Source: Podarcis vaucheri (taxonomy: Eukaryota). From it: DNA of 64,000 nt. Location: assembly GCA_965113315.1 (NCBI GenBank), contig OZ220370.1, one strand, 5' to 3'. Numbering within the stretch: position 1 is the first letter of the stretch; the number at the start of each line of letters is the position of its first letter. Shown here piece after piece: positions 1 through 64,000 of the stretch. The translations under genes and the position numbers were made by a program. The notes under the pieces were generated by a model. The model saw only the letters and a list, made by a program, of their open reading frames with translations. It was not told the DNA's origin and did no database searches.

Positions 1-265
1 AAACTTGTCTATATGCATCTGCATTCCCTCTGCTGCTTGTCTTGGAATAGGGCATTCTGACCGCCTGACATTTCTCAATTCTAAAAGAGCCAATTTGTGG
101 CCGGGATTTGACCTGCTGGGGCCACATCAGTTGACAATATTTCTTTAAAACTTCTTTACTTGGTCTGACCTCTCCTGGTTCTTCTGGAAAAACTATTTTA
201 AAATTTTCTAACATGCAGTCTAGGGGTGTACAGGCTTGAGTTGGTTTTGAGCATTTCCCCCCCAT
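1..265 (-). CDS. gag: Endogenous retrovirus gag, N-terminal matrix part (open frame running off the window edge; may be degenerate)
   Basis: Minus-strand ATG at 265 opens 88 stop-free codons: MGGKCSKPTQACTPLDCMLENFKIVF...KEVLKKYCQLMWPQ...RPQIGSF. It has an MGxxxS myristoylation motif and TPL-C-L-NF, L-xx-C-xxx-WP and GSF motifs typical of gamma-like (class I) matrix. It lies downstream of the PBS and splice donor. Confidence 0.75.
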   Translation of the reverse strand, partial: MGGKCSKPTQACTPLDCMLENFKIVFPEEPGEVRPSKEVLKKYCQLMWPQQVKSRPQIGSFRIEKCQAVRMPYSKTSSRGNADAYRQV

Positions 266-901
266 AGTTCTGCAAAAAACTTTCGCCAGACAAAACACTT
301 TCAGCTAGGCAGTTTCAAAAAATAGATCAAGGAAAAAAAACCACAGCACACTTCCTTTTTCAACTGAGATCTTACACATCCACCCGGCGTCCCGGGACTT
401 TCACACAGACACACACAGCCCTTTCTCCCCCCTTGCCTGCGGCAAACAACTTGGCAGAAAAGCACACACTTTCATACAGCGTTTTTCCCTTTTTTTTCAC
501 TCTCTCCCCCCCACAGCTGTTTTCCCCAATTTTCCTGCAGAACCTCTTCCTATCCTTGGTTGACTCAGCTTCTCCTCCCTCACCCTTTTGGTGATCCTTT
601 CCCTTTAACGGGAGGTTACTGGTGGGTCACCCCGAGTGTTGATCAGCACTCATTTTTTTTTCCTCAACTCACCGTGAGTTCCTGTCGTGGCGCGCCTTTC
701 CTTTTGGCTCCCCTTCAAATTCTCCTTTTTCGGTCCTTGCCTCCGTCTTGTCGGGAGTCCGCGCCGAAGGCGATTGCCCTCCTCCTTCGGAAATGATGTC
801 CGATCGGCGCCTGGAACGAAGCCAATAATCTCCGGGACGTCCTCCCCCCAAGAACCAGAGGCCGGCTCTTTTTGGGTAAAAAAACCCCACTGGCCTGTGT
901 G

Positions 902-919
902 ATCCGAGTCACGGCACCA
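902..919 (-). promoter_or_regulatory. Retroviral primer-binding site complementary to the tRNA-His 3' end
   Basis: The reverse complement of ATCCGAGTCACGGCACCA is TGGTGCCGTGACTCGGAT, the 18-nt tRNA-His PBS (as used by HERV-H). It sits 2 nt from the LTR-terminal CA. Confidence 0.9.
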
Positions 920-1839
920 AATGTTGCAAGGGATAAAGATCAGCCAGACGCAGCAATGGAGAATAAGAAGGTGAAGTTTATTGCCAGGCAATAAGGACCC
1001 AGTTGGAATCTCTTCCAAAGAACTGGGACCCCGATTGACAGAAATACAGGGGTCTTTATACCTGAGCAAATCACAGCAAATCATAGATCATAAGACAATC
1101 ATGAAGGATTCATAACTTGGTCAGCAAAATATCAGCCAATCAGCAAGCAGTTGTCACGCTCCTAGCTACTGGTATAGCACTGGTCCTGCACAGGGTTCAA
1201 GTTCCGCTTTCCAATGCTCCAGTGACGTTCAGTCTAACCTTTCCCCTAGTTATGACAGGACAGGGAGCTTGGACATTTTGTGGTTTTGCTCTTCCTGTTC
1301 TGTGGATTAATTTAGCCTGTTCCTGATGGGGAATTTGTACCAGAATCCCTGACTCATGTCTTGTCCGGGGTGCACAGATGTTTCTAGGGGAAAGGTCGGT
1401 TCCTAACTTTGCTGTTTCAAGCAGTTTGCATTTTAGCTAAGGCACAGCTTCCCTTTTGATTCAAGTGGATTTATAAAATACTGTAATCCTTGATTCGTGT
1501 AAGCATATATTGAATATATTGATTATTGATAACTGGTTATATGAATAATGTAGGGGTAGCCCTTCCTTCCTTGCCTCACTGCGGCCCCTGAAATTGCCTT
1601 GGGGGGTTGAGAGAACCCCCAGAACAGCATCGGGGAAGAGGGGGAGTCATTATGTCTGGCAAGCAGATATGCTGGGGCAGGTGGAATGTTTGTAATTGTG
1701 GCATGTTAAATTCTACTCAGTGTTTCTTATAGTGCGATCCTGAGCATGTCTACTCAGAACTAAGTCCCATTGGTCCAATGGGAATTACTCCCAGATGAGT
1801 GTGTATAGGATTGTAACCTTAGTTTTTTATACCTTAAGT

Positions 1840-1956
1840 TAATGGTGGGGAACCTGTGATCCACCAGATGTTGTTGTATCCTTGACTGCTAGCTATGCTG
1901 CCAGTGGCTGATGAGAGTCTAACAACATCTGGAGGGAACACAGGTTCCCACCACTG
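1840..1956. mobile_element. Degenerate short palindromic hAT-type MITE
   Basis: Inverted ends GTGGGGAACCTGTG...CACAGGTTCCCAC and internal CCAGATGTTGTT/AACAACATCTGG. Same family as 25785-25919. Confidence 0.6.
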
Positions 1957-2306
1957 TCTTAACTTATTATAACCGACATTGCACACAGACAAATGTCTCC
2001 CTCTTCTAAATAAGGCAGCTTTTAACGCAAGCCACTCACTATGTGAAACAGGTTGTGTTATTTCTTATTGAGTTGAAAGTATGATTGGTGGAGGAACATA
2101 CATAAATTTTAGTTTTTTAATAATGCAATTGCAGATTTAATTTATGCACTGCATATTTAACAGTTCTCGTTAGATAAACATGTTTGTGGTGTAAAGCAGT
2201 GTTTTATTAAAGTTGTGTGTCCTTGTTTTACTTTTGGTCTTTTAGTTTCCAGCGTGTTGTCTTTTTGGTTTTGTTTTATTGCTTTTTCTTTAATTTTGCT
2301 TACCAG

Positions 2307-2354
2307 AGCCAAAGCCTTAGTAGAAGAACAGCGCCTTTTGTTCCTAGGGTTCAG
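2307..2354 (+). CDS. RIMS2: RIMS2 48-nt alternative exon (SQSLSRRTAPFVPRVQ), phase 0-0, just before C2A
   Basis: ttttgcttaccag|AGC...CAG|gtaaag. The translation matches the recalled RIM2 insert SQSLSRRTTPFVPRVQ. Confidence 0.9.
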
Positions 2355-4846
2355 GTAAAGGCTTCATCTGCCTGACAGAAACTAAAGTTGTGTTTCCCTC
2401 TCCTACGTTTTGTTTGACTTGGAAAATGCATAGTAGGGAAATGTCACAGTTTGATCCATTTTCCCATTTTAATTTTAATGTGTTGCTTCAAACCATATAA
2501 ACAAATTTCATATTGTCTTGTGAGCAGCTTGAAACTGCATGGTGATTAGAATACTGTACTAAACTAAAATTTAAAGAGACAACTAGTTTTTAGTTTTACT
2601 TTTTTTCTATATCTAATTAAACAAGCACAGATTTCAGCAATGATAATAACTGTGTGTTGCATAAATACATACCTTGAACTAGAATTAGTTGATCTTATGC
2701 TTTGGATGTTTGGCCTCATTGTATCAAGATTGGTGTCTCTTTAAATCACACATTTTCATTACAAAATTTCCTTTTTTGCATTTTCCAAATGACAGTAGTT
2801 CCCTGAGCAGAAGATGGGCAAATAAATTTGTACCTTGTCTAAGGAATGTGTACCTTGCGTTTTGACACATTAGTTGAAATATTAAAAACAATAATGATTA
2901 CAAAACAATTTCCCATGACTACTAGGGATGACTAGTTCTGATCTTATTTGGGTACAAGTTGTTTGCCTTTTTTCATTAGGAATCCCTTAAGGTACTGTAG
3001 ATTAACCCAACTGTAGGTTGTAAGAATGTCATAATGCTGATCTTGTTTTGCTGCATGCTTACCATTTTATTTATATTTTTTGTTTAGAGAACATTACCTG
3101 CTTTTGTTATAAAATATTTTTGTGGAAATGCTCATCATTTGTATAAATGCTGTATAAGCTTATTCTTTTCATGCTCTTTCACTGCATAAGAAAATATAAA
3201 AATGGAAAGTTCAGAGTTACATGAATTATAGTTTTTGTTATTGTTTAGAAAGGAAAGCACTTATTATTTTAAAAGATAACTACAAGAAACAGGCCACAGA
3301 TAACTTAATGAGAGACAGAGAGTCAAGTCTACATGCAAATCCTAATGCGTTCTCAATTCTTTGGCTAGCATCAAGCCTCATAACGTTCTCAGAATTTATT
3401 ATGTCACTAAAATGCAAAATTATTATTTCAGAATAAAAATAAGGGCATGTTTTTGCAAACATTTTCATAACAGAGTTTTTGTTAATTTGTGCTGGGTGGA
3501 CAGTAGGGGGGAATGCTAAGATGTATCTTAATCAAGATGTATTCGGACAACTGATCCAGTTCAGCTCCTGCAAGCTCCTCCTCCTTAACTAAAATCCCGA
3601 TCAAAGGAAAATAATCTTAAAAAATAATGGGTGATATCTAGTGTTGCATGAGTAGATTTCCACTTGCTCAATGGCAGTTCCCCTCCCTTTCCTCTGACTA
3701 CACCCCTCACCTAAAAAATCTGCTCCAGAGAATTGAGACAAACCCCAAAGCAGATTTTGTTAGCAAGGAGAGGAAGTCCCATTGTGTAATGAGAAGTCTT
3801 CTGCTCAATTGGGTGGACATCATTAGATTTCTCCCTTCCATGTATTATCTAGCCAGTAGTGACAATATTGTTCAAATCAGACTACATCTAAGCAGTATGG
3901 ATATCCTATCTGCATTGAAATAGAAATCAAGAAACCAATACAGCATTTTCTTGATTTTCTACAAATGTAAACGCTCTTAGTTGATTATAACTTCCTAAAA
4001 TTATGGCTACATTTAAAGGTATATCTAAGTGAATTAGCATTGTTTTGAGTAAATACGAAATGGCATGGCCCTGACAAGGTGGCCAGTCTTTCTTTGCAAA
4101 GAGTGTGGGCCACAGCTCAGCGCTATGGAAAAGTTCCTGCTTCCATCAAAATGAAGCTAATGGCAAATGACATGTGATAATAATAGTCATGGATCACCAT
4201 ATGATAGCCTCAGTCTTAAATACCCCTGTTCTGTTATCTCCCCGTTCTATTGGTTAGGTTTTTTCAGGAATTGTAAGCTATTCCAAATCTAGCAGATGAA
4301 TTTGTTTTATAAAAATTGAAATAAAAAAGGCTGAGTGAATGCCATATTACCTTTAAGTACAGTGCAGAGTTGAAGTAGTAAGTTGGTTACCATATACTTG
4401 CATGTAGAAGACTTCTGTAAACTGAATATAAAATGCCTTAACAGGTCAATTACTGAAATGTGAACAGGTCTGTAATGTACACAGCTTTATTTCATGGTCT
4501 TTCTACATATACTAATCAAAATCTGAAGTAGTCTTTCATGAATTCATATCGCATATAAAAATGTTAGGATATCTGTTGCTCCACATATACAACATATACA
4601 TAACAAAAGTAAACAATTTTGCATACTTTTACATATGTAATATAGTGCTAAACAGATTATACATGCAAAATAAGTTTCATCACATTTATCATTTTGGGCC
4701 TTAAGGCTACAAATTAGAATGCCATGAAGTTACCTATACTGTAATAGTAAAACAGATACAGTGGAAGTCTAAAAGTTACATTTACTTTTAAGGATAACTG
4801 TATTATGAAAGAAGTAGATTGACTAATGCATAATTTCTCTTTACAG

Positions 4847-4977
4847 ATAAAACTGTGGTATGACAAGGTTGGTCACCAGTTGATAGTCACAATATTGGGT
4901 GCAAAGGATCTTCCTTCAAGGGAAGATGGGAGGCCGAGGAATCCCTATGTTAAGATTTACTTTCTTCCTGACAGAAG
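4847..4977 (+). CDS. RIMS2: RIMS2 exon, C2A domain part 1 (IKLWYDKVGHQLIVTILGAKDLPSREDGRPRNPYVKIYFLPDR)
   Basis: tttacag|ATA...GACAGAAG|gtagga, 131 nt, phase 0-2. TILGAKDLPSRED is RIM2-type rather than RIM1-type. Confidence 0.97.
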
Positions 4978-7900
4978 GTAGGATGAAAAAAAAGGCTTAA
5001 CTACTTTGAATTAAATTTCTGTGAAAAAATAGTAATGTTTGGTAACTAGTATTGGTCATAATATCTCAGTTACTGTATTTTTGTGAGAGGAGAAATGCCA
5101 GACAAGGAGCACACCTGATCAAATATCTGAGGAAGTTGTAAGGGTTAGCTTCTTTGCAGGGAAAAATAAATGATGGTCTTATTAATGGTGGTCAATAAAT
5201 TTTGAAACTTTTAAGCAGGAGAAGATAAATAATATCACACAGAATGATGTGCCTATTCAGATTGCCATAGTTTATCTAAGTCATAATAACTATGCTTTTC
5301 TCAGACATTTGATAAAGGGATGTTGACTATGGTGGTAGCTTGCAATAATCCTGGTTAACCCAATGAACAATCTTATATATTTCCATTACCCTTAATGAGA
5401 ATTTGGAAATGGATGTTGAGAGTTACAGAGATATTTTACAGGGTCTTTAGTGGCAGAAAAATATGATGATTCAGAACAACTCCACGCTGTCCTGCAGGCC
5501 TTCTAGATTGGTAAAGGCTGCAAATGCACACTGCCCTCCTAGTGCAGTTAGAAATGTGAGTGGGAGAATGAATGCAAGTGGCCTACTGCTTGTTTTTCTT
5601 CAGCAAGCTCATGACCATGTCTACTATCTCACCTTGAAGTCATCAAAGAAGTTTGAGCAGATGGCATGCTTGACGATCTTTGTTATGGGTCCAGAGCTGA
5701 AGCAGTGGGGAGCAAGTGGAGTCCCATTGGCCTTGAACCCGCTGCAAGAGCCGGAACACCTTGGATTTGGCAGTGCTTTTTGCTAAAGCCCAAGAGAAAC
5801 TTGATCGAGAAAAATAAATTGTGGCAGGAGGGGGAGAGATGCCAAATCTTAGTAATTCCCTATTTATATAACCATCAGTTGATCAACCTCTTTATTATGG
5901 TCAGTGATTAGTAAAAAAATAACTTTGTATAACTACATTAACTGTAGTAGGGATCAATCTAACCAGCCCTGCCACTGAAAGCCCTGTGTAAGAACTTCTG
6001 CTTGTTCAGTAGGGCTTTCCCCACCTGTCTCCCCCCCCACCCATGCCTTGAAATTGTATCTGGAGAAAGTCAGAATGACCCCCTGAACAGCATGCGGTAT
6101 GGGAGGAGAGGGAGAATTATTCTAGCGGCTAAGCAGAGATGTTTGTGCAAATGGAAAAAATGGAAGAGCACAGTGTCACTTAGAAGTTTTCCTGCTTTGC
6201 TTTGCTGTATGTGATTTCAGTTTTTTAGAACTATCCATATTTCTTGGAACATGCAATTTTCAACCAACTATGAATTATTATAACTATCCAAATTAGGTAT
6301 TTTAAACATGAGAAAAAATTATGACATTTTGCTTTTGAATCCTGTGGTAATTTTGATACTAGTTTGCAATATGCTGTCAGTGTTCATATAATCCCCCCCA
6401 ATATATTTTAAAAGTGGGCCAGTTAAAAGGCACTGCTATGATATCTTTATCAGAAAGCATTTTTTCCAAGCAATTTACCATCTCTAGGTGTATCATATAC
6501 TATGTATGTATAGAAGAAATGCAATTTGTTTATTATTAATTATTAAGAAAGTGCCAAAATGTACCGTATGTGTGTTGTATGTTTCCTTTTTATAATTTTC
6601 ACAGTTGTTGCTTTTCTTTTAAGGCAAATAGTGTAGATGTTTTCCTTTAATTACTCTGGGTGTTTCCTTTCAAGTTCAAAAGTAAAAGTAGCTTGTTCTA
6701 TTGAATTTGTTTTCTTCTAACAGTGAAGCAGTCTCTCCCCTGCCTCCCTCACCCCCCGGAAGAATAAGCTTAGTAGGCAAAAATAAATCTCTTTTATATG
6801 GAAAAATAACCTGCTAGAAATAAAGTGCAATTAAACAACTCAAGCATTTAATTAGGTGAGGCTGTGAAGTTCTGACTAAACAAATTATACAGGAGAAACT
6901 TGTCCAATATAACCTAGTTCAATTCTCCAAAGTAAACAAATCTTTAGTGTCTAAAATAAAGTCATTAAGGCTACATTAAAAAATCCACATATTCCAAAGG
7001 AGTTTAGTGATAATAAGAGAGCTACTCTGAAGTAAGTTTTTTGATTCTGTCATTGGGTAAGATCCAGAGAGCCAGTTCTTTTATCAACTTAGATTAAGTT
7101 GTGCCAGTGATAATAAACCTTGTCTTGAGGTGCTGTTTTAAAAATAAACTTAGCAGAAGTTTATACATAGGTGTATTAGCAATTTCAGTAGGGAAGAACC
7201 ATGTTCATCTCTTACAATAATACCAAAAGAGTGTTCTGTGGCTCCTTAAAGACTAACTGCATTTTATTTGGACTTACACATGAAAGTTTACTCTGCAATA
7301 ATGTTGTAAGCCACTTTGGGCACAGTTCTGTGGAAAATTAGCCTACAAATAAAGAGATGAAGATGATGAAGATGAACATGAACATGTTCATTGTGTAAAC
7401 AACTAGACCAAGGATTGGATCCAAAGGACTGCACACTAGTTTTGCATACCTAAGGAGGCACTGGATTTCTCAAAAAGCACTCCCAAGTGCCAAATGGCAA
7501 ACCATTTTTGGAACTGGAATGTTAATTGTTTCTAGTATGTCACCTGAGTCTGCTGTTTCAAGAAACAAGTAGAATAATGTCATTAGATATGTGTAAAAAA
7601 GCTATTTGGATACTGGCCTGTGCCTGAAATCTGAAGCTAACACTAGAATCCTATGCAGTATTAAATTAACAGCACAGTCATATACAGTCCTACACACTAG
7701 GGCAGCCAATGTGCTGCCCTCCAGATATTACTGGACTCAACTTCCATCACCTTTGACCATTGGCTATGCTGTTTGGACATACTGGGATTTGGAATCTGAA
7801 AACAACTGGAGGGCTACCCTGCACACTGGGTTGCATTAAGTGTTAGTCATACTCAGAGTAGTCCCAATGAAATTAATAGGCATGACTAACATAGGTACAT

Positions 7901-8205
7901 TAATTTCAGTGGATTTACTCTCATTTATTTGGCTAGAACCCACTAACTGGGGGTAAGCCCCATTGAACACTCAAAGGATTTCAGCCTAAAAAGCATTACT
8001 TCAGACAATATAAGGAACATGCCTACATAAAGAAAAGCATTGGGGCCTTGTGAGCATTCATTTGTATTTGCTGTGTATATTTGCAAAGACGTTTCTGAAG
8101 GCAAGTCTCAAGCAAGCCTTTGTCATCTTCTTCTGGCAGTCATTTGTTTTATAAATCACATATTCAATGGAATAGCAACACTTCATTTATACTTCTCAAT
8201 TACAG

Positions 8206-8377
8206 TGATAAGAACAAAAGAAGAACAAAAACAGTAAAGAAAACATTGGAGCCCAAATGGAACCAAACATTCATTTATTCTCCAGTTCATCGGAGAGAAT
8301 TTCGAGAACGAATGTTGGAAATTACTCTTTGGGACCAAGCACGAGTTCGTGAGGAAGAAAGTGAATTTTTAGGAGAG
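8206..8377 (+). CDS. RIMS2: RIMS2 exon, C2A domain part 2 (SDKNKRRTKTVKKTLEPKWNQTF...ESEFLGE)
   Basis: attacag|TGAT...GGAGAG|gtattc, 172 nt, phase 2-0. Visible inside ORF 8120..8395. Confidence 0.97.
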
Positions 8378-8599
8378 GTATTCAAAGCATTTTAAGTAGA
8401 CTATTAAGAGTTATTGGGGGGGGGAATCAAAAATATATTTAATGTAATCTTTGTTGGGCAGAGTAATCCTGTGGGTTTGTTGACATAAACAGCCACTGAG
8501 ATTTCTTCTCCCGTTCTGCATTTCTGTGAACTGCTGCTCTGTTCTGTGGTCCTGTGTTATGTTGTCATGGGTAGTTTTATATTATTTAATGTAAAATGT

Positions 8600-8870
8600 A
8601 CTTGTTTTTAATTATGATTGCAGGGTGCAGGTTGGTTTGTATGGGGAGGGACGGTCCTTGAGGTATTGCGTTCCTGAGCAATTTAAGGCTTTATAGGTCA
8701 AAAGTGGCATTTTGAATTGGGCCCGGAAACTAATTGGCAGCCAATATGCTCAAACCATCATGCCCCAGTGAGCAATCTGACTGCCAAATTCTATATCAGC
8801 TGAAGTTCCCAAGCCATCTTCAGAGTCAGCTCTACATATAATGCATTGCAGTAATCTAACCAGAAACTCA
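8600..8870 (-). mobile_element. LINE (L2/CR1 group) fragment
   Basis: Resembles the reverse of the L2 ORF2 C-terminus (SRLDYCNALY...LQL... read on the minus strand near 8830-8860). Confidence 0.55.
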
Positions 8871-9228
8871 ATTTACTTTCTAAGCCAGAGAAGAATTTCT
8901 TGAGGATATAGTGCTCAATTTGTAATGAAGTTCAGTTTTTGAGCTAGATAAATACAATTTTTGGCAACATCAGTAATCCTCATCTAGTTGGGGTAATTTG
9001 AGGATAGGTTGCTCTTTTAGTCACATTTACTCTTTCTGAACTAAACACATTTTTACTGCATTGTTCCTCGTATTGATTTCTAATACAGAGATTTGTTATG
9101 AAACTAAAATGGCCATTAAATTTTCACGATATGCTGGAAATATGTGACTACAACGTAATGTAGACTTTATGAAACATTTATGGTGCAAGTGGTGCTTTGC
9201 ACTGTGACAAGTTTTATTCTCTTTTTAG

Positions 9229-9382
9229 ATTCTAATTGAACTAGAAACAGCACTGCTGGATGATGAGCCTCATTGGTACAAACTTCAGACACATGATGTC
9301 TCCTCATTGCCACTTCCCCACCCTTCACCGTATTTGCCACGCCGACAGCTTCATGGAGAGAGTCCCACGCGAAGGTTGCAAA
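9229..9382 (+). CDS. RIMS2: RIMS2 exon, end of C2A (ILIELETALLDDEPHWYKLQTHDVSSLPLPHPSPYLPRRQLHGESPTRRLQ)
   Basis: ctttttag|ATT...CAAA|gtaggt, 154 nt, phase 0-1. Confidence 0.97.
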
Positions 9383-10998
9383 GTAGGTTTTCCGTTCTAT
9401 TAAAGGCATATTCATTTCTATGTGGAATAAAATGCATTTCTTCTAGGTAAGAAATGCATACAATGAAAAACCAGCATCTGTAAATACTGATCTTTTCTTG
9501 ACTTCAGTATTTTTACTGAACTTTATTGATGGAGAGTCATACTTATATTAAGAAACATCATGCTTGCCTCCTCTGGTTTCTTTTCCTTCTCATAGCCATA
9601 CAATCATGTATGAAAAATGTTGATATAATGCATTTTGTATATCATTCATTAGCCTTTGCAACAGCTAATATGCACTTCATAATGGTGAATATATATAATT
9701 TGAGGATTCATGCACAAACATCTGCAGGAGAATAGAATGCTTCAAATCATGATATGCTGAAATTTGATTACTAAACAGACAGTTAATCTACCTCTAATGC
9801 AACTTTCCTAAATGAGACTTCTGCTTCTATATGTGATTTCCTCACACACAAATTGAGCAGAATGAGGAGGTTTAATCCTTAAGTGATACAGTGAATTATA
9901 CTAACTCAGACTGCAGGGGTATGAGTCACATTTTTGAATCTGCACCCATATAAACAAAGTTCTGTGCAAAAATTACTCTTGACTGTTTACAAGTGTCCCC
10001 CCACTTTTTTTACATGGGGACCAATAATATGTGACCCTCACCTGCATATTTAATATGTTCTATTCTGCCATCTCAGGACTTTACAGTTCATTGACTAAAT
10101 TATTCTGTTGGATGTGTAGAAAAGGCAAAAACAAAAACAAACAAAAAAAACACCTAAAAAGCAACAAGAAAACTTGCAACTTCAAGGAGTTCAGTACAAA
10201 ACTAACCTGAGGCAGATTATACTTCACCTCCCAAAGCCTGATGAACAAGGCACATCTTCCTCCTAAAAGTATAATTTTGAGATGAGGTGCACCTCAGTAG
10301 ATAGGTAGTTTCAAAATGTTGGAATTGCTAAAGTATTAGACGTGGTATTGAGATGGAACCCCATGTTACAAGGCAGCAGCAACAAAATAGCAGTTGCTTG
10401 CAACAAACTGGAGAGGGTTTCATATGAAATCATAGAATTGTAGAGTTGGAAGGGATGTTGCATGTAAGTTTCCTAGAAACATCTGGCTGACCACTGTTGG
10501 AAACAGAATGCTAGACTAGCTGGATCTTTGGCCAAAGCAAAAGAATGATATACATTATTTCTTCTTCATATGTCCACATATTTTTTCTCTTATATGAAAT
10601 TGTTGTTTTTGGCGTGTTTTGTTAATTTGCATGTTTGAATGGTTTCTGCACAGGTTTATGACTATAATTTGTATTGTAATGCACGGATAAGTTATTTGAG
10701 GCTGCAATCCTATGCACACTTATTTGGGAAGAAATCACATTGAATTTGGGGAACTTTTGAGAAAACATGCACAGCATATACATAGGATTTGAACAGTAAA
10801 TCAGAAAGAATGTTAGAGGGCTGTTAAAGTAAAAACAAAACAAAACTGTGAAGATAGGTAGGATGAATAGAAAAAGAGGAAGCCCCCTCTCTGCTCTTGG
10901 TCAAAGAAGCAGACACAGATGTCCACAGGTTTTAATGAACTGTGTCAGCTGGGGAATGGACTCTGAAATCAACGTATCTAAAGGCTTTGCAACCTTTC

Positions 10999-11554
10999 TG
11001 TTGTGATTCAAGGACCCGCCACCCTCTTGAGGATAAGAAAGACACATGGACACAGTATATAAGGTTGATGGGCTAAAAAAGGCCACAACTTTATTGATTA
11101 CAGCATGTGAGAGGTATTGGCTTAGGCTCTGGTAAACTGCAGCAAGTGACTCCACCCCCTCAGGGAGGGGTGAGTCCTTCAAGGGTTAACCACCAGTGGG
11201 AGGAGCCTGTTGATGCAAATACAACTGAAAGCTCCCCCTGATGTCACCGCGGGTCATGCCATGGCCCTAGCCACTAGGGGGTCGGACAGGATCCACGACC
11301 GCCGGATTCATTTACTGGAATACCCATAAAGTGGAGGGGTAGGCGATGGCCACACCTGGCCGCGTTTGAGCGGTGAAACCCCGCCCCCAAGCCTCCACCT
11401 GGTTGGTTGGCTACCTGGGGGTGTGGCACGGCAGCCGGGATGGCTGGGCAGGGGCCGAAACACCACCTGCCAACTTGGGAAATGGCTCCTGCTCATAACT
11501 CCTCCCCTCTGCAAGGAGGAGAGGCTTTCTTTTAAGGGTCCTATTCCTATGACA
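10999..11554 (-). mobile_element. Probable solo LTR
   Basis: GC/CpG-rich ~555-bp island bounded by TG...CA, with AATAAA on the minus strand near 11090. No convincing TSD found. Confidence 0.45.
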
Positions 11555-11991
11555 GCTATATGACTACCAGGAAAGTAACAGGTGTAGCTTATTGCCAATA
11601 AATTTCATGTAGGACAGCCCTGTTAGGGAACTTTAGTTGCTTTAAAATAAAGCAAATAGATTGCTGGTTGGGACTAGGCCTATGGAAAACATTACCAGCA
11701 TTTCTGTAGGCTGCTGCATTGGTTTTCAGCTCATTTCTAAGAATGATTCAAGGTGTTGGACTTCAGCTTCAAAGTGCTAGATGTCTTGAGATTGAGTATC
11801 TTGAGGTCTGCCTGCTCCAGTATAAACTTTCAAAACAACAAGGGCCTTCTTAGGTTCCTCCTGCCTTCAGAGATAAGGCAGGTATTGATTGTAAGTAGAG
11901 TCCTTTCAGTTGTAGGACCCTAACTTTGTTAGGTCCCCTCCAGGGGGACTTGCCCAGGACTGATCTTGATGTGTTTTTGGTGTCATAAGAG

Positions 11992-12253
11992 CAGAGCCAT
12001 AGCTAGGTGATCTTGCGCCCCTGGCAGAAACGCCCAGATTGCGCCCCCTCGCCATGGACAAATTAGCTCTTCTTACCACCTCTCCTCCAACCAACCCCCA
12101 TTCAATTCACCCCCTATTTAAAACCATTTCTTATGAGGCAATAATCAATATTTATATTTATGGACATATTTTGTAGCCGATTTTGCGCTGCCGCTCCCCA
12201 TCGCCTGCGCTCCTGGCGGGGGCCCACCTCACCATCCCCTAGCTATGGTCCTG
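11992..12253. mobile_element. hAT-type MITE
   Basis: Imperfect TIRs CAGAGCCATAGCTAGG / CCTAGCTATGGTCCTG and an 8-bp TSD CATAAGAG/TATAAGAG. Confidence 0.8.
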
Positions 12254-12708
12254 TATAAGAGGCATAAGTCTCTTAAACTGTCATCATTGTGGTTTTCCAC
12301 TATGAAGAATTTTGTGGCTGTCCTAACCCTGACCCTGCTTGGTGGTGTAGCTTGAGGATAGGATTACATTGTTAGAATATGTTGAAAATAATACCATAAC
12401 AGTTGCCGGAATAGCGTTTGTGGTTCAGTTTGCAGGAACTCTTGTATTCTGGTTTGTATGGATTTAAAAAACAAACAAACTCTTAGGCTGTAGTTCTAAA
12501 TACACTTAATGCAGTGTAAGCCCCATTGAACACAGTGAGATTTCAATCTAAGAAAAACATGCATAGGATTGTAGTGTAAAGATTTAACTAGCTGTTCCAC
12601 ATAAAACTGTTATCCAAAACTAAGTTGCCAGATGATACACATGCCTGTTGCATGTCAAGTCCTCGTGTATTTGTTTCTGATATCACTTCATTTTAACATT
12701 TTTTCCAG

Positions 12709-12735
12709 ATAAAGGCATTTATTCATATAATTCAG
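12709..12735 (+). CDS. RIMS2: RIMS2 27-nt microexon (NKGIYSYNSG across junctions), phase 1-1
   Basis: ttttaacattttttccag|ATAAAGGCATTTATTCATATAATTCAG|gtaaat. It is frame-preserving and phase-matched to exons 9229-9382 and 15574-15642. TGCATG lies at 12649 and GCATG just downstream. Confidence 0.8.
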
Positions 12736-13873
12736 GTAAATTATGAGCATGCTGTGTATTGCTTGCTTCATATACACCATTTATTTTGTTGATAAAATGC
12801 TTCTGCTGCTTGTTGTGCACCAGTTGAACTGCTGTGGGTTTCTTATTCTGCTTTTCAAAGATAGGCCCTTGCCCTTGCGTTATTTCTAATTTTAGTTGCT
12901 TAGTGTTATAAGCATTTGCTGAAAAAATCCAATGTTTTTCTGGACTGTTTATTTGTTTTGTCGCCATGTGAAGGTGTATATAATAATGTTAGTAGATTTG
13001 TTGAATCTCGTATACAGTTTGTGAGATGAGACAGCCATCGGTGATATTCAACTATGTTTTACTTAGAGCAGACTTGCTGAAATTAATGGACCCAACTTAC
13101 TGATATCCATTAATTTCAATGGGTCTACTCTGAGCAAAATCTAGTTGAATACCATCCCATATTAAAAGGTTTTGACAATGTGCTGAAGTAAAAGCAAAAA
13201 ATTAACTTCAGTATTTTGGAATTCACGAGAAATGTGATATTGTATTATATTGGTTAGAACAAAACTGGAATACCATAACCAGGTTTAATTCACATAATTG
13301 ACAAAGGTAATGCATCCATGGTTCCTGTTAAAAGTACCACCACCACCACAACAAAAGGCTGACCCTACCAAGAGAAATAAGGTGGGGTGGGCAGGCTGCT
13401 AACTGATGGGAATACAGAGCATTTCTCAATTTTTCTCAGCTTCATTTGTTTCTTGCCCACTGAAGGGTGAGAGAGAGAAGGGTTTGTATCCTAGAATATC
13501 TTCCTTCACAAATCCTCATAGTAATCAAAACTTACTGTGTAAGTTGTCATAAGGCAAATAGTACAAAAATGAAACAGGTTGAATCTTGTACAGCAGCTGG
13601 TATCATTAATTTTTAGCAATATTCTTTCATATACTGCCCAGATCCTTTGTATAAAAGTTGATTCATGACTGGTTAATCAACCAGTATTTTTCTTCTAAAA
13701 ATCACTATGCTTAGCATTCTCATTCTTTATTTGGCACCGTCAATGTCAAAAATACAATTGTGGCAGTCCACTCACACAACAGCTAGTCTGTTCATCAGAA
13801 CATTGTTGTTAGCACAGCACAAGAGCCAATTCTAATGGGTTTTTGATGCTTGCAAATTATGTTGTGCAACCAC

Positions 13874-13919
<46 letters not shown>
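13874..13919. repeat. (ATT)n microsatellite
   Basis: About 15 perfect TTA units. Explains the poly-Leu ORF 13843..14055. Confidence 0.95.
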
Positions 13920-13920
<1 letters not shown>

Positions 13921-15573
13921 CTAGTGAGAGATAAGTTGGTGTGCTACTGCTTGCACAATGATGTCAACTTTCAAACTTCTTGTGCTAACATTATGGTGGA
14001 TCGTACCCTTTTCCTTTACAGCTCAGTTTTTCAGTTTACATTTAGTGGATCTTAATTCTACTTTTAAAAATAGTTGTAGTCTTTTCCAACTCTGTGCCAT
14101 CTGCACACTTTATGTGCAAACTCTCCATTAATGCAACTCATTAACCACAATGTTGAATAACAATAGGGCCCAGCAACAATACTTCTGAGACTCGAGTTTA
14201 TACGGTTTCTCAACTGCACCATCCATTCATAGTATTTCAGTGTTCAATTTCTACAAGCTGATACTAGTAATTTGATACCACTAATCTGATGCCAAGATCT
14301 TTCGGTCAGTGTTCTCTAGCTCAAACTTTGAGGTAAAACCAATTCAAAAGTCTTGCTAATGACGGACTACATTGCATTTTCTACTTTTATCTTCAGTCAC
14401 AGAAGAAAATCAAATTGTTTTGTTTTTGTTTGTTTTTGCTAGCCATTAATTTTCTTTTCTTTTTAGGGGCTTACAAAAGGGTTTCTTTAAAATTAGTACA
14501 AATAACTGTAGAATGCTGGTTCTGTGGTCTGCCTTCCTTTTGTGCTTTGAGAAATTATAAGTAGGATGTTCGTTCTTCAGACATTTTAGCTCTTGTTTCT
14601 GCTCTATGAATGCTTAAGTATTTCTTATTCTTAATGTGGATCCTATAGCATGTTGTATAATTCATCAGCTGAGTTACATACCAATTCAAATGCAGCATGT
14701 TCAGTTCATGAATTCAGCCTCAGAATATCAATCATATAAAACTGGTGCCCGTTCTTTGTGTTTTCCATTTCCAATAGCTTTTATGATATACCCAAAGTAT
14801 GGAGCTCTATTTGTACACTGAATACAGAACAGTTGTGCTGTCAAAACAAAGGCAAGGTATTTAAGTGGAAGGACGTGTTTATTGAGGTCATGTTGTGTTT
14901 CAGTGTACAGTGAATAACAACAGTACCCTTGCTCCTTGCAAAAATGGAAGAAGCAGAGATTATTCTGTGCTACCTGTTGCTTAATTTCACTACATTTGGA
15001 AAATACACAGCAGCTGAGGGAGTTAAACTACTTTACTGTATATGAAAGCTACAAGTTCAATATCATCAGTTCGACTATCTTTACTAGCTTGTTCAGCTCT
15101 ATGATTTAGTCCTTTCATATCTTATTTGTATACTCATTGAGGACTAAAGTGACCTCTCCTGTCCAATAGGATTATTTTGTTGTTGACAAATAGGTTAAAT
15201 GTGGTTGTAAACTGTTGAACAATATCTGCCTGCTGTTGCGTAGGAAACCGAGAAGTGGGTAAGCATATTTAAAATTAAACCAGAGTCTCAATTTTTTTTT
15301 ACTTGACCTACTGTTAAGGTGTAATAATAGACTTTGGTCCAGCTTTTGCTGATGAAGCTCTAGTTATTTTGGTAAGTATTGTGATCACTCCATTACCTTT
15401 AAAATACTGCTTTTCTCTGCTTTTCACAGCTATAATTTGTTTTATAGGAGACTAAAGCATACATGGAAAGCTATTGAGCCTTGTTAACAATGATCAGCAA
15501 GCCTTAATAAATGTAGTACTCATTTAACAGAACGGCTATAATTAATCCTATGATCCTCTCTTTCTTTTGGCAG

Positions 15574-15642
15574 GGTCCAAACGAATAAGTGATAGTGAAG
15601 TCTCAGACTATGATTGCGATGATGGAATAGGAGTAGTGTCAG
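15574..15642 (+). CDS. RIMS2: RIMS2 exon (RSKRISDSEVSDYDCDDGIGVVS)
   Basis: ttttggcag|GGTCC...TCAG|gtaaca, 69 nt, phase 1-1. Confidence 0.96.
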
Positions 15643-16861
15643 GTAACAAATTTATAAGATTTTAACACTGAAAAAGTTTATATTTATAATTTGTCATGAT
15701 AAGTTGATTGGCTTACTCTTTCATTGTTGTGTTTTAATTAAAAACCTTCCTGCTTGTTTAGACATGCCATGAGGTAACTTGGCATGCCAGTGGGATGTGG
15801 AATCCCAACAGAAGTGTTGAACAAGTGGAAATGGTAATTCCTTCTAAGGAGTGTAGGTTTTACATGGTATGTTTTACTTCAAGCTGCTTTTTCTGTCCCC
15901 TTCCCCTCCCCATCTCTTCTGGCATGTAAATAGTTTAACACTTTGAAATATAGGAAGGCACAACTCTGCTATCTTATGCAGGAGCCTCAGCAGCTTTACA
16001 AACTAAATATGCTATCAAACCACAGTGGTTGAAGGCAGCTCATCATAACTGCTGTCATCCCCTATTGGGATTTTGTTAGCTTCACTTTTGCCTGAGCTTT
16101 GTTAAGTACATCATAGAGAGATATAGTTATTTGGCAAAAGAACATTTTATTGTTAGCAGTTCCTTCAGAGCATATTTAGTAAGCAGATGTTACATCCATT
16201 CTGGATTTTAGTAGCATGTTTAAAGCAGATCAGTTTATAGGACCTATGCACACTGCACAAATGGTCTCTAAATCACCATGTTAAAAGAATGGGAAGTACC
16301 TATTCATCGTTCCTTTTTGTCATAAAACAGAGTGCTAGTTCCAGAATCAGTCTCAAATTGGGTTCATGTAGTACAGTGACCATATCTGCAATTCATTCTC
16401 ACTAACAGTAGCATATTGTCATGAAATGGGAAACTGGACAGCTTTTACCCTGTTAGTGTCAAATAGCTGTGCCATATTTTGATATGCATTATCATCCATA
16501 AGGAGGAAATGTGTGTATGACATTCAGTCCAGAAGATGACAGATCAGAAGAAAATACGCATGAAAGCTTAGAGGTGAGAGCTCTTCTAGAAAATAGTTTA
16601 GGATTTTAGGAAATAGTTTAGGGATTTTACACAGTACTGATTGGTACGTGTTAATTTTTTTATAGTTTATTTGTTTGAAATATCCATTTAGTTTGTACCC
16701 ATCTAGTTTGTATTTCTTAGCAAATATTACATAAAGAAATATTCTGTCAGTGCAAACCACATTCAATTCAATAGTCTTTGTGCCAGGAGAGCACTTTGTA
16801 GATAAAGCGATTCTTTGTAGAGATGCTGACAAACATTTGTTTCCTCGTTGTTCCTTCTTTC

Positions 16862-17535
16862 TGTGCTGGAACTTCTCAGCTTGCTTCCAGACCTCTGGAA
16901 TCTAAATAGCCTTCTGTAGATGGGTGGACAGTCTGCCTTGCCCTCACCAGATGACTCCTCCTCCAAGAATGATCTGGCGAAATATGATTTGGAGCCCCCA
17001 GATACTTAGGAATAGCCCAGAACAGCAATTGAGGACGAGCCAGGACTCTCAAGGGAAACTGGCAAGAATCCCTCCCTACAGAGTGGGAGCTCAGCATCTG
17101 AAGCAGAGACAGAACAACCCCTGGGAATGGCAGAGCTTCAAGAGGCAGACTGACACCCTCACAGTCAGGAGTGTTTTGTTGCAGAAGGGGACTCCTAGTG
17201 AGTAAAGGGCTATTCAGGAGCAGCCCTCCTCATGAGGAGGACTCTCTGAAGAAACCTCTAAGAGGCTGCAGCTGGGCCCAGGTTGCGGTTCTGAGAGCTC
17301 TGGCTTTGAAGCCTCCATGCAAGGCTGGTAGAGCTGCTGGAGCAATAGCTTGTTGACAGCACTGTGTCTTGTACCTGATCTTCTGCTTACCTTGACCTCT
17401 GACTGCCACTCAGCTTGCCTCATTCCTGATTAGAACCACTGTGTACCTAGAATTGGACATTGGTGTCTGTGCTCATTATAACCTTGGTTATCTGAAAGGT
17501 TCCCTGCAACCTAAAACCTGTATAGGGCAGGACAC
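16862..17535. mobile_element. Possible old LTR-like element
   Basis: GC-richer block starting TGT and ending ACA. No TSD, family unassigned. Confidence 0.3.
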
Positions 17536-17879
17536 AGTCTCCCTTTCCCCAGTCCTATTTGTTTGGGGGTGGTTTTTTTTGGGGGGGGGGGTTGGGAAGG
17601 GGGTGACTTTTCATGGGGACCATGCCATGGGGTGAAGTGAGATAAATGCCCCTTCTCACTGTAGTCCCAATTATTGTTGGGATTCTCAAGGCAGTAATTT
17701 AGGGGGTGGGGGAGATTTAAAGGCCTATGCTATTTGGAAAGGGGAGGTTTAAAAGTGATGGATTGACGTCTAGAGTGGTGGCACATGCCATAAGGCAAGG
17801 GTAGGCAATATTGAGTTCTCCAAATGTTGCTGGAGACTCCAGCTCCCTTATTTGTGATCATTGGCCATGATCATTGATC

Positions 17880-18390
17880 ATTCCCCATAGAGCATGTCCT
17901 TGGGGATCCTGCCATTTTCCGTTCTGTGAATATGACCAAGCCAGCATAGACATCACTGAGACAGGAGTGTGAACATGCTGGGAATGTGGGATTGGGACAG
18001 CACATCTTTGTTTGGGGCTCTGTCCTGCAAATCATCTTGATGCAGCACACATGGAAGGAATTGAGGCGTTCTTCCTGGCAGGTTTAAGTTGTCCATGACT
18101 CACTTCAATAAAGCAGTGTGCTCAACATGTAAGCCTTGTAGACCTTCATCTTGGTATTGGTTGTTAGCATCACATTCTCCCATACTCTTTTGGAGAGACG
18201 AGCCATTGTCGTGGCTGCCTTGCCAATATGCATGTCCATTTCAGTGTCGATGAAGAGGTTGCTGGTTATGGTGGAACCCATAACCAAAATTGTCTACCAT
18301 CTCACGCATATGGTCACCAATGCTGATGCACGGAGCCCATGCCTGGACAAAATGGTTGATGAGACTCTGTAGTCCTTCCTTGGAGTCCCA
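17880..18390 (-). mobile_element. RTE-clade LINE fragment (ORF C-terminal to RT)
   Basis: ORF 18105..18287 reads HIGKAATTMARLSKRVWEN..LTTNTKMKVYKAYMLSTLLY, typical of RTE elements. Degenerate. Confidence 0.8.
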
Positions 18391-20783
18391 TAAATTAAAC
18401 GTGGAAGAAGGAGGTGAACAAAATGATAATAGAGCTTTGAAATGTTTTCTTTCTCTCCCCCCCCCCCAATGCCTACTTTAAAATGTTGGAATATAGTTCA
18501 TGATTTTTTGCTATGCAGGAAACAATTGCTTCACCAAATTGCGCCTTATACAAGTGAGTGCTTGTCTGCTAGGCTATTTCCATGTTAATTCACTGCAGCT
18601 GTGTCAGATCCTTACCCACCTTACATTAGAGTACCCAGATTTAGCAGAAGCATTTGGGGCCCAGACAGGTTTGCAGAATTACATGTGGCAGGGAGAGACA
18701 GTGCTTGACTCTTTGCCTGACTCTTCAAAGCTTTATTTCCAGTTTGCAGTCCCATGGCAGGAGAAGTAGCTTGCGTGAGGCAATATGGAAAAGGGAAAGC
18801 AGTATTTCCTGCTACTTTTCTGCTCCAAATTGCCCCCTCCTAAAGCGCTTTTGTTTGTAATGTATCATTGGACTGGCAGTTTCCAAAATCAATTCTTAAC
18901 AGCTACTGAGAACCTATAAATTTAGTAAGACTGCTGTAAATCTGTGCCTTCTGCTAAAGGTAATGGATATGGTTACTGCCCTGCAAATAATTTTGCTGAT
19001 TCTTATGCCTTAGATGTATTAAGTTGCATTTTTACAGGCTGAAGCTCTCTTAAGGCTGTCTCATGCTTTTTCTGTCTTCCCTTGTCTCTGTAATAGCTCC
19101 CTGTATAATATAATCAGCACATTGAATGGGCATATTTTCAACCTCCCCCAGCCTTCCAGATTTTTAATTAAGATACTAAGTGTTAGCAGCGCTAATGGGC
19201 TCCCCCATGGAACGAGTGAAAATGCATTATGAGCATATTAGCTGTAACATACCACAAATTAGTATTTTCCAAGTGAGGGATCACTTTATTTTAAACCTGA
19301 TAAATGAAATTTTGAATTCACACTTTACTGTAACCTCCATGAATCCCCCCCCCCTATTTTTTATGGTGACTATTGAATGTTTAGTTTAATTGTCATAGTG
19401 GATACTGATGCAGAGGATATTAAATGATTCAAAATAAGTGAGACAGTACCTTTTATTGGAACAATCTCTTTTGGCAAAGGCTGATGTATGGGGCTAGGAA
19501 TGTCATGGAATGTTCAGTGGCATTTCAACTGTAGAGTTAATTAAACTTTTAACAGTACTGTACAATGTTCATGAACAACCCAGCTTTTATTTAAAAAGTG
19601 AAAGTTTGGTTGGGATTAAAACCACTCAGAATTATAGGTACAGGAAGAACTGTGTTTAAATATGCTGAGGACTGCAGAACTATATGGGGGAAGAGCAAGT
19701 GTAATAGGGAAATTATAGGACCAGTAGGCCTAAGTCATGGTGGTTAAGGAAGGGACAAATTATGCAAAGGGAGCCTGTGGAAAAGATAAAGAATGAGGGA
19801 AGGAGAAAATTATTTTAAAACTCAGACAGAACATAAGCACCAAAGCCACATGTTGTTGGCAAAAGTGGAGGAGATGCATATAGAAATTCCATTAGGGAAT
19901 ATTTTTGGGAGTCACTGTGGCTCAAGAAAACAGGGCAAAAGTCAGCAGTGGGCTGAACAAGGTTTTGTTTGTTTTTAAGAAAAGTTTGACATGGAGTTGA
20001 AATGAGAGCCAATAAAAATGCAGGGCTATGGAAAATCTTTGAACAGAATCATGGTGTAAAAAGCAGGACCCCTCAAATATCTGAATTGGGGCTTGGTCTG
20101 GAGTTAGGGATGAGGAGTGAGGTTGCCAAATTTGCTGACAGTAGCAGATTATTCAGGGTAATAAAAACAAAAGGGGGTTATTAAAAGCTCCAAAAGAATA
20201 TTCGCAAAGTTGGCGAATAGGCATTCAAAAAGCAAATGTAGTTCATTGAAAGTGTAAAGAGAAGCACATTGGGGCAAAAATTCCCAAAACATGGGGTTTG
20301 AGCTGGCAATGACTGGTGAGGAAAGAGACGTTGGGATTATGGGGGATAGCACAATTGACACCTCAACACCGTGAGTGGCAGCTGTGAAAAGGCGAGTTAG
20401 GGAGCAACGTATCAAAAGGTTTAAAAATAAAACTGCTAATATTGTTATGCCTTTATACGAGTCTATATTGTGACCATACTTGGAAAACTGAGATTGCTAC
20501 ATCTCAACAAGGATATTGTAGAGTTAGGAAAGGTGCAGAATCAAGGGGCTGGAGCAAGTCCTCTATAATAAATGTTATTCTATTTGTTTGCTTATTTAAG
20601 GCATTTACACCCTACCCTTTAGCCAAAAAGTCTTCCAGGGTGGCCACTCTCAGATTTACAAACTAAAAAGTTATGACACACAAGGAGCAGGAATGGGAGG
20701 GAGGCTGGGAAAAGCAAGGTCAAGAACAAGTTCTTACAACTTTTGAGAGATTTTAGTTTAGAAAAAACTAAAAGAAAAACTAA

Positions 20784-20917
20784 NNNNNNNNNNNNNNNNN
20801 NNNNNNNNNNNNNNNNNNNNNNNNNNNNNNNNNNNNNNNNNNNNNNNNNNNNNNNNNNNNNNNNNNNNNNNNNNNNNNNNNNNNNNNNNNNNNNNNNNNN
20901 NNNNNNNNNNNNNNNNN
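20784..20917. other. Assembly gap (134 N)
   Basis: Run of n bases. Confidence 1.
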
Positions 20918-21259
20918 GTAAAAGTACGGGCCAGTCTTGACAGACTCTAGGATTGTGCGCTCATCTCACTCTAGAGGCCGGGAGCCAGCGCTGTCTGCAG
21001 ACACTTCCGGGTCATGTAGCCAGCGTGACAAAGCTGCTCTGGCGAGCCAGAGCCGCACACGGAAACGCCGTTTACCTTCCCGCTGGTAAGCGGCCCCTAT
21101 TTATCTACCTGCACCCGGGGGTGCTTTCGAGCTGCTAGGTTGGCAGGCGCTGGGACCGAGCAGCGGGAGCACACCCCGCCACGGGGATTCGAATCGCTGA
21201 CCATGCGATCGGCAAGTCCTAGGCGCTGAGGTTTTACCCATAGCGCCACCCGCGTCCCC
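20918..21259 (-). mobile_element. Sauria SINE
   Basis: On the minus strand: head GGGACGCGGGTGGCGCTATGGGTAAAACC and B-box GATTCGAATCCC. Body shared with the 33751 and 56741 copies. CpGs are retained. Confidence 0.9.
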
Positions 21260-21388
21260 AAAGGGAGAATATTTATGCAGCACATTGCACTCCCATGTAG
21301 GCACCCATCCAGATACAGACCGGGGCTGTTTCTGCTTAGCAAATGGACAACTACATGCACACTGCGACGAAGCCACAGTGTATTACGC

Positions 21389-21417
21389 TTAGTTTAGTTT
21401 AGTTTAGTTTAGTTTAG
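21389..21417. repeat. (TTTAG)n pentanucleotide microsatellite
   Basis: ttagtttagtttagtttagtttagtttag. Confidence 0.9.
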
Positions 21418-22100
21418 AAAAAGAGCAAGTAACGGGCATGGGGCAAACAAGTTGGATAGCGATAAGATTTTCTGCCTTTCTCAAAGTACTAGAATCCAGA
21501 GTTATACAATGAACCTGAATGATGGGGGATTCAGGACAGACAAAGGGAAATATTTATTCTTAGAGTGCATATTTAAACTATGGAATTTTCTGCCACAGGG
21601 TGTAATGATGGCCACTAACTTTGATGTCATTAAAATGGTTTAGAGAAATTAATGGAGAATATCAACAGCTACTGGTTTTTCTGATATTCCAGGAACAAAG
21701 GCAGCATACCTCTGAATATTTTCACTGGGGGACATTAGTAGGAGAGTGCTAGTACCCTTGTCCTGCTTCGGGGCTCCCCATAGGTGCTTGGTAGGCCACT
21801 GTGTGAAATAGGGTGTCGAACTAGATGTCCCTTTGGTCTGATACAGCAGGGCTTTCATTATTCCCTTATGAGTGTCTTTACTTTTGGCAGCACATGTGAA
21901 GCACTGTTAGCAATTGGAAAAGTGTATAAATTCTACCTGTAATTATTTTAAAAATTTTGACACCATTATATATTGCGACATCTTTTCTCCAGGGTGCAAC
22001 TTTTCTGCCATCTGTACAAATCTAACAAAACAGAAAAAGTGAAATGTCACCATACCTGTACCGTTAGTTCAGCTCTCTCAACCTTCCCTCCCGCTCCCAG

Positions 22101-22257
22101 ATTACCGACATAATGGGCGAGATCTTCAAAGCTCAACACTATCAGTGCCAGAACAAGTGATGTCATCCAATCACTGCTCTCGGTCAGGGTCCCCTCACCG
22201 TGGAGACAGTATAGGAAGGACAAGATCATGGTCTCCCAGTGTCCCTCCTCTACAAAG
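22101..22257 (+). CDS. RIMS2: RIMS2 exon (DYRHNGRDLQSSTLSVPEQVMSSNHCSRSGSPHRGDSIGRTRSWSPSVPPLQ)
   Basis: ccgctcccag|ATTAC...CAAAG|gtaaat, 157 nt, phase 1-2. Confidence 0.96.
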
Positions 22258-23586
22258 GTAAATTATTGTAATGATTTAGGCTTGGGTTTGTTGGTTTATT
22301 TGTTTGTTTGAATATGACATGAAATTATGTAGATACTAAAATTATTCCTTTAAACTCAAGATAATGGGTGAGAGAATATGAAAATTCAATTGCTTCTCTG
22401 TAGTAACACAGATATTTTTGCTTATAATATAGCAATGGACCTTATTAATAATTTACCTCTTGTTTTGTTACTTATCTTTGTAAATGACTAGTCATACAGT
22501 GTAATTCTTTCCATTCAGAGCAAGAATGATTGCTCCTTCATTTATATCTCTGCAATCCAAGCAAAACCAAACCAAAACCTCTCTGTGGTGTTTTTTCCTA
22601 AGTAAACACCCTTGCCAGCAACCAATGTAGTAACTATTGAGCTTTATACAGATTATGTATTGTACTAATTTGCCATCCTACGCTGCCTATATGGGTTCAT
22701 ATCCCGATGAAACTGATGAAATAATATTTCCCCCCACCTGTTAGATATGCTATGACTTTTGCAATATTAGCATTAAAAATGCCACTTGAATTCTGTTCAG
22801 CAAAGAAAGACCATATGTTTATGTAAAAATCTTCAGCTCATTGATGTAAAATATAGATTTAGGACAAAGTCTGTTCCAGCTTAGAGCAACAGTGCAGTTA
22901 GGAGTTTCATATTGATATTAGCCTCTATTATTTATTCATTTTTAAGCCTAGTTTTTTATGTTATGTATAAAATTATTGTAACTTTTTCTTGAAAGCTTAT
23001 AACAATATTTCATTTGCAAAAGAATAACCTGTTGGAATATTAATAACCTGTAGAACCACCAGTGGCTGGTTATCTTGATAGACTTCCTTTCCTACCCTAG
23101 CAACCATTGTGCCTGTCATGGAATATTAGATATGGTTAAGGTGGAAGATTTCTGCTCATTGAACATACAAGCTAGAAAATAAGTTCTTTATTGAGGACCA
23201 TGATCACAACCATTTTTTATTAGTATAAATCAATCTACCACAACATGGAAACTGATACTTTTCTCTCTCTCTACCCAACAATAAAAATAGTGAAAGATAC
23301 AAATAGTCAGTTACTCATAAATTACTGAGACTTGTAATTATATATCAGCAACTGGAAGCTTGCAAAATCACATTCAACAGAATCACATTCAGTCACATTC
23401 AACTGAAAATAATGTTTTTGTGTTAAAGAATTTATTCTTAATTCCCCCCAGATCATACTAGCAACACTAAATGTTAATGGACACAATAAAGTAGAGTGCA
23501 GTCTTAATTATTTTAGACTTACTTATGCTCTGCTTTTGAATCAAATTCAGGTCCCAAACCACCTTAAAAAGGTATCATATAATTAG

Positions 23587-23722
23587 CAGAGTTTCCCAAA
23601 TTTGTGTCTCTAGCTATTTTTGGACTACAATTCCCATCATCACTGACCATTGGACCTGCTAGTTAGGGATGATGGGAGTTGAAGTCGAAAAACAGCTGGA
23701 GACCCAAGTTTGGGAAACCCTG
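23587..23722. mobile_element. Short palindromic hAT-type MITE
   Basis: TIRs CAGAGTTTCCCAAA / TTTGGGAAACCCTG. Internal hairpin shared with the 25785 copy. Confidence 0.75.
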
Positions 23723-25151
23723 AGAGATTTGTCTATGGGATGTAGATGGAAGAGTCTCTTCTGGGTACCTGAACTTCAATTATCTTCATTGTTCCAAGCA
23801 AAACCACCCCAAATTCTGTGCAATACTTTCCCCCTAAAACTTTCTGTGATACAGCAGCTAAGTCAACATATGGAGAGACTTCTGCACCCTGCCTCTTTGA
23901 CTATAGATTCCACAGCCACATTTAGTTAGATTAGGAAGTACAGTATCTGAATGAGTTAGTTTATTTTTTCCTGTACATGGGCAAACTGGACGCTAGTGTA
24001 ATGGGGTATCAGGAAAAAGTGACAAAGTCTCCAAATTTACAGGACTGCTCCTGCTCAAGACTTAAGCCATTCTTAGTAATCAGCCATGATCTGAGGACAC
24101 ATAATGCAACCACCTTGTTATTGCTAAGCAAATCTGGTCAGAGCTTTAGTGGGAGACTCCCGCACCAAAAGGTAGCAGCAGACATGAGTTCCTTATTTGT
24201 GGTCCATTGTGAACCTGGAAATTCCCCCTTCTGACAATGAGATGACTTAGTTTAGCTTTTCCTTATCTCTATTCTGAATGTCTTGGATGCCTACAGGGCT
24301 GTTTCATATTTTATTTTTCTTTTAATTGACAGATATGCTTCTTCAGTGTGTACCCTGAGTATTTAGAAATTGCTTCCTTATTTTGGGATGGCTGTGGTTA
24401 TTGTTTAAACTGACAGGCACTTAACCACCTGTCCTTGCTAAAGGAGAGAAAGATAATATGAAGAGCTGAGTGTTGTGTCCCCCTCTTAAAAATATCTAGC
24501 ATAAGGAAAACATCTAAATCATATTTTGTATAATTCAAATAAAACAATACACTTAGTGTTGGTGCGGATGCAACACTGGCACTTTTAATCATGGCTAAAC
24601 GATCAGAAGCCAGCCACAAGATTGCGCATTCCTTCCCTTCCTGCCGTAGCTATGGTCAATAAATGGACAATAATTAATAAGTCTCCAGGTTTTCAGGTTT
24701 AATAAGTGTTTGGTTGGCAAATGATGGTTATTTTGCATAAAAACTTCAAATTTGCACACTTTTGTCTGAAAAGGAATGTTAATTATGTAGATTTCGCATT
24801 TTGTTTTTAGATGGCATTGGCTAAGTGATGTGCAGTAAAATTAAATATTGCAGTGAACTGCTTGTGGATCATGACAGAGAGGGTGAAAATATTCCTGGTA
24901 CAGATTCCCCACCTCTTCCCTACCTTGAGTCTGATTTTTTCTTCTTCATTTTTTCCCCCTCAGTGAGAAGGCAGTACATGCCAATTTTTATATAAGATGT
25001 ATGCATAGGTAACCAATCCTATTAGCTTTGAACAGATTTTGTCAGAGTCAAGGATGTTAAAGGTTACAGCTAACATTTTCATTAACAGGGCTCATCTTAA
25101 AGAGAACTGCTCATTTCCGCCTTCATGACATTGATGGTTTTGTTTCTTCAG

Positions 25152-25268
25152 TAGGAATGTGGAACAGGGGTCTCGAGGGACCCGATCTACTCCTGCACAT
25201 TACAATACCATGAACCGAATGGATAGACATCGAATAATGGATGACCACAACTCCCCAGACAGAGAGAG
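25152..25268 (+). CDS. RIMS2: RIMS2 exon ((S)RNVEQGSRGTRSTPAHYNTMNRMDRHRIMDDHNSPDRE), NAGNAG acceptor
   Basis: ttcttCAG|TAG|GAATG...GAGAG|gtagat, 117 or 114 nt, phase 2-2. Confidence 0.94.
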
Positions 25269-25784
25269 GTAGATATTCAGATGTAAAAGAGTAAACAATG
25301 GAAACAATAATAATACATTTTAGACAAAACAGAATCAATTCAGATTGATATTTAAACCTCAGCACCTCCAGTTTACAAAAGTGAAATAGTTAAATTTGCC
25401 TAATTCTATTTCCTGCTATTATTATTCTGTATTACATATAAATAGTCCCATTGTTTGCATTTACTGGTCAGGAAAGCTTGAAGAAAGCATGCAAGAAGAA
25501 CATTTTAGCCAAATAATTGAATCAATTCTATGGGCCTTTTATTTTACCTTTGACAATAATCACATGTTAGAATGAAAACTTGGATTTATATATTGTATTG
25601 GTAGAGATTAGAAATATCCAAGGCTTTCCCAGTTTGATTATTATAATGCTACACTTTGTTGTTGTGCAAACACCCCTTCCATGCACAAATGGATGGGTTT
25701 TGCTTTTTAAAAAGGTGTTCACTCTTTACCAGCTCCCAGTGTCAGAACTCTGCTTCCATGAAAACTTCAAAGAAACCTCTAGCT

Positions 25785-25919
25785 CAGACACCCCCAAACT
25801 CGGCCCTCCAGATGTTTTGGGACTACAATTCCTATCATCCCTGACCACTGGTCCTGTTAGCTAGGGATGATGGGAGTTGTAGTCCCAAAACATCTGGAGG
25901 CCGTGTTTGGGGATGCCTG
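25785..25919. mobile_element. Short palindromic hAT-type MITE
   Basis: Near-perfect fold-back with CAG...CTG ends and an exact 8-bp TSD CTCTAGCT (25777-25784, 25920-25927). Confidence 0.9.
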
Positions 25920-28012
25920 CTCTAGCTGGACACATGATTAATATATAGAGCTGGGGGAGGGTGGGGATATGTTTTATGAGGAAGTACACTTTGTTAGTAC
26001 CTTTTAAACAGTGTTGCTTGAGAAATCTTTTCTATAGCAACCTGAGATCTACTGACATCTTGGAATTTTAATGAAATAGAAGTGAAGCAGAGATTGTAGT
26101 TGGCTTATGTTGCTTACTCTGCAACATTACCTGAGGCATTTTTTGCTTTCATTTTAAAAAATAGACAGGACATTTTTCACCTCATTAACTTGTGTTAATG
26201 AAAATTGAATTTGAAATGTTCACCTCCCTCAGTTTCATAATATACTTGGACTTCGGTATTTTTAACACCTTACCTAACAAGATACCAGTATATTTTCCAC
26301 AATCTTACATGTACAAAAAATTAAAGTTGCTTTTTTAAAAAAAGAGTGATATCATTAACAATTTTTCTGTTACTATTTTTCAAACAAAAAGTAATATTTC
26401 AGACTGCCCGAATTATTTACTATAATTTCTAATTATAAATGACAGAAGCAGCTAGTAGCAAGTTTTAACATTTTATAGAAAGTTCTTGTCTGGCAGGGAT
26501 TCAAAAAATCCTTATCCAAATTCCTGAAGTGCTTCTATGCATTCACAGGAGCTCTGTGGTTGTTTTCTTCTAGTTGGAATACCAGTCCCCCCCCCCAAAA
26601 AAAAATTCTGATCCACCAAATCCCACAGTACTCCCTATTAAAGGTACCTGATATTGTGTGGAAAGAGGGATGCAGCAAATGTTCTGTTGCAGGCGTAATG
26701 ATAACAACAACAACAACAATTTTATTACTTATACCCCGTCCATCTGGCTGGATTTCTCTAGCCACTCTGGGCGGCTTACAGTGCATATAAAAACATAGTA
26801 AAACATAAAAGGTTGTTTGGAGCCTAACTAAGAATTTAAACAGCATGACAGTTGATTTTGAGGTAAAGTTAAGGTGTCTTTCTCTGCTATTGAAGTAATT
26901 CAGTCTTAAAATGGTATAATTTGAAGTGGATTGTGCTTTTGAACTGTTTAGTTTAATTAAATTTCCTAAACACAAATTCCTCCACTGTGCTTAAATTTAG
27001 AATGCTAAATGCCTGATTCACCAGCACGTTAAACTGGACCAGGCAAATTTAAGCTGGTTAAATCTTTGGCTTTTTTGACATGTATTAGAGAGAGAGAGGG
27101 AGACAGACAGACATAATTCTTAAAATAACAAATAGCAGACTATGGGTAGCATATTCTAGGCACCATTTCCAGAATAAGAGACACATTCCAGAACTGATAC
27201 GTTCTGCTGTTCTTTTCAATTTAAAAAGCTGTGGCCTAGAGCACCGAAATACTCTTTTAAGCCATCACTTATAGATGGTGTGGCATTAGGTAAGATGCTA
27301 TCTTTTAATGGATGAACTCATGCTGCTGAAAGAGTATGCAGACAATTGAGTTAAAAACTCGACTTCAGGCAGATGCTTGGCAGAATTATGTGAACCAGAA
27401 ACTGCATACTCTTTAAGCCACTGTTGTTGGCCCGGTAAATTGTAATAGCTTGCCTATTTGTTCTTCTCCTGCTTATTCTCTGGGGCCATCAGAACAAAAT
27501 ATACCAAAGTTAAACAGATAGTTTTGAGTATTCTTTGCAGGCCTGGTATCAGACTTTCTTTATAACTGATGCAGCCACAGTGCTGCACATACTGATAAGT
27601 GTGTCAACAGGGACTTTCTCAACCCCTTTCCTTTTTCTTCAAGGACACTGAAAGAAAGGGCAAAACAAAAATCAGTTCACCAGAAAGAGAGAGAAAAAGA
27701 GCATTTTGTCCCAATAATCTGGGACTTGATTGGAATATATGGTACTGTTGTTCTGCCATTAGACACCAAAAACTAACTTTCAAAGATTGTTACTTACTCT
27801 CATGGTCATCATTACCTCAAAATAGTTTTATGAGCCTGAAAGCACCATCATTTAAAATAGTATATTTTCCTAAAAGTTATTAAGCTTGAAAAGTCTCTAG
27901 TGTGCATTAAAAATGTATTTACAAATATCCTCTGCATTGAGATATGTATTGTTCCAAAACTATGGTCATTTAATAGTGCATTAGCTGAAGGATGAAACAG
28001 CCAGCTTCTCTG

Positions 28013-28198
28013 TTTATTTTTTATACTATCCTTTCTCCAAAGAGCTTAGGTTGGTGTGTATGCCTCCCCTACCTTCTATCCTCAAAATAACCGTGTCAGG
28101 TAGTTTAGGCTGGCACAAGTAACCTTTGTGGCTTAGTGGGAATTTGAAGACAGGCGTATCCAGTCTAAATTGAGCACTTTAACCAGTGCACCACACCA
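28013..28198 (-). mobile_element. Degraded tRNA-derived (MIR/CORE-like) SINE
   Basis: Minus-strand A-box-like GGTGTGGTGCACTGGTTAAAG and B-box-like TTCAAATTCCC, a core-like GGTTATTTTGAGGATAG, and an AT-rich tail. Confidence 0.55.
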
Positions 28199-31100
28199 AA
28201 GAGTTTTTCAAAGGATCCATTTGCTTAAATAGTGCTGCCCAAATTGTCTACAAAATGGGGTGGCTCACTTTATAGAGCAAAAGAGACATGGAAAAGCTCT
28301 CCTTAAGGAGAGCAAAATTTGAGCAGTTTACCTTCACAAATTTGTCACCCCATCCCCCTGTCCCCCTGAGCTCAGCTGGAGTGGGGTGTGGCAAGGATGC
28401 CTCATTTGAGAGAGGTGCAGAGGGTTGCTACTAGGCAGATGACATTTTCTGTTGTGGCTCCTGATTGTGGAATGCTCTTCCCAAGGAGTCTCAGCTGGTG
28501 CCAACTTTGTCATCATTTCAATACCAGGTTTAAAATATCTCTGCTCCCAGATGTTTGGTTGTTTGGCTGTTGGTACCTGGTGTATTTTATTTGGCTGTTT
28601 AATTGATGGTCTTCCTGAGGTATATAGAGGTTAAAATGTTGTATTTATTTTTTTTTGTATTTTTATTCTTGTTGTCTGTTGGGTGTAAATTCCCTTAAGA
28701 TTTCACAGTGTATGGTGATTAATAAATAAAGTAGCAGCAGTTGTAGTAGTAATAATAATAATAATAATTGGAAGTAAGGTGTTTAGCTTCCCTTGCCAGC
28801 ATATTCATTTTGCTGTTGAAACTGAGATTGATTTATCTGTGATGGAGCAAACTTGAGTCTAAACAAATAGGATTTGCTGTTGTCACATCTGTTTTTGGCC
28901 TTAAAGTATAAAGAGCTAGGATTCCAGAATAAAGGAGGGAAATTGACATTGTCAGTACTTTGTCAAGTAAAAGCTTATTAGAAAGTTTCTGAGCAGTTGT
29001 AGTGTGTAGCATTACGTAACCACTTTGGGAACTCTGATAGAAAAACATGGTGCAAAATGAAGAAATAAAATACTGTATCATTTAGCAGTTTAACTAAGTA
29101 TATGGTTGCATTGGTGCACTAATTCTAGAGTCTGGCTGCAGCAAAAGCTCTGAGGGTATTTCTCCTCTTTAAGTCGCATGTGCTTCTTGCTGCAGTTCTG
29201 AAGTTGAGGCTGAAAGGGTAAGTGGCTATATGCTTACACTGGGAAGCAACATTTGGCCCTTTAAGTTGCTAGCTCATTGTGGCAGCAGGAGAATTAGGCT
29301 GCATATCTTTACAGAAGTAAGTCGCATTGATTTTAGTGTCAGTGCTGTAATTATTTATAGTATCCTGCTTTTACAATTCCGTTAAGTTCCAGATAATAGG
29401 ATCCCCCCCCCATGTTGAGTAAAGAACTAAGTGATTTTGAACTGGTGAAAACAACGTGAAATAAAGAGACATCGTCAACAATATTAATATACATTCTCAT
29501 ATATGAGAAGAAAGCATGACAGAAAGTATTTGAGGGTTGAATATGTCTTATTTTCTGCATAAGAAATGATAATTTTTGAACCAGTCTAAATGTGCTCAGA
29601 AATATCCAGATTTAATTGTATATATATTACCCTCTGGCCTTCGGTTGGCTATGTCTGATGAACCAGGGGCAGCTCCATGCCAGCAGAGCACTGGAGAATT
29701 ATTCCCTCTCCATTTCCCTTGTGGTACTCATGCTGCAGATTAGCTACTGTCCTTTGCAGATTGGCCACCTATCCATTGAAGGATATTGTGGCATCCCAAA
29801 CTAACACATTTTCTGTAGCAATGGTCCAAATATTACTTTTCCAGATGCATGAAACAATATTCTCTGATACAGATATAAACAGAATGACATGCTCATACAA
29901 TGGGGGAAGATAAAGGATAGAGTGTCCTATTACTCTGTAGAGTGAAATGCAATCAAGGTCCAGTGAAAAGGGTAAATGGTCTATTTAGCTTGAGTGTGAC
30001 CCATTCCTGCAGGTAATGAATTGGCAAATCAAGATGAATAGACAACCAACACCACTTTGCTGTGCCAATTTATTACCAGTAAGGTCACACTCTCTCGATT
30101 GGATTTTTTTTTACCCTAGAACTTGTTTGCATTCCATTCTACATAGTAATAGGTCACACCTGTCTCTTCCATCGATGAGTCCACAGGTATCTCTTGGTAA
30201 TAACATCTCTCTTCAGTCTATACATGTGTGGTGTGTGTAGATACACAAAGCCTTGTACTTAGCAGTTTAGCTGTTTATCTGACAAAGTGGATTCTTGCCC
30301 ATTAAAGGATCCAAATCTAGCATTACAGGTTACACCAAAAGCTACTAAATCTGTATAGCATGAATCCAATATTGTCTCATTCTATATGGAAGTATACAAG
30401 GCATTAGTTTGTTATTTATTAAAAACTGTTATGTTCTTCCATTCCACAGCTGTATAAAGTAGCTTACATCATTGCTTTAAACCAATTTCATAGAATGAAA
30501 CAAATTCATAAACAGAAAACTGTGAACATTAAAACTCAAAACAGCACCACCAAACCCAAAGCACATTCTCTTCCTCTGTCAGTCCAGAGGTTTGGGAAAG
30601 ATAGGATTTTTGAAGGAGTTTGTTCCGAAAGGGGGACCACTGACACTTGGAAAAGATTATTCCAGAAAGTCAGATTTGCTACTAAGAAACATTTGCTTCT
30701 TACTCTTGACTGTTTAGCTTCCCCAAATGTGTGTGTATGGGGGGGTATTTTCAGCTGGGTTCTCGGCTAAGATTTTTAGAGGCTTGAAAAGTTTCATGCG
30801 AATTTCTCCACAGTTGCCATAATCTTCTTAACCAAACTGATTTTTGGCATATCCTGATATTTCCAAAATGGGTACACTGACTGTGTGTATCAAATGGGCA
30901 GGCATTGTTCATATATGTATAATATAGTTCTGCAGGAACTTATGAGGCATTCTGTGAATATTACAAAACAATATATTTCCATTTACCAAGTATTAATTTC
31001 ACAAAACTGAGGCACGCTCCATTTGAAGCATGAAATCAGAATGAAATCAACACATTTTAATAGCTTTTCTTTGGGAAGAAGCATTAGTACAGTTGGTCCT

Positions 31101-33750
31101 CCAATAGGATTCTGTAAGCGTTGCTCTGAATATTTTCATGTACCTTTCTTCACTATTTATGTCTCATGCCTAATACAATTGAACCTTCTCAAATGTCTCA
31201 ATGACTCTGGGCTGGTTCAGAAATAACATTCCTGGAGCGGGGATGGTGATGTCATCAATTTAAAATGGCACCTTAGTTTGCATCTTCTACTCACCCTGAA
31301 GGCATTATAACACTCTGCTTGCTTTATTCAACACAAACACCTCTCTCTACTATTGGGGGCATCATTGTGCTGCATTGCTTTCAACCTTTCCAGTTCCAGG
31401 ACCCAGCTGTAGGTCCTATTCCCCCCCCCCCCCAAAGCTTGTATTTACATGGTGTTGCTGCTGCTGTTGCAACCTGCCTTAGGAATGGATCCAAAAGGGA
31501 ATAAACAAGGGTGGGATTGACTTTTAGCTATGCCCAGGGAAAAGAAATACTAATGGATGCTAACTTTCAAAGATTTCTGGTGTGCTCTTGTAATGAGAAG
31601 AAATATAGGTTAAAATTTCAAATTGCTGTGTTTTAGCTTATACGAACCTGAAAAAGTAGCAGTAGCTGTTCTTTACAACAATGCATATTTGCAGTATTGG
31701 TGTCCTCCAGAACTGTCTCTAGGTCTGATATTCACAGATTCAGTAAAAGCTTAGTTAGGTGCAAATTAAGTTCAAGTCAGAATAAGATCAGGAGAGCTAT
31801 GAATGTTGCTGATAAAGTCTCAAATTGATTTATTTATAATAGGGATAAGGTATCAGGAAAGGAAAGAGGAACAAAATCACCCACACCTTCTGGGTTCAGC
31901 TTAAGTGAACTCATTATTTTTCCTTTGCTAAGGCATCAGTCCTCTGAGTAACTGTTTTCACTGAGAGAGCTGACAAATCCAATAATCTATGGAAAATTAC
32001 CTGCATAAACACAGAATTGTATTACTGCCCAGTGTAATTTCTTGAATATAGTGGTCCTCGTTATGGTATGCTCCATCTTGATAAAGGCAGGATATATACC
32101 GAGGTTGCATTTTCCTGACTCAGACAAGTCAAGTCCTGCAGAATGGCAGAGCTTAAATCTCTATGCAAGCTTTAGCTTTAAGTATCTCCCGAGACCAACA
32201 AATCATGCTGCATTGCTGTTCATACTGTGATGAGAGCTACTGATTTTGATCTGCCAAAATGAGAAATTTTGAAATGACAGGCTACTAGGACATGATCCAT
32301 GACAATTTATGCTTTGAGAAAGAAATTGCTATAGAAAGTCACCTTGATAAAACCAGTACCAAACTGGAAAAAAAGTTTTGTGATAGTGTTTCCAAAATAG
32401 AAAAAGACTGAAACCAGCTTTCCTCTTAATAGTTGCCACTGGAATGATGCTAAAGCAAAGTGTTATAATAATTTAAACTGATATGTACAGCTATATTTTG
32501 ATTCTGGGTCGCCTTTCCTAATCTACACATAAATTATTCTGAATCTAGCAACATTCCCATCTCACTTTGTCTTAAATATAAAATGAAAATATTGTTTTTA
32601 TAACTCAAGAGATGAATGGTGACATTAGAAAGTTTGATAGTGGGGTATCTTGAATTATGCATTTTTCTATTTGTTACTGCCTCACCTTGTTCTCTCCCCT
32701 ACACCACCACCATTGTTTCTAATGGAAATACCATAAAATGGTACCTTGTATACTCAATCCGTTATTGCTACAATATTTGTCGTATCATGAAGAAAAGAAC
32801 ATTCAATATTTGTTTCTCACTTTTAGCCAATATAAAAAGGGCTAGGTATATGAGTAGCAATGGGTGAATCAGTTTTTTTCTAGTCTGTGTCAGTATTCAC
32901 TCATAAATCCGTTTCATCTCATTTCCATAATAATCTATGAATATATTTTTAAATACACACCAAAAAATTCACAAATTAAATATTTGATTTTTATTTTAGA
33001 ATTACATTTCTAAATGTATTTTCTCCTGACATACCTACTGCTAAATGCATATTTTCCTAATGCATATTTCTAAATGTATTTTGATATGTTTTGGAGCCTA
33101 GAACCACAATGGAATATTTGAGAAGTATAAAATCTGAAGGCTAACTAAGTACTGATCTAGACATTAGTCCAAGAGGTGCTGATCAGATGAGTTCATATCA
33201 GAATTTGCAAATACCGGATTCATCAAGGTTCCTTGTGATACTTCAGATCTTGACCGTTGGGTTTAATTACTTCTAGAAAGGTTGAGGGTAGGAAAATGCT
33301 TATGCCCCACCTACTAGGGAGTGCCATTTACAGCCTGATGTGGTGGGGTTTGGGGAACTGTTGGTGACAGGATTTCCCATGTGACTGGGAAGCGCTTTGT
33401 GTACCTTCCAGCCATGCAGGAGGTTGAGAGATGATCGAGACTAGGGAAGCCGACCAGCATTCAGCCTGGCTCCCTGAGGGGGCAGAGCTTCAGGAATGGA
33501 CCTGACTAGAGACTGCCCACTGTCAGGTACATTCCTGGAGCATATAAGAGAAAATATTATCAGCTCTTCTTTATTTGGTTATCAGCCAGTTTAACGTCCC
33601 ACCCTCTTCTCTGTACTTCAACACTTGCCTTCTTGCATAGCAGTCATCACAACTTGAGCCCTCACTCTGGGAATGTCCTCTTTCTTCTGCCTAAACTTGC
33701 TTAATTCCAGGAATTTGATGCCCCCTATCTATATGAACTGTGGGCTGATT

Positions 33751-34275
33751 AGGTAAAAGGTAAAGATAAAGGACCTGGATGGTTAAGTCCAGTCAAAGGC
33801 GACTATGGAGTTGTGGCACTCAGTGGCGTAGCGTGGGTTGTCAGCACCCGGGGCAAGACAAGTAATTTGCGCCCCCTAACCCGTGGGTTTTAGTAGGGGC
33901 AGAGAGCTGCGAGTGTGAGCACGCCCCCCCAGATGTTGCGCCCGGTGCGGCCGGCCCCCCCTGCACCCCCCACGCTACGCCACTGGTGGCACTCATCTCA
34001 CTTTCAGGCTGAGGGAGCAGGTGTTTGTCCACAGATAGTTTTCTGGGCCATGTGGCCAGCATGACTAAACCGCTACTGGTGCACAGAGGACCGTGATGAG
34101 TGCCAGAGTGCACGGAAATGCCGTTTACATTCCCACCATGGTGGTACCTATTTATCTACTTGCACTGGCGTGCTTTCAAACTGCTAGGTTGGCAGGAGCT
34201 GGAACAGAGCAACGGGAGCTCACCCCGTCGCAGGGATTTGAACTGCCAACCTTCCAATCAGCAAGCCTAAGAGGT
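33751..34275 (-). mobile_element. Sauria SINE interrupted by a hAT MITE
   Basis: The (ACCTTT)-type tail reads as ggtaaaaggtaaag. The body is collinear with the 56741 copy once 33821-33993 is removed. Confidence 0.88.
33821..33985. mobile_element. Young 165-bp hAT MITE
   Basis: Perfect 17-bp TIR CAGTGGCGTAGCGTGGG and exact 8-bp TSD GTGGCACT (33813-33820, 33986-33993). Confidence 0.95.
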
Positions 34276-34409
34276 TCAGTACATAGAATTAAGCTCCCCC
34301 ATATTTCTAGGGTTTACAGATGTCAAATGCTTGCACTGGGGCAATAGAGGAAGATTATCACAGTGCAGCATAGCAAAGTTATAAATTGTTCCTCTAGGTG
34401 ATAAAAATA

Positions 34410-34751
34410 CAGTGGTGCCTCGCAAGACGAAAATAATCCGTTCTGTGATTCTCTTCGTCTAGTGGTTTTTTTGTTTTGCGAAGCAAGCCCATTGACGGAT
34501 TAGAGGATTAGCGCTATTAGCGCTATTAGTGGCTTTTAGCGGCTTATCAGCTTATCGGATCAGCTGATAAGCGGCTTAGCGGCTTAGAAAAAGGGGGGGA
34601 GGGGAAAAACCCGCAGGAACTCGCAAGACATTTTCGTCTTGCGAAGCAAGCCCATAGGAGATTCGTTTTGCGAAGCACCTCCAAAACGGAAAACTCTTTC
34701 GTCTAGCAAGTTTTCCATCTTGCGAGGCATTCGTCTTGCGGGGCACCACTG
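34410..34751. mobile_element. Tc1/mariner (pogo/Tigger-like) MITE
   Basis: TIRs CAGTGGTGCCTCGCAAGACGAA / TTCGTCTTGCGGGGCACCACTG with TA TSDs and internal TTCGTCTTGCGA repeats. Confidence 0.92.
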
Positions 34752-34965
34752 TACCATTAACATTTCCTTCAGAGTTTTTCGGTATTCTTTGCATTTTTTC
34801 CATGCTTTTGTCATGTTTATAGAATTATACTGATTAGAGACTATGATTTTGTAGCTGCTGTGTTGTCATGTCGTTTGTCCTTCAGTTTCCTTTTTAGGAT
34901 GTGTGTTCATCAGTCTTCATTTCATTGTCTTACATTTTCATTTTTTGTTTCTGCTATGCTTTCAG

Positions 34966-35031
34966 TCCTTATGTCAGTCTGCCTTGGTCTCAACACACTC
35001 AGTCCATTGACTACCATCATAGAAATGCCAG
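34966..35031 (+). CDS. RIMS2: RIMS2 66-nt cassette exon (SPYVSLPWSQHTQSIDYHHRNAR), phase 2-2
   Basis: ctgctatgctttcag|TCC...GCCAG|gtatct. Resembles the recalled mammalian RIM2 insert (HFLTLPRSRYSQTIDHHHRDGR). TGCATG at 35071. Confidence 0.85.
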
Positions 35032-35649
35032 GTATCTGTTTTCCTGTGTGTGTGCCTCTGTGTGTATAAATGCATGTCCCTGCTTGCACCTATATTTTTA
35101 CTTCACTCTGTTCAGGTCACTGAAGGGTATTGTAGGATTGCTTTATAGGCAAATATTTAGAAGATTAGTAGGTGTTATTTTTAAAGACTGAAAACATTCA
35201 GCTGTTTGTTTGCCTAACCATACTCTACTTGATAACACCCGCTTCCTGTTATTGGCATACATGAAATAGCAGTTGATTTATGAGGTTTTGTCTTTGAACT
35301 TCCAAATGTTAGAGTCAGGTCATTGATCATTCCGGAAAAGGTATATGGGTCACACCCACACCATATATTTAAGTGTATTTTAAGTGAATTTTGTGGATGT
35401 GACCCATATACCTTTAAAGCACATGGCTACCCCCAAACGAATTCACAGAGCTACAGTTCCCGGTACCTTTAACAAACTACAGTTTCTAGGATTCTTTGGC
35501 TGAAGCCACGTGCTTTAAATGTGTGTAGTTTCTAGACCTATATATAACATTTCAAAAAGTCACTATCCCAGGCAGTGTTGACAACATTCAAGTAGGTTAA
35601 TTTCCATAATGAAAGAATAAATGATGTTACGTGAAGGACAAGTATTAAA

Positions 35650-35990
35650 GCTGGTGTAGTGTGTTATCTAAACGGGTGAGCTGTGACCCAGGGAAGACCT
35701 AGTTGCTGGTGTAGTGTGTTATCTAAACGGGTGAGCTGTGACCCAGGGAAGACCTAGTTGGAATCTCATCTGAGCTATGAACTCTGTTGGTAGCTTTACA
35801 TGCACATCTGTCTCTTCGCTCCAGTGCTTCCAGCTGTAGTTTGGGGCTAATAATGCTACCCACCTTACATAATAATTGTAAGGATTATTGCAATATGGTA
35901 CATGTGAAGTCCTTTCAGCTCTCAAAACTACAGTACTATATAAATGTTGTGTACTGTTATTGCTGTTGTTATTATTATTATTCTTAATTA
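35650..35990 (+). mobile_element. tRNA-derived CORE/MIR-like SINE with a tandemly duplicated 55-bp head
   Basis: 35650-35704 equals 35705-35759 exactly. A-box-like TGGTGTAGTG, B-box-like GTTGGAATCTC, core-like AATAATG..CCTTACATAATAATTGTAAGGATT and a (TTA)n tail. Confidence 0.65.
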
Positions 35991-36707
35991 TTGTTATTCC
36001 AGAGACTGGGATGCAAGCAGAGTGCCTCATGAACTGCATGTTTTTGTAGCTTTGACATATGGTTTTCACTGTCAGCCTCTGACAGTAATGAACACTTCTT
36101 AGAAAGGAATAGAAGTCTTTCAGACTCGGGTCATGCAGTTATTGTCTCTAAATAGGTGGTAATGCTGTTTGTATCTTGTGGATGTAGCAGCAGGTACAAA
36201 TTTATATCTCCCTGGAGTGGGATAGTTGTGTGAATGAGAGAACATTACATCAAGGTCAGCACTGAAAGTGGCTTTGGACGTTACTGAAGAAGCGTCATCA
36301 ATAAATGCAGTTACTACCTACGGTAATTCTGCATTTGGATGGCAGTGCTTCTTGTAATATTTGAAGGTGAACTTATGCAGAGGAACTTGGGCAACCTACC
36401 ACTTCTGCATTTTGCCTGTGTGAATTTTGATTGGACTATCACCAAAGTCACTTGTGTGTCACTTCTGGAACTGTTCTGAGTTTCTCTTATTCTTAGATTT
36501 ACAATCTAAAACCATGATAGTGCTTTATCACTTTGAGAATGCTTTGCATTAACCATAAACATTTATACATTAGCATGCTTTATATGTACATCTGAATTGG
36601 TCTTTTTCCCCCTTTCTTTGTCATTTGCTTCTCTGTGTTTACCTTTGTGTCTCATTTGTGTACATGTCTTAACTGTAGCTTCATGTTCATCCCTTATGTT
36701 TTGGCAG

Positions 36708-36815
36708 CAAGGATCACTCAATGTATCCTATCTTTTGCGAAGATGCAGTCAGATTACTTCGATCCCGTACGATGTGCCGTACCTATTCTGAGGGTGCTTA
36801 CTATGAATTTGAGAG
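36708..36815 (+). CDS. RIMS2: Candidate RIMS2 108-nt cassette exon (SKDHSMYPIFCEDAVRLLRSRTMCRTYSEGAYYEFER), phase 2-2
   Basis: ttttggcag|CAAG...GAGAG|gtataa. Stop-free in the required frame and CpG-rich relative to its flanks. Long pyrimidine/YCAY-rich upstream intron. Confidence 0.75.
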
Positions 36816-37829
36816 GTATAATTGGTGTGGCATGTTTGTTTAGTCTCCCACATCATTCATAAGCAAACAGTACTCTGATGTTCAGTAATCTGCAATTTAA
36901 GTTTTAAATGGTACATTGGAAGAAAGAAGAAAAGGCACTAAATGCAGGAGTAAAAGGAGAGGTCTCCCCAAAGGTGCGCAAAATACATTATATAACTCAT
37001 GATGTGTTGGATATTAAAACTCTTTCTCTGAGGTGACTCTAAAAACAAAATCCACATGCCACCCATTAACAATTCATTAATAAAAATCATATTCAAAGAT
37101 AAATGTATCATAAAAATGAACATACCCAACTGGATGCATAACAAGACTCACTAAACAGGGATATTATTTTATGACCTTTAGATTAGTGAAGATAATCTGA
37201 TCAAAGGTTTCCTTTGCTTTATAGACTGTGTCACTGCTCTCTTTAATTTTATCATGAATTTTTGTTTGTAAATTTAAAATATTATCATCTGCATTGCTCC
37301 TAGAATTACTTTATTCTTAGAGAGCAGAAATTTTCTTTTTTATATTGGTATCAATCATTAATTTGGCCAAATAAATAAATAAAAATATAGAAGCCGATTT
37401 CCCCCCTTTTGCACAAATCACAGGCATTGCTGTATCATACCAACCTAATTTTACATAAATGGCATCCAGAAAAAAGGATATTGCTGTGATGTTGTGTGTA
37501 AACCATGGCGTTTGTTGAATTCCACAGCTTAAAGGGACTAATTAGGACTCTTTCATGTTGTGCCTTTTTTTCACCCCCTGGCTATATCAGTTGCATAATT
37601 TCAAGGTTCGTTATGTCTTGTGGCACTCTTGTGTTATGAGCATCTTTTTCTTGTCAGAACCAAACTACATTTCATAGCTACATATAAATCCTCCTATTCT
37701 TAATTTAGAGCTCTGTCTTCAGACTACCATGTCAGTCACTCTATATAGCTACACCAATTTTAGGGTTAAAAATGTAAACATGGTTCTTTCGTTTTTTCAT
37801 TTCTTGGTTCTTTAGCTTTTTTGTATTTA

Positions 37830-38604
37830 TAGTGGTACCTTGGTTCCCAAACTTAATCCGTTCTGGAAATCTGTTCCAAAACCAAAATGTTCTAAAACCA
37901 AGGCGTGCTTTCCCATAGAAAGTAATGCAAAATTGATTAATCCATTCCTGACTTTAAAAAACAACCCCTAAAACAGCAATTTAACATGAATTTTACTATC
38001 TAACGAGACCATTGATCCATAAAATGAAAGCAATAATCAATATACTGTACTATAAAATAAATAAGACAGTACTGTAGATGATAAAAATTATTATTTTTTC
38101 TTACATGCACTGATGATAGTCATTGTTTGGATGGGGTTTTTAAATCATTTTCTGCAGTCACACAATCAATCAATCAGTAGCTGAACAGGGTTCCACACAG
38201 TCACAAAAGCAAGTCACAAAAATGAAGTCACAAGCCACAGTCCCAAATCGAAGTCACAAGCCACAGTCACAGGTCAATCCCATAAAATTAAGAACAAGTC
38301 ACAGTAAAAAAACACCAGAAAAGCCATACAAACAAAAATGCAAAAAAACAGCAAAAACAAAAGCTTCAAATATCACCTCTGTGTTGCGTGGGTGCCCAGA
38401 ACTCAGCAGCCGATGAGCTCAACAGGAAGCCTCTGATTAGCGGCGGGGGGGACTCCATTTACAAATGAAACACACTTGACAAGAAGTGGAACATGTTCAG
38501 CTTCCAAGGCAAAGTTCACAAACCGGAACACCTTCTGGGTTTGCAGCGTTCTGCTTCCAAGTTGTTCATATAAACTAAGCTGTTCTTAAACCAAGGTACC
38601 ACTG
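37830..38604. mobile_element. Tigger/pogo-like non-autonomous DNA transposon
   Basis: TIRs (T/C)AGTGGTACCTTGGTT / AACCAAGGTACCACTG with TA TSDs and internal AGTCACA(A) repeats. Confidence 0.88.
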
Positions 38605-39059
38605 TACTTAAGTATATATCCATGTATACATTACTCCAAAAGAGGAAATTCCCAGATCAAAAATAACAAATTTAAGTAACTGTTAGGTTCTCTTTAGGTT
38701 CTCTGTCATGTGTTATTGCAACACCCACTGAATTCCCCTTTTACTGCCATGATACAGGCCTTATACATTACTATGAGGTGTTGTAAGCGAGAAATAAAAT
38801 TAACATTTCTCTGTGTTTTTTTATCTTCACAATCAATTGCTCATAATGACTACGAGCGATCCTCAGATTATTTTTTTGAGTTTTGGGGTACAACATAAAA
38901 TGCAAGGGCAAGGTTACCTTGCTGTATGTGCACTGCCTTGCCTTAAAATTTACAAAATGGACCAGGGCAATTAGATAATCAAAACTTAAAACTGTCCAGG
39001 GGGCAAAAGTACTGGCACATTCAGAGATGCCCTATCTGAAAACTTCAGTTCTATCCCCA

Positions 39060-41620
39060 TTATTGAATTCCCTGGGAGTCATGGTAGCTGAGAGGCTATG
39101 ATGGAGATGGATCCTGATCCTCAGATAGATGAAATCTTGAAAAGGATCATATAAGACTTCCCTAAATGATGTGGCTCTGAAGACAACTTCCAAAATCCCT
39201 CAGTAAAAGAGGTTGTGGAAACTGCCAGTATTATATCCAGCAGAATTAATTCCTGAAAGAAAATATTTGATACCATTTAGGTTTCACTTAGAGAGCTGGA
39301 TAAAAGTAGACTGCTAAACTGCTTTCAAATCCATTGAAACAAATACCTGGACATTAAGGATGTGCCTTGGATACCTGGGCCCAGTATTGTTATCCTTTCC
39401 TCTATCTCAGAAGGGAAGAACAAGAGTTGTTTTTTAGCAAAGATCAGGCTCCATGGAATCTTCTTTCCAGTAACAAAGGGATTCCAGAGATAGCTTAAAT
39501 ATTTCCCCCCCAAAAAATGTGCCCACCTTGTAAAGCAGATTGCTTTTTACAGAACATCCCTGGTAGGTAAGAGTGATGGAATGTAGTGGTTGCAGATGAT
39601 TTACGTTTCAGTACACCCTTGCATTCTGCATACTTCAGCAGTGGCATTTGCATTGGAGGTCCTGCTGGTTGTTTAGTGACTCAGGAACTAACTACTGCCA
39701 AACCAGTCTTGAGCATTCCACATCCAGAAAATTGAAGATAATTTATCAGTTTTAGGAAGATGGATGTTGTTTTGTGGTCACATAATTACCATATTGTTGA
39801 CAATTTGCTAGGCAGAAAAACGAAAAAAATGAGCAAACTCCTCACAGCTCAGCTCAATAAATCAAGACAATGCAAGATCAAACAGTGGTTCTGCTTTAAG
39901 TTTGTTTTCTAATTAGGCTTATGCAAACCAATTCCCCAAGTTTGACTGTAATAGCTAACTATGGTTTCTTAAAAAGTGAAAACAGAAAATTTATATCTCT
40001 TTGTGACCACAAAAGTGGGGGAAGAAAGAGTACGCAAGCTTGAGGCTCACCATAGCTTGTTAAGATAGAAGGACAGCAGCATCTGAATGGGACTATGATC
40101 ATTCAATAACTTTTCACTATCTCCTAATCTTTCCTGGCATATGGTTAGATCACTCAGGGCAGATATGGGGCTTGTGCCGTTTGGTTCCTTTGATTTTCTA
40201 ATGGAACTTCAAGTTAAGTATTACATTACCTAGAGTACAGGGTTGTTGTCAAAAACATTAGATGCATGTTTTATATGACTTTCCCCCCTCCTTAACATCT
40301 ACCGTAGTTCTCTGTTATGGCCTCTGTATAGTTCCACAGATGGGATCTGTAGCTCTGCAGGCCGTTCATTGAGGATTTGGCATCTGTGGCACTCAAACTA
40401 CTGTGATAAATGTTTGAAGATGTGAGAATAAGGTAGCCCAGACCAAGCAGCTCAGATATCCATGCCACCATTGGATCTGAAGGTCTCAGATCTGATAAAC
40501 CAACAAGAAGAATTACCGTTTCATTGTGAGATTTGGCTGATTCAGGCTTCATATACATGACAGTGTATATGCAGCTGCAGACATATGGGGGGAGGTTTAT
40601 AGAGTATAAACATCTACTAGCCAGGTTGTCTCTTCCCAAAGATGCATCAACTTGCATACAGCAACAAGGAGGGAGCAGAGGTGACACTGGGCACTTCAGA
40701 TATCCAGCAGTGCCTATTTTGCCACTAAAAATAGGACTACATGGGGAAATGATGCTACAGTGGTGCCTCGCAAGACGAAATTAATTGGTTCTGCGAGTTT
40801 TTTCGTGTAGCGAATTTTTCGTCTTGCGAAGCACGGTGTCGGAAAAGTTTTGGAAAAGCTTCAAAAATCACCAAAAACCTCAAAAAAGGCTACCACACCG
40901 CATTCTATGAGTTGCTCCTCAAAGTCAAGTCGCAACTGTATTAACAGTGTTAAGAAAAAGGAAACAAACTTGCAAGACGTTTTCGTCTTGCGAAGCAAGC
41001 CCATAGGGAAATTCGTCTTGCGAAGCAGCTCAAAAACCGCAAAACCCTTTCGTCTAGCGAGTTTTTCGTCTTGCGAGGCCTTCGTCTTGCGGGGCACCAC
41101 TGTATTCACATCAATTTTTGCTGGAGATAAGCCCCTCTGACCATTGAAGGGCCTCCCCACCGCCAGTGGAAATTGATGCAAATAGCATGTTTTTCTGCTG
41201 GGGATGTAGTCCCCATTCCTATGGGAATAGATGCTTTACCAGGAATCTGAAAGACCCATGGCTTTTCCAACATGATAGGTAAGCTCAACATTGATCAAGG
41301 GCTCAACATTGTGTTGGACCATTTGATTCTTACCATTGGGTGCATTAATTATGCAAAACAATTTCTGCTCATTCTACCCCTACCTGCTTATTTCTAAGCA
41401 GACCTCTCTACAAACAGCTAAGCATACAGAGGATTTGAACATATTTTGACCTGGCAGAAAAATGCATTAGTTGACAATTTGGGAAGGAGCACCTTACTCT
41501 CTAAAAAGTCTAGAAGTTTCTATGAACTGGCTTATCCAGATGGAAATCCTATATGAATGAATTTACAGGCAGCTACTCAGAGAACAGCAGTTACGGGTAA
41601 ATGTAACTCTGTTTTGTACT
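39060..41620 (+). mobile_element. Possible highly degraded DIRS-like retrotransposon remnant (host of the 40758 MITE)
   Basis: Ends in GAGAACAGCAGTTACGGGTAAATGTAAC, which resembles DIRS termini. A similar motif is at ~45345-45390. No intact ORF, and the boundaries are uncertain. Confidence 0.3.
40758..41102. mobile_element. Tc1/mariner (pogo/Tigger-like) MITE, same TIR family as 34410-34751
   Basis: TIRs CAGTGGTGCCTCGCAAGACGAA / TTCGTCTTGCGGGGCACCACTG with TA TSDs. Confidence 0.92.
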
Positions 41621-42712
41621 TACGCCAAGTCCTGATTTCATTATGGCATGTGTTTCCCTGCTCCATATAATTGTCTGCACTACATGCAAGCATGTACATG
41701 TGACATTGTGTGTCCGCGTTGCGGTGGGCACCCACAATCCCAAGGGTGAGTTGGCACCCTGTCTTGAAGCTTCACCCTGCTACTGTCATTGCTATCCATG
41801 CCAGCCACACAACCCGCAAGCCACATACCCATCAGTCCCCCTTGTGTGGAATAGCCCTATGCATGTACATTGTTATGCACATGGGGCCCTTTAACATGGT
41901 CACTAACACACAAATTGCCAATGGAAGGGCAAGGCTAGTCAATGCAACCCCCTCACAGGTGCTTTCAACTATGGCCGTGCCAAAAGCTGTCAAAAGTTTC
42001 CCAAAAATATTATCCCCTGAAAAAAACAGGGACAAGCTTTCTGCCTTTCAGAGGGAATTTATCTGGATTTTTTTTTCCAGTGGCGGGCAGGGAGGTTTGC
42101 AGCTTACAAAGTGGCTGCAGCATGAAGATCTCTCTGCATTCTGCCACCATCCATGTTTCCTGGAATGTTTTGAGAGTGACATCTTGTTGCATTGCATCAC
42201 TCCCAAGGTTACATTTAAATCCTCAGGCACATTACATGGTTAAGTAATGTAAGTAGCAGCACCTCTCCATGAAATTTTTTTTGGGGGGATTTCTTCTCTC
42301 TTCACCTCCCTCCGAAAAATGTCAGAGGTGGTTTCATTTCACACTCATCTGCAAATGGTAGAAAAATGAATATTAGACTCAGTTATACTTTGAACCTTTG
42401 AGGAAGTTGTCATGTGAGCTTTATTAAAGACATCAGAATATATGATAATTTAAATTAGATTAAAATTTAAATTAGATGAAACAGAGGAGAAGAGGAAATT
42501 GCTGTTTTCAGCACAGTACTTGTTCTTTTTATTGTACATTTCCCCCTTTAGGTATTTTTGATGTTTGCTAGACTGCCTCATGCAGCAGGAAAAGGGTTGG
42601 ATGAACATTACATAATGGTCATTATCTTTTGTGATAAAGCAAGAAAAAGCATAGAGCACCTAAGGCAATTCAAAAATGTCTGAAATATCTTTGCTGTTTA
42701 TTTTATGTTCAG

Positions 42713-42784
42713 GAGGAATAGAAAGGAGGGAAGAGTGCCTATAACATATTATGATGACACTGATATTTCCCCTACTCCTGAAAG
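42713..42784 (+). CDS. RIMS2: Candidate RIMS2 72-nt cassette exon (RRNRKEGRVPITYYDDTDISPTPE), phase 2-2
   Basis: ttgctgtttattttatgttcag|GAGG...GAAAG|gtattt. Stop-free with a purine-rich start. TGCATG at 42961. Confidence 0.75.
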
Positions 42785-43956
42785 GTATTTTGATTCATAT
42801 AGTAGATGTAGATAAGAATCTGTATTAAAGCATTTTCTGAGCACCCCTGCTGTAGAATTTTGAAATAGCTAAGAATTGTGATACTTGTGTTCTTTGTGCA
42901 ATATATTATTCCAAGTGATCTGTTATAAAAGGCTTGAACTAGCAGTGAGTAGTTTAGTATTGCATGAGCCGCACAGTACTTTTTCACCTAGAAGATATTT
43001 ACTGGTAGAATGTGTGCACTGCAGCCAATTTCTTCTTAACACTGTTACTTTTCTCTTATGCCCATACCTTTCCCCCCCACAAGTAACAATGTCACAAATC
43101 TCTGGGGGTTTTTCTGGATATCCCTACTAAGCATCTTCTTATTTGCAGGGGGTGGAGATATGTAGGCATTTTGGGAATCAATCCAAAGCTCTGTGCTTCT
43201 GCATTGCATGCATAGCTGCAAAAGTGAGATTTTGCAGAAACAGGAGATAACAGTGACCTCTGCATAGGGGTGATCTATGCGTACACTGGAGTTAAGTATG
43301 TGTAGTGATGCTACCAGTCTGTGAAACTTCTCTTTAAACATAGGCTTCTCCCAGTCTAAGACTTAATCGGTGCTGCACAAGTACTGTGAAAGGGCACTGA
43401 TGGTCAGCTGGCTGTTCAGCCAATTCCAGGATAGTTGGTTGGATTGACAGGAGGCGGATGAGCTGCTTATTATTCCTTGAAGGTTACCTCCAACCATGCC
43501 TGTTCTAATATTTGTATCAGTTTGGTTGATGAGAGCTTATGGGTAGTTGAGACTAATGCACTAATATTAGAAACAGGTCACTTTCTCAGCTGCCTGCTAA
43601 GTAGTTTTTGCAAGCCTTGATAGTCTTAGCCACTGCTAAAGATGCTAAGGATGTTCCCCCACCCCAGTAGCATATATTGCTACCTGTATATGGATGCTGT
43701 TTCACTGTTGTGAGAGAATTCTGTATCTGTACATTTGAGTAATTATTATATGATTTGGCTAATTGCATAATAGTAGCATTATTCTGATTTTTTGCTGTTA
43801 TTATTAAACATCACACCTTATGCAATTCCTGAACCAAAATAAATATTTCCCTACACCCAAAGTGCTTATGATCATGGACATGGTAAAAAAAAAAAGGCGG
43901 GGGTTTATTTCTGAATACTTTTGAGGATTTCTCCTATTATCTGCTAACATAAAAGT

Positions 43957-43958
<2 letters not shown>

Positions 43959-44002
<44 letters not shown>
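43959..44002. repeat. (AC)n microsatellite
   Basis: About 20 AC units, imperfect at the 5' end. Confidence 0.95.
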
Positions 44003-44004
<2 letters not shown>

Positions 44005-45070
44005 TTAAAGATCCATTATATCTTGTTTTAAATTCATTCTTGAATTTTATTTTCATGAAAGCACATGGTTCTGATTTTATAAGTCAACCTACTTATTTCT
44101 GTAAAAGTAATATGCCATTGGTAGACATAGCAAAGCACATCTATTGTCATATCTTTTCATTGCTTTATTTCCATATTTTCCCCATCTTATGAAAATTTTA
44201 CAATTTTGAGTAAGTCGTTTGGTTGCTGCCATGCTGCATAAGTTACACTGATGAACATAACTTGGTTAGGTCCATTAATTTCACTGGGCCTATTGTGAAT
44301 ATAACTTAGTTGAATATGACCCCAAAAATTCCACTATATTTTATAAAACGCACTATTCTTGCAAACAGTATTCACATAATGTTATATATTTTTAATTGCC
44401 CCAGTTGAAATATTTGTTACTCACAATGTGTGTATGGTTAGGCTAAAGAATACACATTATTATGCCATCAGTAAATGCAATGTATTATTATGTGTTTCAT
44501 GGATATATGCAAAGCATTTATACACTACTGTTGCTGCCAGCACATCTGTATGTACCCCATAGTTACATGTGGCATACAAACCAGGATTGGCCATGGCTTC
44601 CGTCTACATGCATAGAAGTTGGCAGAATAATTTGCTGCCCCATAGAGTATGAAGTGGCTCTCAGTTTCACAGCACTATCATGCCAGTGATACAGATATAT
44701 GGTCTGGTGCATATATTTAAGATTGGAATGGCTGTTTGGTCATACATATTTTAACTGTAAAAAGAAAAAGGGTTCTTTGACTATATTCCATAAAACACAA
44801 GTCTTATCAAAACAATATAACACAGAAAACCAACAAACAAACCATAGACTGAATATTAGAAGATAATAGGTCAAATGGGCTGACAGTGATTCAGTGTACC
44901 AGTATGTTAAGGGGGAACATACATATACATCCATTCATTGAAAGAGATATACAGAAAACATTGGAAATAATTGCCAGATTAGTCAGTCAAAAATATGTTT
45001 TCATGAAAAGTTTTGATATGTAAATAGCTTCATCTTTATAACATGTCTTTATTTTAACTGCATTGCAAAG

Positions 45071-45133
45071 GTATTACAATGGTGCAAGTTCATGGGCAGA
45101 TCATGTAGTCAATGGTTCAGCTGAAAACTATGG
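45071..45133 (+). CDS. RIMS2: Candidate RIMS2 63-nt cassette exon (RYYNGASSWADHVVNGSAENYG), phase 2-2
   Basis: ttttaactgcattgcaaag|GTAT...TATGG|gtaagt. Consensus donor, stop-free, two TGC motifs just before the acceptor. Confidence 0.78.
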
Positions 45134-46724
45134 GTAAGTAAAGAGTGCAGTGTTACACTTCTATGATTAAAGACATGTACTCATAATTTAAATGTAGTGT
45201 TATTTTATTAATGGGTTTCACACCTGATTAAGTGTCATTTTTTTCACTAGACCTAAGAGGGTTAGGTTTTAATATGACATGTCCATTTTCTTCTTCTTTC
45301 CATGTTGCATCACACGCATAGTTTGTTTAATTGTATGTAGATCTTTCTCAAAGAACAACAGTTACAGGTAAGCAAACCTGTTTTCTTTGAGCAGGTTTCC
45401 ATACACAAGCATATGTACACGTTGTGTCCCTGTATCTGAACCTCTTTTGTAGAGTATGTTCTGTTCATTTTTAATCCAAAATTACCTGTGCACTGACACT
45501 ACATTTAAATTAATAAGGCACATTGTATCCCTTATTTCCAGAGTTAGTTTCAACCTCATCATGGGAAGAGAGAGAATAGCAAATATGCTTCAAATATTTA
45601 TATGAATCTGGGTTTTTAATTGGAAAAAGTTTCATAGAAGACAGATGACACAGTTTGGAGGCAGTGAAAATGATGAAGCAGCATAGTAGGAGCTCTTCAG
45701 GTGAAACACTGTCCATCTCCAGTTACGTGTGTTGATTGTAGTGTCAGCTGATAGTGGTCAATCAACAGCAGAAAACTTTGGAATGTTCTGATTAACAGCA
45801 GTCTGTTGGAAACCCAAATGACTCTGCTCTGTATGATAAAGGCTCTCATACCAAGAAGGAAGTTGTGAATTGTGAACAGCCTTTTGTTGCAATTTATGTT
45901 GTAGTGGTGCTATAATTTACCTTTCCTCCCTGGTGTTTTTTTTTTTTTTTTTTGCATTTTTTCATTATTGGTAAACTTCTGAATAGTTCCAAACTTTATG
46001 CCACTCATTTATAGGCCACCAAAAGCTTATATAGTAGCCCATTTCTGTGTTTCAGTAGAGAGAAAAATGAATAAAGGATCTGCACACTAACATGTCGACA
46101 GTCCACTCTGGCAGGTGTTTGCAAACTGCTCCACCAAAAAAAAATTAAAAAATTCAAGAGAAGTTAAGATCCTTTTTAAATTTTGTTCTGCCAGACAAAT
46201 TTGCCATGCAGATATATTGCTCGGGGAACAGGAAAATTGAAGAAGCAATAGATATTGTTTAGTGGGTCTCGTTTCATGCATCCCTAGATGGTGTGAACAG
46301 CATTTGATGCAGCTAGAATAACTGGATATTTTTGAGTTTTTTGTTGTAGTTTCTTTTCATGGCACTTGGCTACATCATTTTCTTTCCAAATATTATGATA
46401 CATACCTTAACGCTGAAACCAGCTTTGTTCAATGTGATATATGAGGTGTTAGGGGAATGGGAATACCACTGGTGGGGACACATCGTGCTCCTTCTGTGGT
46501 AGTTTGTCCACCTTTGGCCCCTACCCTGCACTTGCCTGTGGCTCATAGAAACTGTCAGCATAAGACAGTGAATGGTTTCAGCTGGCCAGCCAAACCAGGT
46601 GAGAGTAACAAATGGGTCTCTAATCTTTGATGAGTTAGGAGCTTCCTTTGCACGCAAAGACAGGCTCTGGCAGATTGAGCGGATGAGACCAATAGTGGTT
46701 CCAACCGTCAGGAAGAGTTTCTGC

Positions 46725-47045
46725 ACATGCGGTAGAGGGAAGTGAGCAGTAGATGGGGCTCATCAACCTGGGAAGGTAGCCCATCTAGGAGAAGTAAAAC
46801 TCTGTTCCTAAATCCCTGCTGCCTTGCGGAATATCTTCAGGAGAAGAAGAGGCTAAGGAGTGAACGCTGCACAGAAAATCCAGAGCGGAGCTCCTAAGAC
46901 AGTTGGTTGGTGCCTTGTATGCCGCCTCCTGGCAACTCCCGCAGCCAAGCTGGCGCCAAACATATTGCATCAGTGAGGCCGAGAGAGGGGTCTTGTTGTC
47001 TGGGCAGCCCAGCACCTTCATACACACTGCCCAAGCTTACAACCC
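46725..47045. mobile_element. GC-rich interspersed repeat, family unassigned (possibly RTE/LINE-derived)
   Basis: Sharp compositional island with retained CpGs in an AT-rich intron. No splice-compatible exon found. Confidence 0.4.
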
Positions 47046-50000
47046 AGTGAGGTTCATTATTGGGCCTATAAGTTATTTTATACTTTACTTAACTGGCAGT
47101 AGCAGGTGAATGAGAAATAAGAAAAATTAAAGATATTTGGGAAGAAATAGGACTGTCTTTTACTACTTGTGTTGAGACTAGAGCATTCTGTAATAGATGA
47201 TTTAAAAAAAGTCAAAATTCTACATATCATATAGCATATAAAATGTACAGAAACAGTGCAGAGGTAGGATACTAGGAAAGAAAAGAATCATATTCTCTGC
47301 CTTACATAGAGGCTGGATGCATAAATCTGTTCATTTTTAATTTCTGACTTTGCTTATAGGCAGCCTTGAAGCAAATGGTGGAAAATTTGTTAAAACTAAT
47401 CTAGGAAACACTTTATGTATTTTTAAAACACTCCTAAAATTAAACCACATTTTTCCTGCCTATTTAATTAGCTGTTTGGATTTAACATAGTTTATGTTGG
47501 AGTTTTAACTTCAAGGGAAGAAAATATGGAGAAAATACTTCTTATAGCTTTTAGAAATACTTTTGAAATTAGGAATTTTCACAAATAGCTTGCTGTGATA
47601 GATATTTTGGAAAAACTATTTACTAATATCATAGACTTTTGGGATATACTGCTTAGAAGCCATCACAAGTACATAATGGTGAAAATGAAATCTTATGCAG
47701 ACAGATTCACTTTTTCTGGTTTGCCATAGCATACATTCGTCATATATGGTCTCTTTAAGACATTATTTTATTATCTCAATTCTATATTCAGTATATCTGA
47801 GCATACTTTTGCTAATATTACATATATGATGGCTTAATTTTATAATGTTAGTACATAGGAATTTTATGATTATATTATGCACTATTAGTGACTGTGGTCC
47901 GCTTTAAAATGAAATCTCAGTTACTCAGTATGTAATTCTTTTAAAATTGCTTTGTTGATAGCTTAATACTGGTGTTTTACCTTGGTTAAAAAATAGAAAT
48001 ATGAGTTGTTTGTGTGTAGCAGTGGTTAAAGATGGTGTGCTAACAAAGGATATTGTGTCTGTGACCAAACAGCAAATTTCCAATAGCTAGTAGAAGAATA
48101 GCATGTCCAAGGATTGAGATCCAACAGCCTTCCACAGATACGGACAGGTACTTCCAGTAAAAAGTAGCTAGAATAGCCTTGCACTTGTTACTCTTAGGTA
48201 TTTGTTTGTTTGTATTCCTGTTGCAGTGCAATCAGTGTCTCTAGAAGTAGAGGAAGCCTTAAATGGTCATTAAAATGCACCATTTTCATGCTGCATTTTT
48301 GTGTTTTCATTTCTTTGTCACTGACACATTCATTGCTTTAAGTGGCTTCATTGTTTTAGCCCTGGCTGCTGCCATTACTTGTCATGTACCATGGACAGAA
48401 AACCAAATACTGTGTCTAACAAAGCAGATAGCACCTGGCCTAGGAAGCAATGAATTGTCTGTGCTCATGCATCATCATGTTTCCTAATTTGCTCATTGTA
48501 GCAATATATATAATTTTAAAACTTTCTATGTTAACGGAGTTCCCTTAATTATACATAACTTTGATGTGCAAGATTCATTTTCTACTTATTTTTAAAAGTT
48601 ATGTGAATCTAATCAGCTTAGGATGTACATAAAGATTTTGTTTAGACAAGATTATTGCAGTGTGACACAAATAGATCGTTTTAGCTTGTCAGGTTAGATC
48701 TTAACTAATGTAATTTAAGTTCTAGTTCTGATATGTCTGGTGGATTTGTAAATTCCAAGTTCATGATGACATTTGGCCTAGTAAAACTATGCAGAATCTA
48801 CCTGCTGGGTTAAGAAACCCAGCTCTAGTCAGTGTACAGGGAAATAATGTACCGGTACTTGGATCTCTCACAAGTTGACAAAAAAATAGAGTGAGGGTTC
48901 TTTCCAGTAAAGATTGATGTTGAAGTAATTATTGTTCAAATAGTGGGATGGCAAACACTTGTCTGTAATGCAAAAAGAGTTTGAAAACATATTGGGTATT
49001 ACTTTTCATTGTGATTGCAATCTACTTTTATTTTTACATAGCTTTCAGCAATTAAAGAAAGAAATACTAGTTGTGTGACTGAATATCATTAGAATGACTT
49101 AAAATTAATCACATGTGCTTGAAAAGCTTAACATGTGACAAGGCAAGGATGTTCCACTGAAAGGTATAAAGAGTTTTATAATTCAGAGAGCTATTCAAGA
49201 GCTATAGGTTGGATATTGAACTAGTGTGAAGTGTATTGATTGATAATGTACCCATAAATGACTCAGGAAAAGTTGGCTGCATTAGAGAACATAGAATCTA
49301 TATCTTCACAGATCCTTTTATGAATCCTGCCCTCAAGAGCATTATCTCTTTCATATATGGAGTACCTTAGTAAAATGTGTCTTTAAAAAGGTCTCGCTCT
49401 TCTTAGACCATCACTTTTAGTGTCCTGTAGATGGAAAAAGAAAGCCTTTGGCTGTGGGGGGGTCTTCTTGCATTACCTTTCCAGTGTTGGAGCTGCTGCA
49501 GTGGAATTGCTTTTGGTGCCATGAGAATGACACCAGAAGTCCCAGAATACACAAGAGGAGACTTCATAAGAGCTCCTCCTGGAAACTGCGCTGATGTGTA
49601 AAGGAACCACAAATTCTCTCCTTTGGTCTTGGGGCTTCTGACATTGTCTTCTTGATACAAGAAGGGAGAAATTGCAGAAACTCCCACACTGTGGTGGTAA
49701 AATGACAAGCGGCCCTTAAGTAAATTTTACATAAAAGATTTTTTAAGGGGAAACCTCCCCCCCCTCCATCAAGACCTGTAGTTATAGACTTGACACTTCA
49801 TTGCTTCCCCGTAAATATACACCTCTCTGTTAAATGCAGCATTAGCTAAGGTGACCTTTTTTTGTTTATCCTTGACATTAAAGAAGTGAAACAGTGGATG
49901 TATTGGCAGATCAAGCTTCCTGTTCAGAAAGTGAATATATAGATCCAGAAGAAAACATGAGGTAATCTTTGTGAGTTTGTCTGAGGCCAGCTGTGATACT

Positions 50001-50886
50001 TCCCTGATAGTTAGTATCTCCTGCTGATCATGTGTTCCAGTGTACAGTATCTGCTTGTTACGTGCTTTAGATTAAGGCTATTGGAGGATGGTATTATTCT
50101 GAACCTGTCTGTGGGGCATTTATTTAGTACCTCATTGAAAGCCTACAACCCTAAAAAATGGTTTTGTGTGATCACATTTCTGAATTAACTTTATTTGAAA
50201 ACTTTTTGTTTGAAAACCTTTTAGGTATTCTTTCATTATGCTGATATACTAACCATTTGATGTGATCTATATTTTCCCCTCAGAAGTGCAACTAGTATTC
50301 CTGCATAGGTCATATTCAGTAGCAGATAATTTTCATCTGCTTTAAAAAAGAGGAAAAAAACAGCAACTTTCCTTGAATAAAGTTAAGCCTATTGGTTGAC
50401 ACCAGCATCTTTTGAACGGAAAACATTATTAATGAAAATATCAAGATCCTGAAGTCTTTTACTCATATTTAGTTATCCTTATCAAGTGTACTGACGTTAA
50501 TGACAACCTTACTGACTGAGAGTGCAAGTTATGACCTTACTTTTAAAAATATTAACTTGGCTTTCTATTTTTAGTCAAGCCAATGGTTTTTATTCTTAAT
50601 TCAGAGAGTCTTCACAAAACAGTAAATGACTCATTCTAATGCAGGATATCCTAGTACACAAGCTGCAGATTATGACATTTAAAATGTTTTCATATACCAA
50701 ATTATTAATAAAGGGACAAACTCCCTTCATACGTCTTCTATGTTATCAGGAAGCTAACTAAAACAAAGAACGAAAAAGCTGTTAGAAATGTACATAATGT
50801 TGATCATCTCCGAACCCAGTATGATGCGGCATAATGCGTAACTATAGATAAAGGTCAATTGAGCTGCTTTTTGACTAACATTACAG

Positions 50887-51060
50887 GAATTGGGGACCTA
50901 GACTACCATATCAAAGATCCAGATCAACAGAACAGCGTCCTGTGGTAGAGCGGCCCAGCCCCCGCTCTCGATCCACTGAGCGTCCTGACTCAAATCTCAT
51001 GAGATCGATGCCTTCATTAATGACGGGAAGATCTGCCCCTCCCTCACCTGCCTTATCGAG
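50887..51060 (+). CDS. RIMS2: RIMS2 exon (RNWGPRLPYQRSRSTEQRPVVERPSPRSRSTERPDSNLMRSMPSLMTGRSAPPSPALSR), phase 2-2
   Basis: gactaacattacag|GAAT...TCGAG|gtgaaa, 174 nt. NLMRSMPSLMTGRSAPPSPALSR is characteristic of RIM2. Confidence 0.95.
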
Positions 51061-52204
51061 GTGAAACAGACAACCCAATCAGACTAATCCTGCCCCACTA
51101 GCTCACTTTTTATTTTCCCCAAAGCTCAATGGTATTGCCTTTCATCATTGACTGATCACCAGTAGCCGTAGATACTAACCCTGCCAACGCCAACACACTA
51201 TTTATATTCCACAGGGGATATAATGGTGTGGCTGCCATTCTAATTTGTTTACTAACAATGATTAATGACATAAATAATTACATTTGTTTTTGTGATTTCT
51301 CATTTATCAGGAATCCTGGGTGATTTCTCACACCATGTGCACCTCATAACTGCCATGTATTTCTCTTACAGAATGAGAAATTGTATGTGGTCATCTGACA
51401 TCGCTTATGGAATTATCACCATAACATCAAATGAAACTTTTTTTTTCTTTCAAAAAACAGTTTCTTAAATTTGATTGTATTAATTGTATGTACGATTTTA
51501 ACCGCTGTTTTCTCTGATTTGCTGTGTGCATGTTCTGCATTGTTCCTGTCTAAGTAATGTATTTCTGATCAAACAGTATTGAAATAAGTAAACTGTTTTG
51601 ACAAAAAGTACAGTGGACATAGCATAGAAATGTGTGGAGCTGATTGTGTCCACAGAAATTACTTTCTAGCAAAATATTATGATTCTTTGTCTTTTAGTGG
51701 TGAATTAGGATGATTAAGAGCAATCATATTACTCCATTTCAGTCACTGAAATGTACATCTGCCTTATTGCTTGCCTTATATTCATAGCTGAATAAAACAC
51801 TGATTCAATATGTTAACTGAATTCTGAAACCATACGTATCTTTCTGCTGGACTTTAAAATATAGAACATATACATACACACAATTTTATGTGTATCTCTT
51901 TCTGTATGTGTTATTGCATCTGTGTGCATATATATATATATATATCTACATACATTTTCATAGAAAATTTGCAGATGCAATTCCTTAAACATTACATGTA
52001 TCATCCTTTTGCATAATTTTGGCTTTTTCCTCAGATGAACCTTCCTTTTAGCAATAACTATGCCTTCTAAAACGCATAGGGCCGAGCTGCCACAGCTAAC
52101 AAAGGTTCAACTTGTACAAAAACCATTCCTCATTTATTTGTTTTTCAGACACCTTGGAACAACTCTGTCTCACTGTTAATGGTTTCTTTTGCTGTGTCCT
52201 GTAG

Positions 52205-52314
52205 GTCACATGCTCGTACGGGGTCTGTCCAAACAAGCCCATCAGGTACTCCAGTAGCAGGACGCAGGGGTAGACAATTGCCACAACTCCCACCCAAGGG
52301 AACACTGGAGAGAA
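52205..52314 (+). CDS. RIMS2: RIMS2 exon with the RIM-BP SH3-binding motif (SHARTGSVQTSPSGTPVAGRRGRQLPQLPPKGTLER)
   Basis: gtcctgtag|GTCA...GAGAA|gtaagt, 110 nt, phase 2-1. Contains the RQLPQLP motif. Confidence 0.97.
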
Positions 52315-53877
52315 GTAAGTGAACTTTTTAAAGTTCAGAGATGTTGTTGCTAAATATAAAAGTAATAGCGTTGAATGGAAACCTTTGCCTCTAAGGTTTT
52401 GAACTGGTTTTTGGCAAGAGATGTGTTCTATATTGCCCATTACTCGTTTCAATAGCTTTTAAAGCTCTGTACAGTATTGATTTCTATAACTGTCATCACA
52501 ACTATAGAATTAATACATGGATCATGATTCATCCTACCTTCATTACAATCAAAATATAAGTTAGAACATAACCTGTAAAGTCTTCTAACGATGAACATAT
52601 AATAAACTGCACCATCCTAAAAGGTTGCAAGTGTTTGTTAATCCCATTCATTTCATAGGAATATCGGCTAATGCAGGACCATAAAATGTGACACAATACC
52701 CATATGTACATTCTTCGTAAATAAGGATAATTAAAGCAATCTGGACAAATATAAAGGATGAAATGTGGAGGTACCTCTATGATGCCAGTCCTAAAATGAT
52801 TAAACACAAGATGGTGGCTCACCATTATGGATGGACATTTAGTTTATGCTTCATATTATGGTCATATGTTCATTTCTACTCATGTAGTTTCCCCCTTCCC
52901 TCCAGAGGCTTGTGGGGAGATGTTTATTGGTGGCTGTTGGAGAAAGAAGAGTGATGGGTGTTTGTATTGCCAGCCAAATGGGTCATGCTGCATCTGCCCA
53001 CAGAGGTTACTCTTGTGTGAAAAAGACCCACATTATAAGCAGTTTGCCATCTATGAATGGCTTGACACTGCCTCTCAAATCTAAAGTTTCTATGCTGTAT
53101 CAGGCATCTGGTCAAAATATGAGGCCTGACTGATGGAGAAACTTGGCTACTAAGCAGTTTTTTTCTTGGGTGTGATAGACTGTCAGATCCTGGCAACAGC
53201 TAATTTTAATTGTTTAAGTCTCACGTATGCCTCAATTATGTTTGGTTGAATCATGCTTTCCACCGTTTGAGTCCTGTTCAAATTTTGGGAGGGAGCATTT
53301 TTATGCTTATAGGACATGAATATATAATACACTTTCAGCATTTACAATTAGACTTATCAGATATTCCTACAAAATTTTGTTTAATTGCCCAGATGAGCAC
53401 TGCTTCCGCTGCCTCCAAATGAAGATCCGTTTTATGCCTTTTGTATACTTTATGGGGTTTGTGGTTTTTTTTTAATCCCATGCTTTGGTTCCCTTTTCTG
53501 TTTTACTTTAATTTCCCCCAGACAGTGGAGACAAGGAGAAGGTCTGAACAGAAAGGAGGGTTTGTTTTGTGCTATCAGCCTTTTTATTCCATGGGAGGAT
53601 TTCTAAGGGGGGGGGGGGACTGCTGCAATTGATGCTACTGAAGTGTATAGATTTTACCTTGACTCTAAAATATTTTACATTAGTGAGGCATGTACCAACA
53701 TCCACTGCACCTTTTGTAACTTAGCTTTATATAAATAGCAATAGAGCTATGGCACTATTCAACAGCTTAACTTATTCAACTCTGTTAGAGTACATTATTT
53801 AGATACATAACAGTACCCTTTGGAATCAAGGATCATATAGCAGGTTCATAGTTAAATAGAATAACAAATAGTTACAG

Positions 53878-53961
53878 TGCAATCCTAACCATGTCTACCC
53901 AGAAGTAAATCCTATTGAATTTAATAGGGCTTACTCCCAGGTAGGTGGGTTAGGATTGTAG
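53878..53961. repeat. ~85-bp palindromic interspersed repeat (related copies near 1732-1818, 10702-10790, 12487-12575 and 60462-60540)
   Basis: Arms TGCAATCCTAACC...GGTTAGGATTGTA and inner AGTAAATCCTATT...AATAGGGCTTACT. The same architecture recurs several times in the window. Confidence 0.8.
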
Positions 53962-56740
53962 CCTAAGACTGAATTTACACATACACATGCTCATATGTAG
54001 GGATAAGCAGTCAAAAACAACCTGACACAGTGGGATGAAGAAAGAAAACCACATAACAGAATTTAAACACATCAGTTTTGATGTAACCTTTTTGGTATCC
54101 ACAACTGTGTTACGAAGCACTCACTAAATACACCAGCACCAGTCACAGAGAGTCAATTTTTCCTTGTCATGCAATTTTCCATTTTCTTTGTATATTGGAC
54201 TTTGAAAATTTAATTTATTGAAATAGTACGACTGTTTGTTCAGAGATCATCATCCCAGTTTGTGTTGTCTTTTGTGTTTTGAAAACAATTGTAACAGTTG
54301 AATATTAAGTATCAGATGAAAATATAGATATGTCTGATTGAAGGTAATAAAGTTCATTGTTGTTCAAAATGCAAACTACTTAACAATGGGAAGTAGTCCT
54401 GGTACGAAATTACTTTTTGTGAGAACTGTGCCCTGATATCTGGACCATGGTAAAGTCATATTAACTAAATGACATTGTATATATCATATATATACATTCA
54501 CCATGTTCCAAAAATCCACTTAGACTTACACAACATGCTTGAATTATCTCAGTGGAACGGTTTTTACTCTGAACATATGTTGTCTTATCACAAAAATCCC
54601 TTTGAAATATTCCTGTATTTGAAAAGGAGTTTGTCATGTGACATGGAAGTTGCTGCTCAGAAAGAACAAACCCCAAATTAACTTTGTCTCATAATACTAT
54701 GCACATAATATACAATGAACATGCATTAGTTTGCATGTTGTATGTATGTTGTATTTCAGCACCAAGCACATCATTAACACTAAATATGTTTAGTAGTATT
54801 TAGCAGTTTTATTGTTGGCCTGGTACCTGCCATTGAATATTACTACAGTGCTATCCCAGTCCAGGTAGGGGTGTAGCTTGGCCACCAGTCAAAGCTGGCA
54901 GAAGGCACTCTGCACCACTGAGGCCACTGAATCCATGTAGTAATGGATTCAGTAGCACCCCCAAGCTACGTGTCTGCTCCTTAAGAGGGAGTGTAACACT
55001 CTCAAGAACAGGCAGTCTCCCAGCTATCCGGTCTAGGGAACTATCACTGATAGTGCCTCTGTCCTATCTGAATTGAGCTTCAGTTTGTCGGCTCTCATCC
55101 AGTCCATTACTGAGGCAAGACATCTAGCACATCCACTGCCATTCCAAAGGAGAAATAGAGCTGCCCTTTGCCCCTGTCTCTTTCCTGCCAAGGGTCATCA
55201 TATAAAGTGACCAAGGACGTTTCTGTGCCAAAGTCAGGCCAAAGTCCTGATTAAAATGGGTCTAGGAAATCAGTCTCTTCCAAGAGTGCCTGGATCTGTT
55301 CAGCAACCACCCACTCAAGACCTTGCCCCTCAGAAGGGAGATTGACAACTGGCTGGCAATTACTTAGGTTCTCAGAATCGAGGGATGTTTTCTTAAGAAG
55401 CGGTCTTATTTACTGCATAGATGGCTAAATATCTCCAATGCTGAAATGTCCTTCAGTCTCATTCATCTGAAACTTTTAGGCCAGAGTTCTAACACCATTA
55501 TTAAAGCAATTTTATGAAAAAGTTATATAGATTATATTTTCTGGGTTTTCTGGATTTTTGCCTTCTCCAGCTTGTGTGACTTGGATTTGGAGCAGATTGG
55601 TCCAACTAGTGATGAATCAAGTTGAATGAGCCCATTAGCTTATGTTTACCAAACCAATCCCCTCTGTTCTGGGAAGCCACTGAAAATGAGAGCTTTACTG
55701 AGTCTCTGTTGGGCCACCAGAACTTTGATAATTGTCAGAACATGACCTGATCTGGAGCTATTCCTCCCTAAGTATTTCTATGACACTTTGTTATCTAGTT
55801 TGCATGGTTTGATCTGTAGTTGGTGGGTGACTTAGATGGTTGACTATAGTGCCTTTAGGATCAAAAATTTTACTGCAAGTATCAGAATGATATTATCCAA
55901 ATGAATAGTGCAGTCATACTTGAAATACTGTCTACAGTTCTGTTCACCCCATCTCAAAAAGGATGTTATAGAGCTGCAAAATATGAAGAAAAGGGGCACC
56001 AAAATAGTGTTTGAGCATCTTCTTTATAAGGAAAGGTTATACTGTTTTTGACTTTATAATTGAGAAAAAGGTGATGAGGGGCATCATCAAGGTGTTAATA
56101 TTGGATGAATGGGATGAAGATGGCTAGTGGGGGAGAGGAGACTCTCTGAGCAACAGCGTCCTTATAGTTGACCTTCCAAAGCTTTAGGAATACGTTCTCC
56201 TATACCCAGTATCTTGCCCAGTACTGTATAGACTGGAAAAAACATTCTAACACCATCCCAAAAATCAGTGACATTCTAAAGGAATATAAAAAGAGAAGAG
56301 AGTGTAGCAAATGGAAGGCTGCTCATGCAGTAGGACTTAACCTTCTCCACACTGCTATCCCTGAAAAACCTCTTTCCTTTCATAAGGTGTATCCCCAGCT
56401 CATATTATATTATGCACCATTCCAGAACATTCCCCAACTCTCGAGGGAAATTTTTCACACAACTCTGAATCCAACTCTGTTGCTTTGGAAATTAGAGAAA
56501 TATGGACCTATTTCTAATTTCCTAGTGGGTAGGATATTGGAAGGTGTTCTGTTGCCCCCACCAGCACTGTCCATATTCGACAATGTGATTTAATCAGGCT
56601 TTGTGCTTGTGAGGCTTATTGTTGGTGGATGAGGAGGATGAGCTGCAATGGAAGGCTAAGAGGAGGGGCAATGAAGGGATCAAAATGGCCCTATAGACAT
56701 CTGGTGCCTGAGGTCTAGAGACAGCCCTGATACTTCCCTT

Positions 56741-57093
56741 TAAAAGATAAAGGGACCCCGACCGTTAAGTCCAGTCATGGACGACTCTGGGGTCGCGGTG
56801 CTCATCTCGCTTTACTGGCCGAGGGAGACGGCGTTTGTCTGCAGACAGCTGTGACCAGCATGACTAAGCCGCTTCTGGCGAACCAGAGCAGCACAGGGAA
56901 ACACCGTTTACCTTCCTGCTGTAGCGGTACCTATTTATCTACTTGCACTTTGATGTGCTTTCAAACTGCTAGGTTGGCAGGAGCAGGGACCGAGCAATGG
57001 GAGCGTACCCTGTTGCGGGGATTTGAACCGCCGACCTTTTGATCAGCAAGCCCTGGGCTCTGTGGTTTAGACCACAGCGCCACCCGCATCCCA
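56741..57093 (-). mobile_element. Full-length Sauria SINE
   Basis: Flanked by a 13-bp TSD TGATACTTCCCTT (56728-56740, 57094-57106). tRNA-like head on the minus strand with B-box GGTTCAAATCC. Confidence 0.93.
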
Positions 57094-57364
57094 TGATACT
57101 TCCCTTACCTGAACATAAATAATTGTTTTGATTGTGGACCCTGTAATTCATTATTATTTACCTTTGTTGATATAATTGTTGGGTTACATGGATTTAAGAA
57201 GATTTTAGTAGAACAAGTGTGAAGCCCTGTGTTATTATTATTGCAAATGATACGTGAGGATTGTGTTTGCTTCTGTGTAGTAACACTTGGGTGGTTTGGG
57301 AAGAACACTGTGTCATCTCTTATGTAATTACTAATTTTCACTCTCTGTTTTTATTGCCATAAAG

Positions 57365-57406
57365 ATTGTGAGGAAAAACATCATACACCTGTTAGTGGGA
57401 GGAAAG
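57365..57406 (+). CDS. RIMS2: Candidate RIMS2 42-nt microexon with a GC donor (NCEEKHHTPVSGRK), phase 1-1
   Basis: ctaattttcactctctgtttttattgccataaag|ATTG...GGAAAG|gcaagt. Branch-like CTAAT, TGC at about -10, consensus GC donor and downstream TGCATG at 57470. Confidence 0.7.
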
Positions 57407-57531
57407 GCAAGTTCATGCCATAACTACTAGATTGTGTTTGTGTAGAGATATATTACTTGTAGTTTATGTTGCATGTTGTCTATTAGCTTAGTTAACAGTG
57501 CATTAATATTTAGTTATTGTCATACACTGAT

Positions 57532-57592
57532 CTTCTGTCGCCTTTGACTGGACTTAACCATCCAGGGGTCCTTTACCTTTTACCTTTACCTT
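57532..57592 (+). mobile_element. 5'-truncated Sauria SINE tail
   Basis: GTCGCCTTTGACTGGACTTAACCATCCAGGGGTCCTTTACCTTTTACCTTTACC is nearly the reverse complement of 33752-33803. Confidence 0.8.
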
Positions 57593-59046
57593 CTATTATT
57601 GGGAATAATGTTAACAGTTTTCTTATTGCACCTATTGCAAAACTTATCCCACATTGCAAGCTTACCGGGAATGGTTGTTTGGGCCCAGCACAGCTGTTAG
57701 GGAAGGAGGGAGCAGTATCTGGAACCTCATGCCTTCTGCAAGGTGCTTTACACACTTTGCAACCACACAGAAAGCAGAGACTGTGGGTGAGGCTGAGAGC
57801 TTCATTGCTGGGTCCTCAGGGGGCAGAGCTTCTGGGGCAAACCAAAGTGAAGATTTTGAAAGTCTGGCAGACCTTCCCAACTTCCACCATCACAGCTTCC
57901 AGCCAATCTTCCCACCTACCCTCTACTTGTATTTATTGTAATCATGATTCCATTTTCCAGATTTTTACACTGTTTAAAATGAGTGCATTCCTATGGACAA
58001 TTTGTTGGCTGCTGGATTCAGGACGGGGTGGGGGGATGGGGTGGAAATTTTACCCACAGGCAGACTGATCATTTCCTGTGGGCTTTTGCTTACCTCACAG
58101 CAATTGTCAAAACTTTCCTATGGCTGAAAAAGCATTTGGCTGGATCCTTAGGAGGGAGGGACAGAGGAAGGGCACCTGGCCGCAGCCCAACGGTGGATTC
58201 CCCTAAGGGACCTTGGAGGGTGGAGATTTCTGTCCAGAAGCCCAGCTCAGGTGCTGACAGGCCATTGCGCCTCTCCCCCAGTGGCCAGAGGAGGTTCGGC
58301 AGAAGTAGTTCACACTGTGGTGAACCCCAGCAGTGGTCAACCTCAGCTGCTAAAATGCAGCTCATTAACAATGCAGCAGGCAGGCTGGTTGGTCACATGG
58401 ATACATGCCAAATGCCTACCCTAAACCTCTTGCATTGTAATCAATGAAGTTACAGCCTAATTGAATCCAGTGTAATTGTGTGTGTGTTATCATTTGCCGC
58501 CTGCTTCTGCACCCCCCACAGCTACAATGTACATGGGCCTGCAGTGTACACTATATAAGACTGAAAGGTCAATATGCAACAGCAGCTAGAATATTTTGAC
58601 TGCGATCCTGTATGCTGTTAAGCTGTTTAAATCTTCTGGGACAGACGGGATTTAAGCAGCCTGTCTGCAAGTCTTGAAATGCACTTGAAGTTGGGGAGGC
58701 CAAGAGAAATTAAATGAACTCAAGCCTGGTGTATGTGTATGATCCTCCTTGCCATGGATTCAGTGATCCCTGTAGGGTCCTGTTTTACACTACCCACTCT
58801 TGGTGCAAGCTTGGTAAGTTTGGAATAATTTGGCATGGAAGGAGAGAAACAGGGTTCTGATGAGCCCTTTCGGCATCGCTCCACCAATGGGAGCTTCACC
58901 CACATTAGGAAAGAGCACCCATTACATGTTTAGTCTAATTGCTTCATGGTCTTGAGAATCAAGCTTTCAACTTTTGCCTATTTCCATGCTTATAGTGTTT
59001 AGAAGGGAAGTATCTGAAAAGCTGCAAAACTCAAGTATATTTTGCT

Positions 59047-59071
59047 TCTCTCTCTCTCTCTCTCTCTCTCT
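59047..59071. repeat. (CT)n microsatellite
   Basis: About 12 CT units. Confidence 0.9.
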
Positions 59072-59339
59072 GTATGAGCGCATTGTTACAAGAATATAAA
59101 CACAGGTGCAAATCTATTATGCTATCTATACAGAAGAAAGCAATGTTGAATTTTCCTTGTTGAGTTTATTTAAAGTGTGCAAGCAAAATAAAACCTAGTT
59201 AATCTAATCAAAACAATAAATGCAAATTATAGTGTTAAGGAATTAATGTGCCAAATCATTTATTTATTTGGCTTTTTTGCTTACAATATTTATATGTTGC
59301 CTTTCTGCCAATGCACTCACAGCTGCTTACAGTTTAAAA

Positions 59340-59478
59340 CAGTGATAGCCAAACTTGGCCCTCCAGCTGTTTTTGGACTACAACAACTCCCCTCATCCCT
59401 AGCTAACAGGACCAGTGGTCAGGGATGATGGGAACTGTAGTCCCCAAACAGCTGGAGAGCCAAGTTTGGCCATCACAG
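59340..59478. mobile_element. Short palindromic hAT-type MITE
   Basis: Fold-back structure with an exact 8-bp TSD GTTTAAAA (59332-59339, 59479-59486). Confidence 0.88.
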
Positions 59479-61011
59479 GTTTAAAATAATGGCAAACACT
59501 CTAATGGATAAAAGTACAAAATGGAAAAAGAGATAGGAAGAGAAGAGGAAAATAAACTGTATGGGTACAAACACACTAATGGAGCAAATCCACTGCCCCT
59601 GCCAGTGTGTTTCCACTACCCCACCATGTGCTTTGCCCCTCCCCCTCCCTCATCTGATAAGCAGCTGCAGGAGGTCAGTTAAGCATCTCCGCAATACCAT
59701 GCCATACACTACTGTTTCTTTCAGCTTGGAAGAGAAGAGAGGCAGATGAAAGAGATGAGGAAACTTATGTCTTGTTTTGTTTTCAAAAGAGTTGGTTTGC
59801 CTAACAATCATTATAGCAACAGACCTTTCTTCTTGTTGGCACTTCCATTCACGAAGTCCTAAATTTAAGAGGTAGTTTACACATAGGGAAGTTTATTCCT
59901 CCTTCACTGCTATCTAAGTATCACAGTTTATCTGCAAGTACAGTATGTGCAATCCAGTGCACATTTACTTTGTGTAAATCTATTGAATTGAATGGAATTT
60001 TCTTTTGAGTAGAAATGCATAGTATAGCACCTTGGAACACTAAAACGTCTGAGAACAGGGTTCTGGACTAGGTGGGCCATTGGCCTGATCCAGAAAGCTA
60101 TTTTTGTGTTCTTAAACCAATTTTTGGTGAATGGGTATATCAAGACTGTAAGCCAAGCAGTTAAATAGATCCTTTATGTTCAGAGCCAGTAAATCTCTGA
60201 GCCACAGACAGTGGTGACACACAGCGCGAAGCCTATAATCTTCATGACTTCTTGTGAGCTTCCAGAGCCTTCAGAGTAGCCACTTTTGAAAACTTGGATC
60301 TGATCTAACAAGGCAGTTTGTAATTTGTTAGCTGGCAGTAAAACCAGCAAGGAATTCCAAAATGTGCATTATATTATATATTATATTTTCTACCTATTTT
60401 GGGACATACTGGTTAGTTTGAATTGGGGATGGGGGGAGAACACCATTATAAATAACTAATCCTACAATCCTAAACACATTTATCTGGGAGTAAGCCCCAC
60501 AATGGGACTTATTTATGGGTAAATATGCATAGGCTTTTGCTATAAGCAAGCATAAATAATTAAGCCAAATATAAATGAGTCTACTGCTACTAAGTCAACA
60601 TTTGTGTTACTGAAATAATTTTTATACCCCCCATTTTTACCCCTGACAACACCCCTTCCTTTGTTGCCTCCCTTATGTCAAATTTTAGATCGTAAGATCC
60701 TTCGTGCAGGGGCCTAAAAATAAAGAGTCATGTAAATTAATAGCACTAAAATAAACATACAAATAAAACTGCTGTTTTTAAGAATTATATTGGCTATATA
60801 TTATATTAGCTTTTTTGTAGTAGGAAGCTCTAAACCTAAACATACTTTAATTCTTGTAAAATACTACATGGTCAATGAAGAAAAAACAGAACCTAGTTCT
60901 GGCCCTACCAGTGATTGTACTTTAGACTGAACCTCATCAAATGATGTTAGGTATCTTACAGAAGTTAATTAATGTTTCTGACAAGCTCTGATTTCTTTTG
61001 GTTTACGCTAG

Positions 61012-61101
61012 AAGTTACATGGGAAGACCAGCAGAAAAAGGTGAATGGTACAATAACTGATGACAAATCATTGCCAAGAAAGAAACATCACACTCAGCCA
61101 G
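61012..61101 (+). CDS. RIMS2: Candidate RIMS2 90-nt cassette exon (VTWEDQQKKVNGTITDDKSLPRKKHHTQP), phase 1-1
   Basis: ctctgatttcttttggtttacgctag|AAG...CCAG|gtttgt. Stop-free in the required frame and phase-matched to exon 52205-52314. Confidence 0.72.
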
Positions 61102-62193
61102 GTTTGTCAGGGTTTGGAAAACCACCTGAAAGCATGAGACTATAAAATTGTTACATTTCATGCTTTTGTAATGAGTGTGTGCTTAATGTACCTTTTTTCA
61201 CTTTGTGATTTTTATTTTTATTTTTAGTTTGTAGCAATTATTTAGATTAGTCATGTGGCACAGTTTCTTTTTTTAGAGTAGCGAAAATAGAGCCACTTGT
61301 GTTAGAATGCCCATTAATTTAAAAACGTGCTTGGCTTAAGTTAGTAATTTTTTACAAAAATGTTCCATTCTTTTGTCATAACTGATACATTTTAAAATCA
61401 GGAATTCAAACATGTTCAAGGGTATTAAATGACCAAAGCCAGGTAGGGTTTTAGGAGGTTGGTCTGGGTTATTTTTACTATGGGGGAAAGGGGCATAATG
61501 TGGTTGTAAATGGCAAAGTGGCGAAGGAATGTGGAGCCAAAAGAGTGGGGGAGGGGGAAAATAGAAAACAAGGTGTTGGTGAAAGGGGTTATTATGAAAG
61601 CAAAATATATAAACAATGGTGTTTGGAAGTGAGTGGATTGTAAGAGTCATGCTGAAAAGGAATCAACTTTCTCTAAGAAGATGGGAAAACATGCATGCAA
61701 TAAATGGGAAATCTGAATGGCTAGAAATTAGCCATTGTTACATTTGAAAGCTATATAGTTGGGATTTGGGGCAGATGGGGTGCTTGTTTGCTGAGATGGG
61801 TGTGGAATGTGAAGATCTAACATATGCTGTCTTTGATGTATAAATAGTGGGTGATATCCAACATCAGCCTACTTTTGCAACATACTTTGTCTCTTTCCCC
61901 TACTGCCCCCCAATGTGATATCCAAAATGTGTTCTGGAATCTTGGGGGAGCCTCTGGAACAGATTTTGGAAATATGTGCAGGACTATAAGGAAAGTAGAG
62001 GAAGGGGAAGTCAGTTCCATCAGCTGGTGCAAAGTTGATAGCATTCCACAAGTTGTGAGTAGGTTAGAAGGCCTGACTATTTGTGCCCAAAAGATGGATC
62101 CAATATTCCTTAATTATTCTGTCAGATTGTATCTACTTGAATAGATGAGCAGTCATTTGCCAGGAGGGATGCATTTGATTGAAAAAGAATTAT

Positions 62194-62246
62194 TTGCATT
62201 CAGTTCCTTGCTTTTCCTTGCATTCAGTTCCTTGCTTTTCCTTGCA
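62194..62246. repeat. 24-bp tandem duplication
   Basis: TTGCATTCAGTTCCTTGCTTTTCC x2 plus TTGCA. Confidence 0.9.
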
Positions 62247-63339
62247 GGTCTGCAGCTTTCTCCTACTCTCAAGGATACATATGAGATTGTAAAAGTCAAG
62301 TTTATAACAGTGTAAGGGAAGCTTCCTTTCCCAGATAGTGTCACTAAAAGTCCTCTGTACTCTTGTTCTCTCAAAATGTTCCTCTGCCATCACTCACTTT
62401 TAGATGTGGGTTATAAGTGAAGTAAAAAAGAGAAATACTGTCAAAGTACTAGCTTTCCATTCTGTCAGCAATTAATTTATAGCTCAACACTGAGCCCTGT
62501 TTTGAGACCAATTCAGAATTGCCAACCTCCTTGCAGATATAAGTTCTTTGTTTATGTGTTGTTAGTACCTTCTTAAAAACCCCACTGACCTTTCTGTTCT
62601 ATCTTAATATAACTTCCAAGTCTCATGATCTGGAGACATAATCATGTTCGGACATATTTGTGGAGTAGAAACAAGGTTGCCTGATCTATAGGCCCTTTTT
62701 AGATCAACTGTACATAGGTGTGGAGACATGATAACTATAAAGGTGATTATAAACTACATTACTGAAGATCTCCCATGCTTTTGAGTGATGCAAAACACAT
62801 TACTGGACTGTGCTGAAAGAGCAGACCAGACTACCGTACTTATACCATAGAAGGAAATTGCTTGTTGCAACTTTATCTGGAATATGGGTGTTTATTTAAC
62901 ATTTGCCAAACTTTTGTAATCTTAGTAATTGGCTACTGTAACGTGTTCCATTGATTACTAATGCTCAGAACCTTCAGGTAGCATAAGATACAGGCTCCCA
63001 CTGACTATCAAGCATGGGATGTGGAGAGCATGTCCAACTGTGGTAGCTGCACCAGCTGCAAGAAAGATTCTAAGTCAGGGGCCTTGCATATTTGAGGCAT
63101 CTTTCTCTAGATATTCACCAGCTGAAATCTATGGAGGAGGTTCTGCTTAAGATTCCTTTATTAAGTATTCAAAATGGGGATCTTGGGGACAGGTTCCACC
63201 CAACTGATTGGTGGAACTGATGGGAAGCGTTATTAAAATGGAATTACCAAGCATATAGAACAACAAGTCTTGCTGAAGCAGAACCAGTGTAGCTTCCAAG
63301 AGAATATATCCTTCCTGACTAACCCTTTAGAGTTATTTG

Positions 63340-64000
63340 ACAGTATCAATAAGCATATGGATAGGGGTGATCCATTCCAACAATGTATAGTATACAGTAC
63401 TTAGATTTTCAATTTTTTTTTAATAAAGTCTCAGTTCTCACAATAGAGGGATTTAAGAAGTGGGGTTCCCCAACTATATGTATTGGGACCTGTGCTTTTT
63501 ACTTGCACACGAATGACCTTAAATTAGAGGTGAGCAATGACGGAACCATGTTTGCTGATGACACTTGGATAAAAAAAAAGGGAATTTCAAGGAGCTCCAA
63601 AAGGAGCTCCCCAAAATGGATGAATGGGCATTAAATGACAAATGTGGTTCAATGAATGCAAGTGTAAAGTGATGCACAGTTGGACAAATAATACTAACTT
63701 CACCTATGCAATGATGGGGTTTGAACAGGTGGTGACTGGGGTTGTAGTGGATAGCTCAATGAAGATGTCGGCCCAGCAAGTGGCAGCTGTGAAAAAGGCC
63801 TAATTCTATGCCAAGGATCATTAGGCAAGGGGTTGAAAATAAATGCCAATATCGTAATGCCATCATATGAACGTATGGTGAGACTATACTTGGAATACTG
63901 TATACAGTTCTGGCCACAATATCTCAAAAAGGATATTGTAGAGCTGGCATAGGCTCAGAAGAGGGCAAGCAAAATAATCAAGGGAGTGGAGGAATTCTCA
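63340..64000 (+). mobile_element. Degraded CR1 LINE ORF2 (RT region)
   Basis: Motifs YLDFQ..FNKV, MFADDT and VRLYLEYCIQFWPQYLKKDIVEL, with deletions and stops. Confidence 0.88.

Follow-up and report, generated by a model that had tools for sequence, protein, structure and literature searches.

A probable tRNA-His-primed, gamma-like endogenous retrovirus lying antisense in a RIMS2 intron of the lizard Podarcis vaucheri

Among 532 canonical HERV-H chains, 386 carry a primer-binding site (PBS) for tRNA-His, 57 for tRNA-Phe and 19 for tRNA-Lys, according to the sections consulted of PMC4724089. Unrelated endogenous retroviruses (ERVs) may share one PBS (PMC8922424, in part), and two ERV-V-like human relics are also described as His-primed in the available portion of PMC11905727. 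PBS type is unstable and His occurs outside HERV-H, indicating that the PBS is no proof of HERV-H kinship; the claim of the first-pass annotation that tRNA-His priming defines HERV-H did not hold. Gamma-related ERVs have already been recorded in reptiles, as excerpts of PMC8922424 and PMC4299795 state. The leaders and primers of reptile ERVs seem thinly described. The main text of PMC4299795, in the version consulted, has 0 mentions of PBS or tRNA, and the accessible main text of an Anura preprint (10.1101/2024.07.05.601823) is without PBS data. Our literature search found no description of a His-primed lizard ERV, a weak negative in that the search covered chiefly open-access papers and their main texts.

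Here we describe an element at the left edge of a 64,000-nt stretch of Podarcis vaucheri DNA (contig OZ220370.1, assembly GCA_965113315.1), the whole of which we call the window. We put the probability that this element is the 5' end of a class I, gamma-like provirus at about 0.9, and hold with almost the same confidence that its germ-line entry was fairly recent and that it is probably now carried as a passenger. Along the minus strand the features follow the order LTR signals, CA, PBS, splice donor, GACG hairpin and ATG:

1448..1457, minus strand: PPT-like run of purines adjoining the proposed LTR start on its outer side
922..1446, minus strand: LTR (U3-R-U5), inner end firm (CA at 923-922), outer end at 1446 proposed
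1136..1140, minus strand: inverted CCAAT-like box, some 80 nt upstream of the TATA box, role putative
1055..1060, minus strand: TATAAA, read directly from the sequence
993..1032, minus strand: predicted R-region hairpin (-19.5 kcal/mol, z -2.5; 2 of 200 shuffles equally stable)
977..982, minus strand: AATAAA polyadenylation signal, likewise read directly
902..919, minus strand: tRNA-His PBS of 18 nt, exact match, 2 nt after the LTR CA
601..900, minus strand: CpG-rich, PBS-proximal leader, 21 CpGs counted
696-689, minus strand: palindrome GGCGCGCC within the CpG-rich leader, a possible dimer site
666..680, minus strand: near-palindromic hairpin with donor-like ACG/GTGAGT, GT at 672-671
383..396, minus strand: candidate GACG-loop hairpin with a five-pair stem, of the gammaretroviral packaging type, in single copy (44 of 2000 leader shuffles yield one)
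2..265, minus strand: gag matrix start, part of the matrix region, 88 open codons from the ATG at 265 to the window edge

The PBS is the firmest of these features. It is complementary at 18 of 18 positions to the 3' end of tRNA-His(GUG), as the first-pass annotation had reported, and it is unique: no second match occurs across the 64-kb window, even when up to 3 mismatches are allowed (shuffle mean 0.01). The CA at 923-922 is followed by a two-nucleotide TT spacer and then by the PBS at 919-902, so that the locus has the class I arrangement of an LTR with terminal CA followed by an 18-nt tRNA PBS. The same 18 nt are identical to a published HERV-H PBS-tRNA-His primer (PMC3253121, consulted in part) and to the first 18 nt of a reverse primer for human His-GTG-1-1 (PMC12217144, likewise). 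The 19th base of the site diverges from the tRNA, which fits a PBS better than a tRNA copy. The pattern CA-NN-PBS had 0 matches in viral and metagenome contigs, and pattern and protein scans of such contigs for related loci gave 14 and 148 pattern matches, with 0 confirmed.

The assignment to a gamma-like lineage draws on the open frame as well as on the LTR-PBS layout. All 88 codons from the ATG at 265 to the window edge are open, and the "open Gag" of the earlier reading applies to these codons alone. Within the window, 23 of 2682 ATGs open at least 88 codons. The frame begins with Gly2 and Ser6, which we take to be a myristoylation-type motif, and any in-frame upstream extension of the glyco-Gag type is limited by a stop lying 13 codons ahead of the ATG. 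Searched against 1.84 billion representative proteins, the ORF had two matches (E 1.2e-8 and 7e-4, residues 6-71), and BLASTP identity was 44% over 64 residues to P0001 and 34% over 77 residues to P0002. Both relatives carry Pfam Gag_MA, one at E 0.0037, which falls short of the curated threshold of Pfam, the other at 1.2e-13; a further relative, 81% identical to P0002, has Gag_MA and the start of Gag_p30. A profile built from the ORF, P0001 and P0002 found exactly two PDB entries at E<=1: 1uhu (4.5e-7) and MLV core protein p15, 1mn8 (1.8e-6). Gag_MA is thus reached indirectly, via relatives and profile, direct scans being negative: the ORF alone had no match in Pfam or the Atlas and no Gag match among PDB sequences. 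An Atlas search with P0002 led to clusters of retroviral matrix proteins from mixed families, most of them Gag_p17, which supports "matrix" and says nothing for the genus. The structure model of the ORF had a pLDDT of 49, its fold searches returned nothing at E<=0.001, and a search for longer homologues found none. On sequence comparison with the two relatives and the profile, the ORF is assigned as a gammaretroviral-type matrix start.

A frame break after about codon 70 was considered and found unsupported, since against P0002 the final 72 nt scored no better than shuffles in any frame (P 0.25-0.52). The BLASTP alignment stays ungapped as far as residue 85 of the open frame, and the predicted reading frame of the last 19 codons is weakly supported.

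These data also bear on two other lineages. The locus could be a true reptile relative of the HERV-H/F lineage, with which it shares an identical His PBS and a CpG-rich leader, but PBS type is no lineage marker and the matrix relatives connect to MLV-type p15, making such kinship very unlikely; a tRNA-His PBS is what HERV-H and the HERVHF supergroup would have, yet it is not diagnostic. To our eye, and by assumption, the N-terminal pattern of the ORF is closer in look to HERV-E/REV-type Gag; the REV Gag row aligned at 34% over 55 columns with E 9, which is not significant. The searches yielded no labelled HERV Gag sequence with which the matrix could be compared. An epsilon-like ERV or a non-retroviral LTR retrotransposon has in its favor that walleye epsilonretroviruses are primed by tRNA-His and that the ORF has no direct family match. 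Our literature search found no paper showing tRNA-His priming in those viruses, and Gag_MA and Gag_p30 in the ORF relatives, together with the profile match to MLV p15, render this reading scarcely probable. The PBS, the Gag_MA of the relatives and the profile match to MLV p15 bear out the earlier description of a class I, gamma-like, His-primed ERV with a Gag matrix start.

Upstream of the PBS, the TATAAA (1060-1055) and AATAAA (982-977) stand in LTR order on the minus strand, as the first-pass annotation had noted, and they flank the predicted hairpin at 1032-993. A TATAAA and AATAAA pair 60-100 nt apart recurs five times elsewhere in the window, so that the pair alone is weak and counts in its context. 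A 144-codon minus-strand ORF at 1084-650 was taken to be a chance frame (best family E 0.54, not credible). Whereas the inner LTR end is firm, the outer end is proposed. When 60 TG sites are ranked by how well they mirror the CA end as inverted repeats, the TG at 1446 falls outside the best 12, and it is one of four with at least 11 purines in the 14 nt upstream; 1444 is another, sharing the same run. Instead, the provirus could be tandem or rearranged, with this LTR internal to it, or the LTR could have its outer end at some position other than 1446. The PPT-like run directly before TG 1446 and the poor inverted repeat of that TG are consistent with this, but purine runs are common, and the gap between 1446 and an unrelated interspersed repeat (1723-1831) spans only about 270 nt and contained no env-like frame; we regard this reading as unlikely. 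The repeat, which has 74-80% matches near 10700, 53900 and 60500, lies outside the LTR and limits how far the ERV extends beyond it. The target-site duplication of ERV1 elements is 4 bp, according to part of PMC4299795. No target-site duplication, second LTR, pol or env was found within the window, and 2401-64000 holds no second LTR or further ERV copy.

The leader has 27 CpGs (observed/expected 0.71), more than any of 98 background bins of the same length (on average 5, at most 23), and 21 of the 27 fall in 601-900. The LTR and PBS together have 9 (observed/expected 0.32) and gag has 2 (0.17), against a background ratio of 0.21. The CpG retention noted in the first-pass annotation holds for about 300 nt of leader, and the LTR and gag are near background. 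The proposed leader donor, ACG/GTGAGT, is present at 675-667 on the minus strand, and the segment 1035-660 containing it folds with z -2.65 relative to shuffles. Downstream, the GACG-loop hairpin is absent from the minimum-energy fold of 700-260 and present in the centroid; shuffles of this 441-nt segment fold just as stably (z 0.12). GACG-loop motifs have been linked to packaging in alpha- and gammaretroviruses (PMC516450, in the part consulted). Since it occurs once, in a segment whose fold does not outdo shuffles, the hairpin adds modest support. An Rfam search gave no match.

If the element worked as its layout suggests, the LTR would start RNA about 25-30 nt past TATAAA, at the R hairpin, and host tRNA-His annealed to the PBS would prime reverse transcription. 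The leader donor would splice to an env acceptor outside the window, the GACG hairpin and palindromes might serve dimerization and packaging, and a presumably myristoylated Gag would be translated from 265.

We asked how much decay the element could have undergone. In a simulation that is rough in that its rates were assumed, 26% of trials still had the exact PBS and 69 open codons after 2% divergence; the share fell to 3.4% at 5% divergence and to 0.13% at 10%. Decay of a few per cent is thus favored and "young" is plausible, an age argument that is biased because the element was noticed for its perfect PBS. The same kind of element could be an older insertion, fixed before related species split. 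Of 24 runs listed, 20 contain part of 1-2400, spanning 11 studies and 8 coded organisms. Among 14 run rows with larger shares, 8 (5 coded organisms, 3 studies) exceed 0.40 of the words of 1-2400, the maximum that the 954-nt non-ERV flank within that segment could supply, suggesting that ERV sequence is probably present in several species. The low CpG ratio of the LTR (0.32) is also in keeping with greater age. However, other copies of the family, and not this site, may be the source of the shared words, and an intact PBS and frame are unlikely past about 5-7% decay. We consider the older insertion somewhat unlikely, and favor the fairly recent entry.

On the plus strand, the window holds exons of the host gene:

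2307-2354, plus strand: 48-nt in-frame exon bounded by AG and GT, just before the C2A exons and 861 nt from 1446; we take it to be a RIMS2 exon
4847-4977, plus strand: RIMS2 C2A exon, matching RIM2 chains 2bwq and 1v27
8206-8377, plus strand: RIMS2 C2A exon, matching the same chains

The C2A exons match RIM2 chains 2bwq and 1v27 (55 of 55 residues identical in one search, E 3e-23 in another); being on the plus strand, they place the ERV antisense in a RIMS2 intron, as had been proposed. At 4856-4861 the lizard C2A reads W-Y and the mammalian RIM2 chains W-F. In chains 2bwq and 1v27 Leu-Ser directly precedes IKLW, that is, the 48-nt exon is missing, which points to mammalian isoforms that skip it; judged from these sequences, the exon at 2307-2354 is probably used alternatively. 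A neuron-specific RIMS2 micro-exon is mentioned in PMC7273530, whose text, in the part consulted, does not state whether it is the same exon. The first-pass annotation had placed the LTR less than 1 kb from a regulated RIMS2 exon. The distance stands, at 861 nt to the proposed LTR end.

Lying antisense, the element would not place its AATAAA or its donor in the RIMS2 pre-mRNA, and the intron would mostly splice out normally. Read in the host sense, 1-1500 has neither AATAAA nor ATTAAA, which agrees with the tendency of human intronic ERVs to lie antisense, the common survivor state (PMC1794541, consulted in part). In chicken, 77% of intronic proviruses are reported in sense (PMC3482500, also in part), and antisense bias is therefore not universal: the generalization that intronic ERVs are mostly antisense agrees with the human data and not with those from chicken.

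The ERV could nevertheless alter RIMS2, either through a host-sense, frame-breaking cryptic exon arising from the leader or through an LTR acting on the nearby 48-nt exon. One further feature is relevant:

482..516, plus strand: host-sense pyrimidine tract ending in CAG, a putative acceptor; a second, weaker one lies at 540

From an acceptor at 516 or 540 to the host-sense GTGAGT at 674, which derives from the donor hairpin, a candidate exon would span 157 or 133 nt, neither a multiple of 3 and hence frame-breaking. The tract at 516, which arises from the purine-rich viral leader, has pyrimidines at 22 of 23 positions; among the 621 clean YAG sites of the window, it and one other reach this level, although a pyrimidine count is a crude acceptor score. 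The candidate donor at 674 is without G at -1. Antisense HERV-E and HERV-H splice sites are used in human, whereas young antisense HERV9 and HERV-K are unspliced in human mRNAs (both from portions of PMC1794541). The weak donor and these unspliced young elements led us to rate an effect on RIMS2 as highly improbable. Of the runs sharing sequence with 1-2400 none is recorded as RNA; six are guessed to be RNA, with shares of 0.08-0.10 that have no evidence value. Still more doubtful is the fullest version, in which an undescribed, recently active, His-primed gamma-like lizard ERV would be polymorphic here and its cryptic exon (517 or 541 to 673) would lower or reshape the RIMS2 output of carriers beside the alternative exon. 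Were the site polymorphic and RIMS2 splicing changed, it would allow the action of an ERV on a presynaptic gene to be tested in nature. The passenger reading is the one we retain.

The window also contains other repeats and features. At 35650-35759, in a RIMS2 intron, a perfect 55-nt head-to-tail duplication may be recent or an assembly artefact, and a run of N at about 20780-20920 (134 N in the window) is an assembly gap adjoining an interspersed repeat. Related elements at 34399-34762 and 40756-41113 have terminal inverted repeats, are 83-90% alike in parts and are CpG-rich; we take them to be mariner/Tc1-like and presumably to resemble lacertid mariner-like elements. Three copies of a CpG-rich, SINE-like repeat (21038-21258, 33768-34307 and 56750-57092) presumably resemble Sauria/Squam1 SINEs. 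Within the sequence itself, these SINE-like and mariner-like repeats are what would point to a lizard host. There is a perfect inverted 30-nt match between 33774-33803 and 57537-57566, and short, non-autonomous, MITE-like elements with internal inverted repeats lie at 23587-23722, 25785-25913 and 59333-59485.

Compared with known systems, the element resembles MLV and the gammaretroviruses (PF01140; 1mn8, 1uhu) in the N-terminus of its matrix, its LTR order, its leader donor, its candidate GACG-loop hairpin and its long leader before gag. It differs from them in its primer, tRNA-His here and tRNA-Pro in MLV, in having one GACG hairpin instead of a pair, and in matching no Pfam or PDB entry directly. 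With HERV-H (HERVHF supergroup) it shares the 18-nt His PBS and class I membership; HERV-H, however, is a primate family, and the evidence of sequence kinship ends at the PBS. The proteins P0001, P0002 (Logan) and P0003 (ENA) all carry Gag_MA, but they are distant singletons that do not belong to the same family at the DNA level. By description, in the parts of the sources consulted, the element is like the ERV-V-like human relics in being primed by tRNA-His outside HERV-H (PMC11905727) and like reptile ERV1 elements such as CrocERV5 in being a gamma-related ERV of a reptile (PMC4299795). It thus adds one probable, His-primed gamma-like family to the ERVs of reptiles, and a further case in which primer type does not track lineage.

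Follow-up and report, generated by a model that had tools for sequence, protein, structure and literature searches.

The RIMS2 gene of the lizard Podarcis vaucheri presents an array of eight exons between the part encoding the C2A domain and the part encoding the RIM-BP motif. The explanation that we favor, and consider probable, is that these are eight real, frame-preserving exons, that a few regulated splice patterns use them to alter a likely disordered linker, and that mammals have likely lost or silenced the five exons C to G. The sequence analyzed here is a stretch of 64,000 nucleotides from contig OZ220370.1 (hereafter the window), and all features described below lie on its plus strand.

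Sequence comparison assigns the window to the RIMS2 gene of a lacertid, of which it covers a part. Searches with annotated RIMS2 proteins (tblastn) placed C2A exons in the window, followed by an exon with the RQLP motif. Upstream of the array, these are an exon within the C2A domain (8206..8377; Pfam C2 on the Podarcis raffonei model P0150) and an exon encoding the end of C2A and a proline-rich motif (9229..9382) that matches RIM1 PRM2, whose core is given in the accessible portion of PMC13294362. A 157-nt exon of phase 1-2 (22101..22257) then starts a run of phase-2 introns, which is ended by a 110-nt exon of phase 2-1 (52205..52314) carrying the motif RQLPQLP, the PRM3 core according to the same portion of that source. 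By homology, this motif would be a RIM-BP ligand. The array therefore lies between C2A and the RIM-BP PxxP motif, as in the alternatively spliced linker of RIM proteins, and the proposal of the first-pass annotation that its exons encode part of this RIMS2 linker is supported. The matching full-length models present the domain set zinc finger-PDZ-C2A-C2B (Pfam). The gene is closer to RIMS2 than to RIMS1: exons of the window are 97-100% identical to lacertid RIMS2 models, whereas exon A shares only 5-12 of 38 residues, and the PxxP exon 12-17 of 36, with RIMS1 proteins. No Rfam match was found within the window.

The array comprises exons A (25152..25268, 117 nt), B (34966..35031, 66 nt), C (36708..36815, 108 nt), D (42713..42784, 72 nt), E (45071..45133, 63 nt), F (48073..48147, 75 nt), G (49884..49961, 78 nt) and H (50887..51060, 174 nt). 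All are symmetric exons of phase 2-2, and together they amount to 251 codons, of which the C-G block contributes 132 (396 nt). Lengths range from 63 to 174 nt, each divisible by three. The first-pass annotation had recognized six of them (117, 66, 108, 72, 63 and 174 nt) as symmetric, phase 2-2 and stop-free, and their sizes, AG...GT ends and open phase-2 frame hold; its array was incomplete, however, as exons F and G are two further symmetric phase-2 exons. The eight exons are bounded by nine consecutive phase-2 introns and form a same-phase run as defined by at least three such exons. Taking the human phase-2 intron frequency of 0.2107 reported in the accessible part of PMC3632108, nine in a row would occur by independent chance with a probability of 0.2107^9 = 8e-7, such that this run is far beyond chance.

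Other properties that had been put forward are less informative. Between the upstream exon and the PxxP exon, 45 ordered joins can be made; each yields Arg, Ser or Gly at the junction and none a stop, as had been claimed from the AG or GG exon ends. This is trivial, because a stop in phase 2 arises only where the last two bases of an exon are TA or TG; exon ends in AG are the ordinary donor consensus and also occur in eight of the 10 exons that do not belong to the array. Likewise, the 108-, 72- and 63-nt exons are indeed missing from the list of open reading frames, but this carries no weight since it is a matter of size alone: exon C lies in an in-frame open stretch of 54 residues and the list starts at 70 residues.

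Some splice sites of the array are weak. With a rough matrix of our own, the acceptors of exons E, F and G score 2.3-3.4 (2.3 for E), whereas those of the seven exons preceding the array reach 8.2-16.0; the donor of exon C is also weak. Exon A presents a tandem acceptor (25152/25155) that is used both ways, in 357 and 28 of 386 proteins. The motif TGCATG lies within 300 nt downstream of two of the eight exons (0.09 expected per 300 nt), an enrichment of splicing-factor motifs too slight to interpret. Some weak splice sites would be expected if the middle exons were gene-prediction artefacts in intronic sequence, and a simple scan of the window also yields unsupported look-alikes (e.g., 30120-30230). 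These look-alikes, however, match none of 386 proteins, whereas the peptides of the array are conserved, with order and frame kept, across lizards, turtle, birds and teleosts, which leaves the artefact reading extremely improbable.

This conservation is extensive. The X1 model of Podarcis raffonei (XP_053251441.1, P0150) differs from the window by at most one change per exon, and one model of P. muralis is identical to it at 242 of 243 whole-codon residues compared, apart from two changes. In exon C, the window encodes Val where six lacertid models present Ile; exon B is identical at 20-21 of 21 residues across six lacertid models, and exon G is likewise present in lacertid models. Between lizard and turtle or birds, the identical residues number 30-34 of 38 for exon A, 27-29 of 35 for C, 11-13 of 23 for D, 16-19 of 20 for E, 21-22 of 24 for F and 45-48 of 57 for H; identity is thus as high for C, E and F as for A and H. 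Counterparts in teleosts were found for exon B (P = 0.001 against arowana), exon C (11-15 of 35 residues in three teleosts) and exon E (7-8 of 20 in two). Exons C, D and E, for which conservation had been proposed as a check, are therefore conserved at the peptide level in turtle and birds, and C and E also in teleosts. Exon E gave no significant match to lamprey or hagfish proteins. For exon F, a match to hagfish (7 of 24 residues, P = 0.0005) is one result among 230 comparisons, and we place no weight on it. For exon C, the ESM Atlas gave no usable match, which shows neither absence nor novelty, and a metagenome scan gave three weak loci among 116 pattern matches, none of which covered the exon. 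The search of solved structures returned a single match at chance level (E = 0.35).

Two exons of the array resemble stretches of RIMS1. Exon F resembles a stretch of RIMS1 of bowhead whale (P0292; 9 of 24 residues, P = 0.001) and of salmon (P0273; P = 0.03), and an exon H-like stretch is also found (21 of 57 residues), the two keeping the same order as in the RIMS2 array. On these similarities, the F-like stretch is likely paralogous to exon F. Unlike the array, the RIMS1 linker shows no significant match to exons B, C, D, E or G in the four proteins compared.

Similarity within the array was also assessed. Unlike recent tandem duplicates, none of the 28 pairs of peptides is similar at P < 0.1, and neighboring peptides are dissimilar; three of the 28 DNA pairs reach a nominal P < 0.05 with low scores. 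These results do not support an origin by tandem duplication, unless it was ancient. Like the Dscam-type clusters, the array belongs to a neural gene and consists of alternative exons that share a compatible frame, but it does not fit mutual exclusion of that type: the exons are unrelated to one another, and 161 of 390 models contain the full set of eight. Nor are these neural microexons, as the array exons measure 63-174 nt and the microexon cut-off in the accessible text of PMC4317164 is ≤51 nt. The array also resembles the same-phase symmetric exon runs of disordered proteins described in the available part of PMC3632108, in that its symmetric exons are consecutive, lie in a region free of Pfam domains and are alternatively spliced in database models.

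We further analyzed the inclusion of these exons in 390 amniote proteins (167 squamate, 102 turtle or bird and 121 mammalian), in samples chosen through a single exon (C, F or A). These models are automated predictions, and the long-range exon combinations need not exist as molecules. All eight exons are present in RIMS2 models of squamates, turtle and birds. Only 12 of the 256 possible patterns were found (eight in squamates, five in turtle and birds, two in mammals), a count that this way of sampling makes a lower bound. The first-pass annotation had proposed free mixing of its six exons (2^6 variants), which extends to 2^8 for eight exons. The fact that all 45 joins are frame-safe and stop-free is consistent with independent splicing, but the 12 patterns, although not final given the biased sampling, argue against it, as do the dependencies among exons: exon A is present in 390 of 390 models and, in amniotes, D is never found without E, nor C without D and E. 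Free mixing is thus unsupported and we regard it as improbable.

Conversely, exons A-E could be nearly constitutive in reptile and bird neurons, yielding a fixed, longer linker in which mainly F, G and H vary and the phase symmetry is a relic. In agreement with this, A-E are jointly present in 163 of the 167 squamate and 97 of the 102 turtle and bird proteins, but both sets were selected for carriage of C or F. Moreover, skipping is seen in models without B and C (A--DEFGH; six), without B (one), without B, C, F and G (one) and with A and E as sole exons besides the flanks of the array (one), while teleost models skip A or have C as a lone exon. We consider this alternative rather unlikely, although less so than independent splicing, and retain a limited set of regulated patterns as the better description.

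In mammals, exons A and H were the only exons of the array to appear among 121 RIMS2 proteins, with H in 63 and absent from 58. None of 122 mammalian proteins matched C-G, in agreement with the earlier remark that the 108-, 72- and 63-nt exons are not known from the canonical mammalian protein; these proteins are from laurasiatherians and the sample is biased against joins of A to B, C or F. It consists of the best 120 of 5,545 matches to an exon A query and covers few laurasiatherian species, with no monotreme, marsupial or amphibian and with donkey isoforms X1-X15 falling outside. The last residue of this query was the Arg of the A junction, which lowers the score of any form with A spliced to B, C or F and places it below these best 120. 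A mammalian counterpart of exon B presumably exists, and this sample could not have shown one.

Exons C-G may accordingly persist in mammalian RIMS2 as rarely used or unannotated exons, or have been missed by a small and biased sample of proteins rather than genomic DNA; this is possible but is not the reading we favor. Joins of A to D, E or G, which the query does not penalize, occur in none of the 121 proteins, and no mammal is found among the best 120 of 367 matches to exon C or the best 120 of 288 to exon F. The totals for exons A, C and F stem from differing queries and length ranges and carry no weight as evidence. In Przewalski's horse, all 29 isoforms examined are ordered by length and X2 (1596 aa) lacks B-G, so that at most X1 can be longer, which leaves little room for such forms. 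The human positions R962, W1042 and R1170 given in the accessible text of PMC7273530 have the exact spacing of a horse isoform with A and H only. A human PhyloCSF survey of new exons (PMC6886504) also does not name RIMS2 in those supplements that can be searched, although its coordinate-keyed tables need not name the gene. On present comparisons, C-G likely form a block of ancient origin whose exons were lost or silenced in mammals. The suggestion that some exons were retained outside mammals is thus borne out in squamates, turtle, birds and some teleosts, and its second part, mammalian loss, is likely. Non-mammalian copies of all eight exons are already annotated.

Inclusion of these exons in a limited set of regulated patterns likely changes both the length and the short-motif content of the linker and may, as the first-pass annotation proposed, tune its length and phospho-sites. 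Measured from a fixed tryptophan that precedes the array, the distance to RQLP would shift from ~70-130 residues in mammalian models to ~280, the spacing of the full lizard, turtle and bird models. Inclusion would also add motifs conserved to teleosts. Exon C contains a conserved EDA[IV]RLLR stretch, predicted from its helix moment to form an amphipathic helix, and a predicted kinase site (hydrophobic-x-R-x-x-S-[ED]) found in 257 of 271 proteins; exon E contains a conserved W-x4-NG[ST] motif, and exon G is acidic (net charge -8). Exons B-G have no PxxP and therefore add no SH3 site. In three full-length models, the only domains detected by Pfam were those of the zinc finger, PDZ and C2 families. 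FoldIndex is negative for seven of the eight exons but also for the folded C2A control (-0.033). In RIM1, the counterpart of this region is IDR2, which lies between PRM2 and PRM3, and the accessible text of PMC13294362 reports that RIM1 is extensively spliced, that droplet enrichment rises with length, that droplets of PRM2-PRM3 fragments are enlarged by RIM-BP2 and that IDR2 on its own contributes weakly to condensation. By analogy with RIM1, inclusion could alter the spacing, partner binding and condensate behavior of the RIM/RIM-BP/calcium-channel scaffold.

The array most probably corresponds to the RIM linker already known for its alternative splicing, in a longer form found outside mammals. 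Wang and Sudhof reportedly described in 2003 a "splice site B", an alternatively spliced RIM region between C2A and the PxxP motif. The spliced region of mammalian RIM1 and RIM2 occupies the same position and shares A and H, with H in or out in mammalian models; unlike the lizard array, none of the sampled mammalian RIMS2 proteins has C-G (396 nt). Annotated RIMS2 isoforms of lacertids, other squamates, turtle (e.g., Macrochelys, P0166) and birds present the same eight exons in the same order, and nothing of substance differs from the window. Given that this linker is known to be heavily spliced and that public gene models include the exons, the array itself is no surprise. A literature search that took in few subscription papers yielded nothing on these exons or on a loss in mammals; the probable disappearance of five ancient exons from mammals is the sole part for which no published description was found.

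RIM2 connects release sites with vesicles and calcium channels, and in humans its loss results in a cone-rod synaptic disease, as stated in the accessible text of PMC7273530. Tentatively, mammals may have deleted or silenced five exons of the RIM2 linker (132 codons) that were kept in reptiles and birds, two of them with motifs predating the split from ray-finned fish and one surviving in mammals only in RIM1; the block might then provide a docking helix and a kinase site still used by non-mammalian RIM2 synapses, including ribbon synapses, and given up by mammalian RIM2. If mammals lost five exons with fish-conserved motifs, mouse and human RIM2 would be a reduced form, and work in zebrafish, chicken and lizard would concern a scaffold with extra motifs. 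Exons C and E would then constitute ready-made baits for finding the partner.

The window contains the middle portion of RIMS2 on the plus strand. Annotated squamate RIMS2 proteins match it at 94-100% exon by exon, with at most one residue change per array exon carried in lacertid models. The first-pass annotation had described six symmetric phase-2 exons between the C2A domain and the RIM-BP-binding proline motif, and all six hold: exons A (25152-25268), B (34966-35031), C (36708-36815), D (42713-42784), E (45071-45133) and H (50887-51060) lie on the plus strand with AG/GT ends, lengths divisible by 3 and open phase-2 frames. Mapping of database proteins adds two plus-strand exons that also start and end in phase 2, F (48073-48147; 75 nt) and G (49884-49961; 78 nt). 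The array is therefore real and larger than first reported, with eight exons totaling 753 nt (251 codons). On the same strand, a phase 1-2 exon precedes it at 22101-22257 and a phase 2-1 exon follows at 52205-52314; the latter encodes RQLPQLP, which corresponds to the RIM1 motif named PRM3 in the available text of PMC13294362.

All 45 ordered exon joins yield Arg, Ser or Gly, in line with the earlier claim that no junction stop can form; this is unsurprising, because AG also ends eight of the ten exons outside the array. Nine consecutive phase-2 introns have a probability of 8e-7 under independence, but such same-phase exon runs are already known from disordered proteins (PMC3632108, available text). 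Exons A-H present no similarity to one another. Tandem NAGNAG acceptors occur at 25152/25155, where both sites are used in models (357 and 28 of 386), and at 49884/49887, where the short form appears in 0/386.

Several other features were observed in the window. A 27-nt phase 1-1 microexon directly follows C2A (12709-12735; matched by 128/386 proteins); a neural RIMS2 microexon is mentioned, without saying which, in the available portions of PMC7273530 and PMC4387716. Downstream of the PxxP exon lies a second array, of symmetric phase-1 exons: 57365-57406 (42 nt, GC donor; 32/386 proteins) and 61012-61101 (90 nt; 120/386). An exon-like stretch at 29174-29223, which contains a GCATG and has a strong donor following 29217, gives frame-shifting candidates of 44 or 22 nt matched by 0/386 proteins and may reflect chance or a poison exon. 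The splice-site scan also gave a 111-nt open phase-2 candidate (30120-30230) with no support among the 386 proteins. The intron between B and C contains a perfect 55-nt tandem repeat in two copies (35650-35760), which may be a recent duplication or an assembly artefact. Intronic ORFs at 34069-34347 and 56731-57042 encode similar terminal peptides, which suggests that both are copies of a single interspersed repeat. An assembly gap of 134 N (20784-20917) lies upstream of the array.

We then consider exon usage in named amniote proteins, 390 in total (167 from squamates, 102 from turtles or birds and 121 from mammals), excluding the unnamed P0001, a partial bat protein and non-amniote proteins. 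Only 12 of 256 possible patterns occur, a lower bound because the proteins were chosen by their match to C, F or A and are automated models; these counts say nothing on isoform abundance. The commonest are all eight exons (161 proteins), all except F (64), A and H only (63), A by itself (58) and A-E with H (23). Exon A is present in 390/390 (121 selected on A, 269 not), D is always accompanied by E, and C by both. This points more to linked exon blocks than to free mixing and leaves the proposed free combinatorics weak.

The exon C search returned 367 proteins, the best 120 being 119 named squamate RIMS2 and one unnamed; the best 120 of 288 for exon F were from squamates, one turtle and birds. 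Relative to a turtle and three birds, identities of the window peptides are 9-11/21 (B), 21-22/24 (F) and 14-19/25 (G), with A (30-34/38) and H (45-48/57) serving as the comparison. For C, D and E, for which coding-type conservation had been anticipated, they are 27-29/35, 11-13/23 and 16-19/20. Among 50% cluster representatives (20/150 named), counterparts were found in RIMS2 of pike, Eleginops and seahorse for C, Eleginops and seahorse for E, and arowana for B (shuffle P ≤ 0.001 each). Against four RIMS1 proteins, exons B, C, D, E and G gave no significant match; in bowhead whale RIMS1, an F-like stretch (9/24; P = 0.001) precedes one resembling H. Judged from these alignments, the array consists of old coding exons.

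Strong conservation favours the presence of motifs in C, E and F, and B, D and G look more spacer-like. In 257/271 proteins, a set that includes many isoforms from single species, exon C carries EDA[IV]RLLR and, after it, hydrophobic-x-R-x-x-S-[ED]. The first stretch is a predicted amphipathic helix (helix moment 0.74), and the serine a predicted basophilic kinase site by consensus. Exons B-G add no PxxP. Mammalian models place a fixed tryptophan upstream of the array 71 or 131 residues from RQLP; in full sauropsid models this distance is 281-284. Regulated inclusion would alter spacing in the RIM/RIM-BP/channel scaffold and may add partner or kinase sites. In RIM1, according to the available text of PMC13294362, the counterpart region, IDR2, lies between two SH3 ligands; greater length gives more condensate enrichment, and RIM-BP2 acts on fragments spanning IDR2, IDR2 alone being weak.

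In mammals, a muntjac exon A search gave 5545 matches, the best 120 being horse, donkey, Przewalski's horse, hippopotamus, muntjac, peccary and free-tailed bat proteins. Exons B-G matched 0/122 mammalian proteins, in a sample where A-to-B, A-to-C and A-to-F forms are disfavoured because the last residue of the query was the junction Arg. Exon B's non-appearance is uninformative; mammals presumably have a counterpart. Human variants R962, W1042 and R1170 are numbered on the clinical reference transcript (PMC7273530, available text), and Przewalski's horse X2, an A+H form, has Arg, Trp and Arg at exactly these positions. The 29 Przewalski's horse isoforms in the sample are numbered in order of decreasing length, which leaves room for no more than one model longer than X2 (1596 residues). 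Variant numbering and isoform lengths agree, indirectly, with the absence of C-G. It is fairly probable that C-G were lost or silenced in placental mammals. The suggestion that cassettes were kept outside mammals is supported in turtle, birds and teleosts, and its mammalian part is likely.

Exons A-H are undescribed in the available text of PMC10169678, PMC6960213, PMC7273530, PMC7917623, PMC7456537, PMC13294362, PMC4387716, PMC7397853, PMC4494069, PMC3632108 and bioRxiv 10.1101/500991, and in the available supplements of PMC6886504. No account of mammalian exon loss was found in the literature, older subscription papers and splicing databases being outside our scope. The array is the RIM linker already known to be spliced, and automated reptile and bird annotation includes it. 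We take it to be 'splice site B', a term reportedly from Wang and Sudhof; Johnson et al. 2003 are said to have treated RIM1 splicing. That mammals probably lost five conserved exons is a modest, testable addition to known linker splicing.
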